Positions 1 through 64,000 of a DNA stretch of 64,000 nt are shown here, one piece after another (within the stretch, counting starts at the first letter, position 1; the number at the start of each line of letters is the position of its first letter). A program made the translations under genes and the position numbers. The notes beneath the pieces are model-generated. The model did not search any database and was not told where the DNA came from. It saw only the letters and a program-made list of their open reading frames with translations. The stretch is taken from the sequence record OQ921332.1. The stretch is one strand, 5' to 3'. This DNA comes from Escherichia phage vB_EcoP_PAS59.

Positions 1-21
1 GAAGAGAATGTTCTCGAAAAC

Positions 22-996
22 ATGATGCCTATGTCCGAAATCAAGTACATCTGGAACTCTGGTACACACCTTCCCGCTTATGGTGTAAAACGTTATGGCG
101 ATAAAGAGCCTATTACCACTCAGTATTTCCGCGAAGGGTTGGAGAATGGAGACCCTCGTCCTCCGTCTCATGTAGAAACATGGGCAGAAGAAAACAACCG
201 TCCTGATATTACTGATCGCGCTGTAATGGAAACCTTTGAAGCATTCATGGATAAAGACCTCGATTCATGTCTGGTGTGGCATGAAGCAGGATTCATGGGT
301 GTTTGTACTGATGGTTGTCCTGCTGATCGCGCTCTGTTCTATCTGATGCTGAATCGCACATTCTATACAGATGATGAAAAATCTGCTGTGTATGAAATGT
401 TGAACAAGATGTATAAGAAGGGCTGGTCTCCTTTAGCCTCTCTTGCATTCAGCCGACTGATCAACTCTTCAGTGGATGTGTTCGGTAACGAACGTGTTGC
501 TTTAACAGGGAATGATTACGATTCCTGTATCTTCCAAGCATCTCTGTATACAGTGGGTGTTGGCAGTACAATGGTTGAACCTCGCCAGACCAAGTGGCGA
601 CAGTGTGAATACACCGAAGGTGAAGGGCATCTTCGTGATGAAGACTTCCCCAGTCTGCTCTACCGTAGTGAAGGTGTGCGAGACTGTCGAGTGAATAACT
701 CAATGTTCTTACCAATCCTTCTTCCTCAGTATTGCAATCTGCCGAATGGTGAACGTCCGGTCATCACAGAGAAGTCACTCTTGGTTGAATTTATCCGAGA
801 AGTAGCTGAATCTGAAACATCTTTTGATAAAATTGTGTTCGGTTATAACTGGAACAATGAAACAGCTTCAGCTCGAAGCTACAACACGTATAACATTATC
901 AGTAGTATGTCCAATGGACTGACAGGTAGTAATTATACAGTACGTCCCTCAGAAGAGTGGGAAAACATTTTGGAAAAATTATTCTTCAATAAATAG
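22..996 (+). CDS. hypothetical protein; frame is open to position 1, so the 5' end may lie outside the window
   Basis: Long ORF, no recognisable motif; no in-frame stop upstream of the first ATG. Confidence 0.45.
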   Translation: MMPMSEIKYIWNSGTHLPAYGVKRYGDKEPITTQYFREGLENGDPRPPSHVETWAEENNRPDITDRAVMETFEAFMDKDLDSCLVWHEAGFMGVCTDGCPADRALFYLMLNRTFYTDDEKSAVYEMLNKMYKKGWSPLASLAFSRLINSSVDVFGNERVALTGNDYDSCIFQASLYTVGVGSTMVEPRQTKWRQCEYTEGEGHLRDEDFPSLLYRSEGVRDCRVNNSMFLPILLPQYCNLPNGERPVITEKSLLVEFIREVAESETSFDKIVFGYNWNNETASARSYNTYNIISSMSNGLTGSNYTVRPSEEWENILEKLFFNK

Positions 997-1004
997 AGGC
1001 GAAT

Positions 1005-1955
1005 ATGTCAATCTCCGCATCGATTGCTCCGGTAACACCGGCAGAGGATTTCGGTGAGTCAGTGTTTAAAGGAAGGGCTTGCTTTGGTACTTTTAACTGT
1101 ATGCACATGTACTCTGTTACAGACATTAATGGCGACAGTCTTAGACAAACAAACCTTCGTGATAGAACTTCAGAAATTGAAGTTATTAACTTCTGGCCTC
1201 ACAATTTTTATGGCGTACCGTCTAAAGATATCGAAAGAGCTTTAGTTGAAGCAACAGACATTTTTAACTCAATGTCTTGCTATAAAGATATGTTCTCTGT
1301 CACTTCGGTGAACTCTATTGCCGTGAACCTTCGAAACCATCCAGCAGACAAGGTGTTTACTGGACTAATGACCATCCGTAGCTATTTGGATGGTGATTTT
1401 AATGGAATGGAGTTCCTTCAGGAAGGCGTACAAGACAAGGAAGAGTTGCTTAAGCGACAACGAATCGGTTTAGCTCTACGCCTAGCTGGTTTAAGTCGTA
1501 ACTTCTTTGGTCGCTGGTGTTATAGTAATGACGTAGACTCAACTGATGAGTCAGCAGCGACTTATTTTGATGGTGACATGAGTGCAATTGCATTTCTGCC
1601 ACTAATTTGCACCACTGATGAATTTTCTGAAAACGTATGGGTTCAGAATGTGTTCGGTGTTGATGATAACCGAGATGGTTATGTACGAAACCATAATGAT
1701 GGAGTTCTCCGTCGTATGGCACGTCGTCGTGACCAAGACCCTGACCATTATGAGAGTATGAGTGAGTGGTTGCGTCTCTGGTCAACTTGTGCAGGTCACA
1801 AGCGAGAAGTATTAGATCAGCGTATGGACAGAATTACTGTTCGCAGTTTTATTGAACGTCTGATGCAAGCAGTACCTTCCTCAATGACACCAGAAGAAGC
1901 TGGTGCCCGTGTTGTTTCCCTTTTTGATGAACTCGTGGAGTATTACAATGACTAA
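1005..1955 (+). CDS. hypothetical protein
   Basis: Long ORF packed between neighbours; no recognisable motif. Confidence 0.45.
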   Translation: MSISASIAPVTPAEDFGESVFKGRACFGTFNCMHMYSVTDINGDSLRQTNLRDRTSEIEVINFWPHNFYGVPSKDIERALVEATDIFNSMSCYKDMFSVTSVNSIAVNLRNHPADKVFTGLMTIRSYLDGDFNGMEFLQEGVQDKEELLKRQRIGLALRLAGLSRNFFGRWCYSNDVDSTDESAATYFDGDMSAIAFLPLICTTDEFSENVWVQNVFGVDDNRDGYVRNHNDGVLRRMARRRDQDPDHYESMSEWLRLWSTCAGHKREVLDQRMDRITVRSFIERLMQAVPSSMTPEEAGARVVSLFDELVEYYND

Positions 1956-2754
1956 GCGCGCTTTCCTTATTGGCTCTGACCCTGAAATGTTTGTTCGTAC
2001 TGCTTCCGGTATTATCACCTCTGTGGCTGGTAAGCTGGGCTGTTCTAAAGATAATAAAATTGATCTGGCTCCTGATGTTCGTCTTCAAGAAGACAACGTT
2101 CTGGCTGAATTCGATATTAACCCACAGAAAGGGTTTGAAGCGTTTGATGATAATATTCAGCGTGGTATTGATCTGACTAACAAAGTTCTCAATGAACGTG
2201 GCATGGAGGCAGCACTTGGGATTAGCTCTCATGTGTTCACTTCAGAAGAACTTGAATCATTCCACCCGTCAGCTTTTGTATTTGGCTGTACTCCTGATTT
2301 CAATGCCTTCACTGGACAAAAGAACCCTTCACCAGTCGCAACCGATAAGGGTTTGCGTACTGCTGGGGGTCATGTGCACCTTGGTGTCTCCGGGACTTTA
2401 GAGATTACTCGACAAACTCAAATGATGTTGGGTGTGTTATGTGATTACTTCCTGTCCTTGCCAGCTGTGATCATGGATAAAGACACTCGTCGTAAAGAGT
2501 TGTACGGAAAGGCTTCTGCCATTCGCTACAAAGATTACGGTATTGAATATCGTTCTCTTTCTAACTTCTGGATTGGTGATAAGTCCACTCGCAAGTTTGT
2601 TTACGAGCAAGTGGATAAGGTTGTTCAGGGTTGTGATATGGAAGTGTTGATGTCACTTCACTCTCGCCTTCCAATTGAAAAGCTTCATAACATCATCAAC
2701 AGCAACGATGTTAAAGAAGCGGATAAATTCTCCTCTAAACTCCAGATTGTATAA
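1948..2754 (+). CDS. GCS2/YbdK-like carboxylate-amine ligase (amidoligase)
   Basis: Start ATG at 1948 overlaps upstream stop (ATGACTAA); 'FLIGSDPEMFV' and 'GGHVHLGV' resemble the G-x-E-x-E strand and GxHVHvG motif of YbdK-type ligases. Confidence 0.5.
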   Translation: MTKRAFLIGSDPEMFVRTASGIITSVAGKLGCSKDNKIDLAPDVRLQEDNVLAEFDINPQKGFEAFDDNIQRGIDLTNKVLNERGMEAALGISSHVFTSEELESFHPSAFVFGCTPDFNAFTGQKNPSPVATDKGLRTAGGHVHLGVSGTLEITRQTQMMLGVLCDYFLSLPAVIMDKDTRRKELYGKASAIRYKDYGIEYRSLSNFWIGDKSTRKFVYEQVDKVVQGCDMEVLMSLHSRLPIEKLHNIINSNDVKEADKFSSKLQIV

Positions 2755-2763
2755 GGTGATATT

Positions 2764-3390
2764 GTGAGCTTGTTAAGAGATTTTCAACACTATTATTGTG
2801 GAACATGGATTGCTCAGCGATCACCTGATGGTAAAAACCTCCCTCTATATGTGCTTGATGTTCGTCAGCAAGGTAACTTTGATATCGACGACTACTCACA
2901 CGACGCTGAAAGGTCTTTAGTGTTTGAGGCGGAACGCTGGACTAAAAACTCTGAAGGTCAGTTTGAACGTCAGATTGTTAGTAATATCCCAGTGTTTGAT
3001 CACAGCCTCATTCTAGAGTCTCCAGATGTAGGATACCTTCAGCATGGTAATAACATGGTGAGCTGGACCCATATCAACCCTGTTCGTCAGCGAGCTAAAG
3101 GCTTGATGGGGAATAAACTTCGTGGTGCTGCACCTTCTCTCGGACGTTCGATTCCGGGTGATTTGGTGTACAACTTGTTTAATCCAGAGTTTGAAGGGTT
3201 GGTTACTCGTTTCATCTATATCAACCCTGTCGATGGAAAAGTGTATTACAAAGGGGCTTACGTTGGAAACGTGCTTCTTGAAGCTGGCTATGGCGACAAC
3301 GGTCGCCAATCTTTAAACCTTCTGGAGAAGTTCAAGCACATTTCTTCAGACCTGTCATCATATAATGTAGAGTTGGTGGAATCACTATGA
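2764..3390 (+). CDS. hypothetical protein (GTG start)
   Basis: ORF embedded in the amidoligase island; no motif recognised. Confidence 0.4.
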   Translation: MSLLRDFQHYYCGTWIAQRSPDGKNLPLYVLDVRQQGNFDIDDYSHDAERSLVFEAERWTKNSEGQFERQIVSNIPVFDHSLILESPDVGYLQHGNNMVSWTHINPVRQRAKGLMGNKLRGAAPSLGRSIPGDLVYNLFNPEFEGLVTRFIYINPVDGKVYYKGAYVGNVLLEAGYGDNGRQSLNLLEKFKHISSDLSSYNVELVESL

Positions 3391-4487
3391 CAACCGTAGC
3401 ACAAGTTTTTGGATACCGTAACCCTCGCTTATCTGAACCGCATCCAAGCATTGCTTTTCAGTGTGGTGTTGGTATTGAGTTAGAAGTCGAAGGTACTACT
3501 GACATTGACGTTGATATGTGGGTTTGTACTGAAGACGGCTCTCTTCGTGATGGTTGTGAGTTAGTGTGTTCACGACCTTACAACGGTGAAGAATTACTTC
3601 GTGCTATTAACAATCTGAGTGAAGCAGTACAGGATTCTGGAGCCGAGGGGACTTGGCGCTGCTCCACTCACGTTCATATGGATATGCGGGACGCTGATAG
3701 TAATATCCTTAAGAAAGTTATTCTTGGGTGGACGTTCTATGAAAAGATGATGTTCAAATGTTCTGGATATCATCGTTACCGTAGTAACTTCTGCCCAGCT
3801 TTTGCTGTTGTTCAAGCTCAAGTTATGAATGCTTCATCAGCGTTCAACCGAGATGGGGAAGATTTCTTCCGTACTCTTGTTAATAGCTGGGACAAGTATA
3901 CCTCCCTTAACCTGTTGCCTCTATCTCAGTTTGGTTCTGTTGAGTTTCGTATTTCAGAGCCGAAGTGGAAAAAGAGTCAGCTGCTAAATCTGGTCAATCG
4001 CTTCTTGGTTCTCAAGAAACTGGCTGTTGAATATGCAGATTTAGATAATGAAGCTTATGTTGAGAAGTTGAATGAGCTGCGCTTCGCTCCTATGATTCAA
4101 CATCTACCTCTAGACTATACTCCAAGAGATAGCGATCTCACTGAAGGGTATCGTCTTGCCCGTGATATTCTGTTCTGTCGTGAGCAATCTGTAACTTTGG
4201 TTGGTCGTGTTCGTGTGCAACAGACTGGCCCTGATGGTGAAGTCCTTATCAACTTACGTGACATGAATGACTTCTATGGTTTCTTGGGATATGTGCGCGG
4301 TAATGCCAACACTGTCTATGAAGAGATCATGACCTACTACACCCCTCAGATTGAAAGCACTCGAATCGCAACGGTTCGTGAAATTCGTCACATGTTTGCA
4401 TTGATGCGTGAATCAGGTAGCAGTGATAATAACATCACTGATTACATTCCAGACCATCTGGAAATGCAATTAGAACGACTGCTGTAA
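3387..4487 (+). CDS. amidoligase-like protein (glutamine-synthetase-like fold)
   Basis: 'GVGIELEVEG', 'DGSLRDGCELV', 'STHVHMD' resemble the amidoligase/GCS2 superfamily. Confidence 0.5.
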   Translation: MTTVAQVFGYRNPRLSEPHPSIAFQCGVGIELEVEGTTDIDVDMWVCTEDGSLRDGCELVCSRPYNGEELLRAINNLSEAVQDSGAEGTWRCSTHVHMDMRDADSNILKKVILGWTFYEKMMFKCSGYHRYRSNFCPAFAVVQAQVMNASSAFNRDGEDFFRTLVNSWDKYTSLNLLPLSQFGSVEFRISEPKWKKSQLLNLVNRFLVLKKLAVEYADLDNEAYVEKLNELRFAPMIQHLPLDYTPRDSDLTEGYRLARDILFCREQSVTLVGRVRVQQTGPDGEVLINLRDMNDFYGFLGYVRGNANTVYEEIMTYYTPQIESTRIATVREIRHMFALMRESGSSDNNITDYIPDHLEMQLERLL

Positions 4488-4564
4488 CACAATGGGCGCT
4501 CTGATAAAGGGCGCATTTAAAGGTTAATTAGATGAAAGGGTTTACCCTTCAGGTGGATTAGAAA

Positions 4565-6598
4565 ATTTGTGGTATCGTATTAGCTGGCGGCAACATGACC
4601 TCAACAGATTTGGATATTTTCAACCAACTTCTGTATGCTGGTGTTTTCCGTGGACAGCACTCAACTGGTGTGTTTGGTCAGCGTAAAGGTGAAAAGCAAG
4701 TCTTCTCTTATAAAGAAGCTCTTCCTTCTTATGCTTTTATGCTCCAGACAGAATATACAAATATTACCAAAGGGCTTACGAACTACGTAGTTCCTCCTTC
4801 GTGGATTGTTGGTCACAGCCGACATGCCACTCGTGGGGCTGTCAATGCTCGAAATGCTCACCCATTTACTCACGGGGATATTACTCTGGTTCATAATGGA
4901 ACCCTGTTAGATCAAGATCTCCTTCCTGACAGTAAGCGTTTCGAAGTTGATAGTGAAAACATCTGCCACTCAATTAATACCATTGGAGCAGCAGAGACTA
5001 TCCAAAAACTGGATGGTGCATTCACTTTGATTTGGCATGATGCTAAAGACAACACGCTTCACATTATCCGTAATGATGAGCGTCCTTTCCACCTAGCCCG
5101 TTGTGGTTTAGATTGGTTTGGGGCTTCTGAAGAAGCTATGCTTATGTGGATTTTAGAGCGTTCTAAATCCCACAAGAACCGTATCAATGACCACTTCGAA
5201 TGTAAAGTGGGAACTGAGTATATCTTTGATGTGTCTAACAGTCGTATGACTCTGGTTCAAGAGGTGGAGCACAAGCTTCCGGTTTTTACGATAACGAGTC
5301 GCTGGGGCGGCTATTACTCGAACTCCTCTCTATATCAGAACCGACAGACAAACAAATCAAGCAGCAGCACAAGCGACATTTACGGAAACAAAGACGACAA
5401 GCCCGGCGTGACAAGCGGAGACATTCGTCGTCGTAAAGCGATTGAAGACCAGAACAAACTGGCTGCCGATCGTGGTCTTCCTTATCGTCGTGATGGTCGT
5501 GTGGATATTATTCCTCACGAGTTCCATGCTTATAACAACACAGATCGTGGTAAGATGGTTGGTTACATCTACGACGATAAAGCCCAAGAGTATGTCGAAG
5601 GGGATGTTCACAACGTAGCCAAAGATGAATATCTTAAGGCTCTTGAAAACCCAAAGGTAGTATATCGCGGGACGATTGCTTGTATCTCCGAAGTGGACAG
5701 TATGATTCGCCTCGTACTAACTTCAGGGCTGTTTGTTGATGCTACAGATAAGGAGCCTCAAAGCACTACTGCTGATTTTGATGATGATATCCCTTTTGAT
5801 GCAGAGGACTCCTTCATCACTAAAAATGGTGTAGAAGTCACTCGTAAGTTCTGGGAATCTCACTCTCATGGAGATTGTGGTGGCTGTGATAAGCACATTG
5901 ACTGGAAAGATGCTCGTAAGGCTGTGTTTGCTTACCAAGCGTACTGGCATCCAGAATGCTTCGAAGCGTTGTCTAAAACCTCTGAAGAGGAAGAAGACGT
6001 ACCTTTGGGTGTATGTGCTGTCTGTGGTGAAGTCAAGACTGATTTCGAGTTTGACAACGAAATGAGTAAACTTCGTGGTGAAGATATTTGTTATATCTGC
6101 TCCAAAGAAATCAAAGATAAAGTAAAAAATGTTACTCTGTCTGAAGGTTATATTTGGACTAAAGCAGTAGACACAACTAATCCGCGTCGTCCTGAAGTGG
6201 CTGTTCGTGTTGATGAACGTATGCTTAGCCGTATGATTGTAATGGTCAGCTCAGCAAAACGTTCAGGGGATATTACACTCGCAGATGTTCCTAACTCATA
6301 TTTGGAAAAACGTGGTGGCGATACTTATGCCATTTCCGTTTACGGTCCAAAGAATGCCCCAAAGGAGGTACCCGCTGAGAAAGCGGAGACATTTCCAGAA
6401 AAATCAACCTCTCTCCGAAAAACAGTTGTCAGTTATGACGGACAACGAACAGCTGAGTTCACAAAAGCCCTCTGGACTTCAATTGGGTTTTGTGCAGTCT
6501 GTTATAAACAAATTCCGTGGCGTGATGCAGAAACTTGCTCACTAAACAAAGAAAATAGAGTGATCTGTAATTCAGATTACTGTAAAGGTAAACACTAA
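4565..6598 (+). CDS. class-II (Ntn) glutamine amidotransferase domain protein with Cys-rich C-terminal region; predicted AUU start
   Basis: In-frame 'I-CGIVLAGG...RGQHSTGV...HPF...LVHNGTL' begins right after an in-frame TAG; AGGTGG 8 nt upstream of ATT at 4565; C-terminal CxxC clusters. Confidence 0.6.
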   Translation: MCGIVLAGGNMTSTDLDIFNQLLYAGVFRGQHSTGVFGQRKGEKQVFSYKEALPSYAFMLQTEYTNITKGLTNYVVPPSWIVGHSRHATRGAVNARNAHPFTHGDITLVHNGTLLDQDLLPDSKRFEVDSENICHSINTIGAAETIQKLDGAFTLIWHDAKDNTLHIIRNDERPFHLARCGLDWFGASEEAMLMWILERSKSHKNRINDHFECKVGTEYIFDVSNSRMTLVQEVEHKLPVFTITSRWGGYYSNSSLYQNRQTNKSSSSTSDIYGNKDDKPGVTSGDIRRRKAIEDQNKLAADRGLPYRRDGRVDIIPHEFHAYNNTDRGKMVGYIYDDKAQEYVEGDVHNVAKDEYLKALENPKVVYRGTIACISEVDSMIRLVLTSGLFVDATDKEPQSTTADFDDDIPFDAEDSFITKNGVEVTRKFWESHSHGDCGGCDKHIDWKDARKAVFAYQAYWHPECFEALSKTSEEEEDVPLGVCAVCGEVKTDFEFDNEMSKLRGEDICYICSKEIKDKVKNVTLSEGYIWTKAVDTTNPRRPEVAVRVDERMLSRMIVMVSSAKRSGDITLADVPNSYLEKRGGDTYAISVYGPKNAPKEVPAEKAETFPEKSTSLRKTVVSYDGQRTAEFTKALWTSIGFCAVCYKQIPWRDAETCSLNKENRVICNSDYCKGKH

Positions 6599-6609
6599 GA
6601 GGTATAGTT

Positions 6610-6843
6610 ATGGAAGTTCGTAAACTGATGTTGGATAACGTGGTAACTACCCGTCGTATTCCGATGACAAGCACAGGATGTGATAACCTCCGAGCAATTC
6701 AGAAGTGGATGCAAGAAGGTATTGGGAAGCTGGTTGACTCTCCAGTAGAAATCCCTTTTCCAACCGTTATCAATAACGTGTTGGCTGACTATGTTAAAAT
6801 GAAGGGGATTAAAGTTGAGCCTCATGTCAAGCAAGGGAGCTAA
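6610..6843 (+). CDS. hypothetical small protein
   Basis: ORF only. Confidence 0.3.
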   Translation: MEVRKLMLDNVVTTRRIPMTSTGCDNLRAIQKWMQEGIGKLVDSPVEIPFPTVINNVLADYVKMKGIKVEPHVKQGS

Positions 6844-7045
6844 GCCTCACCTGACAATGCTGGAGTATCAACAACTCCGACTTCAACAACTGGTAACGGA
6901 GCAGCGAAAGCTGTATCCGTTTGCTTTTAACTTAATCGACTCTCCAAGTGATGCCCAAGAAGACGAAATGTTCGCCGAGTATTGGGCAATCGAAGCTAAA
7001 ATTCAATCCTGTCGTAACGAAATTCTTAAACTAAAAGGTATCTAA
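6815..7045 (+). CDS. hypothetical small protein (start uncertain)
   Basis: ORF only; overlaps the previous ORF. Confidence 0.3.
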   Translation: MSLMSSKGAKPHLTMLEYQQLRLQQLVTEQRKLYPFAFNLIDSPSDAQEDEMFAEYWAIEAKIQSCRNEILKLKGI

Positions 7046-7047
7046 AA

Positions 7048-8295
7048 ATGACTACTCGTATCCGTGTTCTTCCGTATGGCCCGTCTGATTCTGTTAACGC
7101 TCTGGTATCTGCTATCAGTGATACTATCCGTGATGAACGTATCAACGCTAACATAATGGGTCTTCTTTCAGAGAACAGTCGCTGGCGTTCTCGTGAGGAT
7201 GATGTGGTTGTGAACTACGGGAACCGTCGCTATCCTGAATCCTTCTTTGGTTCTGCAACTGTCCTTAACCGTACCGCAGCCTTACATATGGCAGCGAACA
7301 AACGTCGTGCTTTCAGCGTGATGGACCAAGCAGGTGTTAAAACTGTTGAGTATACAGATGTTCAAGAGATTGCTCAGGAGTGGTCAAACTCTGGCAACAT
7401 TGTGTATGAACGTCATGAACTGACTGGTCACTCTGGTTCGGGTATCGTTGTTGTTGAGCCTCGTGATTCAATTGGTCAAGCTGAACTGTACACCAAAGGT
7501 ATTCAAGGTCCACGTCGTGAATGGCGTGTCCATGTGTTCAAAGGTGTTATCACCTATGTTCAGAAGAAGATTCGTCGTAACGGCTATCGTGAAGACCCTA
7601 ACTATCGTGAAGATGTTCGTAACCATCACACTGGTTGGGTTTACTCAAGTTCCTTCACAGACGCTCCAAATGATGCATCTCTGATCAACGCAGTGAAGGC
7701 CGTTGAATCGATGGGTCTGGATTTTGGTGCAGTTGATATCATTACCAAAGGCCGAGAAGCATGGGTACTGGAAGTTAACACAGCACCGGGCCTGACTGGT
7801 ACAACTCTGGATATCTACCGTCACAACATCCTTGAGTTTGTTAAAGCTCAAAATCCTCTCTATACTCCTCAGTATAAAGTGGGTTACCAGACTCCTGTTG
7901 AAGCTCCAATCGAAGACGGAGATGGAGAGTTGGTAGATGACAGCGAAAGCGCTAATGATGAAAACTTTGCACTGGAAGGTCAGGTAGCACAGCCGGTTGA
8001 GTTGGTAGATGTAGTTCCTGAAGAGATGCAACTGGAAGGTCAGATGAATACTCAAACTATTCGTAATGCACCTACTGGTTACACTTTATCTCGTGGTTAT
8101 TGGATTGCAGATATCCGTCATGTCCATAACAACCTGCAACCGAATGCAATGTCTTCCAATGTCATTTTGTTCTGTGATGGTCGTAACTTCTACCGTAGTG
8201 GCTGGAACGTTCCGGTCAATCCAGTCCAGATTCATAACCCTCGCAAGTTAGAATCTGTCAATGTTGAAGGTAGCGAAGTAGCAGTAACTCTGTAA
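7048..8295 (+). CDS. ATP-grasp family ligase
   Basis: 'EWRVHVFKG...LDFGAVDIITKGREAWVLEVNTAPGL' matches the ATP-grasp C-terminal signature. Confidence 0.65.
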   Translation: MTTRIRVLPYGPSDSVNALVSAISDTIRDERINANIMGLLSENSRWRSREDDVVVNYGNRRYPESFFGSATVLNRTAALHMAANKRRAFSVMDQAGVKTVEYTDVQEIAQEWSNSGNIVYERHELTGHSGSGIVVVEPRDSIGQAELYTKGIQGPRREWRVHVFKGVITYVQKKIRRNGYREDPNYREDVRNHHTGWVYSSSFTDAPNDASLINAVKAVESMGLDFGAVDIITKGREAWVLEVNTAPGLTGTTLDIYRHNILEFVKAQNPLYTPQYKVGYQTPVEAPIEDGDGELVDDSESANDENFALEGQVAQPVELVDVVPEEMQLEGQMNTQTIRNAPTGYTLSRGYWIADIRHVHNNLQPNAMSSNVILFCDGRNFYRSGWNVPVNPVQIHNPRKLESVNVEGSEVAVTL

Positions 8296-8321
8296 TTAAA
8301 TTAAACAAAAAGGAATTTGTA

Positions 8322-8564
8322 ATGTTGTCTATCGAAGATTTGATCAGCCGTGGAATGACCGAAGAAAAAGAGCCTCTGATTGTAGGCTCTCGTAAAGCTA
8401 TCAACCAACTCTGTGAAGAGTTCGGTATCACAAATAAGAGAATGATTGGTAATCAGTTCTCTGCAATCATCACCTTCCTCAAACGAGGTGATAAATATTC
8501 AATGGAAAGTGCTGAGCGTATCATCGCAATTGCACAAGCAGATAAGGGAGTAACAAGTCTGTGA
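8322..8564 (+). CDS. hypothetical protein
   Basis: ORF only. Confidence 0.35.
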   Translation: MLSIEDLISRGMTEEKEPLIVGSRKAINQLCEEFGITNKRMIGNQFSAIITFLKRGDKYSMESAERIIAIAQADKGVTSL

Positions 8565-8746
8565 ATAAATATACAATCATGTTTCGTACAGTAACATCAG
8601 AAGGGAATATTCAATCTCTGGATATTCAAGCAGACCGCTTTGAATCACTTGGAACAAATGTCAATTTCTTCCGAGGCGCAGAGCTAGTAGGTACGTTCCA
8701 ATCTGATGTATTAACTGGTGTGATCAAACACTTCGAAGTAGAATAA
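8561..8746 (+). CDS. hypothetical protein
   Basis: ORF overlapping upstream stop. Confidence 0.3.
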   Translation: MNKYTIMFRTVTSEGNIQSLDIQADRFESLGTNVNFFRGAELVGTFQSDVLTGVIKHFEVE

Positions 8747-8812
8747 TTTGCTTTAGCCTCTTCGAAAGAGGAGGCTAGTTCGAATTTAACTGAAACACTA
8801 AAAGGTAATATA

Positions 8813-9244
8813 ATGTCTGATAAAGTACTAGTTGCAACTTACGGAAGCTTGAGAAAAGGTCAACACAACCACGCTATCAATGCTCGTGCAGGTGGTGTGT
8901 CTATTGGTGAAGGGTGGACAGTAAACAACTGTAACCTGTATCAGTATTGCACAGCATACTTCCCAAGTGTATCTTTGGAGCATGACAGCAATGGTAAGCC
9001 TGTTCGTGTAGAAGTCTTTGAAACAACCCAAGCTGGTCTGGAAGGTCCGTATGACGGTCTGGAAGGTCATCGTGGTAATGATAACCCATACACCTTTTAT
9101 AAGCGTACACTGATTCCAGTATTATTGGACAGCGGTGAAACTGTGGAAGCGTGGATTTATCACATCGACGAAGAACAAGATGTTCTGGTTGAATCGGGTG
9201 ACTGGACAGCATATCTGGCAGGTGAGAAGGATGACAGTAACTGA
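8813..9244 (+). CDS. gamma-glutamyl cyclotransferase / AIG2-like protein
   Basis: N-terminal 'VATYGSLRKG' (YGSL motif typical of the GGCT/AIG2 fold), about 140 aa. Confidence 0.5.
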   Translation: MSDKVLVATYGSLRKGQHNHAINARAGGVSIGEGWTVNNCNLYQYCTAYFPSVSLEHDSNGKPVRVEVFETTQAGLEGPYDGLEGHRGNDNPYTFYKRTLIPVLLDSGETVEAWIYHIDEEQDVLVESGDWTAYLAGEKDDSN

Positions 9245-9437
9245 CAGGCAGAAGTTAAGAAAGCTTGAATCTGACTACTTAAAGATGCGGTGGAAGATTA
9301 ATCGCTATGAAAAGTTTGTCAGTATGCTCACACCTGATAAGCACTCTGAAGAGTTTATTCACAGAACAAAGCAAACCTTGCAGGGTTTTCGAAACTTGCA
9401 AGATGACGTGTGGGAAGAAATACGATCGTTTTATTAA
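9230..9437 (+). CDS. hypothetical small protein
   Basis: ATG at 9230 preceded by GAGAAGG; overlaps the end of the upstream gene. Confidence 0.35.
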
Positions 9438-9472
9438 GAAGATTGCTCAAGGAATTCCAAGGAGGATAGAGC

Positions 9473-11263
9473 ATGTCAAAGATCATTTTGGGAGACACAG
9501 GCTGTAAAGAGTGCATCTCTCATGGTCGTGATAAGACCCATAATCACATGATTCTCTTCCGAAATGAAGAGTCCGGTGAGGAGTGGGGTTCATGTAACAG
9601 ATGTGGTGCGTATGAAATCTTCGAGAAAGGAACGACGCCCACTCCTAATGAAAAGAAAGAGCTGTCCCCTGAAGAACTTCGAGAAGTCTTAGACGATTGC
9701 TTAGAGCTTCCTCAGGGAGAGTTGACTCGTCGCTTAATCCCTAAAGCTGTGTCTGAACGCTATGGATGCCGTATTGGTTTAAGTCAAACAGACGGTCAAA
9801 CTCCTGACAGCTACTTCTTCCCTCGTGAACGTGATGGGAATATTGTTGGATATGAAGTAAAACTTCTAGACAGCAAGAAATTCTATTATGTAGGTAATGT
9901 GAAAGAAGCCGACTTATTTGGTATGGCTCAAGCACAACGTGGTGACGTATACAACAAGAAACTCTTCATCTTTGAAGATCCTCTCTCTTGTATGTCTGGG
10001 TTCCACGTACTTACCGCGTTTACAAACGCAACTAACATCAAACCTGCTTGCGTCTCTCTTCCGTTCGGTGCAGGTTCAATCTCTTCTGTCTTATCAAGAA
10101 ACCGTGATTTTATTAATGGTTTCGAGGAGATTGTACTCTGCATGGACAATGATGATGCAGGTGAGATTGCTTTAACTAAGGGTCGTTCTCTGTACCCGCA
10201 TGTTAAGTTTTCAAGGATTCCAAAAGGTACGTTCACTTATAACGGACAAGAAAAGGAAATCAAAGATGCAAACGACATGTTACTGGCAGGGAGAGGTCAA
10301 GAGCTTTTCAATAATCTTAAGTATTCAGCTAAGCGGGAATCTCCTGCTGGAGCTGTTACAGTTTTTGATTGCCTCGAAGATGCTCTGAAGAAAGCGGAAT
10401 GGGGTATTCCTTATCCGTGGAAAACTCTTAACGACATGACCTTTGGTATTCGTTGGGGAGAGATGGTTGCAATCGGCGGTGGTGTTGGTTCAGGTAAAAC
10501 CTTAATCGCACACGAACTGGTAGCATGGCTTTGCCTTGAGCATGGTTTTAATGGTGGTGGCTTCTTCTTGGAAGAGAAGGTAGGCATGTCTGTTAAGAAC
10601 ATTGCTGGTAAGTCTGCATCTGTTCCATTTCACCGACCAGATGTTGAGTATGAAGAAAGCCAGCTACGAGATGAAGCACTTCGATACGCTGATAAGTTTT
10701 TCTTATACGACAACTTTGGACAGAATGAGTGGGAAGACATTAAGCAGTGTATTCGCTTTTGGGTAGTTGAGAATCAATGTAAGTTTATCATCCTTGATAA
10801 CATCACTGCATTGGTATCTCACTTAACTCCATCCGAAGTGAATACAGAAATCAGTAAGATTGCTTCAGAGCTTGCTGGTATGTGTAAGGAATTAGACTTC
10901 ACTGCTTTTGTGTTATCTCACTTGAATGCTCCGGCGGGCGGTGCCCCTCACGAAGAAGGTGGTCAGGTTAAAGAAGTACAGTTTACTGGCTCACGTTCAT
11001 TAATGCGCTGGTGTCAATGTATTATCGGTTTCGAACGTAATAAACAAGCGGATGGGTTAGGTAAAAACTTGTCAATCATACGTCTGCTCAAAGAGCGTAA
11101 CTATGGACAGACGGGGGTTTGCTATACCAAATATATTAACGAAACAGGTCGTCTTGTAGAACGAGAAGATCATGAAGTTGATGAAGATAATCCGTTTACA
11201 GTCACCAACGGAGAAGATGCAGCTTCCTTACTCTCACAAGAAGGGGAGGCGCGTCCGTGGTAA
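9473..11263 (+). CDS. DNA primase/helicase (T7 gp4-like)
   Basis: N-terminal Cys4 zinc ribbon (CKEC...CNRCG), DnaB-type Walker A 'GGGVGSGKT'; AGGAGG before ATG. Confidence 0.85.
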
Positions 11264-11805
11264 AGAAACTGTATGCGTTTGATATTGAAGGTGATAACCT
11301 CTATGACGGTATTCAGAATGTCTGGTGTATATGGATATTTGATGTACTGTCTGGAGAACGGTGGGGGTATCGCCCTCACCAAATTGAAGAAGCACTACAC
11401 AAACTGAAAGAAGCTGATGTAGTAATAGGTCACAATATTATTGATTTTGACCTTCCTGCTTTGTTTAAATTCTATTCTCATGTGATACCTTTTCGTTTTA
11501 ATGTCTTTGATACTCTGTGCCTGAGTCGATACCTCAAGCCTGACCGTATTGGTGACAGTCCAGAATACCCCAAAGGCGACCCTAGACATGGCCCTCGCGG
11601 TCATGGCCTCAAGCAATGGGGTGAATTTCTGGGAGAGCTGAAGGGTGATTATGGTGAACAGGAAGAAGCATGGGACGCATTCACTGAAGACATGTTCACA
11701 TATTGTGAGCAAGACGTTAACTTGACAGTTAAGGTTTACATGTGTCTTTGCCAAATGGCAGGATTTGATTATAAGAATCCCCCATCTCTCAACTGGAAAA
11801 TGTAG
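11257..11805 (+). CDS. DNA polymerase 3'-5' exonuclease domain as a separate gene
   Basis: Exo I 'FDIEGDN', Exo II '[12 protein letters not shown]', Exo III 'YCEQDV'; 182 aa. Confidence 0.75.
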
Positions 11806-11807
11806 AA

Positions 11808-13280
11808 ATGATTAAGATTCCATTATCTGAATTGAACCTTCAAGAAGGAGAAGCCCTCAGTGTAGGGCTTGACCTGATTCGTAATTTGATCAGAGATAAC
11901 GTAGTCCCTGATGGCATCTATCCTGTTATTGCAGGTGGTGCTATCCGTGATACGTTCTTTCAAAATAGAACTCCGAATGATGTTGATATCTTCCTAGTTC
12001 AAGGAGGATTACGTTGGAACGCTCGTCAGGAAAATAGCCCTGCTAACGTAGGTAATGCTGCACTTTTCCTTGACAACTTCTTATCTTGGACAGAAAGTAA
12101 AGGGCTTCAGGTTACATCTCGACTAATTCAGCCTGTTAACGGGACAACCTATGCTGAAGCGCTTTTCACTTTCCAAGAGATTCTGGAAATCGAGATTGAT
12201 CAAGTTAAAATCCAGATGATGATTAATCTACCTTTGGATATGGATACTTTAAGCCGTCGCTTCCCTATGATCTGTCAAGGGTTTATGACTCTTGGTAATC
12301 TGTATGTGTCAAACGAAGGTTTGTTTGCAATGTCATACACTCGTGACATTCCTGTGGTGTCCAGTCGTGAAATGAAGTATGTTCACAAGAAGTGGCCTGA
12401 AGCAACTGTTGCAGTTTATAGCAGTTCTACCGAATATATGCACCTTGCAATGGGAGCTTTCGGTGAGCCAGAAGTTCACCTGATTAGTGATTTAGTTGGA
12501 CCTATGGCTGGTGTAAATTTATATCAGAATCAGCGTCGTCATTATACCCTGAAGATGATGGAAACTACATTAAACATTCCTCAGGAAAGGGGTCGTAGTT
12601 ATCTGGACGAGGAAGTTAACCTACAGACAGAATGGTCTAGTGGATTAACCACTATAGGTGCTGAAGCAATTACACGACCTTGGACTCCGGGAACTAACAG
12701 ACGAGATCTTCAAGCTTTTAATGAAGAAACTTCTCGAACTGTTCGAGGAGGTGTTGTAGGGTATAACGTACAACCTCATGAAAGACCTCGTGATACTTTC
12801 ACTGGTAGTTTTGGTAGTGCACACTCTTCTGGAATGGATACTCGTACATGGCATGTCCAAGGAGGAACTGCTCGTCCTATTCCCTCTCCGTCAATGGATG
12901 ATTTGCAGCGTTCTCGTCGTTCATGGGAAACAGTAAGCTCTGTTGTTCAGGGTCTACGTGCTAGTGATATTGAACGTGTAGAAGTTGGTGATTTGCCAAC
13001 CTCTACAGAAGATCGAGTATCAGCTATAGCGGCTCGTGAAGCTGCTCATATTGGTTTTGCATCATTAGCTAATGACGCTAACGAAGCTCCTCGACCTGTT
13101 GGTCGTCGTAATGGTCTAGCTCACTCTGACACTGCACTTGGTGCAGAACTACGAGCAGCAGCTCGTGAGCTATCTGGTGAGCTTCACAACAACCTGGCAG
13201 GTGTTACACTATCTCGTGAAACAGCTCGTAATATGATTAATAATTTGGCATCATCTGTACAAGGAAACAGAAACTCATGA
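11808..13280 (+). CDS. nucleotidyltransferase-like protein (Pol-beta superfamily head motif) with low-complexity C-terminal half
   Basis: 'IAGGAIRDTFFQNRTPNDVDIF' matches the GGxVRD...DxD motif of CCA-adding/poly(A) polymerase heads. Confidence 0.4.
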   Translation: MIKIPLSELNLQEGEALSVGLDLIRNLIRDNVVPDGIYPVIAGGAIRDTFFQNRTPNDVDIFLVQGGLRWNARQENSPANVGNAALFLDNFLSWTESKGLQVTSRLIQPVNGTTYAEALFTFQEILEIEIDQVKIQMMINLPLDMDTLSRRFPMICQGFMTLGNLYVSNEGLFAMSYTRDIPVVSSREMKYVHKKWPEATVAVYSSSTEYMHLAMGAFGEPEVHLISDLVGPMAGVNLYQNQRRHYTLKMMETTLNIPQERGRSYLDEEVNLQTEWSSGLTTIGAEAITRPWTPGTNRRDLQAFNEETSRTVRGGVVGYNVQPHERPRDTFTGSFGSAHSSGMDTRTWHVQGGTARPIPSPSMDDLQRSRRSWETVSSVVQGLRASDIERVEVGDLPTSTEDRVSAIAAREAAHIGFASLANDANEAPRPVGRRNGLAHSDTALGAELRAAARELSGELHNNLAGVTLSRETARNMINNLASSVQGNRNS

Positions 13281-13810
13281 GTCTTTTAGGTTCTCAAGAA
13301 TTACACAGCGTTATTGATAATGGCTTTTTAGATGCGGAGCATAAATATGTTAACGCTGCTAGTGTGGATATCCGTATTGGTGATACTATCCTTGTTGAAG
13401 AGCAGGCTGATGGTATTGTTGACATTGATGCTAAAGAAAACCTCAAGTGGAAAGAAGTAAAAATCCCTGAAGATGGTATCGTTATCACTCCGGGACAGTT
13501 CTTCTTAGCTCACTCAATGGAAGAGTTTAACCTTCCAGACAATATTTCAAGTCTGTTTGTACTCCGCTCCTCAATGGCTCGTTGTGGTTTAAACCATCTC
13601 CATGCTGGTTGGGCTGATGCAGGGTTTAATAACAGTAAGCTGACCTTTGAGTTCCATAACGTTACTCACAATCACAGCTTACGAGTTCGTGCTGGGATGC
13701 GTGTCGGTCAAATGGTTATGTTTGAACACTCTCACGCTGGTGATGATTCCTATGCAGTGAAGGGTCGTTATAACAACTCCGATGGGGTTGTTGCTTCTAA
13801 AGGTGTATAA
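13277..13810 (+). CDS. dcd: dCTP deaminase (dUTPase superfamily)
   Basis: 'ASVDIRIGD', 'ITPGQFFLAHSMEEFNLP', 'LRSSMARCGL', 'WADAGFNNSKLTFEFHN' track the Dcd signature. Confidence 0.7.
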   Translation: MSLLGSQELHSVIDNGFLDAEHKYVNAASVDIRIGDTILVEEQADGIVDIDAKENLKWKEVKIPEDGIVITPGQFFLAHSMEEFNLPDNISSLFVLRSSMARCGLNHLHAGWADAGFNNSKLTFEFHNVTHNHSLRVRAGMRVGQMVMFEHSHAGDDSYAVKGRYNNSDGVVASKGV

Positions 13811-13813
13811 CTG

Positions 13814-14026
13814 ATGGAGTTTGGAACAATGAAAAGACGTTGGGTTGTTCGTGTTCACTGGAGCAGTGGTACAGAATCAATGGGTATCAGAAACACTCGT
13901 CAAGAAGCTCGCGCTCATAAGAAGTTCCTATTAAGCTGCGAAAGTACTATTGACAAGATCACTATCCACAAAGCTCAGGACTTTAAATCAGGTCGTTTCT
14001 ATATCAGCGGAAAGGTACATTACTAA
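13814..14026 (+). CDS. small protein, tandem paralog A
   Basis: 'WVVRVHWSSG...TRQEARAHKKF...KVHY' parallels the next ORF. Confidence 0.45.
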   Translation: MEFGTMKRRWVVRVHWSSGTESMGIRNTRQEARAHKKFLLSCESTIDKITIHKAQDFKSGRFYISGKVHY

Positions 14027-14232
14027 TGGCTAAATTATGGGCAGTTCGTGTTAAATGGGCTAACAAAGATCTCGGTGGTGACTGTCTTAAATTATTCGAC
14101 ACACGACAAGAAGCTCGTCTTGCTAAGAAAGCTACAAAAGCTTTAGGACTCGCTGAAAAAGTGGATATTCATCGCTGGTTTCAAAATGATAATAACAGTG
14201 CTGGGTCCTTGACTAGCAAGGTCCACTACTAG
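14026..14232 (+). CDS. small protein, tandem paralog B
   Basis: 'WAVRVKWANK...TRQEARLAKKA...KVHY'. Confidence 0.45.
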   Translation: MAKLWAVRVKWANKDLGGDCLKLFDTRQEARLAKKATKALGLAEKVDIHRWFQNDNNSAGSLTSKVHY

Positions 14233-14256
14233 TTGGTAGTAGATATGATAACTCTC

Positions 14257-14265
14257 AAATGTATA
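14257..14265 (+). promoter_or_regulatory. promoter-like element AAATGTATA (8/9 to TAATGTATA)
   Basis: Intergenic, about 40 bp before ATG 14303. Confidence 0.3.
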
Positions 14266-14302
14266 TACAGTATAAGAATATTGTATGAAACAGGAGAGAG
14301 TT

Positions 14303-14632
14303 ATGTTAGATTTGAGTAAAGTGGCCCCGCCATCTGAAGAGATTAGCAAAGCTAAAGTTATGCAGCAGTTCTATCATCGTGACATGCTTGGTCGTTATAT
14401 CAAGAATCGTGATGTTGTTGCATGGTCTATTGGAAACCAAGGCTATCTTCTCAAAGTGTTGCAAGTTACTGGCTCAACAGCCAAGCGAGTCAAAGTCTAT
14501 GACCCTGAGATGGGGCGTTCTAAATCGGTAGACCCACAGAATTGCATTGTTATTACACAGCAGGTCATGGATAACATTGCTCGTAATGTAGCTAATTCAA
14601 CTAACTTAGAAGGGGATGCACCTAATGCATAA
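14303..14632 (+). CDS. hypothetical protein
   Basis: CAGGAGAGAG before ATG at 14303. Confidence 0.4.
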   Translation: MLDLSKVAPPSEEISKAKVMQQFYHRDMLGRYIKNRDVVAWSIGNQGYLLKVLQVTGSTAKRVKVYDPEMGRSKSVDPQNCIVITQQVMDNIARNVANSTNLEGDAPNA

Positions 14633-15191
14633 TAATGTCTTCGACTTACCAGAACTAACAAGAGTGGGTTCTAGTAATCCATTCTCTACTACTGATTCTT
14701 CTATCTCTCGTCTTGAGGGAATGAATAAACTGATTAGCAGTAACAGCCTAGAGCACATTCTTTGTGGTGTGCAGGCTAACCTTGAACTTCTACACATCAA
14801 AGCAAAGAACTACCACTGGAACGTCTCTGGAGCTGGTTTCCAAGGTGTTCATGGGATGTTCGATGAGTTAGAAGATTATGCTCGTGAGGCAGGCGACCGA
14901 ATAGCAGAGCGTATGCGCTTCCATTGTGTTAAGGTGGATGCCACTGCTAGTAACTATTTAGGTCACGCTTGGTTCCGAGAAGGTAACGCTGATCTCGACA
15001 TGGACGGTATGCTTTCCGACATGTGCATGACTCTTATGTGTATCATTGAGAAGATGGACGAGTTTGATTCAGACTTGTGCACCTATCCAGTTGATCAGAG
15101 TATGCTTCAAGAAATTAATGAAGGTCTTGGCAAGTTCTGTTACTTTGTCAAGAGCAACATGTCCCACTCTGGTGGTGATGTGTCTTACTAA
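14625..15191 (+). CDS. Dps-like ferritin-family protein
   Basis: 'KAKNYHWNVSGAGFQGVHGMFDELEDYAREAGDRIAER' closely matches the Dps ferroxidase-region signature. Confidence 0.65.
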   Translation: MHNNVFDLPELTRVGSSNPFSTTDSSISRLEGMNKLISSNSLEHILCGVQANLELLHIKAKNYHWNVSGAGFQGVHGMFDELEDYAREAGDRIAERMRFHCVKVDATASNYLGHAWFREGNADLDMDGMLSDMCMTLMCIIEKMDEFDSDLCTYPVDQSMLQEINEGLGKFCYFVKSNMSHSGGDVSY

Positions 15192-15254
15192 TCAAACCTC
15201 CGCCCTGTCTCGTTTGTTCAAGAGGTGGGGCGAACTTTTTATAAGGATGTGAAT

Positions 15255-15434
15255 ATGTTTTCAGCAATCGTATGGTCTGTGTGGGCAATTCTTGTTGGCG
15301 GTATCGTTTATCTGGCTCAGAAGCAGATGCTTAAAGAGAATCCGAATGATGCCAAACCTATTAAACATGGTAGCATTGCTCTGGTAGTTTTCTCTGTTGT
15401 CATTCCTTTCCTTCTCCACCTGTTGACTGCATAA
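15255..15434 (+). CDS. small two-TM membrane protein, tandem paralog A
   Basis: Two hydrophobic segments flanking 'KENPNDAKPIKHGS'. Confidence 0.4.
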   Translation: MFSAIVWSVWAILVGGIVYLAQKQMLKENPNDAKPIKHGSIALVVFSVVIPFLLHLLTA

Positions 15435-15443
15435 GGGTTTGAT

Positions 15444-15629
15444 ATGATTTCACTGATTGTGTGGGCCGTGTGGTCGTTAATAGTTGGTACTGTTATATAT
15501 AAAGCTCGAAATTTAGCAATTAAAGAAAACCCAGCAGAAGAGGATGTTAAAGCTATCAAGCTAGGTAGTGTTGTTCTGGTACATTTTGCTATAACACTAC
15601 CTCTTGTTATTATTCTTTGTATGCTATAA
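15444..15629 (+). CDS. small two-TM membrane protein, tandem paralog B
   Basis: Same architecture, 'KENPAEEDVKAIKLGS'. Confidence 0.4.
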   Translation: MISLIVWAVWSLIVGTVIYKARNLAIKENPAEEDVKAIKLGSVVLVHFAITLPLVIILCML

Positions 15630-15819
15630 GGAACCCAAAGAGTGAAACTAAACCTACCTGAAGAATTACAAGCACATGCCATTATCGTTAGTGGCTGTGT
15701 GATGGGTCTTGGTCAGACAAAGAAGATTGCTCATGACTTAGCAAAAGGTCAGTATAAATCTTTTATTGTTGTTCCTGCTACCCAGCGTCATATCAATCTG
15801 TTTATTAACAAGGAATAGA

Positions 15820-16095
15820 ATGAGTAAAGTAATTAAGTTTTATAGTGATCAGTGTGCTCCATGTAAAGCAATGGCTCCTACCTTTGAGAAGGTTGTTAAG
15901 GAGTTTGATGTAGAAGTGGAAGAGATTAACATCCTTGAAGGTGATGGTCGTGAACAAGCTGTTAAGTATGGTGTACGAAGTATCCCTGCTTTCGTTGTGC
16001 CTGACCGTAACAGTGGTGCACACTACAGCCTCTCCGGTATGCAGACTGAAGCAAACCTGAAAGCATTTTTGGATACAGCTCTAGGCAATAAATAA
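15820..16095 (+). CDS. thioredoxin-like protein
   Basis: 'KFYSDQCAPCKAMAP' CxxC active site in thioredoxin context; about 90 aa. Confidence 0.6.
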   Translation: MSKVIKFYSDQCAPCKAMAPTFEKVVKEFDVEVEEINILEGDGREQAVKYGVRSIPAFVVPDRNSGAHYSLSGMQTEANLKAFLDTALGNK

Positions 16096-16110
16096 TAAGG
16101 GTATTCACGG

Positions 16111-16602
16111 ATGAATAATATTGACCCGTCAATAAAAGAAGCTCTTGATTACGACCCTTTGACTGGAGATTTCCGATGGGTTAAAACTTATGGAAAAGGA
16201 CACAAAGGGTCTATAGCTGGTTCTGTAAATACCAATGGGTATTTGAGAATCGTTTATAAAGGTGCTAGATACTACGCTCATCGACTTGCTTACTGGTGGG
16301 ACACTGGATTGCTTCCTGAAGAAGTAGATCACATAGACCGCAACAGGATAAACAACAAAAGAGAGAATCTTAGGGGGACTACTAGATCAGGAAATGGCCT
16401 AAACAAAGTAGCTCAGAGTAATAATTTATCAACCGGAGTGATTGGAGTGACTGTCCATAGAAGGAAAAGTGGCTCTATTGCTTACCGGGCGGTATTTAAA
16501 TCTAAGCACATAGGACTCTTCTCAACCATAGAAGAAGCCTCTAGGGAATATAATAAAGTCAAGGAGACTTACATAAATGACAATCAAAGCTTCATTAATT
16601 GA
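16111..16602 (+). CDS. HNH homing endonuclease with AP2-like DNA-binding domain
   Basis: 'LDYDPLTGDFRW...AHRLAYWW...DHIDRNRINNKRENLR' plus 'GVIGVTVHRRKSGSIAYRA'. Confidence 0.7.
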   Translation: MNNIDPSIKEALDYDPLTGDFRWVKTYGKGHKGSIAGSVNTNGYLRIVYKGARYYAHRLAYWWDTGLLPEEVDHIDRNRINNKRENLRGTTRSGNGLNKVAQSNNLSTGVIGVTVHRRKSGSIAYRAVFKSKHIGLFSTIEEASREYNKVKETYINDNQSFIN

Positions 16603-17224
16603 TAACTTCGGTTCAGATCTTACAGTAGTCAATGCTGCTCGTGTAACTATGGGGGTAGAAAGGGAAGAATTAAAAGAAAGTGACACTCGTCTAATAAATT
16701 TTCTAGCTCGGGAACGGCACGTAAGTCCTTTTCGTCACCCACAAGCGAGCTTCAGATGCGAAGCTCCTATAGCAATTGCACGACAGTTACAGAAGCATCA
16801 AGTTGGTTTTTCTTGGAACGAGATGAGTCGTAGATATAAAGATGGAGCAGTGGATATTTTCATACCTAAAGAAATCTTCTCCCGTCCAGATGATCTACAT
16901 TCTGGTTCTGGAATACTTCTTGAAGGGGAGGAAGAGGCAAAAGCTTTAGCTTTGTTTAACTCTGCGTACGAGGCATCTCTTGCTAGTTATGACGAATTGA
17001 TTAAGTTCGTAGCTCCTGAACAAGCTAGATTTGTTTTACCTCAAGGTATGGTAACTACTTGGTACTGGACTGGTAGCTTGTATGGCTGGTTTGAATTGTG
17101 TCGTCAACGACTATCATCCCATGCTCAATATGAAGTTCGACTATTTGCTCAGTCATTAGATGAAGAGATGGCTAAACTCTATCCAATCTCATGGGCAGCT
17201 TTGAAGAAAACTTTGGAGAGTTAA
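16577..17224 (+). CDS. thyX: ThyX-family (flavin-dependent thymidylate synthase-like) protein with variant signature
   Basis: 'HVSPFRH...ARQLQKHQVGFSWNEMSRRY' parallels ThyX 'SPFEH...RHR-x7-S..RY', but RHR is replaced by KHQ. Confidence 0.55.
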   Translation: MTIKASLIDNFGSDLTVVNAARVTMGVEREELKESDTRLINFLARERHVSPFRHPQASFRCEAPIAIARQLQKHQVGFSWNEMSRRYKDGAVDIFIPKEIFSRPDDLHSGSGILLEGEEEAKALALFNSAYEASLASYDELIKFVAPEQARFVLPQGMVTTWYWTGSLYGWFELCRQRLSSHAQYEVRLFAQSLDEEMAKLYPISWAALKKTLES

Positions 17225-17369
17225 TTTTGGAAGAAAACGATGATGATGTTTTCTGTACACGGTGCGGTATGACAGTTGATGATGCTTACGACCCTACAGT
17301 AGAGATTTGTCCTTGCTGCGGAGTTTGTGAGTATTGTTGTAGTCACAATTCAGATGAATAGGTAAAACT

Positions 17370-17555
17370 GTGGACTTATACAAAACATGTAGCTTCTGTC
17401 AAAAGCAGAAGCTTCTTATCAACTTCAAGCTGAACGAGGAAACAGGTTTGGGTCATGCTTTTTGTCATGATTGCAGACACTACCTTGAACAGAAACAATA
17501 TATAAACTGGTTGCATTATTTCAACCCCAGCATCTACGAGCACAAGGTTATCTAA
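17370..17555 (+). CDS. small Cys-rich (zinc-ribbon-like) protein
   Basis: CSFC...CHDC pattern. Confidence 0.4.
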   Translation: MDLYKTCSFCQKQKLLINFKLNEETGLGHAFCHDCRHYLEQKQYINWLHYFNPSIYEHKVI

Positions 17556-17876
17556 ATGATCAACGATAGTACATTTAGGACTGGTAACGGAAATGAAATC
17601 AGTCCTGCTGAAGTGATTAAACGACACAGAACACAGATGCTTATCCACTCCTATTTGTATTATTGGTTGGATGACCCAATCTGGTCTGACGATAAGTGGC
17701 AACAAGTGGCTGATGACTTAACCACCTTGCAAGAGATGTATCCTGAGCCTATTGGATTCTTCGATTCAGAGTTCAATGGATGGAATGGCTCCACTGGTAT
17801 GCATCTTCCTCATGACGAGCGTATAGCTTGTATGGCTACTGAAGTATACCGTTTACATAAGGACAAATCAATCTGA
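17556..17876 (+). CDS. hypothetical protein
   Basis: ORF abutting upstream stop. Confidence 0.4.
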   Translation: MINDSTFRTGNGNEISPAEVIKRHRTQMLIHSYLYYWLDDPIWSDDKWQQVADDLTTLQEMYPEPIGFFDSEFNGWNGSTGMHLPHDERIACMATEVYRLHKDKSI

Positions 17877-18054
17877 AATGTTTTAAATGTGAATCAACTC
17901 TTCTCCATTTGGACTCGAAAGTAATACGGGAGCTTGCCAAAGGCTCCCCGACTAAAGGGAAGAATAAGAAGTTTGTCGAAATTAAGGTTATAGGTATCCA
18001 TTGCTCAGAGTGTAAATCCTGTAGCTTCTTATATGAAGAACACGGAGGTAGGAA

Positions 18055-18792
18055 ATGAGTCGTAGAGAATCTCGGAAAGCATCACGGAGAGAATTACGTC
18101 GTGAAGCTCTCGTCACCAAGAAAGGAAAGCGGGAATTTGAAGAAGTAGTTCTTGCTAAGCCGGTAGTACCTCAGAACCAATTCCAGAGTGAGCTGCTTGA
18201 TGCAATTAAAACCAAACAGGTTGTATTCACAGATGCTCCTGCTGGCTGTGGTAAGACATTCGTAATCACTTCTACAGTGATCGATGCTCTGAAGAGTGGG
18301 AAGATTGAGAAGATTATCCTAAGCCGACCTGCTGTTGGTATGGGTAACAGTCTAGGATTACTTCCCGGTGGGCTTCGTGAGAAATTTGAACCATACCTGA
18401 TGCCAATTGTTGATGTTATCACTCAGCGTTATGGTAAAGGCTTCTATGAGTGTCAAATTGGTAATGGTAACATTGAGTTTGTACCTCTGGAATACCTCCG
18501 TGGCCGTTCATTCAACGATGCTATTGTGATTGTTGATGAGTTCCAGAATACCACTCCTGATGAAGCATATTCAATTATGACTCGTCTTGGTGAAACCTCT
18601 CAGATGTTCTGTATGGGGGACACCAATCAGCACGATATGCGTGGTGAGAGTGGTCTAGATTGGGCTACTGATTTCATATACCGTCACAAATTGTTTGAAT
18701 TTGCCGCTCTAGTAGATGGTGAATCGGATGATATTGTTCGTTCAGGTTTCTGTAAAGCTATTGTCAAAGCAATGGAATCTGAAAAATCATAA
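18055..18792 (+). CDS. phoH: PhoH-like ATPase
   Basis: Walker A 'DAPAGCGKTF', Walker B 'IVIVDEFQN', size typical of PhoH. Confidence 0.75.
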   Translation: MSRRESRKASRRELRREALVTKKGKREFEEVVLAKPVVPQNQFQSELLDAIKTKQVVFTDAPAGCGKTFVITSTVIDALKSGKIEKIILSRPAVGMGNSLGLLPGGLREKFEPYLMPIVDVITQRYGKGFYECQIGNGNIEFVPLEYLRGRSFNDAIVIVDEFQNTTPDEAYSIMTRLGETSQMFCMGDTNQHDMRGESGLDWATDFIYRHKLFEFAALVDGESDDIVRSGFCKAIVKAMESEKS

Positions 18793-18795
18793 ACA

Positions 18796-18804
18796 TAATG
18801 TATA
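18796..18804 (+). promoter_or_regulatory. TAATGTATA promoter-like element
   Basis: Exact 9-mer, 33 bp upstream of ATG 18837. Confidence 0.4.
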
Positions 18805-18836
18805 CTCCTTAGTGTACACTGATATATTAAGGAGTT

Positions 18837-19154
18837 ATGATGACCGATAAGGCGAAAAGAGATTATGCACAAGAACGAAGAACTGCAATCAAACGTGGGG
18901 AGACAGGTGTTGGTAGCAAGAGCGGAGATGCTCAGCGCCACCGTGCACGTCGCATCGTTGAAAAACGCGATGGAAAAGCTGCTGTCCGAGGTAAAGATGT
19001 TGGACACAAACGATCAATCAAGTCGGGAGGTTCTAATGCGTCAAGTAACTTACGTGTTGAATCAGTCTCTCGAAATCGCTCGAACGGCGGCAAAAGTGGA
19101 GATCGTGCTGGAAAATCAGCAGGCGGTCGCAAAGGAGCTTTAAGCTCAAGCTAA
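18837..19154 (+). CDS. basic Gly/Arg/Lys/Ser-rich small protein (frame uncertain; an alternative ORF 18865-19143 overlaps)
   Basis: AAGGAG before ATG at 18837; TAATGTATA element at 18796; terminator follows at 19160. Confidence 0.35.
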   Translation: MMTDKAKRDYAQERRTAIKRGETGVGSKSGDAQRHRARRIVEKRDGKAAVRGKDVGHKRSIKSGGSNASSNLRVESVSRNRSNGGKSGDRAGKSAGGRKGALSSS

Positions 19155-19159
19155 TATAA

Positions 19160-19190
19160 GGCTACCCATTTCGGGTGGCCTTTTCTTTTA
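19160..19190 (+). terminator. intrinsic terminator (8-bp stem with G-U, AUUUC loop, U-run)
   Basis: GGCUACCC-AUUUC-GGGUGGCC then UUUUCUUUU. Confidence 0.6.
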
Positions 19191-19210
19191 TGTAACCTAA
19201 GGTAATAAAT

Positions 19211-19462
19211 ATGTCTAAAGTAACTTATATCACTGTAACTGATTTCCTTCCTTCTCTGAACACAACTGAGAGTTATACTTTTCCTGTAGAAAATGTTACA
19301 AGCTCTGTTGAGATGATTCAGTTTAACAAAACAACAGCTCGTACTAATGTAACCCTTCGTGGCCCTGATGGCAAGTTCATCTCCTTCCGTGATAAGGGTG
19401 TTCCTAAGCGTATTGCTAAATCTATTGAAAATCTGAAACCTTTCCCCAACTTTGGTGCATAA
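19211..19462 (+). CDS. small protein, tandem paralog A
   Basis: 'KTTARTNVTLRGPDGKFISFRD...NLKPFP'. Confidence 0.45.
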   Translation: MSKVTYITVTDFLPSLNTTESYTFPVENVTSSVEMIQFNKTTARTNVTLRGPDGKFISFRDKGVPKRIAKSIENLKPFPNFGA

Positions 19463-19721
19463 TATGAAGATTAGCTTAATCCAAATTCGTGATCATCTCT
19501 TTAATGGTGACGCTCAGACTCATGACTACAAGGTTAATCAAGGACAACACCCTACCAATCACCTGATTGGAGGGATTTCTTTATTGCCTAATAAAACAGC
19601 ACGGACTAATGTAATGATTCGTGGTAAGGATGGTAAATTCCTCTCTTATCGTGACCCTGAAATCTGTGCTATTGTTCGTACAGCCATGAACAACCTAAAA
19701 CCATTCCCGACAGTGGAGTAA
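19452..19721 (+). CDS. small protein, tandem paralog B
   Basis: 'KTARTNVMIRGKDGKFLSYRD...NLKPFP'. Confidence 0.45.
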   Translation: MVHNMKISLIQIRDHLFNGDAQTHDYKVNQGQHPTNHLIGGISLLPNKTARTNVMIRGKDGKFLSYRDPEICAIVRTAMNNLKPFPTVE

Positions 19722-19724
19722 GTT

Positions 19725-20075
19725 ATGCCAGTACCTCAACGCCTAGAACGTCACTGCGTTCTCAAATGGGACAATATTCATGACAACCTCTCTAGTCAAG
19801 AGTTTCGTCAGTTTATTGAATTGACAGCGAAGATTAACCGAAACCGACCAGCTCGAAATTATGTGGTGGTTAGTGACAAGTATCCAGAGCTGTATGAGCA
19901 GGTGTGGGGTATGAAACTTGCACAAGTTCAGAGGAACAGTAACGAACGGAGAGAAGCTCGTAGACAGAGAGCAGAAGATATTCCAGCAGTCTTTTATGTG
20001 GATGAAGCGGAATCCTACGAACAGTTAGATATTGTTGAGGATAACCAAGCGTTCACTGATTTAATATACCGATAA
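19725..20075 (+). CDS. hypothetical protein
   Basis: ORF only. Confidence 0.4.
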   Translation: MPVPQRLERHCVLKWDNIHDNLSSQEFRQFIELTAKINRNRPARNYVVVSDKYPELYEQVWGMKLAQVQRNSNERREARRQRAEDIPAVFYVDEAESYEQLDIVEDNQAFTDLIYR

Positions 20076-20088
20076 CTATAAGGAGTGG

Positions 20089-21783
20089 GTGATGGATAAC
20101 CCTGATAAGTTACCTTTCATAACGGAGATGACAGTCGCTGATATAATCTCAAAACAGGCGAAGCATGGAGTCAACTTCAACAGAAGAAACGCTCGGTGGT
20201 TTGTTCATCTTCTCAAAGAGATTATTGTCAATATTGATAAAGAACTGATTCCTCTCCTCCCCAAAATGCGGGTGGATGGTTCAACTTATTCTAAACCTTT
20301 TAAGAAATCAGGTGCTTTACAGAAGTGGCCTCAGCTCTATTGCGATAGGGTTGGTCTTAAAAGAGAAGATATCGGTGGGGCGTTTACTTGCGTTGAGTAT
20401 GTAGATTTTGACCCATCAAAAGATGCACGTATTAAAGAAGCCTTGATGGATGAAGGTTTTATACCTCCAGAGTGGAATTATTCTAAGAAACCTTGGAATA
20501 CTTTTGAAATTCGTAAAGCTATGAAGAAGTATGGTACATACTCTGCATGGTATTCTGCTTGGATTCGAGGTAACGCTAAAGAGAAACAGACAGCAGAGAT
20601 GATAGATGCTGATATCCGAAGGTTTTTGGATAAGCACTTCCGTTATCACACTGTCAATTATATGAAAGCCTATGTCAGCGGTTTAGGTCTTAACCCTAAC
20701 AGGAAGAAGCCTGTAACCTTTGATGAAATCAAAAAAGCTTTGGCTACATCAAACAAGTGGCCTACAGCCCCTACAAACCTTGAGGAGACTCTTGAAGAGG
20801 GGCTTGGGGGTGAACTAGGGGGTGTAGGAAGTTTGCTTAAGAGACGCGTTGTAGCGGCTCACAGGCTAGGTTTGATTAGCGGGCTTATCGACAAGGAACG
20901 TAAAGATGGTAAACTGTCCGCCGAAGCTAATAGCTGCGCTACTCCGACATTTCGTTTTAAACATCGCATTGTTGTTAATATTCCTTCTCGCGGTTTGTTT
21001 GGTCACGAGTGCCGCAGTCTTTTTCAATCTGACTATTCCTCAGACGATAGTCATAACCATCCTTTCATCATTACCAACCATATCCCTGATGGGTGTTACG
21101 TACGAAAGGGTACTAACATTATCTACGAAATGGGAAAACCGGGCAAGAAAGACAAACCAATAGGTGCTTATAAATTTTATGTACCTGCTGGTCGTGAAGT
21201 CTTCTTAGGTTATGATGGCTCTGGTCTTGAGCTGAGGATGCTTGCTCATTACCTTATCAAAGAGTGTCGTGAGATGCTCGCTGAAGCAGAGCGGGAAAAC
21301 AACCCAGCTAAGAAACGGGAAGCTGAACGCGGTCTAGCTTCTGCTGTTATGTACAGAGATATTCTTTTAGAAGGGGATATTCACTCACATAACCAAAAAC
21401 TTGCTGGCCTTCCTACTCGTGATAATGCTAAAACGTTTATCTACGCATTCAACTACGGAGCTGGTGACGCTAAGTTAGGAAGCATCGTAGGTGGTGGCTC
21501 TGATGAAGGGGCTGTCATGAGGGCAAGATTCTTAGCAGAGAATCCTTGTATTGCAATTCTTATTGAACGTATGACAGAGAAAGCACAAAGTGGATACATC
21601 TACGGTGTGGATGGACGTCGTATTACAATGAGGAGGGATGCAACTGGAAAGGTTATGGTTCATAAAGCCTTAAACACCCTCTTACAGAGCGCTGGGGCGA
21701 TTGTTATGAAGTATGCAATGCTATTCCTTAATAAATGGATTGAGCGTGATGGTGTTCGTTGTGCGAAGGTTATTGACATGCAT
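20089..21783 (+). CDS. DNA polymerase (family A, T7-like), polymerase domain exon 1
   Basis: Motif A 'YDGSGLELRMLAHY', motif B 'RDNAKTFIYAFNYGAGDAKLG', 'ALNTLLQSAGA' as in T7 gp5; frame runs into intron (stop at 21811). Confidence 0.8.
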
Positions 21784-22390
21784 AAACTTCATTGTGCATG
21801 TAAAAGTTGGTGAACTCGGTGAAACCCGACCATTAAGTTGAGGGCAATACCGAGCTAAGCTATTAGGAGGTGATATGGCTAAGAAAGATCTAGTGTTAGA
21901 AACTACTGACACAGGATGTATCATCCCTATCTCACACAAACTTAATAAAGATGGTTACTTCAGAAAGGTAATAGATGGCAAATGGGTCATGTATCACCGA
22001 TACGTCATGGAAGAAAAGTTTGGAAAGATTCCTGATGGGTTTGAAGTAAACCATAAATGCAAGAACAGAGCTTGCTGTAACACAGACCACCTAGAGATTC
22101 TATGGGGGAGTGCTCATGCAATAGAATCCAATACAGGTAGAAACAGAGAAAGACAGGAAGCTGCTAAAGAATTCTGGCTTAATAATGAATGTACCGGTGT
22201 TGCTCTTGCGGAAAGATTTGGTGTGAGCTTTGGAATCGCTTGTAGATGGATTCGAAAGTGGAAAGTGTAGAGACTATCCTTTGGGAGTAGGGGGTTAACA
22301 GGGAAACCCTCGAAGCGCCAACAACAGCAAATTAGCTATGCTGTTATGATATAGTCCGATACCCGAAGTAATTTGGGAATAACATAAATG
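21784..22390 (+). mobile_element. group I intron (IA-like) carrying an HNH endonuclease ORF
   Basis: 5' exon ends in U; P1 pairing of AUGCAU (21778-83) with GUGCAU (21794-99); R-like 'AGAGACUAUC' (about 22266-75) and S-like 'AUGAUAUAGUCC' (about 22346-58); terminal G at 22390. Confidence 0.6.
21875..22270 (+). CDS. intron-encoded HNH homing endonuclease
   Basis: 'EVNHKCKNRACCNTDHLEILWGS'; AGGAGG before ATG. Confidence 0.7.
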   Translation: MAKKDLVLETTDTGCIIPISHKLNKDGYFRKVIDGKWVMYHRYVMEEKFGKIPDGFEVNHKCKNRACCNTDHLEILWGSAHAIESNTGRNRERQEAAKEFWLNNECTGVALAERFGVSFGIACRWIRKWKV

Positions 22391-22543
22391 GATGAAGGTC
22401 AGTTCACTGTACATCGTGATGATGTTAACAAACTTCGTACCCTCACTGAAGAGTGTGTTCGTAAAGCAGGAGAGTACCTCAAGATGGAATGTCCTCTGGC
22501 ATCTGATTGCAAAATTGGATTAAACTGGAATCACACCCACTAA
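22391..22543 (+). CDS. DNA polymerase exon 2 (motif C and C-terminus)
   Basis: Splicing gives '...VIDMH|DEGQF...' restoring HDE; ends 'KIGLNWNHTH' like family-A polymerase C-termini. Confidence 0.6.
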   Translation, partial: DEGQFTVHRDDVNKLRTLTEECVRKAGEYLKMECPLASDCKIGLNWNHTH

Positions 22544-22560
22544 TTTGTAGTGGAGGAATA

Positions 22561-22752
22561 ATGACTAGACATGTACATGAAACATGGGCCATTACGGGAG
22601 CAAAAGATGCAATTGTTTGCTGTAATGGACATTTCTGCATCTATAACACAGAAAGAAAAGCTATTCAAGAAGCGGCTGAGTTAATGGAAGAGTTTCCTGA
22701 TAAAGATTTCTCCATTAAGAATTTAACCATCAATCTCCCGTGGAAGAGCTGA
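22561..22752 (+). CDS. hypothetical small protein
   Basis: GGAGGAATA before ATG at 22561. Confidence 0.4.
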   Translation: MTRHVHETWAITGAKDAIVCCNGHFCIYNTERKAIQEAAELMEEFPDKDFSIKNLTINLPWKS

Positions 22753-23107
22753 ATCGTATTACGAAATGAACTAGTCTTATTGATTAGTTCTTTTTAAGGA
22801 GACAAGGAAGTGGAAGAAGTAAAAAGTTCTGAATGGTGCTTGAAGCAACAAAAACTCGCACAGGAAGAAGGACGTTTTGATGATGCCAAAGTGTATGGGG
22901 AGCTTTTCCGTACATGGGTTGAACGAGAGGAGAAAGATCAATGATGGATTTGATTCGTAAACCTGCTCCAAAATGGAATGTATATTTCCAAGATGCTACA
23001 GGAAAATTTCACAACCAACTGGTTTATTCTGACGAAGAACGCGATGAAGTCGCTGCTCAGATTAAAGCAGGCGGTGGTACAGTTCTCAAAATTTATGAAA
23101 GGGAGTA

Positions 23108-23353
23108 ATGATGACTTTAACATCTAAAGAATTAAAAGAGACTTTGGAAACAACTGAAGGTAAGCAATTCTTTGTTGCACAGATTCATTCTATGGGCAAA
23201 GATTCACTACGTCAGGCTTTGTATGAACTAACTACTGCGGTTCTTCAAACAGAAGCTGACGCTGAAGAAGCTCTAATTAAGCTAGAAGCCGCTCAGGCTG
23301 AAATTAATGGTTTGAAAGTTCGTATCAGTGAACTGGAAACACAGAATAAATAA
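23108..23353 (+). CDS. hypothetical coiled-coil protein
   Basis: ORF followed by terminator. Confidence 0.4.
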   Translation: MMTLTSKELKETLETTEGKQFFVAQIHSMGKDSLRQALYELTTAVLQTEADAEEALIKLEAAQAEINGLKVRISELETQNK

Positions 23354-23378
23354 GCTACCTTCGGGTGGCTTTTCTTGT
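23353..23378 (+). terminator. intrinsic terminator AGCUACC-UUCG-GGUGGCU plus U-run
   Basis: Read directly; after ORF 23108-23353. Confidence 0.6.
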
Positions 23379-23391
23379 CTAAGAGGCTAGT

Positions 23392-23784
23392 ATGAATATT
23401 GGTTTAGATTATGATGATACTTTTACAGTGGACAAGGAGATGTGGACCCACATTGTAGGTCTTATGAAATCTCGTGGACATGATGTTCGTATCGTCACTT
23501 ATCGTTTTGCTCAGCCCAATGGGTATTCAAATGAAGAGCTTCTAGCAGATGCAGCAAGTCTAGATATTCCTGTTATCTTTTGCAACGGTGTTCAGAAGGA
23601 TTCTGTCACTCAGAGCTTGGGTTTCTTTGTGGATGTTTGGATTGATGACTTCCCTGTCGGTATCCCTAAAATGGACCACCTAGATGGAATGCTAAAGGGT
23701 GTAAGACTTAATGACCTTAAAGCAGCACCTCCGGTAGAAATAGCCTCTCCTGTGTACTCTGAAGAGCCTCTGGTGATACGATGA
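23392..23784 (+). CDS. hypothetical protein
   Basis: ORF only. Confidence 0.4.
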   Translation: MNIGLDYDDTFTVDKEMWTHIVGLMKSRGHDVRIVTYRFAQPNGYSNEELLADAASLDIPVIFCNGVQKDSVTQSLGFFVDVWIDDFPVGIPKMDHLDGMLKGVRLNDLKAAPPVEIASPVYSEEPLVIR

Positions 23785-23956
23785 AGAAGTTTCTAATCTG
23801 GTCTATTGTAATTGCTCTGTTTCTTTGGGTGATGGATGCTCTTGGAGATTATAGCAAAGAAGACTGTGAGACTCGAATCTCTCAAGAGTTTAAATCAGAG
23901 ACCAAGTGGGTTGATGGTCGCTGTTACATCAAGGATTGGGGAAGGGTCTTATCAAG

Positions 23957-24136
23957 ATGAAGAAATACAGCGTGTGGTTCAATGAGGTAGAAGAGGGTTT
24001 TGATGAAGTTGGTGGTTGGGTTAATATCCTAAACACAGACGACATAGAAGAGGCCGAGAAATGCGCCCTAAACTACAACTCTGGATATTATGAAAGAAAT
24101 TGGGAGCACGATGAAATACTACAAAGTAGTTTATAA
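23957..24136 (+). CDS. small acidic protein, dispersed paralog A
   Basis: 'KYSVWFNEVEEGFDEVGGWVNILNTDDIEEAEK...YYE'. Confidence 0.4.
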   Translation: MKKYSVWFNEVEEGFDEVGGWVNILNTDDIEEAEKCALNYNSGYYERNWEHDEILQSSL

Positions 24137-24685
24137 GTTAAATTTATACCTTCGTGGAACAGGCAGTCTTGAAGTGTCAGGGTGTAAAGTTGTAGAAGAA
24201 GAAAACCCTATTAAAGCTGTTGAGAAGGTTAAAGAGACTATTAAGCTTGAAGAAATAGGAAGTTTTGAATTAGTTGATATTGAGGAAGTTAAATGATTTG
24301 GGTTCATACTTATAAGATTGGAAAGAAAATAGTTGACCGAATTCACTATGATGAAGCAGAAGCTCAGGCTTCTCTGGCAGTTCTTGGTGGTAAGGTGAGG
24401 AATTATGTAGAGGCTGGTAAGCCAGTTAACAATCCACCTGTTCTAGAGTATCTCGGAACAAACAATCCAATCACAGCAATGTCAATCATCAACAATAAAC
24501 AAAGGGAGTTGTTATAATGACTAATGAATATATTATTAAAAATGATGCGACAGGTTTGTTTCAATTCATCACAGATGCGACAGACTATGGACAACTTATC
24601 AATTTCGTAGAACTTGCAAAGCTCAAGGAAGAAATTGATGCTCTATATGCCGACGAGCAATCTAAACTCCTACAAGAGTCTCTAA

Positions 24686-24871
24686 GTGGAGATTACATCT
24701 GTGATGGTTGCACAATCTAAACGATATAAAGTCTGGCTAGATGAAGGAGCTGAGTATCCTGAAGGTTTTGGCTGGAAAGTTATTCTGGAAACAGATGATA
24801 TGGAGGAGGCTGAAACGAAAGCTGAATCTTTCAACTACTCATATTATGAGGACACATACGAGAATGGCTGA
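24686..24871 (+). CDS. small acidic protein, dispersed paralog B
   Basis: 'RYKVWLDEGAEYPEGFGWKVILETDDMEEAET...YYE'. Confidence 0.4.
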   Translation: MEITSVMVAQSKRYKVWLDEGAEYPEGFGWKVILETDDMEEAETKAESFNYSYYEDTYENG

Positions 24872-25370
24872 AGTTTATTTTGCAGGTGATGGTCACCTAG
24901 GCCATCGTAATATTTGTAACTTTAGAAAGAAGTTTAGTAGTATTGAAGAGCATGACAAAGCTATCTTAGCAGCGTTTGATCATGTTACTAAACGTGATAA
25001 AACTTTCTTTACAGGTGACTGGGTGTTTGAGAAGTATGCACTTGATATTATCGCTGAAGTAAAAGGAGAGAAGCATCTTGTCTTAGGGAACCATGACAGA
25101 TTAGAACTTCTCCCTGATATGATGAAAGTCTTTAGACACATCAGTGGTGATTATAAGTACAAAGAGTTTTGGGTAACTCATATTCCTATTCACTCTGATG
25201 AAATGAGAGGAAAGTATAATATCTATGCTCATACTCATAATCATGTGATTGATGATTGGAGATACTTCTGTACTTCGATGGAACAAATCAACTTTAAAGC
25301 TGTATCTCTGCAAGAGATTAGGAAGACCTTTGATGAAAGAAGAAAAGAACAAAGTATCATCACTATTTAA
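24864..25370 (+). CDS. calcineurin-like metallophosphoesterase
   Basis: 'GDGHLGH...GDW...LVLGNHD' metal-binding motifs; start ATG 24864. Confidence 0.6.
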   Translation: MAEVYFAGDGHLGHRNICNFRKKFSSIEEHDKAILAAFDHVTKRDKTFFTGDWVFEKYALDIIAEVKGEKHLVLGNHDRLELLPDMMKVFRHISGDYKYKEFWVTHIPIHSDEMRGKYNIYAHTHNHVIDDWRYFCTSMEQINFKAVSLQEIRKTFDERRKEQSIITI

Positions 25371-25605
25371 ACCACCTGTTGTTTATAAAGATAGTCTCAG
25401 AGATCAATACAGTAAGATGTTAAAAGATCAAGCTGAATCTAACTTACTTTATCAGCGAATAGTAGAAGAATCTAGATTAAAAGGAATGATGGAGTGGTAA
25501 CTTATGTTCTTTACTTCTTAGCTTTCTTAGGAATAATCTTTTTATCTATTATTATTGAATTTGGTTTAAGTAAGTTAGTTAACTATTTAGGTAGTAAGTA
25601 ATTAA

Positions 25606-25671
25606 TATTCTTTTAAATAGAGAATCAAAGTCCCTAGGAGTCCCCACAACCTAAATCAAGGATTCCTTAAT
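25606..25671. repeat. perfect 11-bp inverted repeat AAATAGAGAAT/ATTCTCTATTT with 44-bp spacer
   Basis: Read directly; lies in a 415-bp non-coding AT-rich region. Confidence 0.6.
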
Positions 25672-25775
25672 TCTCTATTTTTATCTCGCAGGTGTCTCCT
25701 GCCCTTCGGTACTTGCAAGGGTTACAATGATTGCCCAATATACAAGCCTGCAATAGCTTTACTAGCTATACCATA

Positions 25776-25784
25776 TATACATTA
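25776..25784 (-). promoter_or_regulatory. TAATGTATA element in leftward orientation (no obvious target gene)
   Basis: Plus-strand TATACATTA. Confidence 0.25.
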
Positions 25785-25846
25785 CTACTTGTCATTATCT
25801 ACTACCAAAAAGGTTATAGTATAATAGAACCTTATCTGTATAGGTG

Positions 25847-25855
25847 TAATGTATA
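25847..25855 (+). promoter_or_regulatory. TAATGTATA promoter-like element upstream of SSB-like gene
   Basis: Exact 9-mer about 60 bp before ATG 25915; a perfect TATAAT also at 25820-25825. Confidence 0.4.
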
Positions 25856-25914
25856 TAGTATACAAACCGCTCAAAGAGAGCAACAATCTTAAATCTATAT
25901 AAGGAAATATTAAT

Positions 25915-26655
25915 ATGTCTATGATCCCTGAACTGTCTGTATCCCGTAAATCCAACTACGATGTAATCCCTGATGGTGAGTACGAAGCACGTATTGTTCG
26001 TGTTGTAGGTTTGGGTGTTCACAATCGTGACCCTTGGATTGACCCTAAGACCAAAGCAGTTACCCCTAAGAACCCAGCTTTCCGTATGGACTTAGCTTTT
26101 GAGCTGATTGGCGTAGATGCAACAGGGACTGATAATGAAGGCAAACCTCTGGACCCTCGTCCTGCTTGCCAGTTTAAATCTTTCGATGTAAACCCACGAG
26201 CTAAGAACTCTGGTATTCTAAATCTGATTAAAATGATCGACCCAAGTGTTCAAGCACTGAAAGGTGATTTGGGTTGGTTTAAAGATATGCTGTTAGGTCA
26301 GCCTGTTAACATTCTGGTTAACTCTTACACCAATAAAGCTGGTGAGAAGAAAAACTCCATTAAAAGCATCACTCCAATCCCGACTAAATATCGTGACGCG
26401 GTAGGTGCTCCTCGTAGTGAGTTGATCTTCTTCGAACCGTATGCTGAGACTGACGCTAACTTAGCTGCTTATCAAGCAATCTTCCCATTCCAACGTAACC
26501 TCTTGACTCAAGCTAACGATGCTAAGAATATCCCTCTGGCTGGTCGTGAAGTTACTAAAGCTTCTGATACTGAACAGAAAGATGCTACTCCAAGCATCCC
26601 TACCATTAATGAAGAGCCGCAATCAACCTTTGAAGAGGATGATTCGCCTTTCTAA
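25915..26655 (+). CDS. single-stranded DNA-binding protein (putative)
   Basis: Acidic C-terminal tail ending '...EEDDSPF' (as in SSB DDDIPF); sits after a large regulatory region and before a terminator. Confidence 0.5.
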   Translation: MSMIPELSVSRKSNYDVIPDGEYEARIVRVVGLGVHNRDPWIDPKTKAVTPKNPAFRMDLAFELIGVDATGTDNEGKPLDPRPACQFKSFDVNPRAKNSGILNLIKMIDPSVQALKGDLGWFKDMLLGQPVNILVNSYTNKAGEKKNSIKSITPIPTKYRDAVGAPRSELIFFEPYAETDANLAAYQAIFPFQRNLLTQANDAKNIPLAGREVTKASDTEQKDATPSIPTINEEPQSTFEEDDSPF

Positions 26656-26677
26656 GAATCTCTCCTTGTAACAGCTT

Positions 26678-26702
26678 AGCCACCTTCGGGTGGCTTTTTT
26701 CG
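26678..26702 (+). terminator. intrinsic terminator AGCCACC-UUCG-GGUGGCU plus UUUUUU
   Basis: Read directly; after the SSB-like gene. Confidence 0.65.
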
Positions 26703-26713
26703 TTGGAGTTAAA

Positions 26714-27055
26714 ATGGAAAAGCTTCAAAACAATATAGGTTTTTTAATCTTCACAGCTCTGGTTTTCTTTGGTGGTGTCAAGTTTGAGCAATACAGAAGT
26801 GATAGTAATGCTCTTGACCATGAGAAGAAACAGCAAGAGATTGAGGTTGAGAGAGCTAAGGCTGCTGATGAAGTGGCTCAGAAAGTTCTGACTGGTTTAT
26901 CTAACTGGAAGAAGAACACGGAAACTATTTACAAAGAGATGCATTATGAAAAGACTAAGCCAGTTTTTTACAATGTGTGTGCTAGTGATGAGTATGTAGG
27001 ACTTTTCAATGAACGACAGCAACAAGCAGCGGAGGCACTGAAATTAAAGAATTAG
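26714..27055 (+). CDS. i-spanin-like protein (N-terminal TM plus periplasmic coiled coil)
   Basis: 'IGFLIFTALVFFGGV' TM, charged helical remainder; C-terminal 'GLFNERQQQAAEAL' duplicated downstream. Confidence 0.4.
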   Translation: MEKLQNNIGFLIFTALVFFGGVKFEQYRSDSNALDHEKKQQEIEVERAKAADEVAQKVLTGLSNWKKNTETIYKEMHYEKTKPVFYNVCASDEYVGLFNERQQQAAEALKLKN

Positions 27056-27537
27056 TTAAATATCTATCTTACAATGAGGTTTCTGGTCTTCTCTGCTGGA
27101 AACAGTCTGAGGATAAGAGCGCTCAGTGGAATTCAAGATTCGCTGGAAAGGTGGCAGGTTGTAAAGCCACAGATGGCTATACAGTGATTACCTATCAATA
27201 TAAACAGTACAAAGCTCATAGAATTGCTTGGTATATCAAAACTGGAGAGATTCCTGATTTTCAAATAGACCATAAAGATTTAGACAAATCTAATAATTCT
27301 TGGAGCAATCTAAGAAGAGCAACACCTGTCCTTAATAATGCCAACAAAATAGTTCAAAAGAACTCTTTAACTGGAATAAAAGGTGTAGGGTACAGGTCGG
27401 ATATTAACAAATGGAGTGCTCGCATCGGATATCAAAACAAAGTAATTTGGCTTGGTTATCACAGCACTCAAGATGGTGCAGAAAATGCTTACAAAGAAAA
27501 AGCAAAAGAGTTGTTTGGTGATTTTTCTCGCTTCTAG
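27043..27537 (+). CDS. HNH-AP2 homing endonuclease; predicted AUU start
   Basis: Frame open from 27013 with no ATG/GTG/TTG until 27151, yet encodes conserved N-terminus 'IKELVKYLSYNEVSGLLCWK...AHRIAW'; GGAGG 7 nt upstream of ATT 27043. Confidence 0.55.
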   Translation: MKELVKYLSYNEVSGLLCWKQSEDKSAQWNSRFAGKVAGCKATDGYTVITYQYKQYKAHRIAWYIKTGEIPDFQIDHKDLDKSNNSWSNLRRATPVLNNANKIVQKNSLTGIKGVGYRSDINKWSARIGYQNKVIWLGYHSTQDGAENAYKEKAKELFGDFSRF

Positions 27538-27751
27538 TTTGATGGCTTGTTCAACGAGCGACAACAGCAGGCAGCTAATGCCCTTACCAACAAACCTAAA
27601 AGCTGAATGTGATGTAGACCTCCCTTTACTTCAGAGTGGACAGGGAGTAGCACTTGCAACAACACTCGAGTGGTATCAGGACAATTATACAACCTGTGCC
27701 GCTAACCACAACGGTTTGCTTAAAGCTCTCAAGGAGAGAGGAATACAATGA
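27485..27751 (+). CDS. o-spanin-like lipoprotein (putative; start uncertain)
   Basis: 'MLTKKKQKSCLVIFLASSLMAC|STSD' signal/lipobox-like, Pro-containing mature part with further Cys; overlaps HNH 3' end in another frame. Confidence 0.3.
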   Translation: MLTKKKQKSCLVIFLASSLMACSTSDNSRQLMPLPTNLKAECDVDLPLLQSGQGVALATTLEWYQDNYTTCAANHNGLLKALKERGIQ

Positions 27752-27972
27752 TCAGAGCGGAACTTACAATACCAGAAGGTGTTACTCAGTTTCATGCAGT
27801 ATGGGAACACAATAACCAAATCTTTGGTTGTACCTTCAAGTTCTTTATTAATGAAAATGGGTCTTATTGGGCTTATTATGTCCCTGAAGATGATATATGG
27901 TCTCGGATTGGGCATCCAAGTCAACACATTCCTTGCCCTGAAACAGCAATGTATTTATTCTGCGTAGTTTAA
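27748..27972 (+). CDS. hypothetical protein
   Basis: ORF only. Confidence 0.35.
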   Translation: MIRAELTIPEGVTQFHAVWEHNNQIFGCTFKFFINENGSYWAYYVPEDDIWSRIGHPSQHIPCPETAMYLFCVV

Positions 27973-27996
27973 TATAAAGTAAGTTAAGGATGACTT

Positions 27997-28647
27997 ATGA
28001 AGAAAAAGACAACACCCACACGCTATCGTATTCATGGCATACCTATTAAATACTACCCAACCTTCGATGAATTCTATCGAGAGAATTGGAAAGTTGTGCA
28101 TAAGTATTTTATGTACGACATTAAAGATTATCACGAAGCAGAGGATGTTGCTCAGGAAGTGTTACTGAACTCTTGGCGTTTTGTATTTGCAAAGCAAGAA
28201 GAACTGCTGCTTACCGATGAAAAAGATATTGAACACATGACTTATCGTGTGAAGAATATCATCTGGTCGATTCGTTCTAATCGACAGACAGTTGGAGACA
28301 GACGTATCTATTCTATTCCAGAGGCTGATATGTTTAGACCTCCCGAGATGAATTCATGGGAAAGTCCTTTAGAGATTGCTATGGATAAGCATGATTCTAC
28401 TGGAGACCCATTCTTGGAATCTAGAATCTTTTTCTTCTTCCAAGACCTAAGTGATATTATGGAAAACCGCAAGATGGCAAGTATGTTCTCAATGCTCTTC
28501 CTCGGTATTCCTCATGATCACATCCAACAAGAGCTGGGAATTTCACACGGAACCTTCTATCGCCGTTATTCGGAGAATCGTGATCTGTATGAAGCGGTAG
28601 TAGAGAAGCACTTTGATAAAGAAGATCTTCAAGGGATGATTCAATAA
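27997..28647 (+). CDS. phage-encoded sigma-70 family (ECF-like) sigma factor
   Basis: Region-2-like '[17 protein letters not shown]' and C-terminal HTH-like '[22 protein letters not shown]'. Confidence 0.5.
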
Positions 28648-29243
28648 TGAGTAAACCTTTAGTAGTAATCCTAAATGGACCTCCGGGTTGTGGTAAAGAT
28701 ACAATCGCTAATGCTTGGTTAGAGAAGACAGCTGGTAACACTGAGTTTAGACCGCATGTAAAGGCTTTTAAGGAGCCTATGTATCGGGTGGCTGCTGCTG
28801 CATTAGGTCTCCCTCTTTATGAGTTCATGGAGCTGTACAACGACCGTGAGTGGAAAGAACTTGTCCGTCCTGAATGGGGAGGTAAGTCAGTTCGAGATTT
28901 GATGATTGCAACTAGCGAGAATTATCTGAAGCCTATGTTTGGTGAGACCTGCATGGGTAAACTTGCTGTTAGCAGTATCCAACAACATATCCCATCACAG
29001 AATGATGTTATCGTCTTCTCTGATGGTGGTTTTAGAGCAGAAGTTGAAGAACTAGAGAGACACTTCCATGTTCGAGTAGTTCAGGTTCTCCGCGATGGCT
29101 GCTCCTTTGAAGGAGACTCCCGTTCTTATATTGAAGGAACAAACCTACCAACCTACCTCCTCTTTAATGACCGTTCTGTAGAAGAGGCAGTTGAGGATTT
29201 AGAGTGGATTATTGAAGGGACACGGAGAGATCTCTATGTCTGA
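28647..29243 (+). CDS. P-loop nucleotide kinase-like protein
   Basis: Walker A 'LNGPPGCGKDT' near N-terminus, about 200 aa. Confidence 0.5.
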   Translation: MSKPLVVILNGPPGCGKDTIANAWLEKTAGNTEFRPHVKAFKEPMYRVAAAALGLPLYEFMELYNDREWKELVRPEWGGKSVRDLMIATSENYLKPMFGETCMGKLAVSSIQQHIPSQNDVIVFSDGGFRAEVEELERHFHVRVVQVLRDGCSFEGDSRSYIEGTNLPTYLLFNDRSVEEAVEDLEWIIEGTRRDLYV

Positions 29244-30054
29244 TGTAATCTATCCTGAAGTGGCAATTGTGGATGCAGATGTTCTACGATATGAAGTCGG
29301 TGCTCTTACACAAGAGCATCCTTTTCTAGACACAGGTCGTGTTCCAGTTGATTATGGATTCTTGATTGAACGACTTCAACATAAAATAGATGTAATCATT
29401 GCAAGGTCTGGTTGCGAGAAAACAATCTTTTACTTCAGCGAAGGTGGTAATTTTCGGTTTGATATTGCTAAGCAGCAAGGCTATAAAGCTAATCGACCAC
29501 CGGGAGAAAGACCTCACCACTGGCAAAATGTCAGTGATTACATTAAAGAGAATTACGAATACGTAGAAGTTTTTGGGAGAGAGGCGGATGATGCCCTAGC
29601 TGAAAGACAGAGACGTGATAAGAACACTATCATTTGCACCCGTGATAAAGATTTGTTAATCACTCCCGGATGGCATTACCGTTGGGCTTGCGGGGAGAGA
29701 CAGAAAGAAGTACCTCCTCACTATGTATCAGAGGAAGTAGCATGGCAGAACTTCTTCTACCAGATGCTGATCGGGGATAGCACAGATAACATTCCCGGAT
29801 GCGGTGAGAAGGTTGAAATGATGTGGGGTGGCAATCTAGTAATGCGTCGTAAAGGCATTGGTAGTAAGGCTGCAATCAAACTTATTGAGAAGGTATTCGA
29901 TAAGTGGACTCTTTATCATATTATACGAATGGAATACTATAAAAGGTTCGAGGAAGAAGCAGAAGCTAAGATGTTAGAAAATGCTCGATTGCTCTTCGTT
30001 GGACAAGCTGAAGGTGACCTCTTTGATTGGTCATGGTTAAACAAGGAATGGTGA
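29236..30054 (+). CDS. 5'-3' exonuclease / flap endonuclease
   Basis: 'LIGDSTDNIPGCGEKV...GIGSKAAIKLI' H3TH-type motif, acidic clusters. Confidence 0.65.
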   Translation: MSDVIYPEVAIVDADVLRYEVGALTQEHPFLDTGRVPVDYGFLIERLQHKIDVIIARSGCEKTIFYFSEGGNFRFDIAKQQGYKANRPPGERPHHWQNVSDYIKENYEYVEVFGREADDALAERQRRDKNTIICTRDKDLLITPGWHYRWACGERQKEVPPHYVSEEVAWQNFFYQMLIGDSTDNIPGCGEKVEMMWGGNLVMRRKGIGSKAAIKLIEKVFDKWTLYHIIRMEYYKRFEEEAEAKMLENARLLFVGQAEGDLFDWSWLNKEW

Positions 30055-30542
30055 TCTTGGATAGAGAAGAGTTAAAAAGGCTTCTCAAGTATGATCCAAA
30101 TAGTGGTCAGTTTACTTGGAAAGTTAAGAAAGGTAGGAAGAATGTTGGAGATGCGGCTGGATGCTTTTATGGAAAACATAGATACCGCTGCATCAAGTTA
30201 AATCAAATATTGTATCAATCTCATAGACTTGCATACCTTTACATGGAAGGTTACATTCCTGATTGTGTAGACCACATAGACGGAGACCCTTCTAATAACA
30301 AGTGGTGCAATCTAAGAGAAGCAACTTTAAGTCAGAATCAGTGGAACAGAAAGATCTCTATAAACTGCACTTCCGGAATCAAGGGAGTCTCTTTCCATAA
30401 AAGAGCTAATAAGTGGAGAGCTATTATTGGAGTGTCTGGGAAATCTATCCATCTAGGGTATTATGCAACTAAAGAAGAGGCTGAAGAAGCCCTGAGACTG
30501 AAAAGAGAAGACCTACACTTAGGCTTTCATCGTCACAAATAA
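30027..30542 (+). CDS. HNH-AP2 homing endonuclease (start uncertain)
   Basis: 'LKYDPNSGQFTWK...SHRLAYLY...DHIDGDPSNNKWCNLR' plus 'GIKGVSFHKRANKWRA'. Confidence 0.65.
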   Translation: MVMVKQGMVILDREELKRLLKYDPNSGQFTWKVKKGRKNVGDAAGCFYGKHRYRCIKLNQILYQSHRLAYLYMEGYIPDCVDHIDGDPSNNKWCNLREATLSQNQWNRKISINCTSGIKGVSFHKRANKWRAIIGVSGKSIHLGYYATKEEAEEALRLKREDLHLGFHRHK

Positions 30543-30565
30543 AACTTGGGAATAAGGATATTATA

Positions 30566-30757
30566 ATGGGTAAATTTGACTATCGTTCGTATGATGAAAA
30601 CTTCTCTACTCGCGAATCTCGTAAAGATCAAAAGATTAAGCACCAAGCATTTGATCGTCGCACAGGTCGTATCCCTCGTGCTGATAAAGAATCACACCGA
30701 GTCAATAAACGCATTTGGGAAGACGCTGATATGGATGTAGGTTATGGCGAAAGCTGA
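30566..30757 (+). CDS. hypothetical small basic protein
   Basis: ORF only. Confidence 0.35.
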   Translation: MGKFDYRSYDENFSTRESRKDQKIKHQAFDRRTGRIPRADKESHRVNKRIWEDADMDVGYGES

Positions 30758-31148
30758 GAAGACAAGATGCTCTGGTCAGTGGACTGAAGCACGTTATAAC
30801 TCCTTCATTAAGTCAGGGATTCGTTCTCTGACTAGGAAATGGAAACCTATGTTTGATTCTCTCAAAGAGGCTCAGACAGAACGTAAAATCAACCCTAAAA
30901 CTGGCAAACTGGCAATGCACTATAAGTGTGCTATGTGTGGTAATGATTCTCCTCTTAAAGACGTAGCAGTAGACCATATAGAGCCTATTGTTCCAGTGGA
31001 CCATGAAGCTACTTGGGATGAAATCATCGAGAGGGCTTTAGTTGAGAAAGATGGTTTTCAAGTCTTATGCAAAGAGCCTTGCCATAAGATAAAAACTAAG
31101 GAAGAGAATGATGCAAGACGTGAATTTAAAAAATCTAGAGACTCCTGA
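30744..31148 (+). CDS. HNH endonuclease
   Basis: 'CAMCGN...VAVDHIEPIVP...CKEPCH'. Confidence 0.55.
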   Translation: MAKAEKTRCSGQWTEARYNSFIKSGIRSLTRKWKPMFDSLKEAQTERKINPKTGKLAMHYKCAMCGNDSPLKDVAVDHIEPIVPVDHEATWDEIIERALVEKDGFQVLCKEPCHKIKTKEENDARREFKKSRDS

Positions 31149-31410
31149 AGAAAAGGAAGTCTTTGAATCCATGAACAAGGAAAGCACAAATGATCAAGTA
31201 TCTACGAAACAAGTTCTTCGCTTTAGCTATCGTAATTGGAGAGGCGAGATTGCAGACCGCTCCGTTATTCCTATACGAACCTCAGTTGCTTCTTCCCGTT
31301 ATCATAATGGGGGCAAACCTTGTTGGATAATGACCGCTTGGGACAATGACAAGAATGACATTCGAGAGTTTAAGCTCTCTGATATTATTAAGTATTATGA
31401 TTTAATCTAG
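31108..31410 (+). CDS. hypothetical protein (start uncertain)
   Basis: ORF only. Confidence 0.3.
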   Translation: MMQDVNLKNLETPEEKEVFESMNKESTNDQVSTKQVLRFSYRNWRGEIADRSVIPIRTSVASSRYHNGGKPCWIMTAWDNDKNDIREFKLSDIIKYYDLI

Positions 31411-31418
31411 GAGGTCTT

Positions 31419-31922
31419 ATGAATGAAGAGAAGTGGACCCATTTTCTATACTCCTCTGAATCTCCTTCTGGATTTCTCTGGAGGAGTAAACCAGCCCCTT
31501 TTGTAAAAATAGGAAGCGTGGTAGGTACGAAAAACAAGAAAGGTTATTGGGAAATCAACACCAAAAACTCTGGAAGAATTAAAGCTCATCGGTTGGTTTG
31601 GGAGTACCATAATGGACCTATCCCAGAAGGGTTTTTGGTAGACCACATAGATAATAACCTAGACAACAATACAATAGAAAATCTTAGACTTTGTAATGCG
31701 AAGGAAAGTGCTAGGAATACTAGAGGTTGGAGCAGTAAAAGAGATTCTTTACCTAAAGGTATTCATGACAACTCTCATGGAGGAAAGAATCCGGGATACT
31801 ACCAAGCTCGAATTTACATATCAGGTAAATCTTACACGAAATCTTCATACGATATCTTATATTTACACAGATGGCTTAAGAGTAAAAGAGAGGAACATCA
31901 TGGAGAGTTTAAAAAAGATTGA
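31419..31922 (+). CDS. HNH-AP2 homing endonuclease
   Basis: 'SPSGFLWRSK...AHRLVWEY...DHIDNNLDNNTIENLR'. Confidence 0.65.
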   Translation: MNEEKWTHFLYSSESPSGFLWRSKPAPFVKIGSVVGTKNKKGYWEINTKNSGRIKAHRLVWEYHNGPIPEGFLVDHIDNNLDNNTIENLRLCNAKESARNTRGWSSKRDSLPKGIHDNSHGGKNPGYYQARIYISGKSYTKSSYDILYLHRWLKSKREEHHGEFKKD

Positions 31923-31956
31923 TGAATTCGATGGATTCTAACATCTAGAAATAAAG

Positions 31957-31994
31957 AAGCCCCCTTCCTTTTCAGGTTGGGGGCTTTTCTCGTT
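31957..31994. terminator. putative bidirectional terminator between the convergent blocks
   Basis: GAAGCCCC / GGGGCUUU stem with T-run on + strand and A-run upstream. Confidence 0.45.
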
Positions 31995-34900
31995 TTACTC
32001 CTTAGCTCGAACTCTAACACGGAGTTTAGCTTGACGCTTACTTCTCTCCAACTTGTCAGACAGAGAACCACGTTTGACTTTCAACTCTCCCTCGTCATTA
32101 TACTTCTCCAAGAACTGTAAATACTCTTGTCGAGTAGTTGTCTTGTAAGAAGGAATCTTAGCATTAGGATTCGCTTCAATCACACGTCTAATCTTAGCTA
32201 CATCATCCCTCCCTAAAAGTTTCCCTTTAGCTTGTTCTGCTGTAGAACCAAAGATCTTCTCAAGTGCTCGAGATTTGTTACCACCTGCCGAAGCAGCACC
32301 AAGTTTCGCAATAGCAGAATAATCATCAGCACTAAACCAAGCCACTGGATTATCTCCATAACGTTTCTTGTTCTCAGCAGCAGTCTGTAGAGCACGCACA
32401 AATCGACGGTTGTTACCAGCCTTATCTGCACCATGAACCCTATCTAGAACCTCTGCAACACTCGCCAACTCCTGCAAGTCTTTCCCTTCAATAAAAGCTT
32501 TCTCTGCTTTGTTAGCAAAGTCGTCTTCCTGCTTCTTAATACTTTCAAGAATATCAGAGTTAGCCTGAGATCTTTCATCCTCAGGTAGAGCCGAACGAAT
32601 CTTCTCCATTTCTTTCTCTTCATCTAAAAGTTTCTTAAAGTCAGAATCAACTTTACGAGCATCTTCGATAGCTTTTGATGTTTCTGCATCAAGGTCAGAA
32701 GTTTTCCCATCTGCATCACCAGTTGCCTTAGCAATCTCTCTTTCGATTGGAGTAGCTGTTTCATACTTCTTAACAAACTTCTCTACGTCAGATTCGATAC
32801 GAGCACGAGCATTCTGATGTTCCACTGGAGTCATAGGTTTCTCTAACAAAGCATACCGATTGTCCATATAAGAACCAGCATACGCTTCAGCATCCTCCCT
32901 AGAAACCCCCTTCTCTTCCAAAGTGTTGACTAAACGCTTATGAATGTCGTCACGTTGACGTTGAACTGCCATTAGGTCATTCTCTCGTTCCTGAGCTTCT
33001 TTCAGAGCCTTATCTCTCTTCACTCTAGAATCAATATCAAACCTACGGTTCATTTCCTCAGCCTGTTCATACATCCTATTCCACTTAGCCTCACGAGCAT
33101 CTTCCTCTGCTTCGGTCAAACGACGTTTGCGATCGAGGTAATCACTCTCAGCGTTGTGAATACGTTCAATAATACTACGGAAACGCTCTGGTGGTACTGG
33201 AGAGTTTTTATCATGGTGAGCAGCAAGCTGCTTCAAAGTACGACCTTCCTGAGCTTCTCTGACACTTTCAGGCAATTCTTTGAACATCTTCTCCATCTCG
33301 GACTTCTGAGCCGCTATAGCTTCCAAGGACTGCTTTTCAGCTTCCATAGCTGCCTTGGCATCATTACGAGCCTTAGCTCTGTTACGGAGCGTCTCAAGAC
33401 GTTCTTGACGTGCTTGCAAGTGTTTAGCCGCTGCTTCGTATTGAGAGTTCTTGTTAGCCTTGTTGAACATGTTAACTTCTCGGTTATATGTATTGATAAA
33501 CCCATCCCACACATCCTTCATTTGACCAACTTCCAAAGCCTCAACCCTTCCAGCTTTCTCTGAAGATTTAAACTTACTCTCCACGAAGTCTTCCATAATC
33601 CTACGCATAGCATCTTTCTGAGCAGGACGTAACGGTTCTGCATCAAGCAGTGTACCAATTTCATCCTGAAGCTCTTTCTTCTGATCTACCAGTTTAGGAG
33701 CATCTTTCTTGTCAAAAGCTTTATTCTCTTCCAGAGCCTCTCGATAGAGACGGTCAAATTCATCATCTCTCTGTTTCTGATATAAACGCTCAGCTCTTCG
33801 TTTCAGTGAGTCTAGACTTGTGACGTTTCCACCCAAACCCTTCTCTTCAGCACGTAAAGCCTTAGTAGCAATATCAGAAGGCAACCCACGCTCTTTTACC
33901 CAATCAGCAAAAGAAGAACGAACATGTTGAGACTTAGCAGAAGCAATACCTTGCTGTGAAGCTAGCTGGTTTCTAGCCATCTCTTCATGACGCTGTGTGT
34001 TGTTTGCTTGGTCTTCCTGACGGATACGACGCATAAGCTCTTTAGGGTCTCCTTTATAAGAAAGGAAGTTTTCCGCAGTAGCTTTGGCTTTAGCAGCAGC
34101 CGAATACAAAGAACGAGCAAATCGGTCAGCACGATCTTTTGTTGCCTGACGGGCAGCAGTTGACATAGAAGCCAGACGCTCTACACCGAGTGATGGTTTA
34201 ACAGGCTCAGGAGCCTTCTCAGGAGCTTTGGGCGCACGAGCAGGTAATGGCTCAGGTTTCTCTTGAGGTTCCTCTACGGTCTTCTCAGGAGCTTCTTTAG
34301 CACGTTCTGCTTCCTCTGCTTCTTGACGTTTCTTCGCTTCTGCTACAGCTCTGCGCTGAGCTACTAGTTCTCTTGCTGTCAGTGCTTCTTGCTGTGGTTC
34401 AGGTTCTGGAGTAGTGCTTTCTTGAGCCTGAGCAGCTTCCGCTTCTTGACGTCTAAGTTCTGCTTGTTGTAGAGCACGTCTTTGAGCAACTAAATCTCTT
34501 GCCGTAAGAGGTGTTTCAGTAGGAGCTGGAGAGGAAGGAATTTCTTCCGTCACAGTAGTAGCAGAAGGCTCCTCACGAACCGGTTCGGAAGGGGCATCAT
34601 TTTGGGTACGGAATTTGATGTCTTCTGTGGTTGGTTCTTCTTCCATTTTTGCTCTTGCTTCTTCGGCTTGAGTTCTAGCTCGTTGTACTTCTAAATCCGC
34701 TCTAGCCAAAGAACGAATAGCTTCACTATTAGCTGACTGTTGTTTCTCTCGTTGAGCACGAGCACGATCAGAAGTGAAACGATTAAGTACATACTTAGCC
34801 GCACCAAGAGGATTCTTAACCAAGACAGGAGCTGGAGCTTCACGGAAACCATCATCAGTCAGAGAGGTCCAACCGCGATCTTGGTTGCTCATGAACTTAG

Positions 34901-36440
34901 CCGTGTTATTTAAAGTGAAAGCATCTTGAATAGGATTAAACCCTTCAGGCATACCTTTCAGTTTCTTCAACCCACCAATAGCCTTCTTCATCTCTGGAGA
35001 AACATTATCAGAGAGCTTCTGCAACTGAGTAGCTTTCTCAATGAAGTTATTTAGATCTTCGCCATCACGAGCTTTGAAACGATTTGCTTCGCTGTAGAAG
35101 GTCTTGTAGGCATCAATAAAGTCACGGTCAGCTTGTGTACGGTTCTTAATGTCAATAGCACTACCAGTAAAGTCACCACTCGCTCGGAGAGCTACTAACT
35201 CTCGGTCTAGGTTGTCTAGAACATCAGTAAGAGCCTTGGTGTTGTCTTTAGTGTAGTCAGCCATCGCATCTTTCATTGCTACAGCTTGTTTCTGGTTATA
35301 CTCATTGTCAGCAAAAGCTTTACCTTGAGTCTTCTTAGGAGAAGCTAAAGGATTGAGACCGGGAACGTTAGAACTGTCTTTCTGAACAGTAGCAGCCTTC
35401 TCTGCACGACTTTGGTCTGTATTTAAGATGCGCTGAACAGCAGGAGAATCCATAGCAACTGCATCAGTGATACGGAAACCATTTTCATCTAGAAGATTTA
35501 AAGCAGAAGCAGCATTAGCATTCTCAGCTTTAGAGTAGGCTTCACGAAGTTCATCAGCATTAGCAGCTTTACGAATAGCTTCATCTTCAGCAGCAATATC
35601 AGTTTTAACATGCTCAGGAGTACGGTCAAATACTTGAGGGCTAGAACGACTTATCAATCCATGAACCCCACCAATTGCCCCACCATAAGCAGCACCAAGT
35701 GCACCCTCTTCAATAGCCCCTTCTAAGACATTAGCGAGAGTAGTATCATCCCCATATTTGTTCTGAGCTTCAGCAGCACCTACAATAGCACCACCCTTAG
35801 CACCCGCAACTGCGTTGGAAGCTACGCTCTGTCCTACACGACCAAGAGTCGTAGAAGCTGTACCAGTCATACCCGGAAGGATTTTCTGAGCAGCGTAGTT
35901 AGCACCACCAACAAGAGCAGCATCCAGAACTGACTTGTCTTCGTCTTCTTTTGGAGTTTGGTCAGCATATGCACGACCTGTTTCACGAGCCGCAATAACA
36001 GCAGCAGCAACAGCAGGGTTTGCAACTGTCAAACCAATATCAGCAGCAACTCCAGCATACTGACCAGCTGTTTTACCAAAACCATCTTCTATTTTAGATA
36101 AGCGCTCTTCTAACAATTGCTTGGAGTTCTCTTGAATACGCTTACCGTAGCTTGTTTCTGAACCAGTTAAGTTTTCACCAATCTCTACCAGCCCACCTAT
36201 ACCCCTAGCAGCACTAGCTGCAATGTTAGCACCACCAGATTGAAGAGCGTTAGACACACCTTGAGCAAACTCCCCAATAGCACCTCGTTCTTCTTGTTGT
36301 GGTTGCTCTTGTGGTTGAGTCTCAGGAATAGTGCCCCCTGCTGCCTTGTATTGTTCTCTCATTTGAGCCTGTTGCTCTGGAGAGGCATTCAGATACGCAG
36401 GAGCTTTGGAAGCTTCTTCCCACGATTTTAAATTAGCCAT
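31995..36440 (-). CDS. large internal virion / ejection protein (putative)
   Basis: 1481 aa, Gly/Ala-rich N-terminus, long coiled-coil and acidic/basic repeats; last gene of the late operon. Confidence 0.4.
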   Translation of the reverse strand: MANLKSWEEASKAPAYLNASPEQQAQMREQYKAAGGTIPETQPQEQPQQEERGAIGEFAQGVSNALQSGGANIAASAARGIGGLVEIGENLTGSETSYGKRIQENSKQLLEERLSKIEDGFGKTAGQYAGVAADIGLTVANPAVAAAVIAARETGRAYADQTPKEDEDKSVLDAALVGGANYAAQKILPGMTGTASTTLGRVGQSVASNAVAGAKGGAIVGAAEAQNKYGDDTTLANVLEGAIEEGALGAAYGGAIGGVHGLISRSSPQVFDRTPEHVKTDIAAEDEAIRKAANADELREAYSKAENANAASALNLLDENGFRITDAVAMDSPAVQRILNTDQSRAEKAATVQKDSSNVPGLNPLASPKKTQGKAFADNEYNQKQAVAMKDAMADYTKDNTKALTDVLDNLDRELVALRASGDFTGSAIDIKNRTQADRDFIDAYKTFYSEANRFKARDGEDLNNFIEKATQLQKLSDNVSPEMKKAIGGLKKLKGMPEGFNPIQDAFTLNNTAKFMSNQDRGWTSLTDDGFREAPAPVLVKNPLGAAKYVLNRFTSDRARAQREKQQSANSEAIRSLARADLEVQRARTQAEEARAKMEEEPTTEDIKFRTQNDAPSEPVREEPSATTVTEEIPSSPAPTETPLTARDLVAQRRALQQAELRRQEAEAAQAQESTTPEPEPQQEALTARELVAQRRAVAEAKKRQEAEEAERAKEAPEKTVEEPQEKPEPLPARAPKAPEKAPEPVKPSLGVERLASMSTAARQATKDRADRFARSLYSAAAKAKATAENFLSYKGDPKELMRRIRQEDQANNTQRHEEMARNQLASQQGIASAKSQHVRSSFADWVKERGLPSDIATKALRAEEKGLGGNVTSLDSLKRRAERLYQKQRDDEFDRLYREALEENKAFDKKDAPKLVDQKKELQDEIGTLLDAEPLRPAQKDAMRRIMEDFVESKFKSSEKAGRVEALEVGQMKDVWDGFINTYNREVNMFNKANKNSQYEAAAKHLQARQERLETLRNRAKARNDAKAAMEAEKQSLEAIAAQKSEMEKMFKELPESVREAQEGRTLKQLAAHHDKNSPVPPERFRSIIERIHNAESDYLDRKRRLTEAEEDAREAKWNRMYEQAEEMNRRFDIDSRVKRDKALKEAQERENDLMAVQRQRDDIHKRLVNTLEEKGVSREDAEAYAGSYMDNRYALLEKPMTPVEHQNARARIESDVEKFVKKYETATPIEREIAKATGDADGKTSDLDAETSKAIEDARKVDSDFKKLLDEEKEMEKIRSALPEDERSQANSDILESIKKQEDDFANKAEKAFIEGKDLQELASVAEVLDRVHGADKAGNNRRFVRALQTAAENKKRYGDNPVAWFSADDYSAIAKLGAASAGGNKSRALEKIFGSTAEQAKGKLLGRDDVAKIRRVIEANPNAKIPSYKTTTRQEYLQFLEKYNDEGELKVKRGSLSDKLERSKRQAKLRVRVRAKE

Positions 36441-36476
36441 AACGTCTCCTTATAAATAAAAATGTCCTACCTCCTA

Positions 36477-36485
36477 TATACATTA
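36477..36485 (-). promoter_or_regulatory. TAATGTATA promoter-like element upstream of the 1481-aa gene
   Basis: Plus-strand TATACATTA in the 70-bp gap between 36511 and 36440. Confidence 0.4.
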
Positions 36486-36510
36486 TAAGAGATAGGACTT
36501 AGGTCTTAGA

Positions 36511-38178
36511 TTACTGTAACATCCAACTTGTGTCCGCTGGAGCAGAAGAAAGAGCACCTGTTAATCGAGGATTTGTAGCATCCCCACCAACAGCTGCTTC
36601 AGCTTCACTCTCAAACGTACCGAATGGGTCATAGAAACCAGCAGAAGGAATAGCACGGTTGACAAGAGCTGTCGCTCGTTTCTTATCCATACCAGAGCCA
36701 ATATACGCTTCGATCGTTGCTTTCTTAGCATCCTTAACACCCTTCTCAGCGGAAGTAGCACCAACAGTTGCCTGCTTACGAGCATATGACAGAGCAGCAT
36801 CAGAGGGACGATAACCTGCTTTAAGTGACCATGTATTACCCAACTTAACAAAGATGGACGGGTCTTCTGCAAAGTGGGCTAAGTCATCAGCTTGGAGAGA
36901 ACGGTTAGCACCGATTTCTGCCCTTGCGGAGTTCATAATAGCCTGCATGTAAGCAGAACGAGCAGTTTGGTAATCCTTATCCTTAACAGCTTTGTCTGCC
37001 AAATCCAAGTCCTTATGAGACTGGTTGAACAGACCTGCTTTCTCTGCCCACTGCTTAGCAACTGTACCTTCTGCTGTGTTCTGAGCCAGACGAACTTCTT
37101 TCGGATTGAAAGTAAAGCTCTGAGCAGCTTTCTCTGCACGATCTGCTTTAACTTGATCACGATATCCAATAAGTTCTTTCTGTTTCTCAAACTGAGCATT
37201 AGCACGTTCTTCAGCAGCACGGCGAGTTTCAGCAGCACGCTCCCGCATAGAGTTCTCTTGAATCTGCTGACGTCTATCCCATTCACGGTTAGCACGTTCT
37301 TCATCTTGAGCAGCAAGAGCCATTTTCTCCTGAGGACTAATTTGACGCATTTTAAGAAGAGAAGGATCTCCTGAAGCAATTGCAGCAGCAACCGAGTCTT
37401 GAGAGTAGCCTTGCTCTAACAGAGCGTCACGATTAGCTTCTAACTGTTGTTTAGTTTCATCCTGAGCAGCCAAACCAGAGCCAATCTGGAAAGCTTCAAT
37501 AGGGGACTTACCAGACATAATAGAAAGACCAACACCCATCAACCCTGTATAGAAACTAGACTTCTGATAGAAAGGTTGTTTTTGAAGTTCATTCCAAGCT
37601 TGAGCTGGGTCTTTGGCTTTAGCAACTTCCATAATATCATTATTGATACGCTCTTGATCTTTAGCACGGGTAGCACCAGCCATACCTTCAGGAGCAGGAT
37701 TACTATTAGCTAGAGTATTAATAACGTTCTGAGCCTGTTCCACCTGAACTGGAGAAAACTCTTTATCTGTTTCTTCCAGAGGTTTACGAGGGGGGGTAAC
37801 AGGAAGAGGATCACTAGGCATTAATCCAGCAGCCTGTAAACCTTCATCAGAGGAAAGATCTGGATTAGCCACAGCAGGAGCTGGTTCACCGATATCAATA
37901 CCCTGAAGGCTCGTAGGGGTTCCTTGATTCTCTGATTCCAGAAGTCTCTGTCTGAATCCTGGGTTTAACATAGCCTCTTGATCTTCCTGAGCAGTAGCAA
38001 CAAGAGAAGATAAACCTACAGGAGAGGCAGGAGGTCTCTGACTATACATTGAAACATCAGCAGCTGGGTAAGCAGGTCTTGCCATGTATGGAGAGGCCGA
38101 AGCGGCCCCTTGTTTAACACCATAAATCTGATTTCTTGGGTCTTGACTGCGAAGATACGCATAAGAAGTTTGTTGCAT
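36511..38178 (-). CDS. internal virion protein (putative)
   Basis: 555-aa ORF in the structural block; no motif. Confidence 0.35.
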   Translation of the reverse strand: MQQTSYAYLRSQDPRNQIYGVKQGAASASPYMARPAYPAADVSMYSQRPPASPVGLSSLVATAQEDQEAMLNPGFRQRLLESENQGTPTSLQGIDIGEPAPAVANPDLSSDEGLQAAGLMPSDPLPVTPPRKPLEETDKEFSPVQVEQAQNVINTLANSNPAPEGMAGATRAKDQERINNDIMEVAKAKDPAQAWNELQKQPFYQKSSFYTGLMGVGLSIMSGKSPIEAFQIGSGLAAQDETKQQLEANRDALLEQGYSQDSVAAAIASGDPSLLKMRQISPQEKMALAAQDEERANREWDRRQQIQENSMRERAAETRRAAEERANAQFEKQKELIGYRDQVKADRAEKAAQSFTFNPKEVRLAQNTAEGTVAKQWAEKAGLFNQSHKDLDLADKAVKDKDYQTARSAYMQAIMNSARAEIGANRSLQADDLAHFAEDPSIFVKLGNTWSLKAGYRPSDAALSYARKQATVGATSAEKGVKDAKKATIEAYIGSGMDKKRATALVNRAIPSAGFYDPFGTFESEAEAAVGGDATNPRLTGALSSAPADTSWMLQ

Positions 38179-38192
38179 AATTATTCTCCTAA

Positions 38193-39164
38193 TTAAGAGC
38201 TAGCTAAGCCACCGATAACACCGCCAGCTAAAGCACCCCAAGGGCCAAAAGCTGAACCAGCAGCAGCACCACTCGCAGCACCGCCTAGGAAGCCTCCACT
38301 ACCACCAGATGTTTTAGTAGTTGTGGTTGTTCCCAAAGCCCCGTTAAGAACCCCGGCAGCACCTAGTTGATTGTTAATATCCTGCCAACCCCAATTAGCA
38401 GCATTCTGAGCATTCTCATAAGCATTGTTCAAATCAGACTGCTGTTGTTGCTGCTGTTGCAGTCCTGCATTCCACTGATTCATCATTTGCTGTTGTGATA
38501 GCTGACCAGCTTGGTTTCCTAGATTAGCAAGGTTGGAGCCAATGTTAGATAAACCACCTAAAGCAGATGCTTGTGTTTGTCTATTACCAGAAAGAATGTT
38601 CTGTGCTTGAGTTAGAGCAGAGTCATAGGCACTATTAGTAATATTAGTTGCTGTGTTCTGCATCTGGTTCAGAGCATCACCCTGAGCAAAAGATTTAGCC
38701 ATACGTGCACCAGAACCTTGCTGACCAGCAAACTGCTGAGAGATTTGAGGAAGTGCATTCCTAGCCAAACTCTGTTGGGTTTGTTCATTATTCGCTGCAA
38801 TAGCTGCTTGCACAGCCTCGTCGTCATAGAGCTGGCCTGCAAGAGCCCCAATCTGTTCTCCAGTGATTTGACCAGAGTTTGCAAGGTTGTTATATCCAGA
38901 GTATGTGTTATCTAGATACCCTAAACCAGATTGAGCAGCATCCATGTATTGAGAAGAAAGTGCACCTAATGCACCAGATTGTGATAGGTTGTTCAGAGCC
39001 TCTTGCTGGTTTTGATTAAGTCCAACATTTTCTCGATACACATAATCGCCTGAACTAGTGTTATTAACCTGATTGACCAGCTGATCAATATAGGATTGAA
39101 TGTAGTCAGGTCTTGTCATTTTAGAAGTAGTCTTGCTACTCCCACCACCAAATAAACCTGCCAT
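38193..39164 (-). CDS. Gln/Asn/Gly-rich virion protein, tandem paralog 1
   Basis: 'M-x-x-FG...KTT', 'EALNNLSQS', 'NAGLQQQQQ...NWGWQ', Gly-rich hydrophobic C-terminus. Confidence 0.4.
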   Translation of the reverse strand: MAGLFGGGSSKTTSKMTRPDYIQSYIDQLVNQVNNTSSGDYVYRENVGLNQNQQEALNNLSQSGALGALSSQYMDAAQSGLGYLDNTYSGYNNLANSGQITGEQIGALAGQLYDDEAVQAAIAANNEQTQQSLARNALPQISQQFAGQQGSGARMAKSFAQGDALNQMQNTATNITNSAYDSALTQAQNILSGNRQTQASALGGLSNIGSNLANLGNQAGQLSQQQMMNQWNAGLQQQQQQQSDLNNAYENAQNAANWGWQDINNQLGAAGVLNGALGTTTTTKTSGGSGGFLGGAASGAAAGSAFGPWGALAGGVIGGLASS

Positions 39165-39613
39165 TATTTACCTCCTCGCAGATATTTAATTGCATTTTCT
39201 AGGTTTTCTGGTGAATCTTTAAAAAGACCTAAACCAGTGTTACAACTAGAACACAGCAAACCTCTAATGTGAAGACCTTCATGACAATGATCGACAGCAA
39301 GTCTCTTAACAACCCCTTTCAGGGTTGCTGTCTCTGGTTGACCACAGATTGCACAAAGTCCTTCTTGCTTTTCAAACAGTGCATCATATTCTGCAAGAGT
39401 TATTCCATAAAGTCTTCTCAGGTTTCGGTCTGTTATATTCTCAACAGGTTCACCATAGAGTTTTTTATAGTATGACGGACTGGTTGTTTCTAAACCAGAG
39501 CTTTTGAGTTTTCTTTTTTCTTTCTCTCTCTGGCGGCTAGCCAGATATTTAGATACATCCCTATAACCTTTCTTACGAGCAGCAGCTATAGTGGATTCTG
39601 AGTATTCTTCCAT
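39164..39613 (-). CDS. endonuclease VII-like (His-Me finger) nuclease, putative junction resolvase
   Basis: 'CAICGQ...LAVDHCHEGLHIRGLLCSSCNTGLG' matches the endo VII signature. Confidence 0.55.
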   Translation of the reverse strand: MEEYSESTIAAARKKGYRDVSKYLASRQREKEKRKLKSSGLETTSPSYYKKLYGEPVENITDRNLRRLYGITLAEYDALFEKQEGLCAICGQPETATLKGVVKRLAVDHCHEGLHIRGLLCSSCNTGLGLFKDSPENLENAIKYLRGGK

Positions 39614-39622
39614 AGCTCCTCC

Positions 39623-40675
39623 TTAATTTGCTCCAAAGGCTCCTAGAACACCACCTAAGATATTACTCCCTGCGGTAGATAGCCAGTTGCTCTGACCGTT
39701 CTGTTGAGACAGGTTTGAGCCACCAATCATAGGACCAGCCATCCCAGCTTGACCTCCAGAAGCATTGTACGAATTCCAAGCATTAGTAGTTTGCTGGTTA
39801 GGGGTAAAAGCACCTAGACGACCAGCAATACCAAGACCAGTAATCCCAGCACCAAGGATTTGTTGTGAAGCATTAGGGGCAGCACCTCTATTAGTAATAG
39901 TGTACCCAGCCATTGGACTTACTGAGTTTAATACATTAAGCTGATTGTTAAGCTGATTCCAACCATACTGCTGACTACCAATAGCATTCTCCCAATTGTT
40001 GTTAGCTTGGAGTTGATCTTGCTGCTGTTGAAGGTTTCCAGCAATGAGCTGATTCTGTATTGCCTGTTGACCAGCTTGTACTCCAGCAGCACCTAGATTC
40101 AAGTTCTGACCTGCTAAACCAGATTGAGCATTTAGCAAACCTTGCTGATAAGAGTTGTTATTCAGAAGATTACTAACACCCATATTTTTACCCTGAATAG
40201 AGCGAGAGAGGTTAGTATTCGCTGAAGAAAGAGCAGCACCTTGGGCAGCAGCACGTCTCAGAGAACCTGAGTCAGATCCATTGCCAAGGGATACATTAGC
40301 AGCAGCTTTACCTGTAGACTTAGCTAGTGCAGAATTATTCAATCCAGAACTAAAGTTATTAACATCCTGAGCAGAGATACCACCTTTATTAACTAGGTTT
40401 TGGTATTTCTGAGCCAACTCATTCATCTGGTCTAGCCCTTGTTGAGTTCGAGGAGTATACATCTGACTAAGTTGGTTAAGTGTATTAGAGTTTGCTAAAT
40501 TAGAAAGAGCTGCCGTTTGGCCTTCATTAAAGCCCGCTATATTACGACTGATGAACCCTTGGTCATTTTGATTCATAGCTTGGGCATTGGCTACAATCTG
40601 TTTCAGAAGAGCATCAACCTGAGAAGACGGAGCTACCGTAGTCTTAGATTTAGGAGCAGAACCGAAAAGAGACAT
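39623..40675 (-). CDS. Gln/Asn/Gly-rich virion protein, tandem paralog 2
   Basis: 'MSLFG...KSKTT', 'TAALSNLANSN', 'LQQQQDQLQANNNWEN', Gly-rich C-terminus. Confidence 0.4.
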   Translation of the reverse strand: MSLFGSAPKSKTTVAPSSQVDALLKQIVANAQAMNQNDQGFISRNIAGFNEGQTAALSNLANSNTLNQLSQMYTPRTQQGLDQMNELAQKYQNLVNKGGISAQDVNNFSSGLNNSALAKSTGKAAANVSLGNGSDSGSLRRAAAQGAALSSANTNLSRSIQGKNMGVSNLLNNNSYQQGLLNAQSGLAGQNLNLGAAGVQAGQQAIQNQLIAGNLQQQQDQLQANNNWENAIGSQQYGWNQLNNQLNVLNSVSPMAGYTITNRGAAPNASQQILGAGITGLGIAGRLGAFTPNQQTTNAWNSYNASGGQAGMAGPMIGGSNLSQQNGQSNWLSTAGSNILGGVLGAFGAN

Positions 40676-40684
40676 ATGTCCTCC

Positions 40685-41482
40685 TTATCTGTAAATGTCA
40701 GTGCCTATGCTAGACAGACGTCTAAGCACGGCTTGTGTTTGTGGACTATATCGAGAACCTGCCTGAGTGGGAGCATGTGCTCTTTGCACAGTTTGAGAGT
40801 TAGGTTGCTTTCCTGCAAGCATAGAGGCAGCTGCCAATACAGCATTACCAAAATTCTGTTGAGGTTTTTGATCCTCTCCGGAAGATTGTTCGTCAGAGTA
40901 AAACTCTACAGGACTACCACCTAAAGCTCCAGCCTTACTTGCAGCTATCTCTGCCTGAGTTGGAGCATTAGCAGCTCCTTCTTTAGTAAGTGTGTTAGAG
41001 CCGAATTGGTCTACAGGTTGTGCTGCTTTCAAAGCACCGACAGGGTTAGCCACTTGAGATGCTGCTGTATTCTTATCAAAGAATGGTAGGAACAGTTTGT
41101 TATTCATCGAATCCAAAGCCTGAGGCGTAAACCCCTTCTTACCAGAGAACATCTGTTTAGCACCGCCAGTCCCTTCTGAATATCCCACCAAAGCCTTCCT
41201 CACATCGCCATCAAAAGCTTTTAGATTATCTCTTAAATATCTAGCACCCATGTCAATATTCTTTGCAGGGTCTAGCCTATCTTCAAGTTTGTACCCATAA
41301 TCTTTAGCCAACCCCTTACTAATTTGCATTAAACCTACTGGCCCTGTACCTGATGCAACAGAGGGTCTACCACTAGACTCCCTCTGGATAACTGCATGGA
41401 TAAGAGCAGCAGGAATGCCGTACTTCTTAGAAGCTTGCTGGACCATAGGATCTAGCTCAGACACTCCCATTCTTATTGTCAT
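40685..41482 (-). CDS. virion protein with lytic transglycosylase (SLT) domain
   Basis: 'QRESSGRPSVASGTGPVGLMQI' SLT catalytic motif. Confidence 0.6.
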   Translation of the reverse strand: MTIRMGVSELDPMVQQASKKYGIPAALIHAVIQRESSGRPSVASGTGPVGLMQISKGLAKDYGYKLEDRLDPAKNIDMGARYLRDNLKAFDGDVRKALVGYSEGTGGAKQMFSGKKGFTPQALDSMNNKLFLPFFDKNTAASQVANPVGALKAAQPVDQFGSNTLTKEGAANAPTQAEIAASKAGALGGSPVEFYSDEQSSGEDQKPQQNFGNAVLAAASMLAGKQPNSQTVQRAHAPTQAGSRYSPQTQAVLRRLSSIGTDIYR

Positions 41483-41494
41483 ACGTCCTCCTTG

Positions 41495-42529
41495 TTATAT
41501 ACTTGCAAAAACTTTAGTTGCATCTAATACAGGAACGGAGATCCCTATAGTTGAGTTAGAGCCTAGGTCGTAGGAGTTATCCCACTGGAACATATACCTC
41601 CCATACCCTGTACCAAAAGAAGAACCATTCATAGTGTGTGACCTAGCATGTTGGAAATACCAACCACTACCACTACCTCGGATAGCACCTACACCAGAAG
41701 ATAAAGGTATCATTGGGTATGAGATTCCTGTATTCCCACCACTATAAGGCATGAAATTGTGAATCATCATTGGTGTTCTGTAAGTAGAGAATACACACTG
41801 AGAGCCGTTAGGAGAATAAATGTTTAGTCCTCCATTGTGAGTAGGGACACTACCACCATCACAGAATACTGCAACCCTAACTGTTCCAATGTTACCACCT
41901 GCGTTGTTGTTTCCGTTATTGTAAGATCTGTTCTGATACACACGGATAGTTCTATCACCAGCTGTGTAGAGAAGACCTGCACCACTATTTGACCAGTTAG
42001 CAAATACCATGTATCTATTTGAGTCAAACCCGCTAATTGCTGGTATTTGCATAGAGCCGTTGATTGTTCCCTCCCAAGCATAGATACACTGACCAACTGT
42101 ACCACTATCAGAGATGGAGAAATAGTCAGCTGTGTTTGAAAAAGTAATACCGTAATTTCTATTAGCTCTAGGCCAAATCTGATATACGTTAAACCCACAA
42201 TCAAACAAAGGGTTGCTTCCGGGGTTTTGATTGATACTGACCCTAAAGGTAGAATTGTTAACCACAGATATTCCGGTGACACAATAAACATCAGGAACCA
42301 AGTTAGGAGGGACTTCCCATTGCCAACACAAACTACCAATCGGAGCAATAACAATCTGACCTGAACCATCCCAGCCAGATATAGGAAAATCTCTACTCCC
42401 ACCATTGAAGTTGTAATTACCACTTACTCTGTTCTTAAACTGAGGGAATGTTGAATCGCTATCAATATATAAGTCAGCTGGAGAAGCTGGTCCCGGACCT
42501 ACCGGAGTTGTCCAAATCCCATATGCCAT
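41495..42529 (-). CDS. structural protein (tail/receptor-binding candidate)
   Basis: Gly/Asn/Ser-rich composition typical of tail proteins. Confidence 0.35.
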   Translation of the reverse strand: MAYGIWTTPVGPGPASPADLYIDSDSTFPQFKNRVSGNYNFNGGSRDFPISGWDGSGQIVIAPIGSLCWQWEVPPNLVPDVYCVTGISVVNNSTFRVSINQNPGSNPLFDCGFNVYQIWPRANRNYGITFSNTADYFSISDSGTVGQCIYAWEGTINGSMQIPAISGFDSNRYMVFANWSNSGAGLLYTAGDRTIRVYQNRSYNNGNNNAGGNIGTVRVAVFCDGGSVPTHNGGLNIYSPNGSQCVFSTYRTPMMIHNFMPYSGGNTGISYPMIPLSSGVGAIRGSGSGWYFQHARSHTMNGSSFGTGYGRYMFQWDNSYDLGSNSTIGISVPVLDATKVFASI

Positions 42530-42530
42530 A

Positions 42531-43544
42531 TTACCATGTCCCTATTCTGATTCTCAAAACACCATTACCGTCATAGAAATCTATACGGCTTCCATTCATC
42601 CACAGCCTGTTACCACCAGAGCTTGGACCTAGTTGGAAATCTCCACCAACTGTAAGTCTCCAGTTAGTTCCGCTCATTGCACCAGCAGTGATTTTATTAG
42701 CTGCCAAGTTTTGAATCTGAGCATTACTAACAGACACATTATCAATTTGTGCCCATTGGATTCTAGCATTTGCTATCATTGCTGTCGTTATATTGACATT
42801 CTTGATGTCCGCAAATTCCATCCTAGCTCGACCGTTCTCAAAAACAAAAGGAGTGTTACCTGTTGTTCCGTTACCAACTATAAACTTGTTAGCAGTAACT
42901 TGAAATTGGCTATTAGTTCCGTTGTTGGTCAGCTTAACACCAGCATACTGACCGTTGACAGAAGAGTTGACACCCCAAGTAGCCTCATATGAAGAAAGTT
43001 TCATATATTGAGATAAAGAGTTCTGAACTGTAGTAACTTTACCATCTACCGTTGCTATCTGTTGACCTTGAGCGGTAAGCTCTGTTTGAACTAAAGCAAT
43101 CTCTTGACCTTGGTCATTTACAATACCTTCTACCGTTTGAATCTTAAGATTAGCCCCTTCAATAGAGGTCTTGAAGCCTGCTACCGTCCCATCTAGTTTG
43201 GTAGGAGGAACAGTTGAGTTATCCCAAATATCTTCAGTGGACAGATTACCCATTTGTGTCTGGATATCAGCAATAGCTGTTTCAATCTCTGTAGTAATTC
43301 TATTCTCAAGTTCGTCAAATTGAAGATTCATTGCATTAAGAGCTTTGATTCGAACATCAATCTCATCATGTATCTCATCAATTGCTTGGAACATTTGGTT
43401 TGTAGCGGTGCTGACTTTCTGGAGTTCATCATAAACCGCAACGTTGTATTTATCCGTATCCTCTACATTGTTGAGAAAGCCAACGTTGTAGGGAAGCGTG
43501 GTGTTGTTTCTTCCAGTATTCTTACGAAAACCTCCAGCACCCAT
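42531..43544 (-). CDS. structural protein (tail fiber/needle-like, coiled coil)
   Basis: ORF in structural block. Confidence 0.35.
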   Translation of the reverse strand: MGAGGFRKNTGRNNTTLPYNVGFLNNVEDTDKYNVAVYDELQKVSTATNQMFQAIDEIHDEIDVRIKALNAMNLQFDELENRITTEIETAIADIQTQMGNLSTEDIWDNSTVPPTKLDGTVAGFKTSIEGANLKIQTVEGIVNDQGQEIALVQTELTAQGQQIATVDGKVTTVQNSLSQYMKLSSYEATWGVNSSVNGQYAGVKLTNNGTNSQFQVTANKFIVGNGTTGNTPFVFENGRARMEFADIKNVNITTAMIANARIQWAQIDNVSVSNAQIQNLAANKITAGAMSGTNWRLTVGGDFQLGPSSGGNRLWMNGSRIDFYDGNGVLRIRIGTW

Positions 43545-43560
43545 AAGTACCTCCCATTAT

Positions 43561-43587
43561 AAACAATAAAAGGGGCCGAAGCCCCTT
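43561..43587 (-). terminator. hairpin GGGGC-UUCG-GCCCC followed by U-rich tract
   Basis: Immediately after stop of 43592-46591. Confidence 0.45.
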
Positions 43588-43591
43588 GTCG

Positions 43592-46591
43592 TTACCTTCG
43601 ACCGCCAACAGCAAACTCTATAGTGAGTCCATTCATAGAGGCATTACTATTAACATCATTATCTATAACATTATAGAATAGGTATGGATGGTTCAATCTG
43701 ACCGATACGTGACGATCTACACCAACCCTAAACTCTTTAGTTGAGTGATTATGTCCATACTCATTAGAGAATTGACTTCCACCTGCTTCGAACACATAAG
43801 TACCTGTTCCAGTTACTTGTGGTCTAAACTTGTTGATGTGTTTTTGATTCCATTCATTAGTGACATTATCAAAGTCAATACCAGTCCTCTCTAGCCTCAT
43901 TTCTAAAGGCCTTTCTATAACTGTATCATTTGATCTGTCATAAAAATAATCTAAAGCACCAACATCTACTTGATAGAACCCTCTCAAGAAAGAACCTACT
44001 ATTGTAACCCTCTGACGGAAGTTTGTTGCATCCTTTCTCCAGACAAGTTTGTCAATAGATGGATCATCCCAAGTGACTTCTTGAAAGTCTGCCCAAATAG
44101 GACCACGCTCAAGAACAGGAGGATCAACCAAACCAATACAGTAAGAGTATGGAATAGTACGGAAAGACCAAGTATCAAATTCGTAGTTCCAAACAGCAGC
44201 TTTGGTACAAGCGAAACTCTCTTTTGGCTCTCCCGGTCCTACATATAGAATCCAAACTTCTTTCTTATCTTGATGTAGATGGACTTTGGTAGCTATAGGA
44301 TTTACTAGGCATATTTCATTGATTAGCATATTCTTAACACGGTTAGAAGCAATAGACTTCTTAGATGCCCCATTATGAAGAATAACATCGTTCTGAGTAA
44401 CTACAAAATGACCACCCTCTACTTCCACAACACATTCGGGAGCAAGAATTCCTGAATCGTTAAACAACTTCTTAAACATCAGAGGTTGATATGTGTTATT
44501 AGTGGGTGACCCAATGTATGTCTCAAATTCAGTGTAAACAAACAAATAGTCCTTCAGAGGTAACACTTCTATAAGACTACCGTTCGAATCTGCAAGATCA
44601 ATATACCCTGCATACCCATTCTCAAGAGCTTCAGTCTGTCCGACAATATTAGCAGCAAGATCAGAGCTGACAGCCCTATCATATGCATAATCATCCCACA
44701 GCTCTGGAGCCTTGTTCTCTTCTGCAAAATTAGACCAACGAAGACGCAACGGGTAATGTGTTGTAACGCCAGAAGCATTAGATTCTCTCATATTCAGAGC
44801 AAACAATCTGTTGTTAAATGCACGAATGCGCTCACACTTCCAGTTATACTTCTTAACAGAAGGGTTCCCTGATGCATCTACTACTGTCTGTTCACCCCAT
44901 CCCGGCAAGTCAACAAAGTATTCAGAATCAAACTCTTTAACTTGAGGAGTTTCATAATGGGTGGTTGCAACTGCACAGTTAGAGATGATAGTATGATACC
45001 ACGGGTAATCTTCAAAAGCATCGTAGTCTTTTTGAACCATCTGACTTACAGTGCAGGTAACTTTCACTTCACCCTTACGGAGAGCTGTGAGCTTGAGAGT
45101 AGGACTACTGGTGTTGGTAGTAGACACATAACCACTCTTATCTACGGTCCATTTATAGGAATAGTTACCAGTCGGAGAAGCTGTTGCTGTCAATACAATC
45201 TCTTCACCAACATCCAGAGAGGCATCTATAATATCCAAAGTCACGCCACTTAAAGGAGGATCATTAGCTAGAAGAGCAGCTCTGCCAAAACCTTCAAGGT
45301 CCATTACGTTAGAGTAGTCATAGAAATTGTTACCTTCTGCCATACCTGTTGTATCAATTCCAGTGTTCTCTGATGCAAAATATACCACATCTTCTTTCTC
45401 AATCACAGGCTCTTCTACCGGAGCTTCAGGAGTAATAGAGTAAGACAAAGAACGAGCCATTCTAGAAGCCAAACCAACTTGAACTTCACAAGTAGCGGTA
45501 CGATTACCTTCTACAGTTGTTGCTGTAATTTGAGTATACCCCGCTACTAAACCAGTAATAGTTGCTTCTGTACTAGAACCACTAACAGTAGCAATGTTGG
45601 GGTTAGAACTTGTCCAAGTGATTGCTTTGTTAGGGGCATTGGCTGGATTAACCGTAGCTGTTAGTATGTACTGAGTCCCTCTATTCATTGTTACATTCTC
45701 TTGACTTAGAGAGATGCTATCAATCTGAGGAATTGCAGAAACTACACAAGATGCAGTTTTTGTCCCATTATCAGCTGTAATGGTTACGTTACCTTCTCCT
45801 GAAGCCCTCAATACTGCGGTTAAAGAGTTTGAGTTAGGTGTGACTGACACAATACTTGGGTTAGAGCTTGTCCAAGTGACGCTTGGTTTTCCTGTAATAG
45901 CAGTAAGTGTTGAAGTTCCTCCTTTTCTCACTGTCAATGTATCCTGACTTAAGAAGATTCCAGAATCTCCATCAATAATGTTAACAGCAATCTGAGTGGA
46001 CACAGATTCATCTGCTGTTCGAACTGTAACTACTAGATTTCCTTCAACAGCTTTAGAAGTAAGTGTTGCTTTTTTGGAATCTGTAGGGTCAACAACAATG
46101 CTACCATATGCTGAATTACTTACTGACCAAACTAGATTAGTATTCTGTGCATCTTCCGGGGTTATACTGACTTCTAAAACCTTTGTCTTGTTGAAAGTCA
46201 TTGAGACAGAAGACTCTTTAGGGGTAATAGAAGATACAACCGGATAGATCTTGAGTGTCGCTGTTGCTTTCTTAGTTGCCGTAGCAACCTTGCGGCTGAT
46301 ATCAGTAAGCCCTTCATCAGTTAATTTGTACAACTTCTTGTCTGTACCAACTACAAGGAAACTATTGCCAGCACTGTAATAATCAAAAGGCATAGAGATA
46401 AAAGAAAGAGGGGTTAGGTCTTTATCTTCATCAACGTAAGAAAGAGGGGCATTGCCCCCCGTCTTAAATACCCTCTGCTCTACAAAGCGAGCATTAATAG
46501 CGTTAGTGAAAGCATTTGGTGCTAAGTCAGTAGGTGCTTGGTCAGCGATAACCCCAACTGCCCCTAATGATTTTATTGGATATAAAGCCAT
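43592..46591 (-). CDS. large structural protein with tandem Ig-like (Big_2-type) domains
   Basis: At least three repeats such as 'VSITPEDAQNTNLVWSVSNSAYGSIVVDPT', 'SVTWTSSNPSIVSVTPNSN', 'AITWTSSNPNIATVSGSS'. Confidence 0.5.
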   Translation of the reverse strand: MALYPIKSLGAVGVIADQAPTDLAPNAFTNAINARFVEQRVFKTGGNAPLSYVDEDKDLTPLSFISMPFDYYSAGNSFLVVGTDKKLYKLTDEGLTDISRKVATATKKATATLKIYPVVSSITPKESSVSMTFNKTKVLEVSITPEDAQNTNLVWSVSNSAYGSIVVDPTDSKKATLTSKAVEGNLVVTVRTADESVSTQIAVNIIDGDSGIFLSQDTLTVRKGGTSTLTAITGKPSVTWTSSNPSIVSVTPNSNSLTAVLRASGEGNVTITADNGTKTASCVVSAIPQIDSISLSQENVTMNRGTQYILTATVNPANAPNKAITWTSSNPNIATVSGSSTEATITGLVAGYTQITATTVEGNRTATCEVQVGLASRMARSLSYSITPEAPVEEPVIEKEDVVYFASENTGIDTTGMAEGNNFYDYSNVMDLEGFGRAALLANDPPLSGVTLDIIDASLDVGEEIVLTATASPTGNYSYKWTVDKSGYVSTTNTSSPTLKLTALRKGEVKVTCTVSQMVQKDYDAFEDYPWYHTIISNCAVATTHYETPQVKEFDSEYFVDLPGWGEQTVVDASGNPSVKKYNWKCERIRAFNNRLFALNMRESNASGVTTHYPLRLRWSNFAEENKAPELWDDYAYDRAVSSDLAANIVGQTEALENGYAGYIDLADSNGSLIEVLPLKDYLFVYTEFETYIGSPTNNTYQPLMFKKLFNDSGILAPECVVEVEGGHFVVTQNDVILHNGASKKSIASNRVKNMLINEICLVNPIATKVHLHQDKKEVWILYVGPGEPKESFACTKAAVWNYEFDTWSFRTIPYSYCIGLVDPPVLERGPIWADFQEVTWDDPSIDKLVWRKDATNFRQRVTIVGSFLRGFYQVDVGALDYFYDRSNDTVIERPLEMRLERTGIDFDNVTNEWNQKHINKFRPQVTGTGTYVFEAGGSQFSNEYGHNHSTKEFRVGVDRHVSVRLNHPYLFYNVIDNDVNSNASMNGLTIEFAVGGRR

Positions 46592-46602
46592 TATAGCCCT
46601 CC

Positions 46603-47406
46603 TTAGCTAATACGTCTCCAAATGTGTGCTGCTCGGAACGGCGGCAATGTGTTAATAGGTTGGCGAGATGTATCATCACGACCAAAACTAACAGAACCTG
46701 TGATTGTGTGTGAGTGAGTATTAGTGTCAGTCACCTGAGTGTAACCACTACCCGGACTATACCAGTTAGGGCTGCTGTTATGACCACTTGCATCACCTCG
46801 TCCCATTCTGATATTGTGTGAGTGGGAATAAGAACTAACTTGGAAGCTAGAGCCATTGATTGTGGTTAGAGGTATGTTATCAGCACGAATCGTATTGAAT
46901 ACGCGACCACCTGTACCACCTGCTTGAAATTCTACACGTTGGGCGTTAGGAACAGACCCATCAGGGTTAACAACACCAGTACCCATAATAACACCTGTTA
47001 CTTTAGCCCAAGAGCCAAAACCAAGAGATGCAGAATCACCGGGGTTAATATCTTCTTCAGTGATGTAATAAGAACCAATACGGTACAACTTATTCTGCAT
47101 CCAGTTCAACATGAAAGCTTCCATCTGACCTTTTGTTACAGCATCCCTATCCCCGGTTCCCGGAGTAAGGTTCTTAATCATGAGATTACCAACATCCATA
47201 GCATCACCAGTAAAAGTGATCTTCTCTGATAGAGCTTTAAAAGATTCAGAAGAAAGGTTTACTGGTTCTGTAATATTTGGGAATGTGTTAATCAAAACCT
47301 GCTTAATAAGGCGGAGTTGAGCCGCCCCTTCATAAATGTAATCTCTGTCTCTAGGGTACAGAGGGTTTAAATCGGTAGTCACTACCGCAGTTGTTTCGAT
47401 AGCCAA
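46603..47406 (-). CDS. tail fiber-like protein
   Basis: 'TGDRDAVTKGQMEAF' resembles the D-A-V-x-x-Q-L motif in both large fibers. Confidence 0.4.
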   Translation of the reverse strand: MAIETTAVVTTDLNPLYPRDRDYIYEGAAQLRLIKQVLINTFPNITEPVNLSSESFKALSEKITFTGDAMDVGNLMIKNLTPGTGDRDAVTKGQMEAFMLNWMQNKLYRIGSYYITEEDINPGDSASLGFGSWAKVTGVIMGTGVVNPDGSVPNAQRVEFQAGGTGGRVFNTIRADNIPLTTINGSSFQVSSYSHSHNIRMGRGDASGHNSSPNWYSPGSGYTQVTDTNTHSHTITGSVSFGRDDTSRQPINTLPPFRAAHIWRRIS

Positions 47407-47418
47407 AAGGCACCTCCA

Positions 47419-47943
47419 TTAATATTTTCCTGTGGTGTATAGGTCTGCTTCTGCAACCCTACGATTGTGAAGTCCCGGACTCTGTTGTTTTACACCCTTA
47501 ACAGTTATCTTATCCCAACGCAAGAATTCTGAATAAACATCACCCTTTACGTCCCCGTTAATCACTTTCCTAAGTTTTGAGGTTGATAGAGCACCACCAC
47601 CAACATTAAAGTTGAACGAGGTGACAGCATCAAACTCATGAGCTAACATAGGAACTCTTATGTTTTTCTGAGTAGCACGAACAGAGTCTTGTGTGTCTCT
47701 ATCTAGCAGAGCTAGACAATCCTCTATAGAATACGTTAATCCTTGTCTTACTGGATACCCATTCATATCGCGCGTAGCCCCTACACATATTGTCCAGATT
47801 CCAGCGGAGTCTTTATAGGCTTTAGTTCTCATGCCTTCATGTTTCATGATAAACTCCATACCGTCCGGACTCAGGCTCATTTGTACAGGTGGCAATGCGA
47901 TAGCGTCCATCTTGACCTCCTTTTTGTTATTATGATAGGTCAA
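47419..47943 (-). CDS. lysozyme (GH24, T4 e-like) endolysin
   Basis: 'MKHEGMRTKAYKDSAGIWTICVGAT' catalytic motif; start may be the internal Met near 47910. Confidence 0.7.
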   Translation of the reverse strand: MTYHNNKKEVKMDAIALPPVQMSLSPDGMEFIMKHEGMRTKAYKDSAGIWTICVGATRDMNGYPVRQGLTYSIEDCLALLDRDTQDSVRATQKNIRVPMLAHEFDAVTSFNFNVGGGALSTSKLRKVINGDVKGDVYSEFLRWDKITVKGVKQQSPGLHNRRVAEADLYTTGKY

Positions 47944-48162
47944 TTAAGGAAGAATTTTTCTCAGAGCTGAAGATTGAGCATCTGGGCAAATAACAACCAA
48001 ATTATTTTGAATGGTCCTTTGTTTACATTGAGAACTAAGCTTCTCTACGGGAGCTTCTATAACAGAATGAGAGCTTACCGCATTTACAGGCACTGCCGTA
48101 GAAATCACAAAACCAGTCCCTAAGCAAGCAAGACCATAAGTTACTTGTTTCATCATTTTCAT
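47944..48162 (-). CDS. small hydrophobic-N-terminus protein (possible holin or signal-anchored protein)
   Basis: 'VTYGLACLGTGFVISTAVPVNA'; abuts lysozyme gene. Confidence 0.3.
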   Translation of the reverse strand: MKMMKQVTYGLACLGTGFVISTAVPVNAVSSHSVIEAPVEKLSSQCKQRTIQNNLVVICPDAQSSALRKILP

Positions 48163-48229
48163 TTTCTTCTCCTTTTCGTTTTCCTTTTGGATATAATAGT
48201 TTCATTACTTATTCATCAGTTTCACTCCT

Positions 48230-48249
48230 AAAAGCCCCCGAAGGGGCTG
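48230..48249 (-). terminator. hairpin AGCCCC-UUCG-GGGGCU (weak U-tract)
   Basis: After stop of 48254-50377. Confidence 0.3.
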
Positions 48250-48253
48250 TTAA

Positions 48254-50377
48254 TCATTTAGCAGCTTTCAGCGTAGCAACCTCCTTCTTCAACTCATCAA
48301 CCTGCTTCATCAACTCTAAAATAGCTTCATGATGAAGTGCCGCAGCAACACCATAAGTGTCTACAGACTTTGTATCTTTAACAATCGAACCATCTTGAAG
48401 CTCTGTATCCCCGGTAACTTTGACAGCATCAGGGAAGATTTTTTCCACATCTTGTGCAATAAACCCATAACCCACTTTATCACCGGATGTTTTAAGTTTC
48501 CAAGAAACACCTTTTATCTCTTTCATCTTGTCCAAAGGTTTTTCTATTCTAGAAATATCATCTTTTATTCTTTCATCAGAATCAGTGCTCCAACCACCCG
48601 GGCAAACAGCTCTTCCATCCTTGAGAAATTGAAAATGTTTTAGATTAGTTCCGGCTGTAGATGTTGATATGGTAACGTCACCATCACGCTCTGTGTAAAG
48701 TCTTCCATATATAGCAGTGTTAGCGCTGTTTTTAAATTCAATGAAAGATTGATTATTGTTGTTACCTACAAAAGTTGCTTTACCTTCACGAGAAATTAAC
48801 TGACCTTTAGCATCAACGTTCCCACTGCGAACAATTAAGTTAGTTGGAACGTTTAAGTTACCATCACTGCCAAAATCAAAGGCTTCATTAGCACCCGAAG
48901 TTTTATTGAAAACAGTAACACGGGCAGCATAGGTAGATCCAACAGTCCCTACCATCCTGAACGAAGCATACCCTTCAACATCAGTGCCAGTTTTATATTC
49001 AGATATAATAGAGCCGCCGTTAATAGAAGTTCCAGTGTTTGGAAGAACACTATCACTGTTAATGACGGACCAAGAGGTATTAGCTGCTACGAAACCACCT
49101 TTAGCTCGAATAACCCAAACACCTACGAAAGAGTTAGGGCGGATTTCTGATACGTTTTGTCGTCCGTAAACGGCGCTGGAGTTGGATGCTTTGAAGTTAA
49201 CAGCAAGACCCCTGTTGGAACCAGTTCCTGCTCCAGTACTTGCCTGCAAGAGTTGAAGGTCGAGACCTGTGTCGGTCACATAAAGAGAACCACTCGCAGA
49301 GTTTGCAACAAATAGCCTAGCAAAGTTACTACTCGACCCAGTAGATACAGCACCAGTAATCTCCGGGGCCGCAGACTCGTGTATCTTCTGGGTAAAATCC
49401 CCACTACCCCGACCGAACAATCCTTTTAGAGAACCGCTTTGAACACCATTCTTATCTGGAACACGGAAAGTAGTAGAACCGTCCCCTAAAGAGTATTGAG
49501 AGCGTTTAAGAGGGTCTGCCAGCCAATCAGCATCAGAGATAGGTGTTATCATTTGCGCATATGCCCAAAGCTCTGGATAATCTGTACGAGAAAGAAGTTG
49601 ACCATCTGACGGGATATCATTAGATGGGATATAAGCCCTACTGTCAATTAAACGGAAATCACCAATGTTGAAATTGGAGATACCATTCATGGTAGGGCCA
49701 CCAGAACCTCCACCACTGTTACGAAGCTGCCTTAGTGTGACTGCATCATAGTCACCTACAGCATCTGCTACAGTAACCGGTTGCTGAAAGGTAACTTTCT
49801 CGGTAAATTGTTTGATATCAGAGTTGATACCAGTTCGAGTTACACCAATGGTGCGTCCTTTGGAATCTTTTACATAGGAACCGATTGAAGCGAAAGGTAA
49901 ATCCTCAATCTCAGGACGATAACGTTTAGAGTAAATAGGATACTTGGTTTCTACACCACCATCATTCAAATCTACAACTTGAAGACGACCAGCAGTATGA
50001 ACTTCTACTCCCTGAACAGAAGAAGCATAGCTCCCAATCTTAATTGCGTTCTCTGGTGTAACTTTAATCATATCTACAGATTCTACACCATTAGCCCCTT
50101 CTGACCGGAAAGGTACATCATTAGCTACAAATGGATCAGCTTTGAATAAAGCACCTTCCATAACAGGGTCAATAGCATCCGTAACATATTGCTTGGTTGC
50201 ACCTTCTGCCTTGGTCATATAAGTTGCGCTCGCATCAGACTTCTGGAGGTACTTGTCAGTCAGATCAATAGCACCAGCAACACCATCTACAGTAGATACG
50301 CCCACCACAGCAGCATCACGAGTCACAACCACATGTGGCATCATAATGCCAGATTTGGGCATTAATTCTCTAGACAT
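48254..50377 (-). CDS. tail fiber with collar-like domain and C-terminal intramolecular chaperone (S74-like) domain
   Basis: 'DAVGDYDAVTLRQL', 'DGQLLSRTDYPELWAYAQ...GSTTFRVPDKNGVQ', C-terminal 'DERIKDDISRIEKP...GFIAQDVEKIFPDAV...'. Confidence 0.6.
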   Translation of the reverse strand: MSRELMPKSGIMMPHVVVTRDAAVVGVSTVDGVAGAIDLTDKYLQKSDASATYMTKAEGATKQYVTDAIDPVMEGALFKADPFVANDVPFRSEGANGVESVDMIKVTPENAIKIGSYASSVQGVEVHTAGRLQVVDLNDGGVETKYPIYSKRYRPEIEDLPFASIGSYVKDSKGRTIGVTRTGINSDIKQFTEKVTFQQPVTVADAVGDYDAVTLRQLRNSGGGSGGPTMNGISNFNIGDFRLIDSRAYIPSNDIPSDGQLLSRTDYPELWAYAQMITPISDADWLADPLKRSQYSLGDGSTTFRVPDKNGVQSGSLKGLFGRGSGDFTQKIHESAAPEITGAVSTGSSSNFARLFVANSASGSLYVTDTGLDLQLLQASTGAGTGSNRGLAVNFKASNSSAVYGRQNVSEIRPNSFVGVWVIRAKGGFVAANTSWSVINSDSVLPNTGTSINGGSIISEYKTGTDVEGYASFRMVGTVGSTYAARVTVFNKTSGANEAFDFGSDGNLNVPTNLIVRSGNVDAKGQLISREGKATFVGNNNNQSFIEFKNSANTAIYGRLYTERDGDVTISTSTAGTNLKHFQFLKDGRAVCPGGWSTDSDERIKDDISRIEKPLDKMKEIKGVSWKLKTSGDKVGYGFIAQDVEKIFPDAVKVTGDTELQDGSIVKDTKSVDTYGVAAALHHEAILELMKQVDELKKEVATLKAAK

Positions 50378-50390
50378 ATTTAATTCTCCT

Positions 50391-50410
50391 TAAAGCTCCC
50401 CGAAGGGAGC
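50391..50410 (-). terminator. hairpin GCUCCC-UUCG-GGGAGC between the two fiber genes
   Basis: Followed by UUUAAGGAG (SD of the next gene), so more likely a stabilising hairpin than a full terminator. Confidence 0.3.
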
Positions 50411-50419
50411 ATTGTTAGT

Positions 50420-53400
50420 TTATTTAGCAGCCAGCTTAGCTTCCAGCTCTTCTACTTTCTCAGACAAGCACTTAATTGCTGCAAGAGCATCTAATAAAAG
50501 CGGGTTAGTGTCGAGAGTCATAACTCCACTTTTTTCCGCACTGTGAACATACTGAGGGTCAACCTGTTCTGCCTGTTGTGCAATCACCCCTCGACGTGGA
50601 GATTTCTTCTCATCACTCTTATATGTAAAATTCTTAAACTCAAGAGCTTTAATGTTACTTAGAGCGACACTTAAATCTAAATCGTCTCCAATGTCCTTAA
50701 CACTCGCGTCAGAGGTTCCAGCATTCTGAAGAGTTGTCCACGGAAGGTTGGTTTTGAGTTCTTTTGGATTGTTGTTTATGGTGTTAGTTCTAACATAAGC
50801 CGAACCATTCAAGCTTATCCAAAACTGGCAGATTCTGTTTACGGCATAAGAAGTTTGGAAACCTCCCCCATTTGCAGCTGCCCACGGCGAATTACCATCC
50901 GAGTCTGTTATGAACTGGTTATAGTTAGAATCAGGTAACACTGTACCACCCTGAACACCAACACCATAATCATCCTTCACCAAAACACGACCCCTAGGAG
51001 TCTCTATATTCCCAGCTTCAGTGAAATCAAAAGTTGTACCTTTCGAAGAAGTTTTATTATAAACCCCAATTCTTGCAGAGTATGAACCACCAACAATGCC
51101 TTGCATTTTGAACTCAGCTGATCCTTCTGGCTCTGTGCCAACCCTATAATCGGATATCAAGTTGCCACCTGTAACGGTTGTACCGTCCGACGGTCTTATG
51201 TCATCGCTATTAATAACAGACCAAGAAGTGTTAGCTGCAATGAAAGCACCCTTAGCACGAATCACCCATACACCGACGAAAGATCTAGGCCTAACTTCGT
51301 CTGCCTGTCCATAAATAGGGTTATAAGAATTAGCATTAAAATACACATAAGTGTATCGGTTTGGTGTGCTGGTAGCCGCTGTCGTAACAAATCCGTTTGT
51401 GAGATCAGTCTCGCGAACACTAAAGGCATCTGTCCCGCTGGATATTACCGCCCTCCCGTTTGCATCAACAGCACCAATACGCCCTGATATGTTAGGCGCG
51501 GCACTTTCGTAAACGTTACCCGCTGTCAATAATCCACCCTGATCGCCCCGACCAAATAGCCCCGGAATTGACCCGCTTTGAACCCCGTTGCGGTCAGGAA
51601 CTCGGAAGGTCGTTGTTCCGTTCCCTGAAGAGTATTTACCCCTCTGTTGGGGGTCTGCCAACCAAGCTGAATCCGTTATGGGGGTGAGCATTTGAGCATA
51701 TGCCCATAACTCAGGGTAATCAGCACGGTTAAGAAGCTGTCCGTCTGATGTTACATCATTTGGGTGAATAAAAGCACGACTGTCTACTAGTCGGAAGTCT
51801 CCAATATTGAAGTTGGAGATACCATTCATTGTAGCCCCACCACCGCCACCACCTTGGTTCTTCAACTGACGATAAGTAACAGCGTCGTAATCACCTACAG
51901 CATCAGGAACAGTAACCGGTTGCTGGAAAGTAGCTTTCTGTGTAAACGTTTTAAGATCAGAGTTTACACCGTCAGTAGTTACAGCAGCAGCACCTATAGC
52001 AGCAGGTGTTGGCTTATTGTTCTCTGCATAGAACAAATAGTCCCCAGAGGGTGTTGACAGATAAGGTACACTGGAACTAGCAATAACTGTACGGGCTAAG
52101 TGATCACCAAACACAGATGAATCTGAACCACTTCTAGAAACCATGTTGACTTGACTGCTGTCATCTTTAATACGTCTTAAAGAGATTCCATTGTTCAGAA
52201 CCAAGTTACCATCCATGATACCACCAGCTTTGGCAATAGCTCCAATTGTTGCAGGGGTGAGATTTACATTACCAGTATTGTCATTAGGGGATAACCCATT
52301 AACTGTTACAATATAAGGCTTCTGAGCTTGCACTTGGCCTTTGTATTCAGTATCTGTAGCCGAGTTAGGAGATCGAATTGTTTCACCACCAGTCCAGTCT
52401 GGGAGTCGGATGTTAACATAGTTAGTAGAATCTGCATCAGTAATACCGTCAGCTTGCTTACCCCAAGAGAAGTATTGCTTAGCACCTGCTTGCCATTCTG
52501 TTTCACTGACAACAGGGAGCTGACCACTGAGTAAAGATGGACCCAAATCTGCTGCCGATTCTTTAGAAACAAGACGACCATCAGCAGGAAGAATCCCGGG
52601 ATATGAAATATTCTTAGCTGGGTCATAAGGGAACATTACCATTTCACCAAGATACAGAGAAGGGTTTCCTGTAGGAATGGTGATATCAATGTTACCAGTG
52701 GAGTCTGGGATTCTAGAGTTAACAGTAACAACGCGAGGTTCTGTTTTCAAAGGCTCTAAGATTTTATCAGAAGCCACGGTGTAGAATGAATACTTAGTAT
52801 CTTCCCAAACTAGAATTGTCTCACCAGCCTTTCGGTTAATCGCATCAGCATCAGCATCAGCTTTAGTATTATAGGCTTTGATGAACCTGTCAACTTTCTT
52901 GTCGGTTTCTTCTTTACTGTAAGAAGCTACGTTTTCTACTTTATCCAACCCTACCGTGCTTTTATCAATAGTCAAAGAGACGTTACCGCTTTCGGCAGGT
53001 CCACCATTAACACTGATATCTCTAACAGAAGGGATTAGGTTTGCAATGTTTTCCAAAGTGGTTTTATGGACTGTGTTATCAGTTTGGTCTACGTAAAAAC
53101 CTAAATCCCCAGCGACAGGAACACCAGTATCAACAGTATTTAAATCTTTAACCGATCCATCTTTACCCGGAAGACCCTCAGGAATACCAAGGCTGATCTT
53201 ACCAGTGGTGGGGTCAAAATCTCCAGTAGCAGGTTGTCCCGGACTTAAAGTTGTCACTTCTACAGTCATTCCTAACAAGATATCCAGCTGTTTGTCAACT
53301 TCTACTAACTTTTGATTGATTAATGCGATAGCATTATTGGCATTAGCAACGGCAGCGTTAGATTGAGCAACAAGTTGCATCAAACGAGCATCTTGATCTC

Positions 53401-53641
53401 TGAAGTCTTGTTTAAGAGCTTCAATATCTTCACGTAACAGAACACCTTGCTGGTAGAGCTTCTCAACTTCTGCAATCAGATCATCAACCGTACCAAATTT
53501 AGCCTCTGCCAACAGTGACCAATATTTAGCATCAGCAGCATATTCAGCTGCTTGCTTATAGGCTCCAATAGAGCCTTCTGTTGCACCAAACTGACCAACG
53601 TTGTTAGGATTAGTTGGCTCTTGGTTGTTATAAACGATCAT
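50420..53641 (-). CDS. large tail fiber/spike, paralog of 48254-50377 with about 530-aa N-terminal extension
   Basis: Shares about 300 aa of collinear blocks with the neighbour; C-terminal S74-like domain 'GVIAQQAEQVDPQYV...'. Confidence 0.6.
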   Translation of the reverse strand: MIVYNNQEPTNPNNVGQFGATEGSIGAYKQAAEYAADAKYWSLLAEAKFGTVDDLIAEVEKLYQQGVLLREDIEALKQDFRDQDARLMQLVAQSNAAVANANNAIALINQKLVEVDKQLDILLGMTVEVTTLSPGQPATGDFDPTTGKISLGIPEGLPGKDGSVKDLNTVDTGVPVAGDLGFYVDQTDNTVHKTTLENIANLIPSVRDISVNGGPAESGNVSLTIDKSTVGLDKVENVASYSKEETDKKVDRFIKAYNTKADADADAINRKAGETILVWEDTKYSFYTVASDKILEPLKTEPRVVTVNSRIPDSTGNIDITIPTGNPSLYLGEMVMFPYDPAKNISYPGILPADGRLVSKESAADLGPSLLSGQLPVVSETEWQAGAKQYFSWGKQADGITDADSTNYVNIRLPDWTGGETIRSPNSATDTEYKGQVQAQKPYIVTVNGLSPNDNTGNVNLTPATIGAIAKAGGIMDGNLVLNNGISLRRIKDDSSQVNMVSRSGSDSSVFGDHLARTVIASSSVPYLSTPSGDYLFYAENNKPTPAAIGAAAVTTDGVNSDLKTFTQKATFQQPVTVPDAVGDYDAVTYRQLKNQGGGGGGATMNGISNFNIGDFRLVDSRAFIHPNDVTSDGQLLNRADYPELWAYAQMLTPITDSAWLADPQQRGKYSSGNGTTTFRVPDRNGVQSGSIPGLFGRGDQGGLLTAGNVYESAAPNISGRIGAVDANGRAVISSGTDAFSVRETDLTNGFVTTAATSTPNRYTYVYFNANSYNPIYGQADEVRPRSFVGVWVIRAKGAFIAANTSWSVINSDDIRPSDGTTVTGGNLISDYRVGTEPEGSAEFKMQGIVGGSYSARIGVYNKTSSKGTTFDFTEAGNIETPRGRVLVKDDYGVGVQGGTVLPDSNYNQFITDSDGNSPWAAANGGGFQTSYAVNRICQFWISLNGSAYVRTNTINNNPKELKTNLPWTTLQNAGTSDASVKDIGDDLDLSVALSNIKALEFKNFTYKSDEKKSPRRGVIAQQAEQVDPQYVHSAEKSGVMTLDTNPLLLDALAAIKCLSEKVEELEAKLAAK

Positions 53642-53650
53642 AATCTCTCC

Positions 53651-54421
53651 TTAACTGTAATGTTTAATTCCGTATAATTCACGAGAGCTGTGAAGACGGT
53701 CGATAGTTCGAGGGATAACTAGAGGAGAACCTGAATACTCAGCTTTCTTGCTCTGTTCAACTACTTCATCTAAGATGGCTTTCCCTAAAGCCGACCACTT
53801 CTGAACCCCATTATCATCTTGAACAAACAAGCTTGCATGACGTAATGTGAAATATAGAAGAAGCTCTGGAGCTATTGTTAAAATTGCACTTGTATCAGAA
53901 TCCTCATGAAACTCCGGAGGGTCTGCATAATAGCTAAGAATTACCGAATTCTCCGCTGGAATAAGAGGGCTTCCATCATCAGGGTAGACCGGAGTATCGG
54001 CGTTGATGGCTGGGTAGAACAGGAACCGACTTCCCAACCTAGTAAAACTCACCTCTCCCTGATTCCATTTAGTTGGGTTTACTGAGTTATTTCTTTTCAG
54101 CCAATCTAACTCTTCTGGAGAAGTTACTCGGAACATATGTCCATTACTTGCTCTCATCATCCACTGAGCTTCTAAGTAGTCTGGTGGAATAAAAGCCACA
54201 CCATCTTTAATATCTAAATATACTTCTTTTTCCAGAGGAGGAATTCGTAAGTTACGATAGATTTCTTTCTCTGCAAAGTTAATAAAGTTTGGAATCTGAT
54301 TAACAAATTCATCATCATCCCTGTCAGCCCAGAGGGACACAGCTTTCTTGAGCCATCCGTAGGTATTGATGGGATATTGAACGTCAGGCAACATAGGATA
54401 CCTCCTTCCAGTTTGTGCCAT
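53651..54421 (-). CDS. tail/adaptor structural protein (putative)
   Basis: Position between capsid and fibers. Confidence 0.3.
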   Translation of the reverse strand: MAQTGRRYPMLPDVQYPINTYGWLKKAVSLWADRDDDEFVNQIPNFINFAEKEIYRNLRIPPLEKEVYLDIKDGVAFIPPDYLEAQWMMRASNGHMFRVTSPEELDWLKRNNSVNPTKWNQGEVSFTRLGSRFLFYPAINADTPVYPDDGSPLIPAENSVILSYYADPPEFHEDSDTSAILTIAPELLLYFTLRHASLFVQDDNGVQKWSALGKAILDEVVEQSKKAEYSGSPLVIPRTIDRLHSSRELYGIKHYS

Positions 54422-54896
54422 TGATTATTAGGCTTATTGTGCTTGAAGAGACTCCAAACTTCCTAGCTAAAGCTCTAGCTCCGAACTGTCTGTCCCTCGG
54501 TTTATAGTTCTCTAAACAGAAAAGAACTTGTTCTTTAGTAAGTTTGGAATTAGGATTATCCTCAAGATTCCTTGGTGTTGAGAGTTTTGTTTCATAAGCA
54601 TGTACACAGTTTTCTTGTTGAGTACACCACTCTAGATTCTCAATCCTGTTGTCATCTTTTATTCCATTCTTATGGTTGACATACTCCTTCCCTTCTACTT
54701 TAGGAAGAAAGAGTTCAGCTATGACTCTATGTTCTAGGTAAGATTTCTTCTTGAAGGTTAACACACGATATCCCTTACTATTAATACATCCAGCACGTTG
54801 ACCTTTCTGTTTATTGAATATGTTACTCATAGACCAGAAAAGATGCCCTGTATTCGGGTTATATGTAAAAGCTCCTCTGAAATCTGGCATTGCCAT
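54384..54896 (-). CDS. HNH homing endonuclease with C-terminal HTH
   Basis: 'YVNHKNGIKDDNRIENLEWCTQQEN'; C-terminal 'ALARKFGVSSSTISLIINGTNWKEV'. Confidence 0.65.
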   Translation of the reverse strand: MAMPDFRGAFTYNPNTGHLFWSMSNIFNKQKGQRAGCINSKGYRVLTFKKKSYLEHRVIAELFLPKVEGKEYVNHKNGIKDDNRIENLEWCTQQENCVHAYETKLSTPRNLEDNPNSKLTKEQVLFCLENYKPRDRQFGARALARKFGVSSSTISLIINGTNWKEVSYVA

Positions 54897-54929
54897 AGGT
54901 TGTCCTCCTTGTTATATGTAGACAAAGAA

Positions 54930-54938
54930 TATACATTA
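54930..54938 (-). promoter_or_regulatory. TAATGTATA promoter-like element after the capsid terminator
   Basis: Plus-strand TATACATTA between terminator 54961-54991 and HNH start 54896. Confidence 0.4.
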
Positions 54939-54960
54939 CACACTAGCTTGTATAGGTCTT

Positions 54961-54991
54961 AAAACGAAAAAACCCCGCCCGAAGGCAGGGT
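54961..54991 (-). terminator. strong intrinsic terminator CCCUGCC-UUCG-GGCGGGG plus UUUUUUCGUUUU
   Basis: Immediately after the capsid/Ig-extension stop. Confidence 0.65.
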
Positions 54992-54998
54992 CTAGTTT

Positions 54999-55511
54999 TT
55001 AAACAGGTGTTACACCAGTAAAAGTGCATGTTGCATTGATGGACGGGTCAGCTGTCAAACTTGCTTGAACAGTAACTTCGCCACTTGCAGCAGCATCTAA
55101 GGTTAACGCACCAGCGGCGCTTACTGTACCAGCTTCTGTAGGAGTTACAACAAACGTGTAATCCGCAGCAGCAGAATTAGTTACAGTAAACATGGTAGTG
55201 AAGTTAGTGGAAGAACCACCAGTTTTACCCGTAATTGGACCCTTAGCTACAATAGTAGGAGCAGGAGCAACAATTTCAGAAATGGTTGCTGTACCAGAAA
55301 CACCTTCTAAAGTTGCAGTAATGGATACATCAGTGGATTGAGACGCACTCGGAGCAGTATACAAACCCGACTGAGTGATAGAACCACCTCCTGTCACTGA
55401 CCAAGTAAAGCCAGTTGTTTCGGTAGAACCATCACTTTTCTCCGCGCTTGCAGTGAACTGCCGAGTAGCCCCTGTCTCTAGGCTTGCTAAAGACGCAGGG
55501 CTAACAGTCAC
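54999..55511 (-). CDS. Ig-like (Big_2-type) domain, probably made as a C-terminal capsid extension by -1 frameshifting
   Basis: In the -1 frame relative to the capsid ORF and open across its stop; 'SPASLASLETGATRQFTA...TWSVTGGGSITQSGLYTA'. Confidence 0.55.
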   Translation of the reverse strand: MTVSPASLASLETGATRQFTASAEKSDGSTETTGFTWSVTGGGSITQSGLYTAPSASQSTDVSITATLEGVSGTATISEIVAPAPTIVAKGPITGKTGGSSTNFTTMFTVTNSAAADYTFVVTPTEAGTVSAAGALTLDAAASGEVTVQASLTADPSINATCTFTGVTPV

Positions 55512-55522
55512 ACTGTCTACTG

Positions 55523-56578
55523 TTACGCCGCCACCTTTCCCGCAGCAGTGAACAGAACGCCGGAAGCATACGGGTTGCGGTGACGCAGACCAACTTCCAT
55601 TTCAATCATCCACTTCTCGTAAGAACCATCTTTAGCCAGTTCAGTACGTTTCGGAGCACGAAGAACCATCTGAGTCCAGTCAGAGCTGCGGAAGAAGTAA
55701 ACTGCATCAGCAGGCATCCAACGGTTAACGATGATTTTATAGCTCTGGCCCAGCGGGTCAGTGATGCTGTTAACTTCATAGATGAACTGTTTGGTGTTCT
55801 CAAAGATACGCTGACGAGAACCAACAGAGTTTTCCTGAAGCTTAGCAAAGATGCTAGCGTGAGCAGGGTTGATCATGATGATATCTGCTTCAGAACCAGC
55901 GGTATACAGTTGCAGAGTCATATCAAAGATATCAGCTTCATCAAAACCGATGTTCGTAGTCGGGTTAGAAGCATTCTGTGCAACTTTAACAGTTACTGCA
56001 CCAGTATCCGGGTCAGCAGGACCATTTTCTTTCTTAACAACACCGCCAGCAACACCATTGTGTGCACACAGGAACTGGAAAGCACCAGTCTTACGAGCAG
56101 CTGAAGTGTCGTTCTGGCCTACAACAGCAGGATCAGTTGCAGAGTTGGTCAGATACTGGTCTGCCAGAATATCGGTACGAGCCTGACCGGACAGCAAGAT
56201 TTTCTCGAGGTCACGTTTAATCTCTTTACCTTTCTTCTCCAGCTGATACATCAGTTCACGACCACGACCGTAGTTAGCGGTGGTGTTAGCAGTATCAGAA
56301 ACACGAACAACTTTACGCAGGATCTGAGTAACGTTGGACTTGATTACAGTCGGTTTCATTTCGCCGTCTTCAGCACGAGAGCCTTCGACGTGGGCGTTGT
56401 TAGCATCTACGCTCGCCAGAGCATCGGTCTGCCAGCTGAAAATAGTCTGATTGATAGACTCTTTACCAGTCATAGACACAAACGGAGTGTCTTGCGGAGA
56501 CAGGACAGAAATCCAGTTAGCAAAAGAAAGTTTTTTACCATTCTGGTCGTAAGATACAAATAAAGTTGGATTTGCCAT
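55523..56578 (-). CDS. major capsid protein
   Basis: 351 aa after scaffold, before strong terminator; frameshift extension. Confidence 0.6.
   Translation of the reverse strand: MANPTLFVSYDQNGKKLSFANWISVLSPQDTPFVSMTGKESINQTIFSWQTDALASVDANNAHVEGSRAEDGEMKPTVIKSNVTQILRKVVRVSDTANTTANYGRGRELMYQLEKKGKEIKRDLEKILLSGQARTDILADQYLTNSATDPAVVGQNDTSAARKTGAFQFLCAHNGVAGGVVKKENGPADPDTGAVTVKVAQNASNPTTNIGFDEADIFDMTLQLYTAGSEADIIMINPAHASIFAKLQENSVGSRQRIFENTKQFIYEVNSITDPLGQSYKIIVNRWMPADAVYFFRSSDWTQMVLRAPKRTELAKDGSYEKWMIEMEVGLRHRNPYASGVLFTAAGKVAA
55535..55541 (-). promoter_or_regulatory. candidate -1 slippery heptamer G_GGA_AAG, 4 codons before the capsid stop
   Basis: Plus-strand CTTTCCC at 55535-55541; possible hairpin AACAGU...ACUGUU about 10 nt downstream. 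Confidence 0.5.
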
Positions 56579-56618
56579 GTTATATTAGCTCCTATACTAT
56601 TAAAAATAAATTTGTCGA

Positions 56619-57701
56619 TTAATCTACGAGATACTTAAATGCGTCTTCGTGACGAATACGACCCTCTGAGAATGCCTTGGCAACCTTAGCGTTGTCTGGC
56701 GTATTGGAAGAACGAGACTTAGAAGCATCGGACTTCACAACCTTGCGTGGAGAGCCGGGACGTTTAATCTTAGCCATCACTTGCTGCTTACCTTTATCAA
56801 ATTGGTATGCTTTGTGCAGAGCTAGGAAAATTGACGGACGGTTCTCTTTCAGCACTTCTTCTTCTGTAGCACCTAAGTCGATTGCATACTGCATCAGGTT
56901 CTGATACAAGTTGTCATCCCAATTAGGAATCTCACGTTTAAGTACGCTTACACATTCGGTACACTTAGCTTGGAAGAGCTGTTGTTCTTTTGCTTGTGCT
57001 TCCTGCTTGATTTTAAGCTGAGCTTGTTCAAGCTGTTGGCGACGAGCTGTATATTTTTCTAAGAAACGTTTGTTTTCTACATAAGCTTGAGGATCTTCTT
57101 GTGCGAGTTTGTCCCAATCAAAACCGTTGTAATCTTCAATTACTCGGTCTGCTTCTAGGGCAGCTAGTTCTAATACATCACCCAAACCAGAAACACGTTC
57201 TTCAAAAGCTTCAACATGACGCTGCAAAGTAGTCTCACGTTCGGACATTTCTGCACCAGTCAAATAGCCATTAGACAACTCTTCAATAGTCATCTCACGA
57301 CCATCAGGAAGGGTGATAACAGTTTCGTAATCTACGTCAAAGACTTCGCCTTCTTCGCCATCTTCATCACTGTCAGCAGCTTCATCGTGATCTGCTTCAC
57401 TGGAATCATCATCTTCATCTTCTCCATCAGAGAACTCAGACTCTTCCTCTTCTTCTTCACCTTCCTCTTCACGATCTTCCCAACCATCTTCATCTTCGAA
57501 CGCTAACGTATCGTCATCACCGAGAAGGTCGGAAGCATCAAGATCAAAAGTCTCAGACTGTTCTGGGAATTCATCATCAATGTTCACTTCTGGTTCACGT
57601 TCTGATTCTAATTGACTAAGCTCTTCTTTGAAGGAGCCTTTTAAGTCGTCTAGTTGGAGGAAAGATTTAAAATCGTTCGGGTCAATATAATCATTTGCCA
57701 T
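56619..57701 (-). CDS. scaffolding protein
   Basis: Highly acidic with long D/E runs and helical C-terminus, between portal and capsid. Confidence 0.55.
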   Translation of the reverse strand: MANDYIDPNDFKSFLQLDDLKGSFKEELSQLESEREPEVNIDDEFPEQSETFDLDASDLLGDDDTLAFEDEDGWEDREEEGEEEEEESEFSDGEDEDDDSSEADHDEAADSDEDGEEGEVFDVDYETVITLPDGREMTIEELSNGYLTGAEMSERETTLQRHVEAFEERVSGLGDVLELAALEADRVIEDYNGFDWDKLAQEDPQAYVENKRFLEKYTARRQQLEQAQLKIKQEAQAKEQQLFQAKCTECVSVLKREIPNWDDNLYQNLMQYAIDLGATEEEVLKENRPSIFLALHKAYQFDKGKQQVMAKIKRPGSPRKVVKSDASKSRSSNTPDNAKVAKAFSEGRIRHEDAFKYLVD

Positions 57702-57937
57702 TAGGAATTATCTCCTGCATTATTGATAGCAGCTTTTATGACCTCTTTTAAGCTACCAACCATTTTATACTTTTGATAACACTCTTCGCGTTTCTTATTC
57801 TCATGAGCCTCGGTTAGTACGATATCTTTCATGAGGGTTTCTTTCAATGCCTCTAATGCTGCGTCAAGAATGCCGTTGTGATTGAGAGCCGCCAAAGCGG
57901 CGGCGTGCTCTTTATTGAATTGCTGTCTTGTATTCAT
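57701..57937 (-). CDS. hypothetical small protein
   Basis: ORF between portal and scaffold. Confidence 0.35.
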   Translation of the reverse strand: MNTRQQFNKEHAAALAALNHNGILDAALEALKETLMKDIVLTEAHENKKREECYQKYKMVGSLKEVIKAAINNAGDNS

Positions 57938-57946
57938 TCAGTATCC

Positions 57947-60190
57947 TTATTTTCTACTACCAAGACGACGGTTAGGAATCCGTGAATCTTTGATTGAACT
58001 TTGCTGTTCTTTCTTAGTTTCATTTGCTTCTTTCTTTTGGAGTTCCAAAGTCTTATCTTGAATTTTAGCCTGATTTGCAACTTTCTCAACATCGACCTGA
58101 TGATCAAGAGTCATCTGCAATTCTTTAAGTACAGATTCATACTGACGGACCTGTTGCTGGAGTAAAGCCAACTTATGCTTAGCTTGTTCAAGTGTAGCAC
58201 TGTTATCTTCTTTACGATTCTCCAGAGTCATCTGATCAGCAGCATTCTCTTGCTTAAATTGCAGTTCTTCTTGACGTAAGCTAAACTCGTCCGCAGCTTT
58301 CTGCTGTTCAAACGTAGTACGTTCACGCTGGTCGAATGCATCAGCAATCATCTTCTGAGAAGAAGCCTGTACGTTCTCAACCTGTGCTTTAGTCATCTCA
58401 AGCTGGAGGATTTCCATCGGAGTTGGCTCAGGAGGTTGATACTGTTCCAGAGGCATCAAGTATTTGTGAGTATCTTTAATTCCCATCAACTCAAAGATCT
58501 GTGCAGTCATATAACGATCCTGTTCTAGAGTAAACAGAGGTGCTAACTGAGCATCAGCAGCAATCAATTGCTTCAGGCTAATGAGTTTCTGTGCACGTTC
58601 TGATTTCTCACTAGGAGAGATAGCTACAACAACCTGTAAGTTATGACGAGCAGGTAATTGTTTAGGGTGAACCTGAACCATACCACGAGGAGTTTGTACC
58701 TGTAAAGGAACTTCACCATTTTCTCGAACTAAATTATAAATACCACGCATCAATTCAACCATACCGTTGTGAGCAATGTTACGACAGACCATACGGAGAC
58801 GGTTCTGAGCAGCATTCATCATCAACCCAACAGTTGCATACGCGTTATCATTCTTAAACACATCAGGGTTAATACCCATACCGAGTTTAGTAACACCAGT
58901 ACGAGTTTCTTTCAATTCATCAGACATTCCCAGCAAGCCATCAATACCTTGAGGTAGATTATGGTATGGGAAGAGATCAATCGCATCCTGACGCTCCATT
59001 TCTACTACACCACCCGGACGGTTGTCTAACAAAGAACGACGGTCATACGCGCCTACAAGCGCCTTATATCGACCATAGTTAGCGTTATTTACGTTATCAA
59101 TGTAACCACGGACCAAAGCGGTACGTAAATCCTGAATATCTTTAGTAATATCATAAACCGACTGTCCATAGAATGAACCCGGAATAGGATAAGGGCAGAA
59201 AGTTACAAAAGGAATGCTAGTTACTTCCTCACAAGAGAGAATATGCTCACCTGCTTGAATGACTTGGTAGAGTTTTGATTCTTTATTCTTATCAAGTACA
59301 CCAGTACGGATATAGTGTTCATAAACCCATACCATACTTGCAATATCATCAGTATCAACACCGATATCAGCATCAGTGTCCTGTCTCCAGTCAGTACGTG
59401 ACCATGCAACAGTAGACTGAGTGGTGTCCATTGTGTCAGTCCAGTCGTTAAAAGCTTCGATTTCATCTTTAGGGAAGCCCATAGCAACCAAATCTTCTTT
59501 AGATTTACGTGTGCGATGACAGAAATATTGAGCATCTGCAAAAGAGGTAGCGTGTTCATCAACAAAGATCTGCTCTGAAGGAACATATTCTACTTTAACA
59601 CGTTTTACTGTTTGTTTGTAAGTTACTTTAACGTCCACTGTACCATCTTCATTGTCAGTGGTAAAAATTTCTAAATCTTGAAGCCCACCAGCTTCTAAAC
59701 CTTGGACATATGCAGCCAAAGCTTCCGGAGGAACACCCTCTGCTTCTTCTGTTTGAGTAGAAGTCTGTTCATCCCAATAGTATTTAATAAAAGAGTTACG
59801 TGTAACCAGACACTCTTGTGCCGCTGAAGAGATAATATTGTATCCCGGATTATCACGTAACAAAATTTGATTGACAAGTTTAGTGGCTACATCAGCAGCA
59901 TCACTATCTTCTTGGTTATCGGCTACGAAAGTTACCGCTTCGTCACCAGAACAGAACACGTTAATGATATCTTGGAGCGTACCATTCACTGATTCCCATA
60001 CCGTACGGTCTACCCAACTAGAACTACCAGCAGTAACTGGAGCAGGAAGGTTCCCATAGAAGTATTCCCAAGCCTCACGAGCATAGCCTTTTACAGCTAA
60101 GTCTACATAGCCTTGAGCATAATTGAATCGACGTTGAAGGTCAACGCGTAATTCATCCAAAACATCTTCACTAAATTTCTTCTTAGCCAT
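57947..60190 (-). CDS. portal protein (T7 gp8-like) with C-terminal coiled-coil extension
   Basis: 'FCPYPIPGSFYGQSVYD' resembles T7 gp8 'CPYIPIRMVRLDGESYGRSY'; size and position. Confidence 0.7.
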   Translation of the reverse strand: MAKKKFSEDVLDELRVDLQRRFNYAQGYVDLAVKGYAREAWEYFYGNLPAPVTAGSSSWVDRTVWESVNGTLQDIINVFCSGDEAVTFVADNQEDSDAADVATKLVNQILLRDNPGYNIISSAAQECLVTRNSFIKYYWDEQTSTQTEEAEGVPPEALAAYVQGLEAGGLQDLEIFTTDNEDGTVDVKVTYKQTVKRVKVEYVPSEQIFVDEHATSFADAQYFCHRTRKSKEDLVAMGFPKDEIEAFNDWTDTMDTTQSTVAWSRTDWRQDTDADIGVDTDDIASMVWVYEHYIRTGVLDKNKESKLYQVIQAGEHILSCEEVTSIPFVTFCPYPIPGSFYGQSVYDITKDIQDLRTALVRGYIDNVNNANYGRYKALVGAYDRRSLLDNRPGGVVEMERQDAIDLFPYHNLPQGIDGLLGMSDELKETRTGVTKLGMGINPDVFKNDNAYATVGLMMNAAQNRLRMVCRNIAHNGMVELMRGIYNLVRENGEVPLQVQTPRGMVQVHPKQLPARHNLQVVVAISPSEKSERAQKLISLKQLIAADAQLAPLFTLEQDRYMTAQIFELMGIKDTHKYLMPLEQYQPPEPTPMEILQLEMTKAQVENVQASSQKMIADAFDQRERTTFEQQKAADEFSLRQEELQFKQENAADQMTLENRKEDNSATLEQAKHKLALLQQQVRQYESVLKELQMTLDHQVDVEKVANQAKIQDKTLELQKKEANETKKEQQSSIKDSRIPNRRLGSRK

Positions 60191-60231
60191 CTAATCTCTC
60201 CCTCGGTGATAGCTTGGAAGGAACTACTAAA

Positions 60232-60259
60232 GGGAGGACAAAGCCTCCCCTATTTTTAG
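60232..60259. terminator. hairpin GGGAGG...CCTCCC between terminase and portal (orientation ambiguous)
   Basis: T-run follows on the + strand, not the - strand. Confidence 0.25.
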
Positions 60260-61809
60260 TAGGTCTGATTCCATCTGTTAATATTGTCTTGATAAAGCGA
60301 TGAACTACCATAACTAGCATCATGCTTACTACGTCCACGATGTGTTACAGAACAAGCTGAATATCGCATAGCATCCATCAAGTCATCATGTTCCTTAACA
60401 ATCTTGCCAACCTTACGGTGATAGCGAGCTTTCTCTTCAAAGAGTTTAGCACACGAAGCAATGTTAAAGATTTTGAAACGACCTGACATCATACGTTCAC
60501 GAATATCAGTAATTCCTGGCTCTACAAAGAAGTTCTTCTTACCATCCATTCCAATCTTGTTGTAGAAGGTCTCACTCTGTACATTAACTCCTGCATTCTT
60601 ATAGAATTGAGCAACAGATGAACCACTTCCCTTCTCAGTGTTATCGGCATCATGAGGAAGAATCACTGGAATCCACTGACCACGACCATTAATAGCTGGT
60701 GCATGATACACTGGAGTAAACCCACCTTCTTTATAGCAGTCATAAACATAAATCGTATCAGTGTTAGCATCATATGCTGTCCAAACAGCGGCTGTCGGGT
60801 GATCAATACCAATATCAATAGCACAAACACGTTTCCACGTATCTGGTATTTCGAAAGGATCGCACTTAACCATGTCATCTGATACATCATAAATTAAACC
60901 AGAACCAAGCAACGGCATACCTTTTGAACGCATCTCTAACTGCCATGCTGGAATACCTTCAGTCATATCTTTAATATCTTGGTCAGTGATGTGTCCACCT
61001 AAATCTACGTGAGCATCCCACCAAGAAGCGTTCTGGAAATATAGAGAACCTGTGTTCTCGTCCCCTTCACCTTTCATAAATTTATCCACCAGTTCTGTTA
61101 AACCGTTCTCTGGTGTAGCTGTAATAGTAACTAAACCTTTAGTTGTAAGTGTACGTGTTACACACTGAGAGAAGATTGCCATAGATTCATATGGATCTTC
61201 TTCGTCCAGCCAAATGTAATCAACCGTAGCACCCATCAATGTATGTTCACCCTGTTGGGTAGAACGGAACTCCAGTGTACTCAGACCGTCAAACTCGCCT
61301 CTCGCGTTTTGATGCTTAATCTGTACAATCTGTAATTTGTTCCCATCTCGTTCTATTGTGTCAATGACAATAGCATCACGAGGAATAACACCTGTTCCTA
61401 TTAGATTCATATCCTTTCCGATAGGTGTTCCAAACAATTCCTTTTGCAATACCTTTCTTGTAGAGTCCCCTGTAATCCCTACTGCCCAAGCCAATATGGG
61501 TCGATTAAATCTATAACCTGTCCACCAAGTTGGATAGCGACCTGTGACATGACAAGCAAACTCGTATGCCTCGCTGTAAGATTTACCAACACGGTTAGCT
61601 GCACACAGGAATCGGAAGCGATGCTTCAACCCTGCTGCATAGAATTTCTTCTGAAAGTCATAAGCTTTAAAAGCTAACATCTTGTTATATTTTCTCCACT
61701 GGTCCCTTTCTTTTAACATATTGAGCAAAGCTTTCTTTTCCTCTATACTCAACTTGTCTCCAGTTAGAGCTTCATAAATTTCTTTATCTAACGACATATA
61801 TTCCTCCAA
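60256..61809 (-). CDS. terminase large subunit
   Basis: Walker A-like 'LCAANRVGKS', 517 aa, directly upstream of portal. Confidence 0.7.
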   Translation of the reverse strand: MEEYMSLDKEIYEALTGDKLSIEEKKALLNMLKERDQWRKYNKMLAFKAYDFQKKFYAAGLKHRFRFLCAANRVGKSYSEAYEFACHVTGRYPTWWTGYRFNRPILAWAVGITGDSTRKVLQKELFGTPIGKDMNLIGTGVIPRDAIVIDTIERDGNKLQIVQIKHQNARGEFDGLSTLEFRSTQQGEHTLMGATVDYIWLDEEDPYESMAIFSQCVTRTLTTKGLVTITATPENGLTELVDKFMKGEGDENTGSLYFQNASWWDAHVDLGGHITDQDIKDMTEGIPAWQLEMRSKGMPLLGSGLIYDVSDDMVKCDPFEIPDTWKRVCAIDIGIDHPTAAVWTAYDANTDTIYVYDCYKEGGFTPVYHAPAINGRGQWIPVILPHDADNTEKGSGSSVAQFYKNAGVNVQSETFYNKIGMDGKKNFFVEPGITDIRERMMSGRFKIFNIASCAKLFEEKARYHRKVGKIVKEHDDLMDAMRYSACSVTHRGRSKHDASYGSSSLYQDNINRWNQTY

Positions 61810-61863
61810 TAAAATAAAAAAGGGAGAGATCCCTCGCGAAAAGAACCCTCCCCTCTATTCCTA

Positions 61864-62331
61864 TTAACTCTCGTCCGCTTCCTCCTCCTTTTCAGCGTCC
61901 TCAGAGTCCTCTGGAGGTAGCACATCCACTTTCAGTGCACCAGTCAAGAAGTCTCGAATCTGTGCGTTCAGTGATTCTTCATTGATTACATTCTCTTCCT
62001 CAATCTTAACCTCAACAGAAGCTGCCTTAGGATATACCAGATCAGCGACTTTACTTGCAGCCTTGAATCTAAGATCAGGTGGAATATTTGGATCTTCATA
62101 AATCTGAATCAACACTTCATCAGGAGACAGATGACTAGCAGCAACACGATCGAGCATGAGCTGTGTCAATTTACCTCTACTACCTTTGGGACGTCCAAAT
62201 TTATTACCTTTAGTGAACTTCCCTGTGTTTGGCTCCATACCCTTGGATTCAAGTTCTTCCGTTACTCCGGGTAATCTTCCTGTAATCTCAGCTACCTGTG
62301 CAGGCGTGAGTTCTCCTTTTTCTCCAAACAT
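61864..62331 (-). CDS. terminase small subunit (putative)
   Basis: 'GNKFGRPKGSRGK' DNA-binding-like motif, acidic C-terminus. Confidence 0.45.
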   Translation of the reverse strand: MFGEKGELTPAQVAEITGRLPGVTEELESKGMEPNTGKFTKGNKFGRPKGSRGKLTQLMLDRVAASHLSPDEVLIQIYEDPNIPPDLRFKAASKVADLVYPKAASVEVKIEEENVINEESLNAQIRDFLTGALKVDVLPPEDSEDAEKEEEADES

Positions 62332-62396
62332 CTTATACTCCTTCTACATTATCGTTATAACAAAAAGCCTCCCACGAGAGGAGGCAACACCTTTTA

Positions 62397-62897
62397 TTAG
62401 TCTACATCACCTACGTGTAGGTTGAACAAAGTCTGGAGAGCTACAGTTTCACCTTCCCAGCCAACTGGAATAGATTTGTCATTCTCTACCTCAAAAGAAG
62501 AGGACGCCAAAATTTTTTTGTATTCTTCAAGCTCGGGGTCCAGAGCTTGTTCACTAACATGCACCCACGTAACTACTTCATTACCTTCTTCATCAATTAC
62601 TACATTACGAGACCATTGCTCTTTTGAATTTAAATAATTATTCAGAGCCTCATACTCGGCTTCTTCAATCATCTCAATCATCTCACGGGCATAATCCGGT
62701 AGGTGTGCATGTTTGTCAGCTACATACGGAACAACTTCTAAATTGGATGGACACTTACGTTTAACTTCTGTGCAAAGAATGTCCTCTGATAAAGGACGAA
62801 GGTGGTCGAGAGCTGCATACTTAATATCGCCTTTACATCCCATGTTCTCATAGATTGCATTCAGTGTAGTAGTTCCTGTCATATTGTTATTCATCAT
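62397..62897 (-). CDS. hypothetical protein
   Basis: ORF only. Confidence 0.4.
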   Translation of the reverse strand: MMNNNMTGTTTLNAIYENMGCKGDIKYAALDHLRPLSEDILCTEVKRKCPSNLEVVPYVADKHAHLPDYAREMIEMIEEAEYEALNNYLNSKEQWSRNVVIDEEGNEVVTWVHVSEQALDPELEEYKKILASSSFEVENDKSIPVGWEGETVALQTLFNLHVGDVD

Positions 62898-63204
62898 TCT
62901 CTCCTTCAGTATTTACGTTATCACTATAACGATAATCTTTAAACGTCTCAGCCTTGTAACTCACAAAGCATCTCATGTATAACCAGCCCAATGAACTAAT
63001 GTCCATCGTAGCATCAAAATCTTCATCATCGTCTAGGTCTACTAATCTACCCAAACAAGTTATTACTTCAGTGTCTCCAACTTCTTCAACTTTAAATGCA
63101 CATTTCTCAGTGCGGAAGTAAGGAAGCAGCTCTGATAAAAAGTCTAGAATCATTTTATATCTCCTCTGATAAAGGGAGTGATCAACCCATAAAGGCGTAC
63201 TCAT
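62887..63204 (-). CDS. hypothetical acidic protein
   Basis: ORF only. Confidence 0.35.
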   Translation of the reverse strand: MSTPLWVDHSLYQRRYKMILDFLSELLPYFRTEKCAFKVEEVGDTEVITCLGRLVDLDDDEDFDATMDISSLGWLYMRCFVSYKAETFKDYRYSDNVNTEGENDE

Positions 63205-63735
63205 CTAAAGGCCTACCCATGTATGAACCCATGTACGCTGATGTAAAGGGGACTCCATAAAGGCCATGTCATGTTAAGGCTTACCCATTAAGGCTTATCC
63301 ACCCATTTACTATTCCTCACCTTACCACAGTCTGCACATCTCCATGTACTCTTGTAATAAGCGTGTAATCGTTCATCACCTCTTGATATCCGGATTGGAT
63401 AGTACTCGTGATTACATTTAATCTGTCGAATAATCATCTTCAATTTCCACATAAAGTTGTTCCTCACTCTTAAATCCACAACTAACGTTGGGGCATATAG
63501 TTATATATAAGGGTTTAAAATTCTGATTTGACCGGATGGACCTAGCCTCTCCGAGCGCGTTTCCTAAAAAGGGGGAGTCCTCATTTAAAAAAGGGTTATT
63601 ACCGATGCAATTGCCTTTAGGAAAACAACCAGCCTTTAAGCCCTAAGCCCTAGCTCCCTTGCTACCAGTGGTATGCCTACCCATTAATACCCTACCCATT
63701 GATATTAGACATTGATTATCTACCCATGTATATCT
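63184..63735. repeat. dispersed CTACCCAT(G/T)-type short repeats (at least 5 copies)
   Basis: Copies near 63214, 63282, 63677, 63692, 63721. Confidence 0.45.
63288..63479 (-). CDS. small Cys-containing (zinc-ribbon-like) protein
   Basis: 'CNHEY...CADCGK'. Confidence 0.35.
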   Translation of the reverse strand: MDLRVRNNFMWKLKMIIRQIKCNHEYYPIRISRGDERLHAYYKSTWRCADCGKVRNSKWVDKP

Positions 63736-63845
63736 AACCAGTGAATACATACCCGTATTTCTCTTACTCATGTTGAGAAGGGATGAAAGGCTAGACTCTG
63801 ATGTACTGTACAGGCATACTGATAGTGACTATAATAACTGACATA

Positions 63846-63926
63846 ATAACCTATGATAACTAATGATAACCTATGTAAACTATATCAATCCTCACACTAC
63901 CCCAAGTTTAATAGTGATAACCTATG
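63846..63926 (+). repeat. direct repeats GATAACCTATG (2 exact, 1 lacking the first G, 1 degenerate)
   Basis: 63846-55, 63865-75, 63916-26. Confidence 0.5.
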
Positions 63927-64000
63927 TTAATGTTTCATGAGTGGATTATTGATGTATGTATCATTAGACTGGTATTAGTTTCTTTTATCATTCTTTTAGG

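Follow-up and report, generated by a model that had tools for sequence, protein, structure and literature searches.

Conserved UUCG-capped hairpins as probable intrinsic terminators and attenuators in a phiEco32-like coliphage

The window studied here, that is, the whole 64,000-nt stretch of DNA that was analyzed (Escherichia phage vB_EcoP_PAS59, OQ921332.1), is a phiEco32-like podovirus genome. We found that seven hairpins in this coliphage are real, are conserved, and lie at the ends of genes. Most likely, these gene-end hairpins stop or dampen transcription, and we consider it probable (roughly 0.8) that they serve the phage as Rho-independent (intrinsic) transcription terminators and attenuators. 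Phages of this type have no RNA polymerase of their own; the host core enzyme transcribes them, at first with sigma70 and later with the phage sigma factor gp36.

Folding and placement of the hairpins

The original prediction had reported seven hairpins, six of them (two on the + strand and four on the - strand) with a UUCG loop. All seven were present, the transcribed strand read UUCG in 6/6, and the ranges first quoted take in the U-tracts. The arms had also been described correctly: AGCUACC/GGUGGCU at 23353, AGCCACC/GGUGGCU at 26678, and the same arms around an AUUUC pentaloop at 19160 (GGCUACCC-AUUUC-GGGUGGCC). The elements and the promoter motifs that accompany them are the following.

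T19160, 19158-19191, + strand (exact stem 19158-19182): 10-bp hairpin AAGGCUACCC-AUUUC-GGGUGGCCUU with tract UUCUUUUAU; -17.4 kcal/mol, z -4.36; 7 U in the first 8 nt
T23353, 23352-23380, + strand (exact stem 23352-23371): AAGCUACC-UUCG-GGUGGCUU with UUCUUGUCU; -11.9 kcal/mol; 6 U of 8
T26678, 26678-26704, + strand (exact stem 26678-26695): AGCCACC-UUCG-GGUGGCU with UUUUUCGUU; -14.7 kcal/mol; 6 U of 8
T43570, 43558-43587, - strand (exact stem 43570-43587): AAGGGGC-UUCG-GCCCCUU with UUAUUGUUUAUA; -14.7 kcal/mol; 6 U of 8
T48233, 48229-48248, - strand (exact stem 48233-48248): AGCCCC-UUCG-GGGGCU with UUUA, then GGAG; -14.4 kcal/mol; 4 U of 8
T50395, 50392-50410, - strand (exact stem 50395-50410): GCUCCC-UUCG-GGGAGC with UUU, then AAGGAG, ATG at 50377; -12.0 kcal/mol; 3 U of 8, the shortest U-tract
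T54971, 54960-54993, - strand (exact stem 54970-54993): AGACCCUGCC-UUCG-GGCGGGGUUU with UUUCGUUUUA; -18.1 kcal/mol; 6 U of 8
Promoter motif, 18796-18804, + strand: TAATGTATA, opening the short unit that T19160 closes
Promoter motif, 25847-25855, + strand: TAATGTATA, opening the short unit that T26678 closes
P54930, 54930-54938, - strand: late promoter motif of the gp36 sigma type, an exact match to TAATGTATA, directly 3' of T54971

Folding energies, which had been suggested as a check, ranged from -11.9 to -18.1 kcal/mol; in every region the hairpin was the fold of lowest energy, and z-scores relative to shuffled sequences lay between -2.3 and -4.4. The stems of all seven are 6-10 bp long, and stems and loops have the G/C-rich form of an intrinsic terminator (~5-14 bp, 3-8 nt). 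A C-G pair closes each of the six UUCG loops, which are thus C(UUCG)G tetraloops of the UNCG class, 19160 being the exception. Hairpins with a TTCG loop and a stem of at least 6 bp occurred seven times in the window, whereas 200 dinucleotide-shuffled versions averaged 0.98 and never exceeded 4, and the motif SSCTTCGGSS occurred five times against 0.37 expected, a count reached in 0/100 shuffles.

The strand and position of the hairpins were equally consistent. The six UUCG hairpins all lie between genes with UUCG on the coding strand (6/6 for both), and the sense RNA, owing to G.U pairs, is 0.9-6 kcal/mol more stable than the antisense RNA. Each of the seven elements begins 0-25 nt past the stop codon of an ORF on the coding strand, where a terminator is expected. 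Compact G/C-rich intergenic hairpins on the coding strand number ~13 in the window, and the UUCG hairpins make up six of these.

U-tracts, short units and the late operon

The original prediction had mentioned several full U-tracts, and we counted 6-7 U in the first 8 nt after five elements (19160, 23353, 26678, 43570, and 54971), which to judge from sequence look like efficient intrinsic terminators. The usual tract of at least 5-6 U in 8 nt, 0-2 nt past the stem, is lacking at 48233 (4/8) and 50395 (3/8), and the short tails of these two were retained in all relatives, even where the stem had been swapped. On the + strand, T19160 closes a short unit that starts at promoter 18796 and includes a 105-aa ORF, and T26678 closes one that starts at promoter 25847 and includes a 246-aa gp40-like ORF. 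T23353 lies 3' of an 81-aa ORF and is followed by the Shine-Dalgarno sequence and ATG of the next gene at 23392. On the - strand, T54971 is found 3' of the gene for an Ig-like head protein (gp12-like), where it closes the capsid operon. The late promoter P54930 follows ~20 nt later, and T54971 and P54930 form a predicted terminator-promoter composite. The consensus of gp36 promoters is AATGTA, centred at -11.5 (PMC12276001), and the SU10 paper describes three late promoters, with a tAATGTAt promoter in the spacer orthologous to that of T54971/P54930.

The late operon spans ~18 kb between two AATGTA promoters, the one at 54930 where it starts and the following one at 36477, and it holds three of the elements. 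T50395 separates two tail-fibre genes (gp14-like and gp15-like), T48233 lies 3' of the 707-aa tail-fibre gene (gp15-like), and T43570 stands between the gene for a 999-aa Ig-like surface protein (gp19-like) and a tail-tip fibre gene (gp20-like), the protein downstream of it matching Pfam Phage_Tail_Tip. Because these three lie inside one late operon, read-through is required, so they should be leaky and act as attenuators, as stabilizers of 3' ends, or as both; T48233 is read as a leaky terminator or a 3' stabilizer. T43570 has a good U-tract yet is operon-internal, with no recognized promoter downstream, and thus it may be leakier than its sequence suggests, or a promoter may be missing from the map.

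It had been proposed that the hairpins between fibre genes are followed directly by ribosome-binding sites and are not strong terminators. The first part holds at T50395 (AAGGAG, 8 nt, ATG at 50377) and fails at T48233, where an AGGAG 3' of the hairpin precedes only a 3-codon mini-ORF and is replaced by AGUAG in Kuravirus relatives; the holin gene (47944-48162) starts ~70 nt downstream of T48233. The second part would follow for both hairpins from their 3-4 U of 8 and their position in the late operon.

From established terminator biology we infer termination itself, its efficiency, and a stabilizing role of the hairpins. At each cistron end, a short G/C-rich stem (6-10 bp) with a C(UUCG)G tetraloop as an extra-stable, fast-folding cap would form in the RNA exit channel, the weak rU:dA hybrid at the U-tract after the stem would lead to release of the transcript, and the same hairpin would then keep 3'-to-5' exonucleases away from the 3' end left by release or processing. 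We predict that the five elements with 6-7 U terminate efficiently and delimit units (promoter 18796-gene-T19160; promoter 25847-gene-T26678; capsid operon-T54971, then promoter 54930). At 48233 and 50395, the short U-tracts (3-4 U) adjoining a Shine-Dalgarno-like sequence would be deliberate, and partial termination is predicted there and at 43570, which would grade expression along the late operon and stabilize the upstream message.

It is also conceivable, and we hold this as a tentative alternative, that 48233, 50395, and perhaps 43570 cause no termination and are purely boundaries of RNA stability or processing. RNase E would cleave A/U-rich single-stranded RNA beside the UUCG hairpin, which would then cap either the upstream product at its 3' end or the downstream product at its 5' end, so that the segments decay with different half-lives. 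Such A/U-rich single-stranded flanks are present on either side of 48233 and 50395, the short U-tracts (3-4 U) are the ones kept in all relatives, the arrangement of hairpin, UUU, and Shine-Dalgarno sequence recurs in phage 7-11 and in T-even phages, and the elements are operon-internal, with downstream holin, lysozyme, tail tip, and ejection protein genes that must be expressed. However, 3-4 U after a hairpin of -11 to -12 kcal/mol usually give some termination, ARNold calls the orthologue of 48233 in WFI101126 a terminator, and our data fit zero and partial termination alike. RNase III requires about two helical turns of double-stranded RNA (~20 bp or more). Processing by this enzyme, which had been raised for the fibre-gene hairpins, is therefore not supported, because the stems are only 6-10 bp, and stem length excludes RNase III from the boundary scheme as well.

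Conservation, stem turnover and shared arms

Considering 14 relatives with flank identities of roughly 70-99%, we found that the hairpin sites were positionally conserved and that exact UUCG was present in 63/79 site-genome instances, on 14 distinct stems. Stems were swapped or compensatorily changed among the relatives while the UUCG loop stayed; compensatory double changes were observed at 23353, 43570, 48233, 50395, and 54971, and RNAalifold found the stems independently. T54971 had UUCG in 14/14 genomes over three stem alleles, with compensatory double changes at 2 pairs (RNAalifold, as for the next two elements). Three unrelated stems at T48233 (GCCCC, CCCCGC, and CCCUC) all carried UUCG, with compensatory changes at 2/5 pairs, and T50395 occurred as GCUCCC, GCCCUC, or AACCCC, with compensatory changes at 4/6 pairs. 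T23353 showed an A-U to G-C change with the loop kept (GCUACC/GGUGGC and GCUGCC/GGCGGC), while T43570 in Kuravirus occurred with an inserted base pair (GGGAGC/GCUCCC) and with a UUCGU pentaloop. The loop of T26678 was UUCG in seven genomes and UCCG in four, both of the UNCG class; loop variants in the relatives comprised UUAG (IMEP8 and PE006), UCCG, UUCGU, and CUUC. This pattern indicates that the UUCG loop has been retained under selection while the stem varied. The loops of T19160 were AUUUC, AAUA, AAAU, and UAAUCA, UUCG being found in none of the relatives, and this element belongs to the same stem/tail cassette family but has no UUCG loop.

The same orthologous elements are annotated as predicted terminators in existing records. 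WFI101126 (MK373770, ARNold) marks the counterparts of 19160, 23353, 26678, 43570, 48233, and 54971, the 50395 element being absent there, where a single fibre gene is found; SU7 (MZ342906) marks those of 19160 and 23353, and SU10 (NC_027395) that of 54971. These are software calls (ARNold or FindTerm) that are silent on the common UUCG loop and differ between records; thus the SU7 record, also made with ARNold, leaves four of the late-strand orthologues unmarked as terminators. No 3'-end mapping or Term-seq for phiEco32-like phages was found in the literature searched, a set outside which the primary phiEco32 transcription papers fall.

The original prediction took the shared arms to imply a duplicated module, and this must be divided. 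The hairpin cores with their UUU are generic: at least 120 unrelated viral contigs contain GCCACCTTCGGGTGGCTTT, at least 120 contain GGGGCTTCGGCCCCTTT, and Salmonella phage 7-11 has an identical AAGGGGCTTCGGCCCCTT at a site that is not orthologous. Shared arms can therefore be due to convergence, which weakens the claim; among the matches listed, the same hairpins in ~240 unrelated viral contexts were followed by U-rich tails. On the other hand, the longer 25-nt cassette GCTRCCTTCGGGYGGCTTTTCTTGT is confined to phiEco32-like contigs and was found at two loci: it occupies the 23353 site, and NJ01 and PE006 carry it at the 54971 site. This pair looks like genuine copying between loci. Arms and tail are common to 19160, 23353, 26678, and alternative alleles of 54971; the SU10 allele of 19160 matches the 54971 allele of ECBP2 in both arms and in the tail, with a different loop.

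These relationships suggest a further role, which we regard as rather unlikely: the cassettes might also be short conserved linkers where recombination between divergent phiEco32-like genomes takes place, with tail-fibre and Ig-like gene modules being swapped and cassettes copied between loci. Something similar has been proposed for PeSLs, the composite promoter-terminator motifs of T4-like phages (Arbiol 2010; Comeau 2014, PMC4122927), and this precedent, the restriction of the 25-nt cassette to one lineage at two loci, and the SU10 and ECBP2 alleles all fit the proposal. Homology breakpoints adjoin the hairpins at 4/7 sites: nucleotide homology ends just upstream and persists downstream in 11/14 genomes for 48233, in most genomes for 50395, in all Kuravirus for 23353, and in EK010 and TH43 for 54971. 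Some relatives also carry extra genes (an HNH endonuclease and small ORFs), inserted directly 5' of terminators. Nevertheless, a breakpoint near an intergenic hairpin is expected without any causal role, because fibre C-termini are variable and the N-terminus of the next gene is functionally conserved. Moreover, the hairpins are only 16-24 nt, short for homologous recombination, and convergence on generic hairpins is demonstrably common.

It is very improbable that the hairpins, as translational operators or antiterminator targets for example, are bound by a specific protein of the phage or the host that reads the UUCG loop and arms in RNA. The + strand trio with GCYACC/GGUGGC arms, the - strand group with C-rich/G-rich arms, and a loop that stays while stems turn over could be understood in this way. 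But unrelated stems are freely substituted at the same site, against sequence-specific recognition of the arms, identical hairpins occur in hundreds of unrelated phages (among the matches listed), thermodynamic stability alone explains retention of UUCG, and we identified no candidate protein. It is hardly credible that the hairpins arose as palindromes by chance or act only in the DNA (as cruciforms, origins, or packaging sites), without a function in RNA, since nothing beyond their being inverted repeats speaks for it and it is opposed by their enrichment over shuffles, the sense orientation in 6/6, G.U pairs that are A.C mismatches on the other strand, strict placement between stop codon and next start, and the compensatory changes.

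Comparison with known terminators

As terminators and attenuators, the elements resemble known systems. The Rho-independent terminators of E. coli, outlined statistically by d'Aubenton Carafa et al. (1990, as cited in PMC3972237), likewise combine a G/C-rich hairpin, whose loop of 3-8 nt is often a stable tetraloop (UUCG or GNRA), with a U-tract that follows at once, past a stop codon. Compared with that outline, 48233 and 50395 differ in having only 3-4 U adjoining a Shine-Dalgarno-like sequence, and three of our elements differ in being operon-internal.

The PeSLs offer a second comparison. A stem-loop beside a promoter is seen here at T54971/P54930, at the 62358 hairpin with P62343, and at the 36464-36498 hairpin, which encloses P36477; this adjacency thus involves T54971 and two non-UUCG late hairpins (62358 and 36464), and not the other six elements. 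Junctions of conserved and variable genes and similar cassettes at several loci are also common to both. However, PeSLs are longer, well-conserved units of early promoter and stem-loop that are repeated many times in hyperplastic regions, whereas only 3-4 elements here share arms, the promoters are gp36-type, and a role in recombination is putative.

The closest likeness is with T-even phages. UUCG and GAAA tetraloop hairpins are described in PMC3972237 (citing Tuerk 1988 and d'Aubenton Carafa 1990) as rho-independent terminators present in T4 mRNA, and the T4/T-even C(UUCG)G hairpins share with ours the C-G-closed UUCG, short G/C-rich stems, intergenic and sense placement, and U-rich tails. 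T-even phages (Straboviridae) belong to a family unrelated to these Gordonclarkvirinae podoviruses, the loci are non-homologous, and transcription here, unlike in T-even phages, relies on the host core enzyme with phage sigma gp36; the present elements are predicted terminators. UUCG-capped terminators are ordinary and already known, because T4-type phages carry them at similar frequency and those of close relatives have been annotated. With one script, the density of UUCG hairpins was 10.0 per 100 kb in T-even phage TH12, 14 in TH54, and 9.4 in the window. T-even genomes also reuse arms at several loci (GGGAGAC/GUCUCCC six times), and some of their copies have only UUU and then a Shine-Dalgarno-like GGAG or GGGG, as at the fibre-gene elements here.

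Positions, folding, and enrichment of the hairpins

The 19-27 kb region of the window matched phiEco32-like podoviruses (Gordonclarkvirinae), with identities of 93-96% to SU7, EK010, and E20-1; identity to phiEco32 itself was lower, about 77%. Middle and replication genes occupied the + strand as far as about 31.9 kb, and late, structural, and lysis genes the - strand from 32.0 kb on. The bidirectional terminator where the two blocks meet has A/U tracts on either side and is marked as a terminator in the records of SU7, SU10, and WFI101126. We found all seven terminator-like hairpins (T plus position) at the predicted places and with the sequences described, and each was the minimum-energy fold of its own region. 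Their upstream genes were named from the phiEco32 map.

Table. Terminator elements, with folding energies and loops tallied over the window and its relatives
T19160, + strand: 3' of gp58-like 105-aa ORF; -17.4 kcal/mol; AUUUC, AAUA, AAAU, UAAUCA, never UUCG
T23353, + strand: 3' of gp48-like 81-aa ORF; -11.9 kcal/mol; UUCG 9, UUAG 2
T26678, + strand: 3' of gp40-like 246-aa ORF; -14.7 kcal/mol; UUCG 7, UCCG 4
31957-31990, bidirectional terminator at the meeting point of the + and - gene blocks: AAGAAGCCCCC, 14-nt loop, GGGGGCUUUUCU
T43570, - strand: 3' of gp19-like Ig-domain surface protein gene; -14.7 kcal/mol; UUCG 7, UUCGU 8
T48233, - strand: 3' of gp15-like tail fibre gene; -14.4 kcal/mol; UUCG 14, UUAG 1
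T50395, - strand: 3' of gp14-like tail fibre gene; -12.0 kcal/mol; UUCG 12, CUUC 1
T54971, - strand: 3' of gp12-like Ig-domain head protein gene; -18.1 kcal/mol; UUCG 14/14

When the folding energies of the seven elements were checked, at most 5 of 200 shuffles reached the native value. Hairpins with a TTCG loop and a stem of at least 6 bp were enriched (7 in the window vs. 0.98 expected, maximum 4, in 200 dinucleotide shuffles), as was the pattern SSCTTCGGSS (5 observed, 0.37 expected). The strong TTCG-loop hairpins were only the six for which UUCG had been described, that is, all but T19160; all six were intergenic and carried UUCG on the coding strand. They represented 6 of approximately 13 compact, G/C-rich hairpins in a census limited to intergenic sequence and the coding strand, the remainder having loops such as GAUAA, GAAA, AUUUC, and CUCGU; an energy scan of the whole window gave hundreds of weak hairpins in coding regions. 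Several stems contained G.U pairs, which become A.C mismatches in antisense RNA, and the sense hairpins were more stable than the antisense ones by 0.9-6 kcal/mol. Thus, the feature is strand-specific and belongs to the RNA level. An Rfam search of the window at gathering thresholds gave no match, which is uninformative because terminators are not Rfam families. The occurrence of CGCTTCGGCC at 38095 was taken as chance, since it lies within a coding region, and the hairpin at 57888-57904 was ruled out as a further terminator, being located within a small gp9-like ORF.

Conservation of the loop among relatives

The sites were placed in 14 relatives, all GenBank phage records, by anchors in the flanking sequence; IMG/VR, queried with a neighbouring protein, yielded only five relatives. 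All seven sites were positionally conserved in the 14. In the loop tallies, four calls of the script were corrected by hand (phiEco32 at 23353 and 50395, IMEP8 and PE006 at 48233). In total, UUCG capped 14 different stems. Compensatory substitutions were found in the stem at 23353 (GCUACC/GGUGGC vs. GCUGCC/GGCGGC) and among the alleles at 50395 (GCUCCC/GGGAGC, GCCCUC/GAGGGC, and AACCCC/GGGGUU). The variation at 43570 was a base-pair insertion, three stem alleles occurred at 54971, and the stem at 48233 was swapped outright among relatives (GCCCC, CCCCGC, CCCUC). Covariation was read site by site from the flank-anchored alignments, since pooling sequences that had been selected by pairing would be circular. 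Without any structure hint, RNAalifold recovered the stems of 48233, 50395, and 54971, with compensatory double changes in 2 of 5, 4 of 6, and 2 pairs, respectively. Because the loop was kept while the stems changed in a compensatory manner, the hairpin and its loop are under selection and the exact stem sequence is not. On these comparative and folding data, the elements are a real, selected feature, best read as intrinsic terminators or attenuators with the C(UUCG)G cap typical of coliphages.

The UUAG variants were one identical C-to-A change at different sites (23353 in IMEP8 and PE006, and 48233 also in PE006), which should abolish the UNCG fold. They could reflect either a real relaxation or a sequencing artefact.

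Known counterparts, shared arms, and mosaic junctions

UUCG-capped terminators have reportedly been known in coliphages since work on T4 in 1988. With one script applied to all genomes, UUCG-capped, U-tailed hairpins were counted as follows.

Table. Density of UUCG-capped, U-tailed hairpins
Window (64 kb): 6, or 9.4 per 100 kb
T-even phage TH12 (whole, 170 kb): 17, or 10.0 per 100 kb
T-even phage TH54 (first 50 kb): 7, or 14 per 100 kb
phiEco32 (45 kb): 4, or 8.9 per 100 kb
TH26, Chaseviridae (50 kb): 1, or 2.0 per 100 kb

Random viral contigs had 1.4 per 100 kb, under a filter stricter than that of the one-script comparison. In the T-even genomes, as in the window, the same arms recur at several loci, and some copies are followed by UUU and then GGAG or GGGG. 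In TH12 (MT446390), GGGAGAC/GUCUCCC arms with a UUCG loop occurred at six loci, and several copies had UUU only and then GGGG or GGAG, the same layout of hairpin, short U-tract, and Shine-Dalgarno (SD) sequence as at the fibre genes of the window. Hairpins with UUCG and GAAA tetraloops have long been known from T4 mRNA and from rho-independent terminators (PMC3972237, citing Tuerk 1988 and d'Aubenton Carafa 1990). Furthermore, the GenBank record of WFI101126, whose annotation was made with ARNold (PMC6563267), places "terminator" features precisely over the orthologues of 19160, 23353, 26678, 43570, 48233, and 54971, and the records of SU7 and SU10 mark subsets of these. The UUCG-capped elements are therefore ordinary and already known, being annotated in relatives, and current understanding is unchallenged. 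In practice the gain is modest, and one part of it is to correct terminator annotations that differ between the records of relatives.

The original prediction took the shared arms as a duplicated module. This held only for a longer, lineage-specific cassette, the hairpin cores being generic. The cores GGGGCTTCGGCCCCTTT and GCCACCTTCGGGTGGCTTT each had at least 120 matches in unrelated IMG/VR contigs; the same stem gave 26 matches with the composition-matched loop UCUG and at least 120 with GAAA. Among the matches listed, U-rich tails followed these hairpins in approximately 240 unrelated contexts, 13-37% of which had an SD with a start codon no more than 20 nt after the hairpin, compared with a background of 4.5%. 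An identical AAGGGGCTTCGGCCCCTT also occurred at a nonorthologous site in Salmonella phage 7-11, which belongs to another family (56% identity of the major capsid protein). Convergence on a small number of optimal designs can thus produce shared arms. The longer cassette GCTRCCTTCGGGYGGCTTTTCTTGT, in contrast to the generic cores, was confined in IMG/VR to the five phiEco32-like contigs. Most genomes of the lineage have it at 23353, whereas NJ01 and PE006 have it at 54971. The SU10 allele at 19160 and the ECBP2 allele at 54971 have both arms and the tail in common, the loop alone being different. Some copying of cassettes between loci within the phiEco32-like lineage is therefore likely.

The AAGGGGCTTCGGCCCCTT copy of phage 7-11 (21072-21089, + strand), equal to the T43570 hairpin, lies on the coding strand 3' of the gene for a putative DNA injection protein; UUUAAGGAGG, with UUU and an SD sequence, comes next. 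The GenBank record has a terminator here, but assigns it to the other strand.

In many cases the hairpin marked the end of nucleotide homology to relatives, with similarity persisting downstream. On the upstream side, similarity was gone in 11 of 14 genomes at 48233, in most genomes at 50395, in all Kuravirus at 23353, and in EK010 and TH43 at 54971; extra genes were inserted just upstream of terminators in some relatives. These junctions resemble PeSL motifs, composites of promoter and terminator through which T4-like phages have been proposed to shuffle modules (PMC4122927). The cassettes might also be portable recombination linkers for swaps of host-range modules between phiEco32-like genomes; crossovers would then fall in short conserved sequences, either a terminator alone or a terminator with a promoter, that border tail-fibre, Ig-like, and small accessory genes on their 3' side. 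In that case the cassettes would also be copyable between loci, and the 23353-type cassette that NJ01 and PE006 have at 54971 would be such a copy. However, the breaks in homology are equally expected from variable fibre C-termini beside conserved N-termini, and we consider the linker role unlikely, a minority possibility beside that of terminators or attenuators. For work in which host-range modules are engineered or traced in these therapeutic-candidate phages, it matters that hairpins and mosaic junctions coincide.

Promoters and hairpins inside the late operon

The phage sigma factor gp36 reads the middle and late promoters of the phage, whose consensus is AATGTA, with its centre at -11.5 (PMC12276001); for SU10, three late tAATGTAt promoters are given in the genome's own paper. 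Exact copies of TAATGTATA were found on the coding strand at 18796, 25847, 36477, and 54930, and one-mismatch copies at 14257 and 62343. The promoter at 18796 would drive the 105-aa gene as far as T19160, and that at 25847 the 246-aa gene as far as T26678. A terminator-like hairpin lay just upstream of each of the three late promoters (P plus position), enclosing the promoter in the case of P36477:

Hairpin at 62358, - strand, with P62343
T54971, - strand, with P54930
Hairpin at 36464-36498, - strand, around P36477

T50395, T48233, and T43570 lie in the stretch of approximately 18 kb from P54930 to P36477; since this stretch carries the genes for fibres, holin, lysozyme, tail tip, and ejection proteins, the three hairpins cannot be complete terminators. 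As predicted, several elements had full U-tracts (6-7 U among the first 8 nt after the stem in five), and those at 48233 and 50395 were short (4 and 3 U of 8, respectively). The short U-tract was kept in every relative, even with a replaced stem. Position and conserved U-tract together support the suggestion that the fibre-gene hairpins are not strong terminators, and leakiness is plausible. The three may act by partial termination, by 3'-end stabilisation only, or by both; RNase III processing is excluded by stems of 6-10 bp. The conserved short U-tracts offer a reasonable hypothesis for graded expression of the late operon. What results is a cleaner map of transcription units for the phiEco32-like group: three late promoters, each insulated by an upstream predicted terminator, two short units in the middle region, each made up of promoter, gene, and terminator, and three putatively leaky hairpins inside the long tail/lysis operon. 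A sigma70-like TATAAT just past T43570 was ruled out as a hidden promoter, having no -35 element and not being conserved in Kuravirus.

A ribosome-binding site directly after T48233 was not borne out for the holin gene: the AGGAG there precedes a 3-codon mini-ORF, the holin gene starting 70 nt further on, and is AGUAG in Kuravirus relatives. Between the hairpin and the holin gene (47944-48162), the segment 48163-48232 (- strand) has this AGGAG and then the mini-ORF AUGAAUAAGUAA, whose stop overlaps a second AUG (UAAUG). The GUAAUGAAACUA block, kept in all relatives, opens a 56-aa ORF (48035-48205), which runs across the start of the holin gene in another frame.

Other observations concern the promoters. 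The 36464-36498 element (- strand) is a 15-bp A/T-rich hairpin, GUCCUAUCUCUUAUA-AUGUA-UAUAGGAGGUAGGAC (-19.7 kcal/mol), followed by AUUUUUAUUU, and the TAATGTATA inside it (36477-36485) drives the 1481-aa gp26-like gene. It is an overlapping terminator-promoter composite, in which read-through RNA can form the hairpin and transcripts begun inside cannot. Another composite, at 62332-62399 (- strand), has the hairpin GCCUCC-UCUCGUG-GGAGGC with UUUUUGUUAU, 8 nt later TAATGTAGA (62343-62351), and then AAGGAG and the ATG at 62331. Directly 3' of the TAATGTATA at 18796 is a hairpin at 18804-18835 (+ strand, -14.2 kcal/mol) that pairs ACUCCUUA with UAAGGAGU, the SD sequence of the 18837 ORF. The predicted start is approximately 9 nt past AATGTA (about 18811); RNA initiated there would not contain the 5' arm, and its SD would stay accessible, whereas in read-through RNA the SD would be sequestered. 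Two exact copies of TAATGTATA diverge in the 25500-25915 intergenic region, at 25776-25784 (-) and 25847-25855 (+), the former opposing the direction of every neighbouring gene. Finally, the late promoter P54930 and the gp13-like gene flank a 170-aa HNH endonuclease ORF (54384-54896, - strand; Pfam HNH_3, E 5e-14). At this place phiEco32 and SU7 have only about 100 nt, and the ORF looks like a homing-endonuclease insertion just past the promoter.

Follow-up and report, generated by a model that had tools for sequence, protein, structure and literature searches.

The polymerase gene of Escherichia phage vB_EcoP_PAS59 is interrupted by 607 nt inside its catalytic motif C, and the question raised by this locus is what these nucleotides are and how a complete polymerase could be made across them. 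We analyzed the whole stretch of 64,000 nt available (the window from here on), which belongs to a Suseptimavirus-like E. coli podophage of the phiEco32-like subfamily Gordonclarkvirinae. In these phages, according to the literature, the polymerase is a polymerase-domain-only protein and the exonuclease domains are encoded separately. A megablast search with the region 20089-22600 retrieved 85 phage records, nearly all of them E. coli Gordonclarkvirinae, with the top full-length flank matches in Suseptimavirus EK010, E20-1, and the BASEL phage Bas86 (ca. 98%). In a local whole-genome comparison EK010 is collinear with the window at 93–98% identity, a handful of insertions and deletions excepted. 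As detailed below, we consider it very probable that a mobile group I intron (subgroup IA2) makes up the segment 21784-22390, separating the His codon of motif C from the Asp codon in a family A DNA polymerase gene. All features of the locus lie on the plus strand.

The open reading frame of the polymerase extends over 20089..21813, with an ATG at 20092. Its first 564 codons (20092..21783, exon 1) match Pfam DNA_pol_A, contain motifs A and B, and end in ...GAC ATG CAT (D-M-H), the last base, U21783, marking the 5' splice site. When unspliced, the frame reads through CAT|AAA CTT into a stop, TGA at 21811-21813, the same one that the preliminary description of this DNA had placed at 21811. Exon 2 (22391..22543, 50 codons plus stop) starts with GAU GAA, the D-E of motif C, and is contained in a 51-codon reading frame (22388-22543) whose ATG occupies the final three positions of the insert and is in frame with the exon. 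That description had taken this short frame for motif C and the C-terminus of the polymerase, and the Pfam profile agrees: of its 381 positions, exon 1 reaches 334, the 51-aa piece fills 335-380, and the joined protein covers 143-380 continuously, scoring 86.2 bits compared to 53.2 for exon 1 alone.

The boundaries of the insert are set by an intron-less allele. EK010 is contiguous at this site, reading GACATGCAT|GATGAAGG, that is, ...ATGCAT|GATGAAGG with zero bases in between; its longer junction context, ...GTTATTGACATGCAT|GATGAAGGCCAG..., is uninterrupted, and the intron-less target site appears there as ...GTTATTGACATGCATGATGAAGGCCAG... Since EK010 is contiguous here, the insertion comprises exactly 21784-22390 (607 nt), and because the flanking bases differ at each junction, this boundary cannot be slid in either direction. 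Exactly these 607 nt are absent from EK010, E20-1, and Bas86. The predicted spliced junction of the window (21783/22391) reads ...GACAUGCAU|GAUGAAGG... and gives ...VIDMH|DEGQF..., so that the joint proposed in the preliminary description coincides with the one fixed by the EK010 allele. The polymerase spliced in silico has 614 aa and matches that of EK010 at 612 of 615 aligned positions (stop counted), the exon 2 protein being identical and the H|DE of motif C restored. An alignment of the spliced product with T7 gp5, also suggested at that stage, runs continuously through the VHDE (...AWVHDEIQV... in T7) to the C-terminus, and shows that the break falls right after the His, ahead of the catalytic Asp-Glu. 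As the stop at 21811 removes from the unspliced product the catalytic Asp-Glu (which aligns with VHDE in T7 gp5), a viable phage would need splicing.

A truly split gene would be another way of reading the two frames, in which a homing endonuclease gene would have landed in the polymerase gene and two separately translated parts, an N-terminal one of 574 aa (up to 21813) and one of 51 aa (from ATG 22388 on), would assemble without splicing. The GenBank records of SU7, ECBP2, and PE006 are annotated in just this way, with two "DNA polymerase" CDS plus an endonuclease CDS and no intron feature, and the in-frame ATG that closes the insert is found in four out of four Gordonclarkvirinae copies. 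However, the break parts the His from the Asp-Glu inside the catalytic motif itself, no clear ribosome-binding site was found before ATG 22388, and most homologues (see below) lack the in-frame ATG, ending in AAAG|GAU. A split gene would also leave unexplained the 211 nt of non-coding RNA in the insert, which have a covarying group I core and hardly vary across divergent hosts, differing from PE006 at only 2/211 positions (both in the P7.1 loop), compared to 47/396 in the endonuclease frame. We therefore give this arrangement a very small probability and favor the intron, whose own RNA elements are described next.

The intron (21784..22390) has pairings for both splice sites. P1 is formed by the exon strand ACAUGCAU (21776..21783) and the internal guide GUGCAUGU (21794..21801, the 3' strand of the helix), with a U21783.G21794 wobble at the splice site. 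A P1 with this U.G pair had been noticed before, and it turns out to be longer than was then described, reaching 8 bp, with a 7-bp P10 to be added to it. All 13 homologues have the wobble, and a compensatory change is seen at pair 5/26, which is G-C in T7-like phages vs A-U in the window. The intron strand of P10, CUUCAUU (21787..21793), directly adjoins the P1 guide and pairs with GAUGAAG at the start of exon 2 (22391-22397), all seven pairs forming in the window as well as in the copies from other Gordonclarkvirinae. The terminal G (omega G) at 22390, next to the 3' splice site, is the last base missing from EK010 and is a G in all 13 homologues. It is evident how the guide tracks the exon that it binds: the combination is GUGCAUGU/ACAUGCAU in Gordonclarkvirinae, vs a GUGCAC guide and a GUGCAU exon in the T7-like phages, and P10 also follows the local sequence of exon 2.

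The core was read by hand from the sequence and has no P2 helix. P3 joins GUUGG (21806..21810) to CCAAC (22318..22322); in the 13 sequences compared, its five pairs are all compensatory, with 100% of the cells paired and five distinct strand sequences. The P4-P5 domain follows (21815..21854, again with 100% of the cells paired) and consists of a nearly invariant P4 (CUCGGU 21815-21820 with ACCGAG 21849-21854) and a P5 (CCC 21825-21827 with GGG 21842-21844) with two compensatory pairs and a loop L5 of 14 nt; the joiners read from the sequence are GAAA (J4/5) and CAAU (J5/4). P6 is tentative, with the 5' strand GCU (21859..21861) pairing with AGU (22264-22266) in the last codons of the endonuclease frame. 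It has 92% of the cells paired and one compensatory pair (U-A vs C-G), three of the 13 sequences break one pair each, and the P6/P6a register is ambiguous, as an alternative CUAU/GUGG also fits. P7 is made of GACUA (22272..22276) and UAGUC (22352-22356); it forms the P3/P7 pseudoknot, and its 5' strand is invariant in the 13 sequences. Between P7 and the 3' strand of P3 comes the stretch 22277..22311, composed of P7.1 (UCC-UUUG-GGA, 22277-22286, paired in all 13), a GUA linker (22287-22289), and the hairpin P7.2 (22290-22311), which is present in every homologue with a differing sequence. Such a pair of helices, P7.1 and P7.2, joined by G-U-A in this position, is the criterion for subgroup IA2 (PMC3428280), and by this signature the insert is an IA2 intron. 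P8 (AACAGCA-(9 nt)-UGCUGUU, 22323..22345) is a hairpin that each of the 13 sequences has in this position, its stem occurring in five different versions. J8/7 (AUGAU A) and the 3' strand of P7 lie at 22346..22356, with the invariant GAUAUAGUC, which agrees with the Rfam group I consensus, and P9 (CCCGAA-GUAA-UUUGGG, 22362..22377) has four of six pairs compensatory and 100% of the cells paired.

Covariation was assessed on 13 extracted copies, using a MAFFT alignment without the ORF (A1) and the hand-built structure. The pair count took in P1, P10, P3, P4, P5, P6, P7, P7.1, and P9 (46 pairs); P7.2 and P8 were left out and folded for each sequence separately, because their lengths differ and MAFFT misaligns them. 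Overall, 95.8% of the cells pair and 16 of the 46 pairs have changed on both sides, well outside what chance would give. Among 500 shuffles, none reached the observed pairing percentage, the count of pairs or of cells changed on both sides, or the covariation score, while the number of further pair types was reached by 105. When the partners were slid by one to three columns, pairing fell to 29–45%. As the sequences are related, the shuffle control overstates the significance, and more reliance can be placed on sliding the partners and on counting distinct pair types; P4, P7, and P7.1, being invariant or nearly so, are uninformative in this respect.

A covariance-model scan had been named in the preliminary description as a check, and its outcome is twofold. 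At gathering thresholds, Rfam gave zero hits in the whole 64-kb window. In E-value mode, the group I model RF00028 matches 22271-22378 with 30.9 bits, below its gathering score of 50, at E = 1e-5 for the region and 5e-4 window-wide, and this is the sole group I signal in the 64 kb. The match is anchored on GAUAUAGUC, the model aligning to the 3' half of the intron only. All ten relatives scanned were also below the threshold (26–39 bits), among them the T7-like 13a, JeanTinguely, and CLB_P1 (K1F type), Aeromonas PT2, Vibrio Vp_R1, Edwardsiella DT115P1, Klebsiella RCIP0053, PE006, and SU7. Since the relatives fall short in the same way, the low score seems to reflect a generic model and the 396-nt ORF inserted in P6 rather than non-membership. 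Two other sub-threshold Rfam matches in the window, to ar15 (20418-20500, minus strand) and ES003 (4378-4440), were taken as chance.

The sub-threshold score, together with a P7.2 that is shorter and an L5 that is larger than in the T7-like copies, could also be accommodated by a decayed intron remnant that splices inefficiently, leaving the polymerase impaired or the genome defective. We find this highly improbable, as all core helices are intact and the guide fits the local exons perfectly, with its 8-bp P1 and 7-bp P10. In addition, the variant is carried by at least seven phages that were independently isolated and propagated (SU7, ECBP2, PE006, pEC-N1203-2Af.1, 1-6af, 1-6bf, and FH3), and conservation is higher in the ribozyme segments than at synonymous sites in the ORF. 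Conserved sites in phage replication genes can also be occupied by inteins and group II introns, both of which can carry HNH-type endonuclease domains. An intein is excluded here because the insert is out of frame, with a stop 28 nt into it, and its ORF is separate, with its own start and flanked by non-coding RNA. A group II intron is refuted by the sequence too: Rfam reports no group II family over the region even at E<=10, the insert has no ORF for a reverse transcriptase, and its ends do not conform to GUGYG...AY. The probability that we leave to these two classes together is negligible, far below that of a split gene or a remnant, and a functional group I intron continues to be the best account of the insert.

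The intron carries its own gene in the P6/P6a loop, an HNH homing endonuclease of 131 aa (21875..22270), preceded by a Shine-Dalgarno AGGAGG (21865..21870) located 4 nt upstream of the ATG as read from the sequence; a GGAG or GGAGG motif is found in all 13 homologues. The gene ends in a UAG that sits 1 nt before the P7 strand. It corresponds to the HNH frame that had been pointed out in the 607-nt gap, and its assignment rests now on Pfam HNH_3 (E = 9e-12, 44.9 bits against a cut-off of 24.8, residues 40-75). The HNH motif, with its His/Asn/His and the flanking Cys ligands, ...VNHKCKNRACCNTDHLE..., is conserved in the alignment. Along its full length, the protein shares 54–62% identity with the intron ORFs of T7-like gene 5 and of Vibrio Vp_R1; a PDB sequence search with it found no relatives. 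Compared with PE006, the ORF has 34 synonymous and six nonsynonymous codon differences, which, along with the two ribozyme differences mentioned above, makes both RNA and protein look constrained. From its family, the enzyme is expected to nick or cut intron-less alleles at a specific site near the insertion point; the patchy distribution, the discordance of intron and exons, and the synonymous excess in exon 2 (all below), along with the purifying selection on the ORF, give this indirect support.

From the sequence we infer that both splicing and endonuclease cleavage take place in this phage. A transcript running through the intron would fold into the P3–P9 core, in which P1 would hold the end of exon 1 on the guide GUGCAUGU, and P10 the start of exon 2 on the neighboring CUUCAUU. 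Attack by an external guanosine after U21783 would free exon 1, which would in turn attack after G22390, joining the exons into a single mRNA for the 614-aa polymerase. The HNH protein, made from its own ribosome-binding site and start, would nick or cut an intron-less allele near TGCAT|GATGA during a mixed infection, and repair off the intron-bearing genome would copy the intron and a flanking stretch of exon into the recipient (homing).

The intron has relatives well beyond this phage. A distant blastn search with it returned 63 records, with E-values down to 7e-51, and tblastn with the HNH protein gave full-length relatives at 54–59%. The 13 copies that we extracted all lie at the H|DE codon boundary, each with an intact ORF of 131–139 aa. 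The RNA is 66–69% identical to the gene 5 introns of 13a, JeanTinguely, CLB_P1, VSG32, and others, and to that of Vibrio phage Vp_R1 (Grimontviridae), which carries it at H|DE as well. The CLB_P1 intron is of the K1F type, near-identical to that of K1F by blastn, and in several T7-like records the polymerase is annotated as a joined CDS. We compared sequences with the phiI/W31 family by using K1F, 13a, and others as stand-ins for phiI and W31 themselves. The His of HDE is Pol I position 881, and since a homologous RNA with its HNH gene occupies the same site 881, we place the element of the window in the phiI/W31/K1F-type family. A group I intron with an HNH endonuclease in motif C, as first proposed, is thus what the boundaries, the covarying core, and the T7-like homology agree on. 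Of the T7-like setting that had been assumed, the homology of the intron to those of T7-like gene 5 stands, but the phage itself is a phiEco32-like member of Gordonclarkvirinae and not T7-like.

Within the 85 related records the insertion is found in ten, which represent seven distinct phages. The similarities of intron and exons are discordant. The intron of the window is closest to the PE006-type (91.9%), whereas for the exons the identity to PE006 drops to 79 and 71%; the exons of the window are closest to the intron-less EK010, E20-1, and Bas86, with 98.8% (exon 1) and 93.5% (exon 2) identity to the polymerase equivalent in EK010, and the nearest matches of the 2-kb flanks on either side are again EK010 and E20-1. 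Nothing in the collection matches the combination of an EK010-like backbone and a PE006-like intron at more than 92%. Synonymous differences from EK010 are concentrated downstream of the insertion, with 10/153 nt in exon 2 compared to 20/1692 nt in exon 1 (Fisher p = 8e-5); the last 400 nt of exon 1 show only two differences from EK010, and the next 1850 nt downstream ca. 1.8%. One possible explanation is that a short tract 3' of the intron was co-converted from an unsampled donor and left the excess in exon 2, although an ordinary recombination patch could produce it as well. Taken together, the discordant similarities and the downstream synonymous differences suggest recent homing.

At a larger scale, the comparison gives good support to one intron lineage distributed across at least three distant phage groups, Autographiviridae, Gordonclarkvirinae, and Grimontviridae (Vp_R1), and to a guide and P10 that would have been retuned to the new exons on each move, always at the His|Asp-Glu boundary. 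The intron may still be homing today among Gordonclarkvirinae. It is speculation that the endonuclease acts as a weapon against co-infecting intron-less relatives, a role reported for the intron endonuclease of PhiPA3 (PMC11620839). The complete scenario, combining a cross-group lineage, retuning, ongoing homing, and a competitive role, is one that we hold only tentatively and would sooner doubt than accept as a whole.

We found no description of this intron in the SU7, Kuravirus-group, and BASEL papers or in the full-text literature on phiEco32, Kuravirus, and ECBP2, and other literature may differ. The element is thus of a known kind and from a known intron family, in a lineage for which the literature searched does not describe it. 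General knowledge of group I introns is unchanged by the finding; its value is, firstly, one of annotation. Recognizing the intron corrects the gene model of SU7, ECBP2, and PE006 from two genes and an endonuclease to one 614-aa polymerase, and avoids miscounts in pangenome and taxonomy work on Gordonclarkvirinae, phages that are under development for therapy. Secondly, the locus shows cleanly, in a natural setting, that phage groups which are not related can host a single mobile intron family at one codon boundary of the catalytic site; the guide that binds the exon has visibly been retuned by compensatory changes, and a co-conversion tract may be present. For homing and competition work in E. 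coli, relatives with the intron (the phage of the window, SU7) and without it (EK010, Bas86/87), at 93–98% identity, would make a handy pair.

Among known systems, the td, nrdB, and nrdD (sunY) introns of phage T4 also belong to the IA2 subgroup and follow the same homing logic. They interrupt other host genes, and their endonucleases are from other families (GIY-YIG; His-Cys-like), with no sequence-level homology to the intron of the window in the searches run. Closer in the gene that they occupy are the polymerase introns of SPO1, SP82, and Bastille (with I-HmuI, I-HmuII, and I-BasI), cyanophage Pf-WMP3 (I-PfoP3I), and Xanthomonas phiL7, likewise IA2 elements with an HNH (nicking) endonuclease in a conserved motif of a family A polymerase, but at different sites, Pol I 674 and 676 in the fingers subdomain (PMC3428280). 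Our searches detected no sequence similarity to these introns either. On the side of the endonuclease, the free-standing HNH genes 5.3 (T3, phiYeO3-12) and 7.7 (T7) are from the same HNH_3 family. They lie outside introns and lack the C-terminal third common to the intron-borne proteins; T3 gene 5.3, which follows closely on gene 5, has 44% identity along 64% of the protein.

The nearest described system is the T7-like gene 5 intron (phiI and W31; K1F gp5.3, 13a, JeanTinguely, and CLB_P1). For the phiI and W31 introns, self-splicing was reportedly shown by Bonocora and Shub in 2004, in J Bacteriol 186:8153. The insertion after the His of motif C is shared with the window, and so is the architecture, with no P2, an ORF in P6/P6a that extends up to P7, and P7.1-GUA-P7.2. 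The introns of phiI and W31 are reported to sit at Pol I site 881, to serve as structural models for an IA2 intron, and to have their HNH gene (I-TslI) in P6a (PMC3428280), and the gene 5 intron of K1F has been called a putative group I intron (PMC4925675). The RNA core is homologous, with long invariant blocks within the overall 66–69% identity, and the HNH protein, also of 131 aa, is 54–59% identical to that of the window. The host, in contrast, is a phiEco32-like member of Gordonclarkvirinae with a polymerase-domain-only protein. In the window the guide and P10 are retuned to its own exons, the sequences of P3, P8, and P9 differ, L5 is larger (14 nt instead of 4) and P7.2 shorter (22 nt instead of 29–30), and the HNH motif has NH where the T7-like copies have DH. 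Finally, the copies in the other Gordonclarkvirinae (the phages from SU7 to FH3 listed above) share the site, the length of 607 nt, and the 131-aa ORF; they are 84–92% identical to the intron of the window and none exceeds 92%, with those of SU7 and ECBP2 at 84–85% by blastn and carrying offsetting 1-nt indels.

This phage genome carries a heavy load of mobile endonucleases. Five free-standing homing-endonuclease-like genes were found in the window, all of them within segments absent from EK010, an intron-less Suseptimavirus relative. Three are encoded on the plus strand (16111-16602, 30027-30542, and 31419-31922) and two on the minus strand (39164-39613 and 54384-54896). Four of the five are of the HNH_3 type, one of these with an AP2 domain match below threshold (30.5 bits vs. 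a cut-off of 33.3), and the remaining one is of the Endonuclease VII type. The difference in small mobile gene content between the two phages is not one-sided: EK010 in turn has an HNH-like gene (ORF44) and a 508-nt segment annotated as "baseplate subunit" (ORF66), neither of which is present in the window. The EK010-specific segments are located at 23175-23727 and 34285-34793 of its genome, corresponding to window positions ~8791-8818 and ~19126-19137.

The endonuclease-like ORF starting at 30027 overlaps the final 28 nt of a gene (29212-30054) whose matching ORF in EK010 is annotated as "exonuclease." The polymerase of the window (20092-22543) contains the polymerase domain only, and in this phage group the 5'-3' and 3'-5' exonuclease genes are reported to be encoded separately (PMC9965538). 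Two sub-threshold Rfam matches are probably due to chance: ar15 sRNA, antisense inside the polymerase gene (20418-20500, minus strand, 30.7 bits vs. 40, E = 0.023), and ES003 (4378-4440, plus strand, 25.3 bits vs. 37, E = 0.97).

Downstream of the H|DE intron, the group I intron that separates His from Asp-Glu in polymerase motif C (21784-22390), exon 2 (22391-22543) has 10 synonymous differences from EK010 in 153 nt and encodes an identical protein; in exon 1, just 2 sites differ over the final 400 nt. Of the exon 2 variants, some are shared with SU7 and some with PE006, both carriers of the same intron, and four are unique. The pattern may reflect co-conversion of this tract from an unsampled donor of the intron. 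The last three intron bases (22388-22390) form an AUG in frame with exon 2, which is why a 51-aa ORF, "DNA polymerase" or "hypothetical protein," has been called in SU7, ECBP2, and PE006. Since the intron ends in AAAG, not AUG, in most homologues, this ATG is probably incidental.

A distinct insertion interrupts motif B (...KTFIYAFN|YGAGD...) in the polymerase gene of KBNP1711 (locus L003, 2857-3709), at a site equivalent to window ~21466/21467, which is intact here. It contains two RF00028 matches (48.1 and 34.7 bits) and an endonuclease different from that of the H|DE intron, and apparently the same insertion is found in Bas89. This position appears to be a second site of group I intron insertion in Gordonclarkvirinae polymerases. 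Among the Autographiviridae, Klebsiella phage RCIP0053 (locus L013, ~113-748) and Aeromonas phage PT2 (locus L012, ~327-549) also have a second, group I-like element upstream of the H|DE intron, near ...AKTF of motif B, and thus two introns in a single gene. In RCIP0053 and Edwardsiella DT115P1, the H|DE intron additionally contains a P2 hairpin.

Follow-up and report, generated by a model that had tools for sequence, protein, structure and literature searches.

The largest non-coding gap in the analysed DNA of Escherichia phage vB_EcoP_PAS59 contains two copies of a promoter-like element in opposite orientations, and the question that it raises is what each of them transcribes. The window, by which we mean the whole stretch of 64,000 nt from record OQ921332.1, derives from a phiEco32-like podophage of the Gordonclarkvirinae. 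We consider it probable that the gap is a hub of divergent promoters of the phage sigma factor gp36, the leftwards one of which would express, at middle or late times, an antisense non-coding RNA opposite the upstream operon at its 3′ end. The sequence and its comparison with relatives show the architecture of the promoters, conservation, folding, a bias between strands and a lack of coding capacity.

Genome context of the intergenic region

The gap is shorter than the 415 bp of non-coding DNA first attributed to it. Because positions 25494–25601 are occupied by a conserved 35-aa ORF, the non-coding stretch is 25602–25914 (313 bp), which nonetheless is the largest in the window, as claimed, once a non-conserved mechanical ORF at 25731–25892 is discounted. 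A small protein encoded by that mechanical ORF was considered and rejected, its frame being broken in relatives. The 35-aa ORF is missing from the NC-B, Paul and XT18 clades. The product of gene 40, on the right side of the gap, combines an OB fold with a disordered acidic C-terminal tip ending in PF, both features of SSB proteins. Genes for gp36 and gp79 are both encoded within the window, and the gp36 ortholog is the predicted trans-acting factor for both hub promoters. The coordinates of these and other features are listed in Table 1.

Conservation was assessed in relatives of the phage group drawn from 98 GenBank records and metagenome assemblies, of which 32 sequences were examined. Relatives outside the clade lack the hub altogether: phages 7-11, GAP52, Proteus P59, Aeromonas LAh_8 and PKM.Lu.22.1 have only ~55–105 bp upstream of their gene 40 homolog, and three metagenomic phages with 61–65% identical gp40 have an unrelated 147-bp spacer instead.

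Table 1. Positions in the window of the hub features, the flanking genes and the loci used for reference.
Feature	Position	Strand	Remarks
gp79 ortholog, co-activator of gp36 transcription	8322..8561	+	tblastn 75% identity, E=3e-39; PMC12276001
Promoter P68, reference for the leftwards promoter	14233..14265	+	-35 13-mer and spacing in common with the leftwards promoter
35-aa ORF	25494..25601	+	phi32_41 ortholog, PHROG 24970, E=1.5e-23; last gene of the upstream unit
Predicted leftwards non-coding RNA, ~155 nt	25615..25769	-	starts at predicted +1 A25769; length counted as far as the long-hairpin foot
Long hairpin, 66 nt	25615..25680	.	perfect arms AAATAGAGAAT / ATTCTCTATTT
Ultraconserved 93-nt block, 3′ domain of the predicted leftwards RNA	25616..25708	.	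84/89 to 93/93 identical
T5 run directly 3′ of the long hairpin	25681..25685	+	invariant in all relatives
GC hairpin GCAGG-N5-CCTGC	25689..25703	.	only the central loop base varies
Variable middle module	25709..25752	-	at least 3 non-homologous allelic versions among relatives
5′ stem-loop beginning at the predicted +1	25753..25769	-	covariation among variants
Leftwards -10-type element TAATGTATA, positions -15 to -7	25776..25784	-	exact gp36 consensus
Leftwards -35 element TTGGTAGTAGATA, positions -39 to -27	25796..25808	-	same 13-mer and spacing as P68
TATAAT	25820..25825	+	not conserved; TATATA-type sequences there in the phiEco32 clade
Promoter P40, known gp36-dependent middle promoter	25847..25855	+	TAATGTATA; PMC4331800, PMC8948821 Table S3
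Predicted gene 40 mRNA leader, 53 nt	25862..25914	+	small covarying hairpin 25869-25881; Shine-Dalgarno AAGGA 25901-25905
Gene 40 ortholog	25915..26655	+	OB-fold, SSB-like protein; C-terminal tip EEDDSPF
gp36 ortholog, phage sigma factor	27997..28647	+	PHROG 1740, E=9e-43

Known and putative promoters of the phage sigma factor

The gp36 recognition element is tAATGTAtA, with transcription starting 6–8 nt downstream (PMC8948821), and six gp36 promoters have been published, located upstream of genes 6, 13, 26, 40, 58 and 68 (PMC8948821; PMC4331800); the gp36-dependent promoters of phiEco32 are credited to Pavlova et al. 2012, as cited in PMC8948821. Equivalents of all six are found at the expected places in the window. 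The exact 9-mer TAATGTATA occurs five times where 0.53 occurrences are expected, a number reached in none of 100 shuffled sequences, and four of the five correspond to known gp36 promoters; the fifth is the leftwards copy in the hub. The two opposed copies were noted in the preliminary description and are confirmed at 25847–25855 (rightwards) and 25776–25784 (leftwards), where they belong to a longer exact inverted repeat of 12 nt, GTAATGTATATA. That the motif is the gp36 element, and that its rightwards copy is the mapped promoter P40, both escaped that description. Its view of the region as a regulatory hub with divergent promoters is supported.

The leftwards copy appears by sequence to be a gp36 promoter of the P68 type, and it is apparently unreported. 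It shares with P68 an 11-nt spacer between the -35 and -10 elements and the sequence TA-NN-GTATA downstream. Cryo-EM has shown that, in the open complex formed at P68, -37G and -34A are read by the C-terminal domain of gp36, and transcription is abolished when they are mutated (PMC12276001); both bases lie inside TTGGTAGTAGATA of the leftwards promoter. At P40 the base at -37 is T and that at -34 is A, so that the P68-type contact bases are matched only in part. None of the other TTGGTAGTAGA-like and TAAGACCTA copies within the window is followed by a -10 element. The leftwards promoter is absent from the published lists of six (PMC8948821, PMC4331800), although older phiEco32 work may mention it, and the literature searched contained neither RNA-seq nor start-site mapping for any phiEco32-like phage of Escherichia.

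Across 27 close relatives the leftwards -35 core and the -10 element are kept, and variation is found in the 11-nt spacer and at positions -6 to -1; TAATGTATA is exact in 26 of the 27 and is replaced by TAATGAATA or TAATGTATT in more distant ones. The TGGTAGT core of the -35 element is present in all relatives compared, and those in which the gene 40 protein is 67–74% identical retain TGGTAGT(A/G)-N14-TAATG(A/T)AT. One metagenomic relative (L027) has the leftwards core mutated at the critical -11G (TAATaTATA), a point against the reading proposed here. We infer that the leftwards promoter fires. Its predicted start, A25769, is 7 nt past the element and is the first base of a covarying hairpin, while that of P40 is A25862.

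The perfect TATAAT between the two promoters, also picked out earlier, is present and is probably non-functional: a sigma-70 promoter at this hexamer was rejected, there being no -35 element at a distance of 16–18 nt, no TG extension and no conservation.

Layout and conservation of the predicted leftwards RNA

The suggestion that the leftwards element makes a small RNA is plausible, given the P68-like architecture, the conserved -35 and -10 elements with a variable spacer between them and the covarying hairpin at the predicted +1. No gene lies downstream of the promoter, the DNA there having no ORF, AUG or conserved reading frame; a small leftwards protein was likewise rejected, as there is no AUG, a GUG frame is lost in the NC-B clade and the indels are not multiples of 3. 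The promoter is on the opposite strand by sequence, and its RNA would overlap the 3′ untranslated end of the upstream unit.

The 5′ stem-loop is 100% paired in nine variants, with compensatory changes at two of its pairs and a covariation score reached by none of 500 shuffles. Four of the nine variants have a G.U pair whose plus-strand counterpart would be the mismatch C.A. In L039, L043 and L044 a non-homologous hairpin (ACAUC-AAAC-GAUGU) is found at +1 in its place. Beyond the exchangeable middle module is the 93-nt block, which is 94–100% identical in divergent clades as compared with 74–82% for gene 40. Its variable sites are in loops or are such that pairing is kept by wobble. It contains a G/C hairpin, correctly recognised from the outset (GCAGG-TGTCT-CCTGC, 25689–25703), and most of the long hairpin, whose foot is the boundary of homology among relatives.

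The long hairpin is formed by a perfect 11-bp inverted repeat with 44 nt between its arms, as had been described, although its arms are at 25615–25625 and 25670–25680, which is 9 nt to the right of the span 25606–25671 originally given. The window has two perfect 11-bp inverted repeats with a loop of 60 nt or less, both of them in the hub, and the chance level is a mean of 1.0 per 64 kb (40 Markov-1 simulated sequences). It folds better than shuffled sequences on both strands, with z = -4.2 (plus strand) and z = -4.05. The predicted energies are -18.2 kcal/mol for the plus strand and -24.5 kcal/mol for the minus strand, on which the lower stem reaches 16 bp via G.U pairs, and the minus strand is the more stable in all 11 variants. 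The upper stem pairs better on the plus strand, where it forms an 8-bp stem, and this counts against the proposed reading.

The T5 run beside the hairpin would be a U-tract in plus-strand RNA and an A-rich linker in minus-strand RNA. As the minus-strand hairpin of window-type phages is followed by UUUAAAAG and not by a U-tract, the 3′ end of the predicted leftwards RNA is not defined by sequence, and a promoter and terminator scan of 24500–27000 gave no terminator-like site on the minus strand. In L046 alone the leftwards promoter, which is kept there, is followed on the minus strand by a non-homologous hairpin with a U-rich tract.

Searches for known RNAs and for targets were negative within their scope. 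ARAGORN reported no tRNA or tmRNA; Rfam gave no match at gathering thresholds (best E-value 1.9 in a permissive search with E up to 10); and the longest complementary or identical words in the window, sought as trans targets, were 12 nt, the same as in shuffled controls. Host mimicry and a mobile origin were rejected after searches of E. coli genomes, of plasmids and of GTDB genomes gave no match. A paper on the svsR sRNA proved unrelated to this locus.

Proposed function

Host RNA polymerase carrying gp36 would read both back-to-back promoters. Transcription from P40 would start at A25862 and proceed through the 53-nt leader into the SSB-like gene 40. The leftwards promoter would, at middle or late times, start at A25769 and give the ~155-nt non-coding RNA, composed in order of the 5′ stem-loop at +1, the exchangeable middle module and the invariant 3′ domain, the last comprising the GC hairpin, the A-rich linker and the 66-nt long hairpin. 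On the plus strand, the long hairpin and U5 could serve as a terminator-like 3′ structure of the upstream unit. We infer that the leftwards RNA acts in cis on upstream transcripts, possibly by pairing between the complementary hairpins and cleavage of the duplex or by head-on interference of transcription; by either route the upstream unit and gene 40 would be uncoupled. A role in trans may also exist.

Alternative interpretations

One point against this antisense proposal is that the 3′ domain has no covariation and is simply invariant, and structure alone does not explain such invariance. A more far-reaching interpretation, tentative and on balance unlikely, is that the leftwards promoter and the 93-nt element together constitute a Kuravirus-type replication origin, primed or opened by sigma-gp36 transcription, or else that the RNA is a new class of phage riboregulator, the whole 3′ domain of which is recognised in a sequence-specific way by a factor of phage or host origin, such as an RNase or the RNA polymerase-gp36-gp79 complex. 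An origin or riboregulator of this kind would explain why the element is frozen in sequence while its surroundings drift and recombine.

It is also unlikely that the hairpin and U5 only close the upstream operon at its 3′ end, whether by intrinsic termination or as an RNase III-type processing or stabilising hairpin like the T7 R sites, with the leftwards TAATGTATA being silent or a by-product of inverted duplication of P40. The hairpin always follows directly on the last upstream gene, even where that gene is a different one, which agrees with this, as do the invariant plus-strand U5, the significantly better folding of the plus strand than of shuffled sequences and the upper 8-bp stem, which forms only on that strand. 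As a terminator, however, it would be non-canonical, with an AU-rich 11-bp stem next to the U-tract, arms 44 nt apart and no call in the terminator scan, and the phage uses ordinary GC-rich terminators elsewhere (e.g. 26678–26695). A terminator would not need 93 invariant nucleotides, and the P68-spaced -35 and -10 elements with their variable spacer, together with a covarying +1 hairpin whose G.U pairs fit the minus strand only, would be left unexplained.

Taken by itself, a transcription-activated or transcription-primed replication origin is quite unlikely. The leftwards promoter would here provide an RNA that acts as primer or forms an R-loop, unwinding would take place in the AT-rich DNA that separates the promoters, and the invariant block would be the DNA or RNA site of replisome assembly. 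Such an origin would suit a promoter that opposes all neighbouring genes and has none of its own, and invariance over 93 nt is easier to obtain from a DNA-level or dual-strand site than from RNA structure alone. The surroundings are also suggestive: the hub is beside the SSB-like gene and near genes for an exonuclease and a dNMP kinase, a module of T7-like DNA polymerase and primase-helicase is present in the phage family, the 2 kb at 24001–26000 have the lowest G+C content in the window (35.4%), and in L046 the leftwards promoter is followed by a very AT-rich stretch. The signals particular to origins are lacking in spite of this general AT-richness: there are no initiator boxes in the form of iterons, repeated boxes or DnaA-type repeats, families of direct repeats do not exceed chance, no unwinding element is seen, the DNA downstream of the leftwards promoter not being AT-rich in window-type phages, and GC skew follows gene orientation with no independent inflection at the hub and is uninformative. 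The covarying 5′ hairpin suggests selection on RNA stability, for which T7- or T4-type origin transcripts have no need, and the confinement of the hub to one clade also argues against an origin.

A double-stranded DNA operator, at which the inverted repeat or the AGTCC direct repeats would bind a phage regulator of P40, is very improbable. In its favour, the arms are perfectly palindromic, AGTCC(C)-TAGG-AGTCC(C) repeats directly every ~10 bp and the sequence is invariant. Against it, 44 bp separate the arms, which are ~170 bp away from P40, and the element is retained both in L039, L043 and L044, where the left arm is altered at its foot, and in the NC-B clade, where the repeat spacing changes from 10 to 9; no DNA-binding regulator is implicated. 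A cluster of GANTC methylation sites was rejected as well; there are three sites in 45 nt, a density that is matched at four other places in the window.

Significance and comparison with known systems

PhiEco32 serves as a model for how a phage sigma factor takes over transcription. On its accepted map each of the six gp36 promoters precedes a protein-coding gene; a seventh, with the full P68 architecture and conserved among relatives, would give this programme an RNA layer as well if it expresses a non-coding RNA. Cryo-EM structures of the phiEco32 gp36-gp79 open complex were published in 2025 (PMC12276001). The 93-nt block is the most conserved non-coding sequence that we found in these genomes. 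Phages of this kind are in use, and are being engineered, as therapeutics for pathogenic E. coli. If the largest intergenic gap holds an essential element, whether regulatory or an origin, this would bear on the choice of payload insertion sites.

Several known systems resemble parts of the hub. Like the RNase III R sites and bidirectional terminators of T7, the hub hairpin is ~65 nt long, has an internal loop, is situated between transcription units and folds on both strands. To our knowledge, T7 R sites are neither ultraconserved across diverged relatives nor paired with an opposing promoter, whereas the hub hairpin is ultraconserved and has a putative opposing promoter alongside; cleavage here is a candidate activity.

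The T7 primary origin, T4 ori(uvsY) and ori(34) and ColE1 RNA II are origins primed or activated by transcription. With the transcription-dependent origins of T7 and T4 the hub shares a phage-specific promoter with no obvious coding role, a neighbourhood of replication genes and AT-rich DNA nearby. It differs from them in that window-type phages have no AT-rich unwinding element downstream and that the hub RNA appears to be under structural selection.

The OOP RNA of lambda and the sar RNA of P22 have defined intrinsic terminators and act on cII and ant, respectively. The short non-coding RNA predicted for the hub would be like them in opposing neighbouring genes, in overlapping the end of the adjacent unit and in having stable hairpins, and unlike them in that its promoter would depend on a phage sigma factor and in having no sequence or Rfam similarity to either.

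In phiEco32 itself the pair P40 and P68 is known; the rightwards hub promoter is the positional ortholog of P40, and both hub promoters have the exact TAATGTATA. The leftwards promoter differs from P40 and P68 in having no gene downstream and in pointing against the surrounding middle genes.

Organization of the hub

The hub, located between the phi32_41 ortholog and gene 40, is the largest gap in the window and contains two divergent gp36-type promoters, the known P40 and a predicted leftward one. It had been described as a 415-bp non-coding stretch, but is non-coding for only 313 bp because the conserved gp41 ORF falls inside that span. The GC hairpin, the TATAAT and the two opposed copies of TAATGTATA reported there are all present; the 11-bp inverted repeat also exists, although it lies 9 nt rightward of where the preliminary description placed it. 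Perfect 11-bp inverted repeats with a short loop are expected about once per 64 kb, and the window has two, both in the hub. Exact TAATGTATA occurs five times in the window (versus 0.53 expected), and both hub copies fall within a 12-nt exact inverted repeat.

Features of the hub, gp36 promoters and associated genes
Feature	Position	Strand	Sequence or description
P6	62343	-	TAATGTAgA
P13	54930	-	TAATGTATA
P26	36477	-	TAATGTATA
P40	25847 (25847-25855)	+	TAATGTATA
P58	18796	+	TAATGTATA
P68	14257	+	aAATGTATA
Leftward promoter element	25776-25784	-	TAATGTATA
TATAAT	25820-25825
P40-leader hairpin	25869-25881	+	4-5 bp
5′ stem-loop	25769-25753	-	paired in 9/9 sequence variants
Middle module	25709-25752 and homologous positions	-	at least 3 non-homologous allelic versions among relatives
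93-nt domain	25708-25616	-	GC hairpin, A-rich linker, long hairpin
GC hairpin	25689-25703		GCAGG-TGTCT-CCTGC
Inverted repeat	25615-25625 / 25670-25680		AAATAGAGAAT / ATTCTCTATTT, 44 nt between arms
phi32_41 ortholog (gp41)	25494-25601		35 aa, flanks hub
phi32_40 ortholog (gene 40)	25915-26655		246 aa, flanks hub
gp36	27997-28647		phage sigma factor
gp79	8322-8561		partner of gp36

A total of 98 phage records match 601 bases around the hub, nearly all of them Escherichia or Shigella podophages of the Gordonclarkvirinae (Kuravirus, Suseptimavirus), with the plus strand of the window corresponding to the minus strand of those records. With this query the closest match is IME267 (99.3%), and phiEco32 is at 87%. 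Phage Bas86 (OliverMaurmann_Bas86) is 100% identical to the window at the P68 region (14180-14330) and in the gene 40 protein (25915-26655). Around the hub the nearest phage is instead IME267, and the genome combines segments of known isolates in a mosaic.

Two HNH or AP2-type homing-endonuclease-like ORFs (21875-22270 and 27151-27537, +) lie on either side of the region, and the presence of such genes beside gene 40 differs among relatives (e.g. GAP52 and the sequences L040 and L043). Immediately 3′ of gene 40 is a canonical GC-rich terminator (26678-26695, +; AGCCACC-TTCG-GGTGGCT followed by T6) that overlaps the beginning of an Rz-like spanin ORF (26690-27055).

gp36 promoters

Promoters used by E. 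coli RNA polymerase with phiEco32 gp36 have tAATGTAtA as their sole conserved element, start transcription 6-8 nt downstream of it, and have been mapped at six positions: late promoters for genes 6, 13 and 26, and middle promoters for genes 40, 58 and 68 (PMC8948821, PMC4331800). Equivalents of all six are found in the window, and the rightward TAATGTATA of the hub has the published motif and position and is therefore P40. Its predicted start at A25862 gives a 53-nt leader, with a hairpin at +8 to +20 for which relatives carry compensatory variants (GCUC/GAGC, GUCC/GGAC and GUUC/GAAC).

The leftward copy is the only exact TAATGTATA in the window outside the listed gp36 promoters. It shares with P68 the 13-mer TTGGTAGTAGATA at -39 to -27, 11 nt upstream of the 9-mer, as well as TA-NN-GTATA downstream, and the P68 of phiEco32 itself carries an identical TTGGTAGTAGATA. 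A 2025 cryo-EM study of P68 bound in the gp79-gp36-RNAP open complex places the gp36 C-terminal domain in contact with -37G and with the -34A pair, and transcription is abolished when these contacts are mutated (PMC12276001). Both bases are found in the leftward promoter. Both the -35 core (TGGTAGTA) and the -10 element are conserved across 27 relatives, in contrast to the freely varying spacer and positions -6 to -1; metagenomic phages with gp40 just 67-74% identical retain TGGTAGT(A/G)-N14-TAATG(A/T)AT(A/T). One metagenomic contig (L027, about 8800-9080) has G>A at the critical -11 (TAATaTATA), with the remaining RNA intact. The predicted start, A25769, is 7 nt past the element and is the first hairpin base in every version. 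The P68-like architecture, the conserved -35 and -10 elements, and the hairpin opening at A25769 argue that this is a real promoter.

Several other promoter-associated sequences were observed. TAAGACCTA at -38 to -30 is common to late promoters P26 (36500-36508, -) and P13 (54953-54961, -), with extra copies at 20684 and 23456 (-) that have no -10 element; TGG(T/A)A is at -38 to -34 in three middle-type promoters: P68 (14234), P58 (18773) and the leftward promoter (25807). A class-specific -35 region may set middle apart from late gp36 promoters. A candidate further gp36 promoter, absent from the published list, has a P58-like arrangement (39930-39961, -; TGGAAT-N17-TAATGTATT) and is on the coding strand within the late gene region. 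In a single clade, comprising EcM-vB1 (L009, 1075-1218) and the relatives L010, L011 and L005, an insertion of ~130 bp between the divergent promoters contains a 47-aa ORF whose start codon overlaps the leftward -35 element.

The predicted leftward RNA

The leftward RNA is predicted to consist of a 5′ stem-loop, a middle module and a 93-nt 3′ domain. It has no AUG, its sole GUG frame is not conserved, and its indels are not multiples of three. Two pairs of the 5′ stem-loop show compensatory changes (U-A to G-C; C-G to A-U or U-A), and its covariation score is reached by 0 of 500 shuffles. In 4/9 variants it contains a G.U pair where the opposite strand would have a C.A mismatch. Its place is taken by an unrelated hairpin, ACAUC-AAAC-GAUGU, in three relatives (L039, L043 and L044). 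Middle modules are combined independently with the different 5′ hairpin types, indicating recombination within the element.

Across all relatives compared, identity of the 93-nt domain to the window ranges from 84/89 to 93/93; the adjoining gene 40 is 74-82% identical at the nucleotide level in divergent clades. Variable sites of the domain are in loops or retain pairing via wobble. On the minus strand the lower stem of the long hairpin is 16 bp, including three G.U pairs, and the hairpin folds at -24.5 kcal/mol versus -18.2 on the plus strand, being more stable on the minus strand in 11/11 variants. In clades with different upstream genes, homology starts exactly at the hairpin foot.

Possible roles of the hub

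Statements on the function of the leftward promoter and RNA derive from sequence and its comparison among relatives. As gp36 and gp79 accumulate, polymerase would fire both ways from the hub, rightwards to express the SSB-like gp40 and leftwards to make a non-coding RNA. The leftward RNA would have full complementarity with the upstream unit's 3′ end, which on the plus strand consists of the same hairpin and then an invariant U5. Cis-antisense action would be the simplest mechanism. Either the complementary hairpins would pair and the duplex be cleaved, or head-on transcription would interfere; by both routes upstream transcripts would be ended or destabilised and gene 40 made dependent on P40. 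Three features fit poorly: the leftward RNA of window-type phages lacks a U-tract at its 3′ end, its 3′ domain does not covary but is invariant, and a search within the phage for a target beyond the antisense partner found none. The invariance could reflect constraint on each of the two strands, or a partner that recognises the specific sequence.

A transcription-dependent replication origin is a less likely reading, with the orphan promoter, AT-rich surroundings, replication genes close by and a block invariant at the DNA level in its favour. It gains no positive support from repeats or skew: there are no iterons, and skew is uninformative. A pure terminator or processing hairpin would account for the hairpin position and the U5, but leaves the conserved P68-type promoter and the strand-specific covariation unexplained. 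A duplex-DNA operator is unlikely.

The element is confined to this phage group: searches of E. coli genomes, plasmids, GTDB genomes and Rfam gave no match, and in relatives further away (7-11, GAP52, Proteus, Aeromonas and three metagenomic phages) a short spacer of unrelated sequence takes its place. The metagenomic sequence L046 (430-575), whose gp40 is 67% identical, keeps the leftward promoter, but its conserved RNA body is replaced by an AU-rich long hairpin of unrelated sequence that leads, on the minus strand, into a U-rich tract. Because the promoter is kept with a different hairpin, a leftward promoter plus hairpin RNA is suggested to be the older, conserved arrangement. In the literature searched, which included the papers listing the six gp36 promoters (PMC8948821, PMC4331800), there is no description of the leftward promoter, its RNA or the ultraconserved block; P40 and the gp36 motif are already known.

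Follow-up and report, generated by a model that had tools for sequence, protein, structure and literature searches.

The stretch of DNA analysed here (64,000 nucleotides, hereafter the window) belongs to a phiEco32-like podophage (Gordonclarkvirinae) that is ~98% identical to phage SU7. On its plus strand, which carries the features of this locus, three genes follow one another with overlapping ends, namely an Rz-like i-spanin gene (26714-27055), an HNH-AP2 homing endonuclease open reading frame (ORF) of 164 codons plus stop (27043-27537), and the gene of an o-spanin, an Rz1-like lipoprotein (27485-27751), which starts at ATG 27485. The endonuclease ORF overlaps the 3' end of Rz by 13 nt and the 5' end of the o-spanin gene by 53 nt. 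The i-spanin gene was identified from the ORF list, from the transmembrane segment at the N-terminus of its product (MEKLQNNIGFLIFTALVFFGG), and from the annotation 'Rz-like spanin' in SU7, EK010, and UKE3, and the lipoprotein is annotated 'O-spanin' in SU7. The transmembrane segment and the lipoprotein signals with their lipobox Cys were called by eye, and a Pfam search gave no spanin match. Judging from these features, the window would encode a two-component (Rz/Rz1) spanin system with a separated architecture.

Comparison with relatives lacking the HNH gene defined a homing-endonuclease cassette of 545 bp (26998-27542). The HNH-less phages UKE3 and IMEP8 align up to position 26997 and resume at ~27543, which maps the cassette junctions. 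In both phages, the i-spanin Rz ends with ...DEYVSLFNERQQQAANALTNKPKS and a stop codon, and in UKE3 the o-spanin begins inside Rz in the +1 frame, reading MKRLSQFFTMCVLVMSMSAC and then STSDNS..., which is an overlapped spanin pair. At the HNH-less spanin junction, as found in UKE3 or Bas88, ...GATGAGTATGT is directly followed by CAGCTTGTTCAACGAG.... The insertion point is located two codons ahead of the lipobox Cys codon, and the cassette therefore lies inside both spanin genes. The first-pass annotation of this DNA had described the HNH-AP2 gene itself correctly but had missed its location inside the Rz/Rz1 overlap, which became visible in the alignment with the HNH-less relatives.

At the left side of the cassette, the final 19 codons of Rz (26998-27055) come from the inserted DNA, and the Rz tail GLFNERQQQAAEALKLKN replaces the ancestral tail SLFNERQQQAANALTNKPKS, each followed by a stop codon. 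The new tail contains a recoded copy of a duplicated Rz segment, GLFNERQQQAA (26999-27031), which gives the same 11 amino acids as positions 27544-27576; the two copies are identical at 24 of 33 nt, and all nine differences are synonymous. After the left copy, Rz ends with EALKLKN and a stop, and this ending has an equal length and the pattern [AV]LK[LS]K[NE] before the stop in all ten HNH-bearing sequences. Upstream of the junction, the ancestral o-spanin start and signal peptide persist as a relic of 17 codons (26946-26999; MKRLSQFFTMCVLVMSM and stop), recognized by alignment, since the same ATG opens the o-spanin in HNH-less UKE3. This relic is now ended at TAG 26997-26999 by the first bases of the cassette.

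At the right side, the cassette provides a new o-spanin signal peptide, MLTKKKQKSCLVIFLASSLMAC, followed by S, which is overprinted in the +1 frame on the final 17 codons of the endonuclease gene. The equivalent signal peptides in EK010, L013, and L012 have the lipoboxes LSAC, LAAC, and LTAC. Beyond the endonuclease stop, alignment and translation reveal a relic of the ancestral Rz C-terminal frame (27538-27606; FDGLFNERQQQAANALTNKPKS and stop), which survives today solely because the o-spanin is read from these nucleotides in the other frame. At the level of sequence, these alignments demonstrate both the insertion architecture and the dual coding of the cassette. We consider that both spanins would remain functional, because the cassette brings a replacement Rz tail together with a new o-spanin start and signal peptide.

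In a megablast search with region 26600-27800, 98 phage records matched, and the identity to Escherichia phage vB_EcoP_SU7 was 97.9%. The HNH gene is carried by the eight records with at least 80% query coverage, which represent six phages (SU7, Bas86, Bas87, EK010, E20-1, and KM01). Among the matches listed, the HNH-less records align to 53-57% of the query as two separate blocks, because the HNH gene is absent from them, and their flanks are up to 96.7% identical. Accordingly, the presence of the gene is sporadic: about 90 related phage records are without the cassette, and all carriers share one junction, in two genera. The BASEL phages include both states, with HNH in Bas86 and Bas87 and without it in Bas88. 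Three extra cassette copies, here L012 (an ENA contig), L013 (a Logan contig), and L014, were obtained from public assemblies by a protein database search plus contig look-up. The comparative set thus comprises ten HNH-bearing sequences of six lineages, several of which are close relatives of one another. For further cassettes, a protein search of IMG/VR gave one distant locus, a DNA-pattern search of IMG/VR gave two unrelated HNH genes, both with normal ATG starts, and a DNA-pattern search of JGI metagenomes gave no match.

The product translated from the ATT at 27043 matches Pfam HNH_3 with E=1e-13 and 51 bits (cut-off 24.8 bits), and it matches Pfam AP2 with 25.1 bits, which is under the cut-off of 33.3 bits. 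Its catalytic motif, DHKD..NN..NLR, is intact and aligns to that of I-HmuI. The AlphaFold2 (AF2) model has a mean pLDDT of 85.3, and in a Foldseek search its top match was I-HmuI (1u3e), onto which 99 columns, comprising the N-terminal beta region plus the HNH core, can be superposed. In its C-terminal domain, the model matched the AP2 structures of WRI1, ERF1, and TEM1 with a probability of 1.00 and an rmsd of 1.0-2.0 A. On the one hand, the predicted protein has the HNH_3 motif of an I-HmuI-like homing endonuclease, and its modelled C-terminal part adopts an AP2 fold, as in the HNH_3-AP2 family of phage endonucleases. On the other hand, it differs from I-HmuI, which is intron-encoded, carries a C-terminal helix-turn-helix instead of AP2, and shares only 23% identity with it. 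We infer that the enzyme would have homing activity. The closest outgroup, P0005 (48% identity), has a normal start; an arrangement between spanin genes as in the window was considered for P0005 and rejected, since its locus is free-standing.

Upstream, TGA 27010-27012 closes the endonuclease frame, which stays open from 27013, as the first-pass annotation had stated, until TAG 27535-27537. Its first in-frame ATG, GTG, or TTG is the GTG at 27151-27153, which is codon 47 of the open frame, and the statement that no conventional start precedes it holds on reading the in-frame codons. The N-terminal peptide encoded ahead of this GTG, IKELVKYLSYNEVSGLLCWK..., can be aligned to the beginnings of three paralogous proteins of the window, at 16111, 30027, and 31419, with an invariant L and an invariant W, in agreement with the resemblance noted earlier. 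When it was aligned with outside homologs having a normal Met start, W19 was invariant and L8 and G15 were nearly invariant. In a tblastn search of a phage collection, 1761 records covered at least 80% of the query, and among the matches listed the alignments begin at residue 1-6.

The substitution pattern points in the same direction. For positions 27058-27150, which do not double as Rz codons, dN/dS was 0.14 between the window and Bas86 (eight synonymous and six non-synonymous changes) and 0.10 between EK010 and KM01, and the corresponding values for the catalytic core were 0.15 and 0.03. Between the window and the EK010 lineage, dS is saturated, and dN is 0.27 in the N-terminal part and the core alike. 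In the AF2 model, residues 1-20 form a short helix and a beta-hairpin with a pLDDT of 93-95. From these comparisons and the model, we conclude with high confidence that the 36 start-less codons are a real, conserved, and translated coding sequence, as had been proposed, and by their substitution rates they are under the same purifying selection as the core.

How unusual such a leader is can be judged within the window, in which there are 94 stop-to-stop ORFs of at least 100 codons. At least 35 start-less leading codons occur in eight of them, and among these eight the HNH-AP2 frame alone lies on the coding strand of its region. It is also the only one, on the coding strand, with a Shine-Dalgarno (SD) sequence and a near-cognate codon in its leader. 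A second AUU-start gene in the window was sought as well and dismissed, since the search for start-less genes gave only a frameshift candidate in the capsid region. The arrangement GGAGG-N5-9-ATT by itself is not enriched in the window (six found against 9.1 expected) and therefore carries no weight by itself; of the remaining five matches, each falls within a gene or stands before a very short ORF, and over-representation of this pattern was dropped as an argument. What sets the HNH-AP2 gene apart from chance is instead the combination of a start-less leader on the coding strand with an SD sequence and a near-cognate codon, together with the conservation of this combination across relatives.

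The proposed initiation codon is the ATT at 27043-27045; no other near-cognate codon lies after the upstream stop and ahead of the conserved N-terminus. This ATT is preceded at a spacing of 7 nt by the SD sequence GGAGG (27031-27035), which is invariant in six sequences of this lineage and is replaced by AGAGGG at the same place in the EK010 lineage. GGAGG or AGAGGG, seven nucleotides, and AT[TC] are found in all ten sequences, in frame in nine of them. The codon is ATT in the window, SU7, Bas86, Bas87, and L013, and ATC in L014, EK010, E20-1, KM01, and L012. The canonical codons in the frame, by comparison, are unconserved in position or existence across the ten sequences and six lineages. 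Counting from ATT 27043, codon 37 is GTG and is the first canonical start in the window, SU7, and L014, with codon 13 a non-start. Codon 13 is likewise a non-start in Bas86 and Bas87, in which codon 37 is GTT and the first canonical start is TTG at codon 49, and in L013, in which codon 37 is GTC and the first canonical start is ATG at about codon 65. In EK010, E20-1, and KM01, codon 37 is GAG and the first canonical start is codon 13, which is ATG in EK010 and GTG in E20-1 and KM01. In the EK010 lineage, a stop located just four codons upstream of ATC bounds the N-terminus, and none of those four codons is near-cognate. The exception is L012, in which an extra T in a T-run shifts ATC out of frame, codon 13 is GTC, and GTG at codon 37 is the first canonical start. 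An in-frame ATT stands two codons past its Rz stop, and L012 must either use another codon such as this one or be degenerating.

Because the downstream starts are unconserved, the SD sequence with AUU or AUC recurs in all ten sequences, and the EK010 stop limits the N-terminus, initiation at AUU 27043 (AUC in some relatives) appears to be the best explanation, to which we assign a probability of roughly 0.6. This agrees with the first-pass annotation, which had named AUU 27043 the probable start and had noted the GGAGG at 7-nt spacing. The gene would then have the marks of an AUU-initiated gene of the infC/pcnB type, that is, predicted coding sequence upstream of every canonical start and a conserved near-cognate codon at SD spacing. 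The outside homologs have an ordinary SD and an ATG 2-19 residues before the equivalent position, and therefore the ancestral gene had a normal start. As a counterpoint, AUU and AUC both encode Ile, and their conservation would also fit an Ile codon internal to the gene; Rz coding (GCG GAG GCA) likewise constrains the SD bases. In addition, near-cognate initiation is weak, and it is assumed here that the gene can function at 1-15% of AUG efficiency.

Other readings of the locus need to be weighed against AUU or AUC initiation. If translation started in each phage at the first downstream canonical codon (GTG 27151 in the window), an N-terminally truncated active enzyme would result. Such starts are annotated in the SU7 RefSeq record (128 aa), in EK010 (152 aa), and in the BASEL records (116 aa), and the Pfam HNH_3 and AP2 matches are both downstream of 27151. 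However, this canonical codon is itself not conserved, being GTT in Bas86 and Bas87 and GTC in L013, and the first canonical starts available in Bas86 and Bas87 (codon 49) and in L013 (about codon 65) cut into the HNH region. Furthermore, no SD precedes GTG 27151, and the 36 codons that would be skipped show a dN/dS of 0.14, the invariant W19, and a confidently modelled hairpin, and we consider a truncated product unlikely. Frameshifting from the upstream gene had been the alternative of the first-pass annotation, and in this case a programmed -1 shift in the last Rz codons would yield an Rz-HNH fusion, the HNH frame being -1 relative to Rz. The two frames overlap by 43 nt (27013-27055), and, read in the frame of Rz, the EK010 lineage contains the heptamer U_UUA_AAA. 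Internal SD sequences can stimulate -1 shifts, as in dnaX, and in the window GGAGG sits upstream of A_UUA_AAG. Against this, the heptamer is unconserved and its versions occupy non-equivalent positions: A_UUA_AAG in the window allows poor P-site re-pairing, A_UCG_AAG in L014 is non-slippery, and in L012 the HNH frame coincides with the Rz frame behind the Rz stop. A stimulatory RNA structure was also sought downstream and was not found (MFE -22.5 kcal/mol, mean of shuffled sequences -23.7, fold z = 0.37). The same phage carries a textbook G_GGA_AAG slippery site in its capsid region, which lends weight to the lack of one at Rz-HNH. The established i-spanin topology puts the C-terminus of Rz in the periplasm, and a nuclease fused to it would be carried out of the compartment that holds the DNA. 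Because a conserved heptamer and a stimulatory structure are both lacking and Rz would bring its fusion product into the periplasm, we rejected a -1 frameshift as the main route and regard it as very unlikely.

A third reading holds that the gene has lost its start codon and is untranslated, being kept only for the Rz tail and the o-spanin signal peptide encoded at its ends. Decay after fixation is common among homing-endonuclease genes, the host genes constrain the first 13 nt and the last 53 nt of the HNH gene, and the L012 lineage shows a frameshift near the N-terminus. Nevertheless, the ~430 nt that are free of host-gene constraint are open in all ten sequences despite saturated dS between lineages, their dN/dS is 0.03-0.15, and the catalytic DH..NN..N motif is intact. 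Selection has thus continued though no lineage has a canonical N-terminal start, which makes a dead gene quite unlikely in our view. Finally, the HNH gene could lie in a self-splicing intron interrupting Rz, as might be read from the Bas86 and Bas87 records, where Rz is annotated as a two-piece join spanning HNH. An Rfam search of 26500-28000, however, found no group I or group II intron at E up to 10 and no other family in this region. The 545-bp insert is almost entirely ORF, with only ~45 nt preceding it and 5 nt following it. Moreover, the left copy of the Rz tail has diverged in a purely synonymous manner and ends in a conserved stop of its own, which marks it as translated. Because Rfam shows no intron, the 'join' annotation of Rz in Bas86 and Bas87 is unsupported, and the BASEL paper makes no mention of an intron or a spanin. 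The group I intron interpretation of this annotation was rejected on the empty Rfam result and the protein-coding left Rz tail, and an intron of any kind is extremely improbable.

Returning to initiation at AUU 27043, a possible course of expression can be outlined. The 5' end of the cassette carries the Rz tail, and therefore the endonuclease reading frame begins inside this tail. Ribosomes would initiate at AUU through the strong SD sequence 7 nt upstream, and since the Rz stop (27053-27055) lies 8 nt past AUU, giving the 13-nt overlap, those terminating at Rz would probably add re-initiation events. Full-length enzyme (164 aa) may thus be produced in small quantity while the late lysis genes are being translated. 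In T4 I-TevI and mobE, an RNA hairpin hides the SD sequence. No hairpin hiding the SD was detected here by folding (z = 0.37). In E. coli, AUU and AUC initiate at 1-2% of AUG (bioRxiv 10.1101/063800), and with an SD sequence AUU is 6-8-fold below AUG and performs ~2-fold better at a coupled junction (PMC3592434). For homing-endonuclease genes of T4 whose first 11-24 nt lie within the preceding ORF, termination-linked re-initiation has been proposed (PMC2988022). We infer a coupling to Rz termination and a low expression level; low and late expression with reduced toxicity seems plausible.

The weak start may also be a selected feature. In this lineage, changing T27045 to G would make the Rz codon at 27044-27046 a TGA, and any NTG at 27043-27045 would remove three Rz residues. 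Since NTG at 27043 would create this Rz stop, dual coding may help to hold the weak start codon in place. We tentatively suggest, while considering it somewhat doubtful, that the AUU/AUC start is not a tolerated defect but is selected as a codon locked by i-spanin dual coding that is weak, IF3-discriminated, and termination-coupled, in an element that is hard to lose. The nuclease would then appear in trace amounts, solely during translation of the late lysis genes. On this reading, any imprecise deletion of the cassette would kill lysis, since its two sides specify the C-terminus of Rz and the start plus signal peptide of the o-spanin. The enzyme would then be the first homing endonuclease documented with a start other than AUG, GUG, or UUG, and would bring the confirmed AUU starts of the E. 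coli system to three.

Several known systems share parts of this arrangement. To our knowledge, infC and pcnB are the only confirmed AUU-initiated genes in E. coli. Like them, the window gene has an AUU behind an SD sequence as its predicted start, would have a low and regulatable output, and adjoins the end of an upstream cistron, as in thrS-infC. It differs in that it is a selfish phage gene and not a housekeeping gene, AUU alternates with AUC among relatives, and the start is predicted from sequence. Among T4 endonuclease genes, the ORFs of segF (11 bp), segC (20 bp), mobA (23 bp), and mobC (24 bp) also start inside the preceding gene, and mobE forms a UAAUGA junction with the upstream ORF; for these overlapping genes, low expression through termination-linked re-initiation or scanning has been proposed (PMC2988022). 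Those genes start with AUG, except mobA with GUG, whereas in the window the overlap is 13 nt and the sole candidate is AUU/AUC. If AUU/AUC initiation is true, the locus adds a natural case of such starts and another way by which selfish nucleases keep their expression low.

In terms of location, there is a direct precedent for an endonuclease gene between i- and o-spanin genes. In Shivani and phiR201, which are T5-like phages, the spanin genes, overlapped in related phages, are set apart by a homing endonuclease gene of the GIY-YIG type, and the changes are confined to the very C-terminus of the i-spanin and, for the o-spanin, to the lipoylation signal (Kongari et al. 2018, PMC6139136). The window, however, has an HNH-AP2 instead of a GIY-YIG enzyme and represents another phage group; in addition, its o-spanin signal peptide is overprinted on the endonuclease 3' end, its Rz tail is a recoded duplicate, and its endonuclease has no canonical start. 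Aeromonas phage Aeh1 offers a second comparison. Its HNH mobE is reported to be inserted in the essential gene nrdA, with element-borne sequence helping to restore the function of the host protein (Crona et al. 2011, PMC3045599). One gene is split there into two polypeptides that reassemble, whereas in the window two overlapping genes are parted and each is completed by cassette codons. The element belongs to the HNH-AP2 homing endonuclease family, and a precedent is known for its arrangement; its unusual properties, as read from the sequence, are the probable non-canonical start and the two overprinted junctions with host genes. The locus is a clean example of a mobile gene invading two overlapping essential genes by bringing replacement coding ends, and since these ends include an overprinted signal peptide, the element and the host genes are mutually dependent.

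Bas86 and Bas87, with HNH, and Bas88, without it, are publicly available and grow on a K-12 derivative, so the predictions made here are directly testable. In practical terms, every database record of the gene has its product annotated too short, at 128 (SU7 RefSeq), 152 (EK010), 116 (BASEL), or 100 aa, that is, 100-152 instead of 164 aa, and many relatives carry a mis-called o-spanin in their database records.

The GenBank records of the HNH-bearing relatives Bas86 and Bas87 (L002 and L003; 415-1307) annotate the Rz-like spanin in two joined pieces on either side of the HNH-AP2 endonuclease gene, as if it were spliced, and we found no support for such splicing anywhere in the sequence. In the HNH-less relatives UKE3 (L005, 735-908) and IMEP8 (L008, 739-912), the o-spanin, the counterpart of the window from 26946 onward, is annotated as a 57-aa protein beginning MPLPTNLK..., without a signal peptide. 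The true start appears to be an ATG further upstream, within Rz, giving the product MKRLSQFFTMCVLVMSMSAC followed by STSDNS....

Just 5' of the new o-spanin ATG, the window reads AAGATGGTG (27470-27484), whereas the counterpart is AAGAGGGTG in SU7 and AAGAAGGTG in Bas86 and Bas87; on this comparison, the window has the weakest o-spanin Shine-Dalgarno sequence. In the HNH frame, the base responsible for this difference also decides between Glu and Asp. Between Rz and the 246-aa gene upstream, a strong hairpin resembling an intrinsic terminator is located at 26678-26695 (AGCCACCTTCGGGTGGCT, then a T-run), so the spanin-HNH block may need either transcriptional read-through or a promoter of its own.

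The relative L012 (ENA ERZ22233142 NODE_35) carries a run of seven T at about 905-925, one T more than EK010. Through this extra T, the conserved ATC, the proposed HNH start codon, is no longer in the HNH frame, and the HNH frame is aligned with the Rz frame downstream of the Rz TAG. L012 could therefore be a copy in decay, or the extra T could mark a slippage site or stem from faulty assembly.

The HNH-AP2 paralog at 30027 has a TTG start followed by GTG and ATG codons, and overlaps the preceding gene (29212-30054) by 28 nt (30027-30054); it is a further endonuclease gene that starts within the ORF ahead.

Elsewhere in the window, a minus-strand ORF (56584-55523) ending in ...GVLFTAAGKVAA* carries in its zero frame the heptamer G_GGA_AAG (55541-55535), three codons ahead of the stop. 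A -1-frame ORF of 180 codons on the same strand extends as far as 54999 and encodes Ig-like-looking repeats (VTVSPASLASLETGATRQFTA...). Together, the heptamer and this ORF look like a classic programmed -1 frameshift adding Ig-like domains, possibly to the capsid protein.
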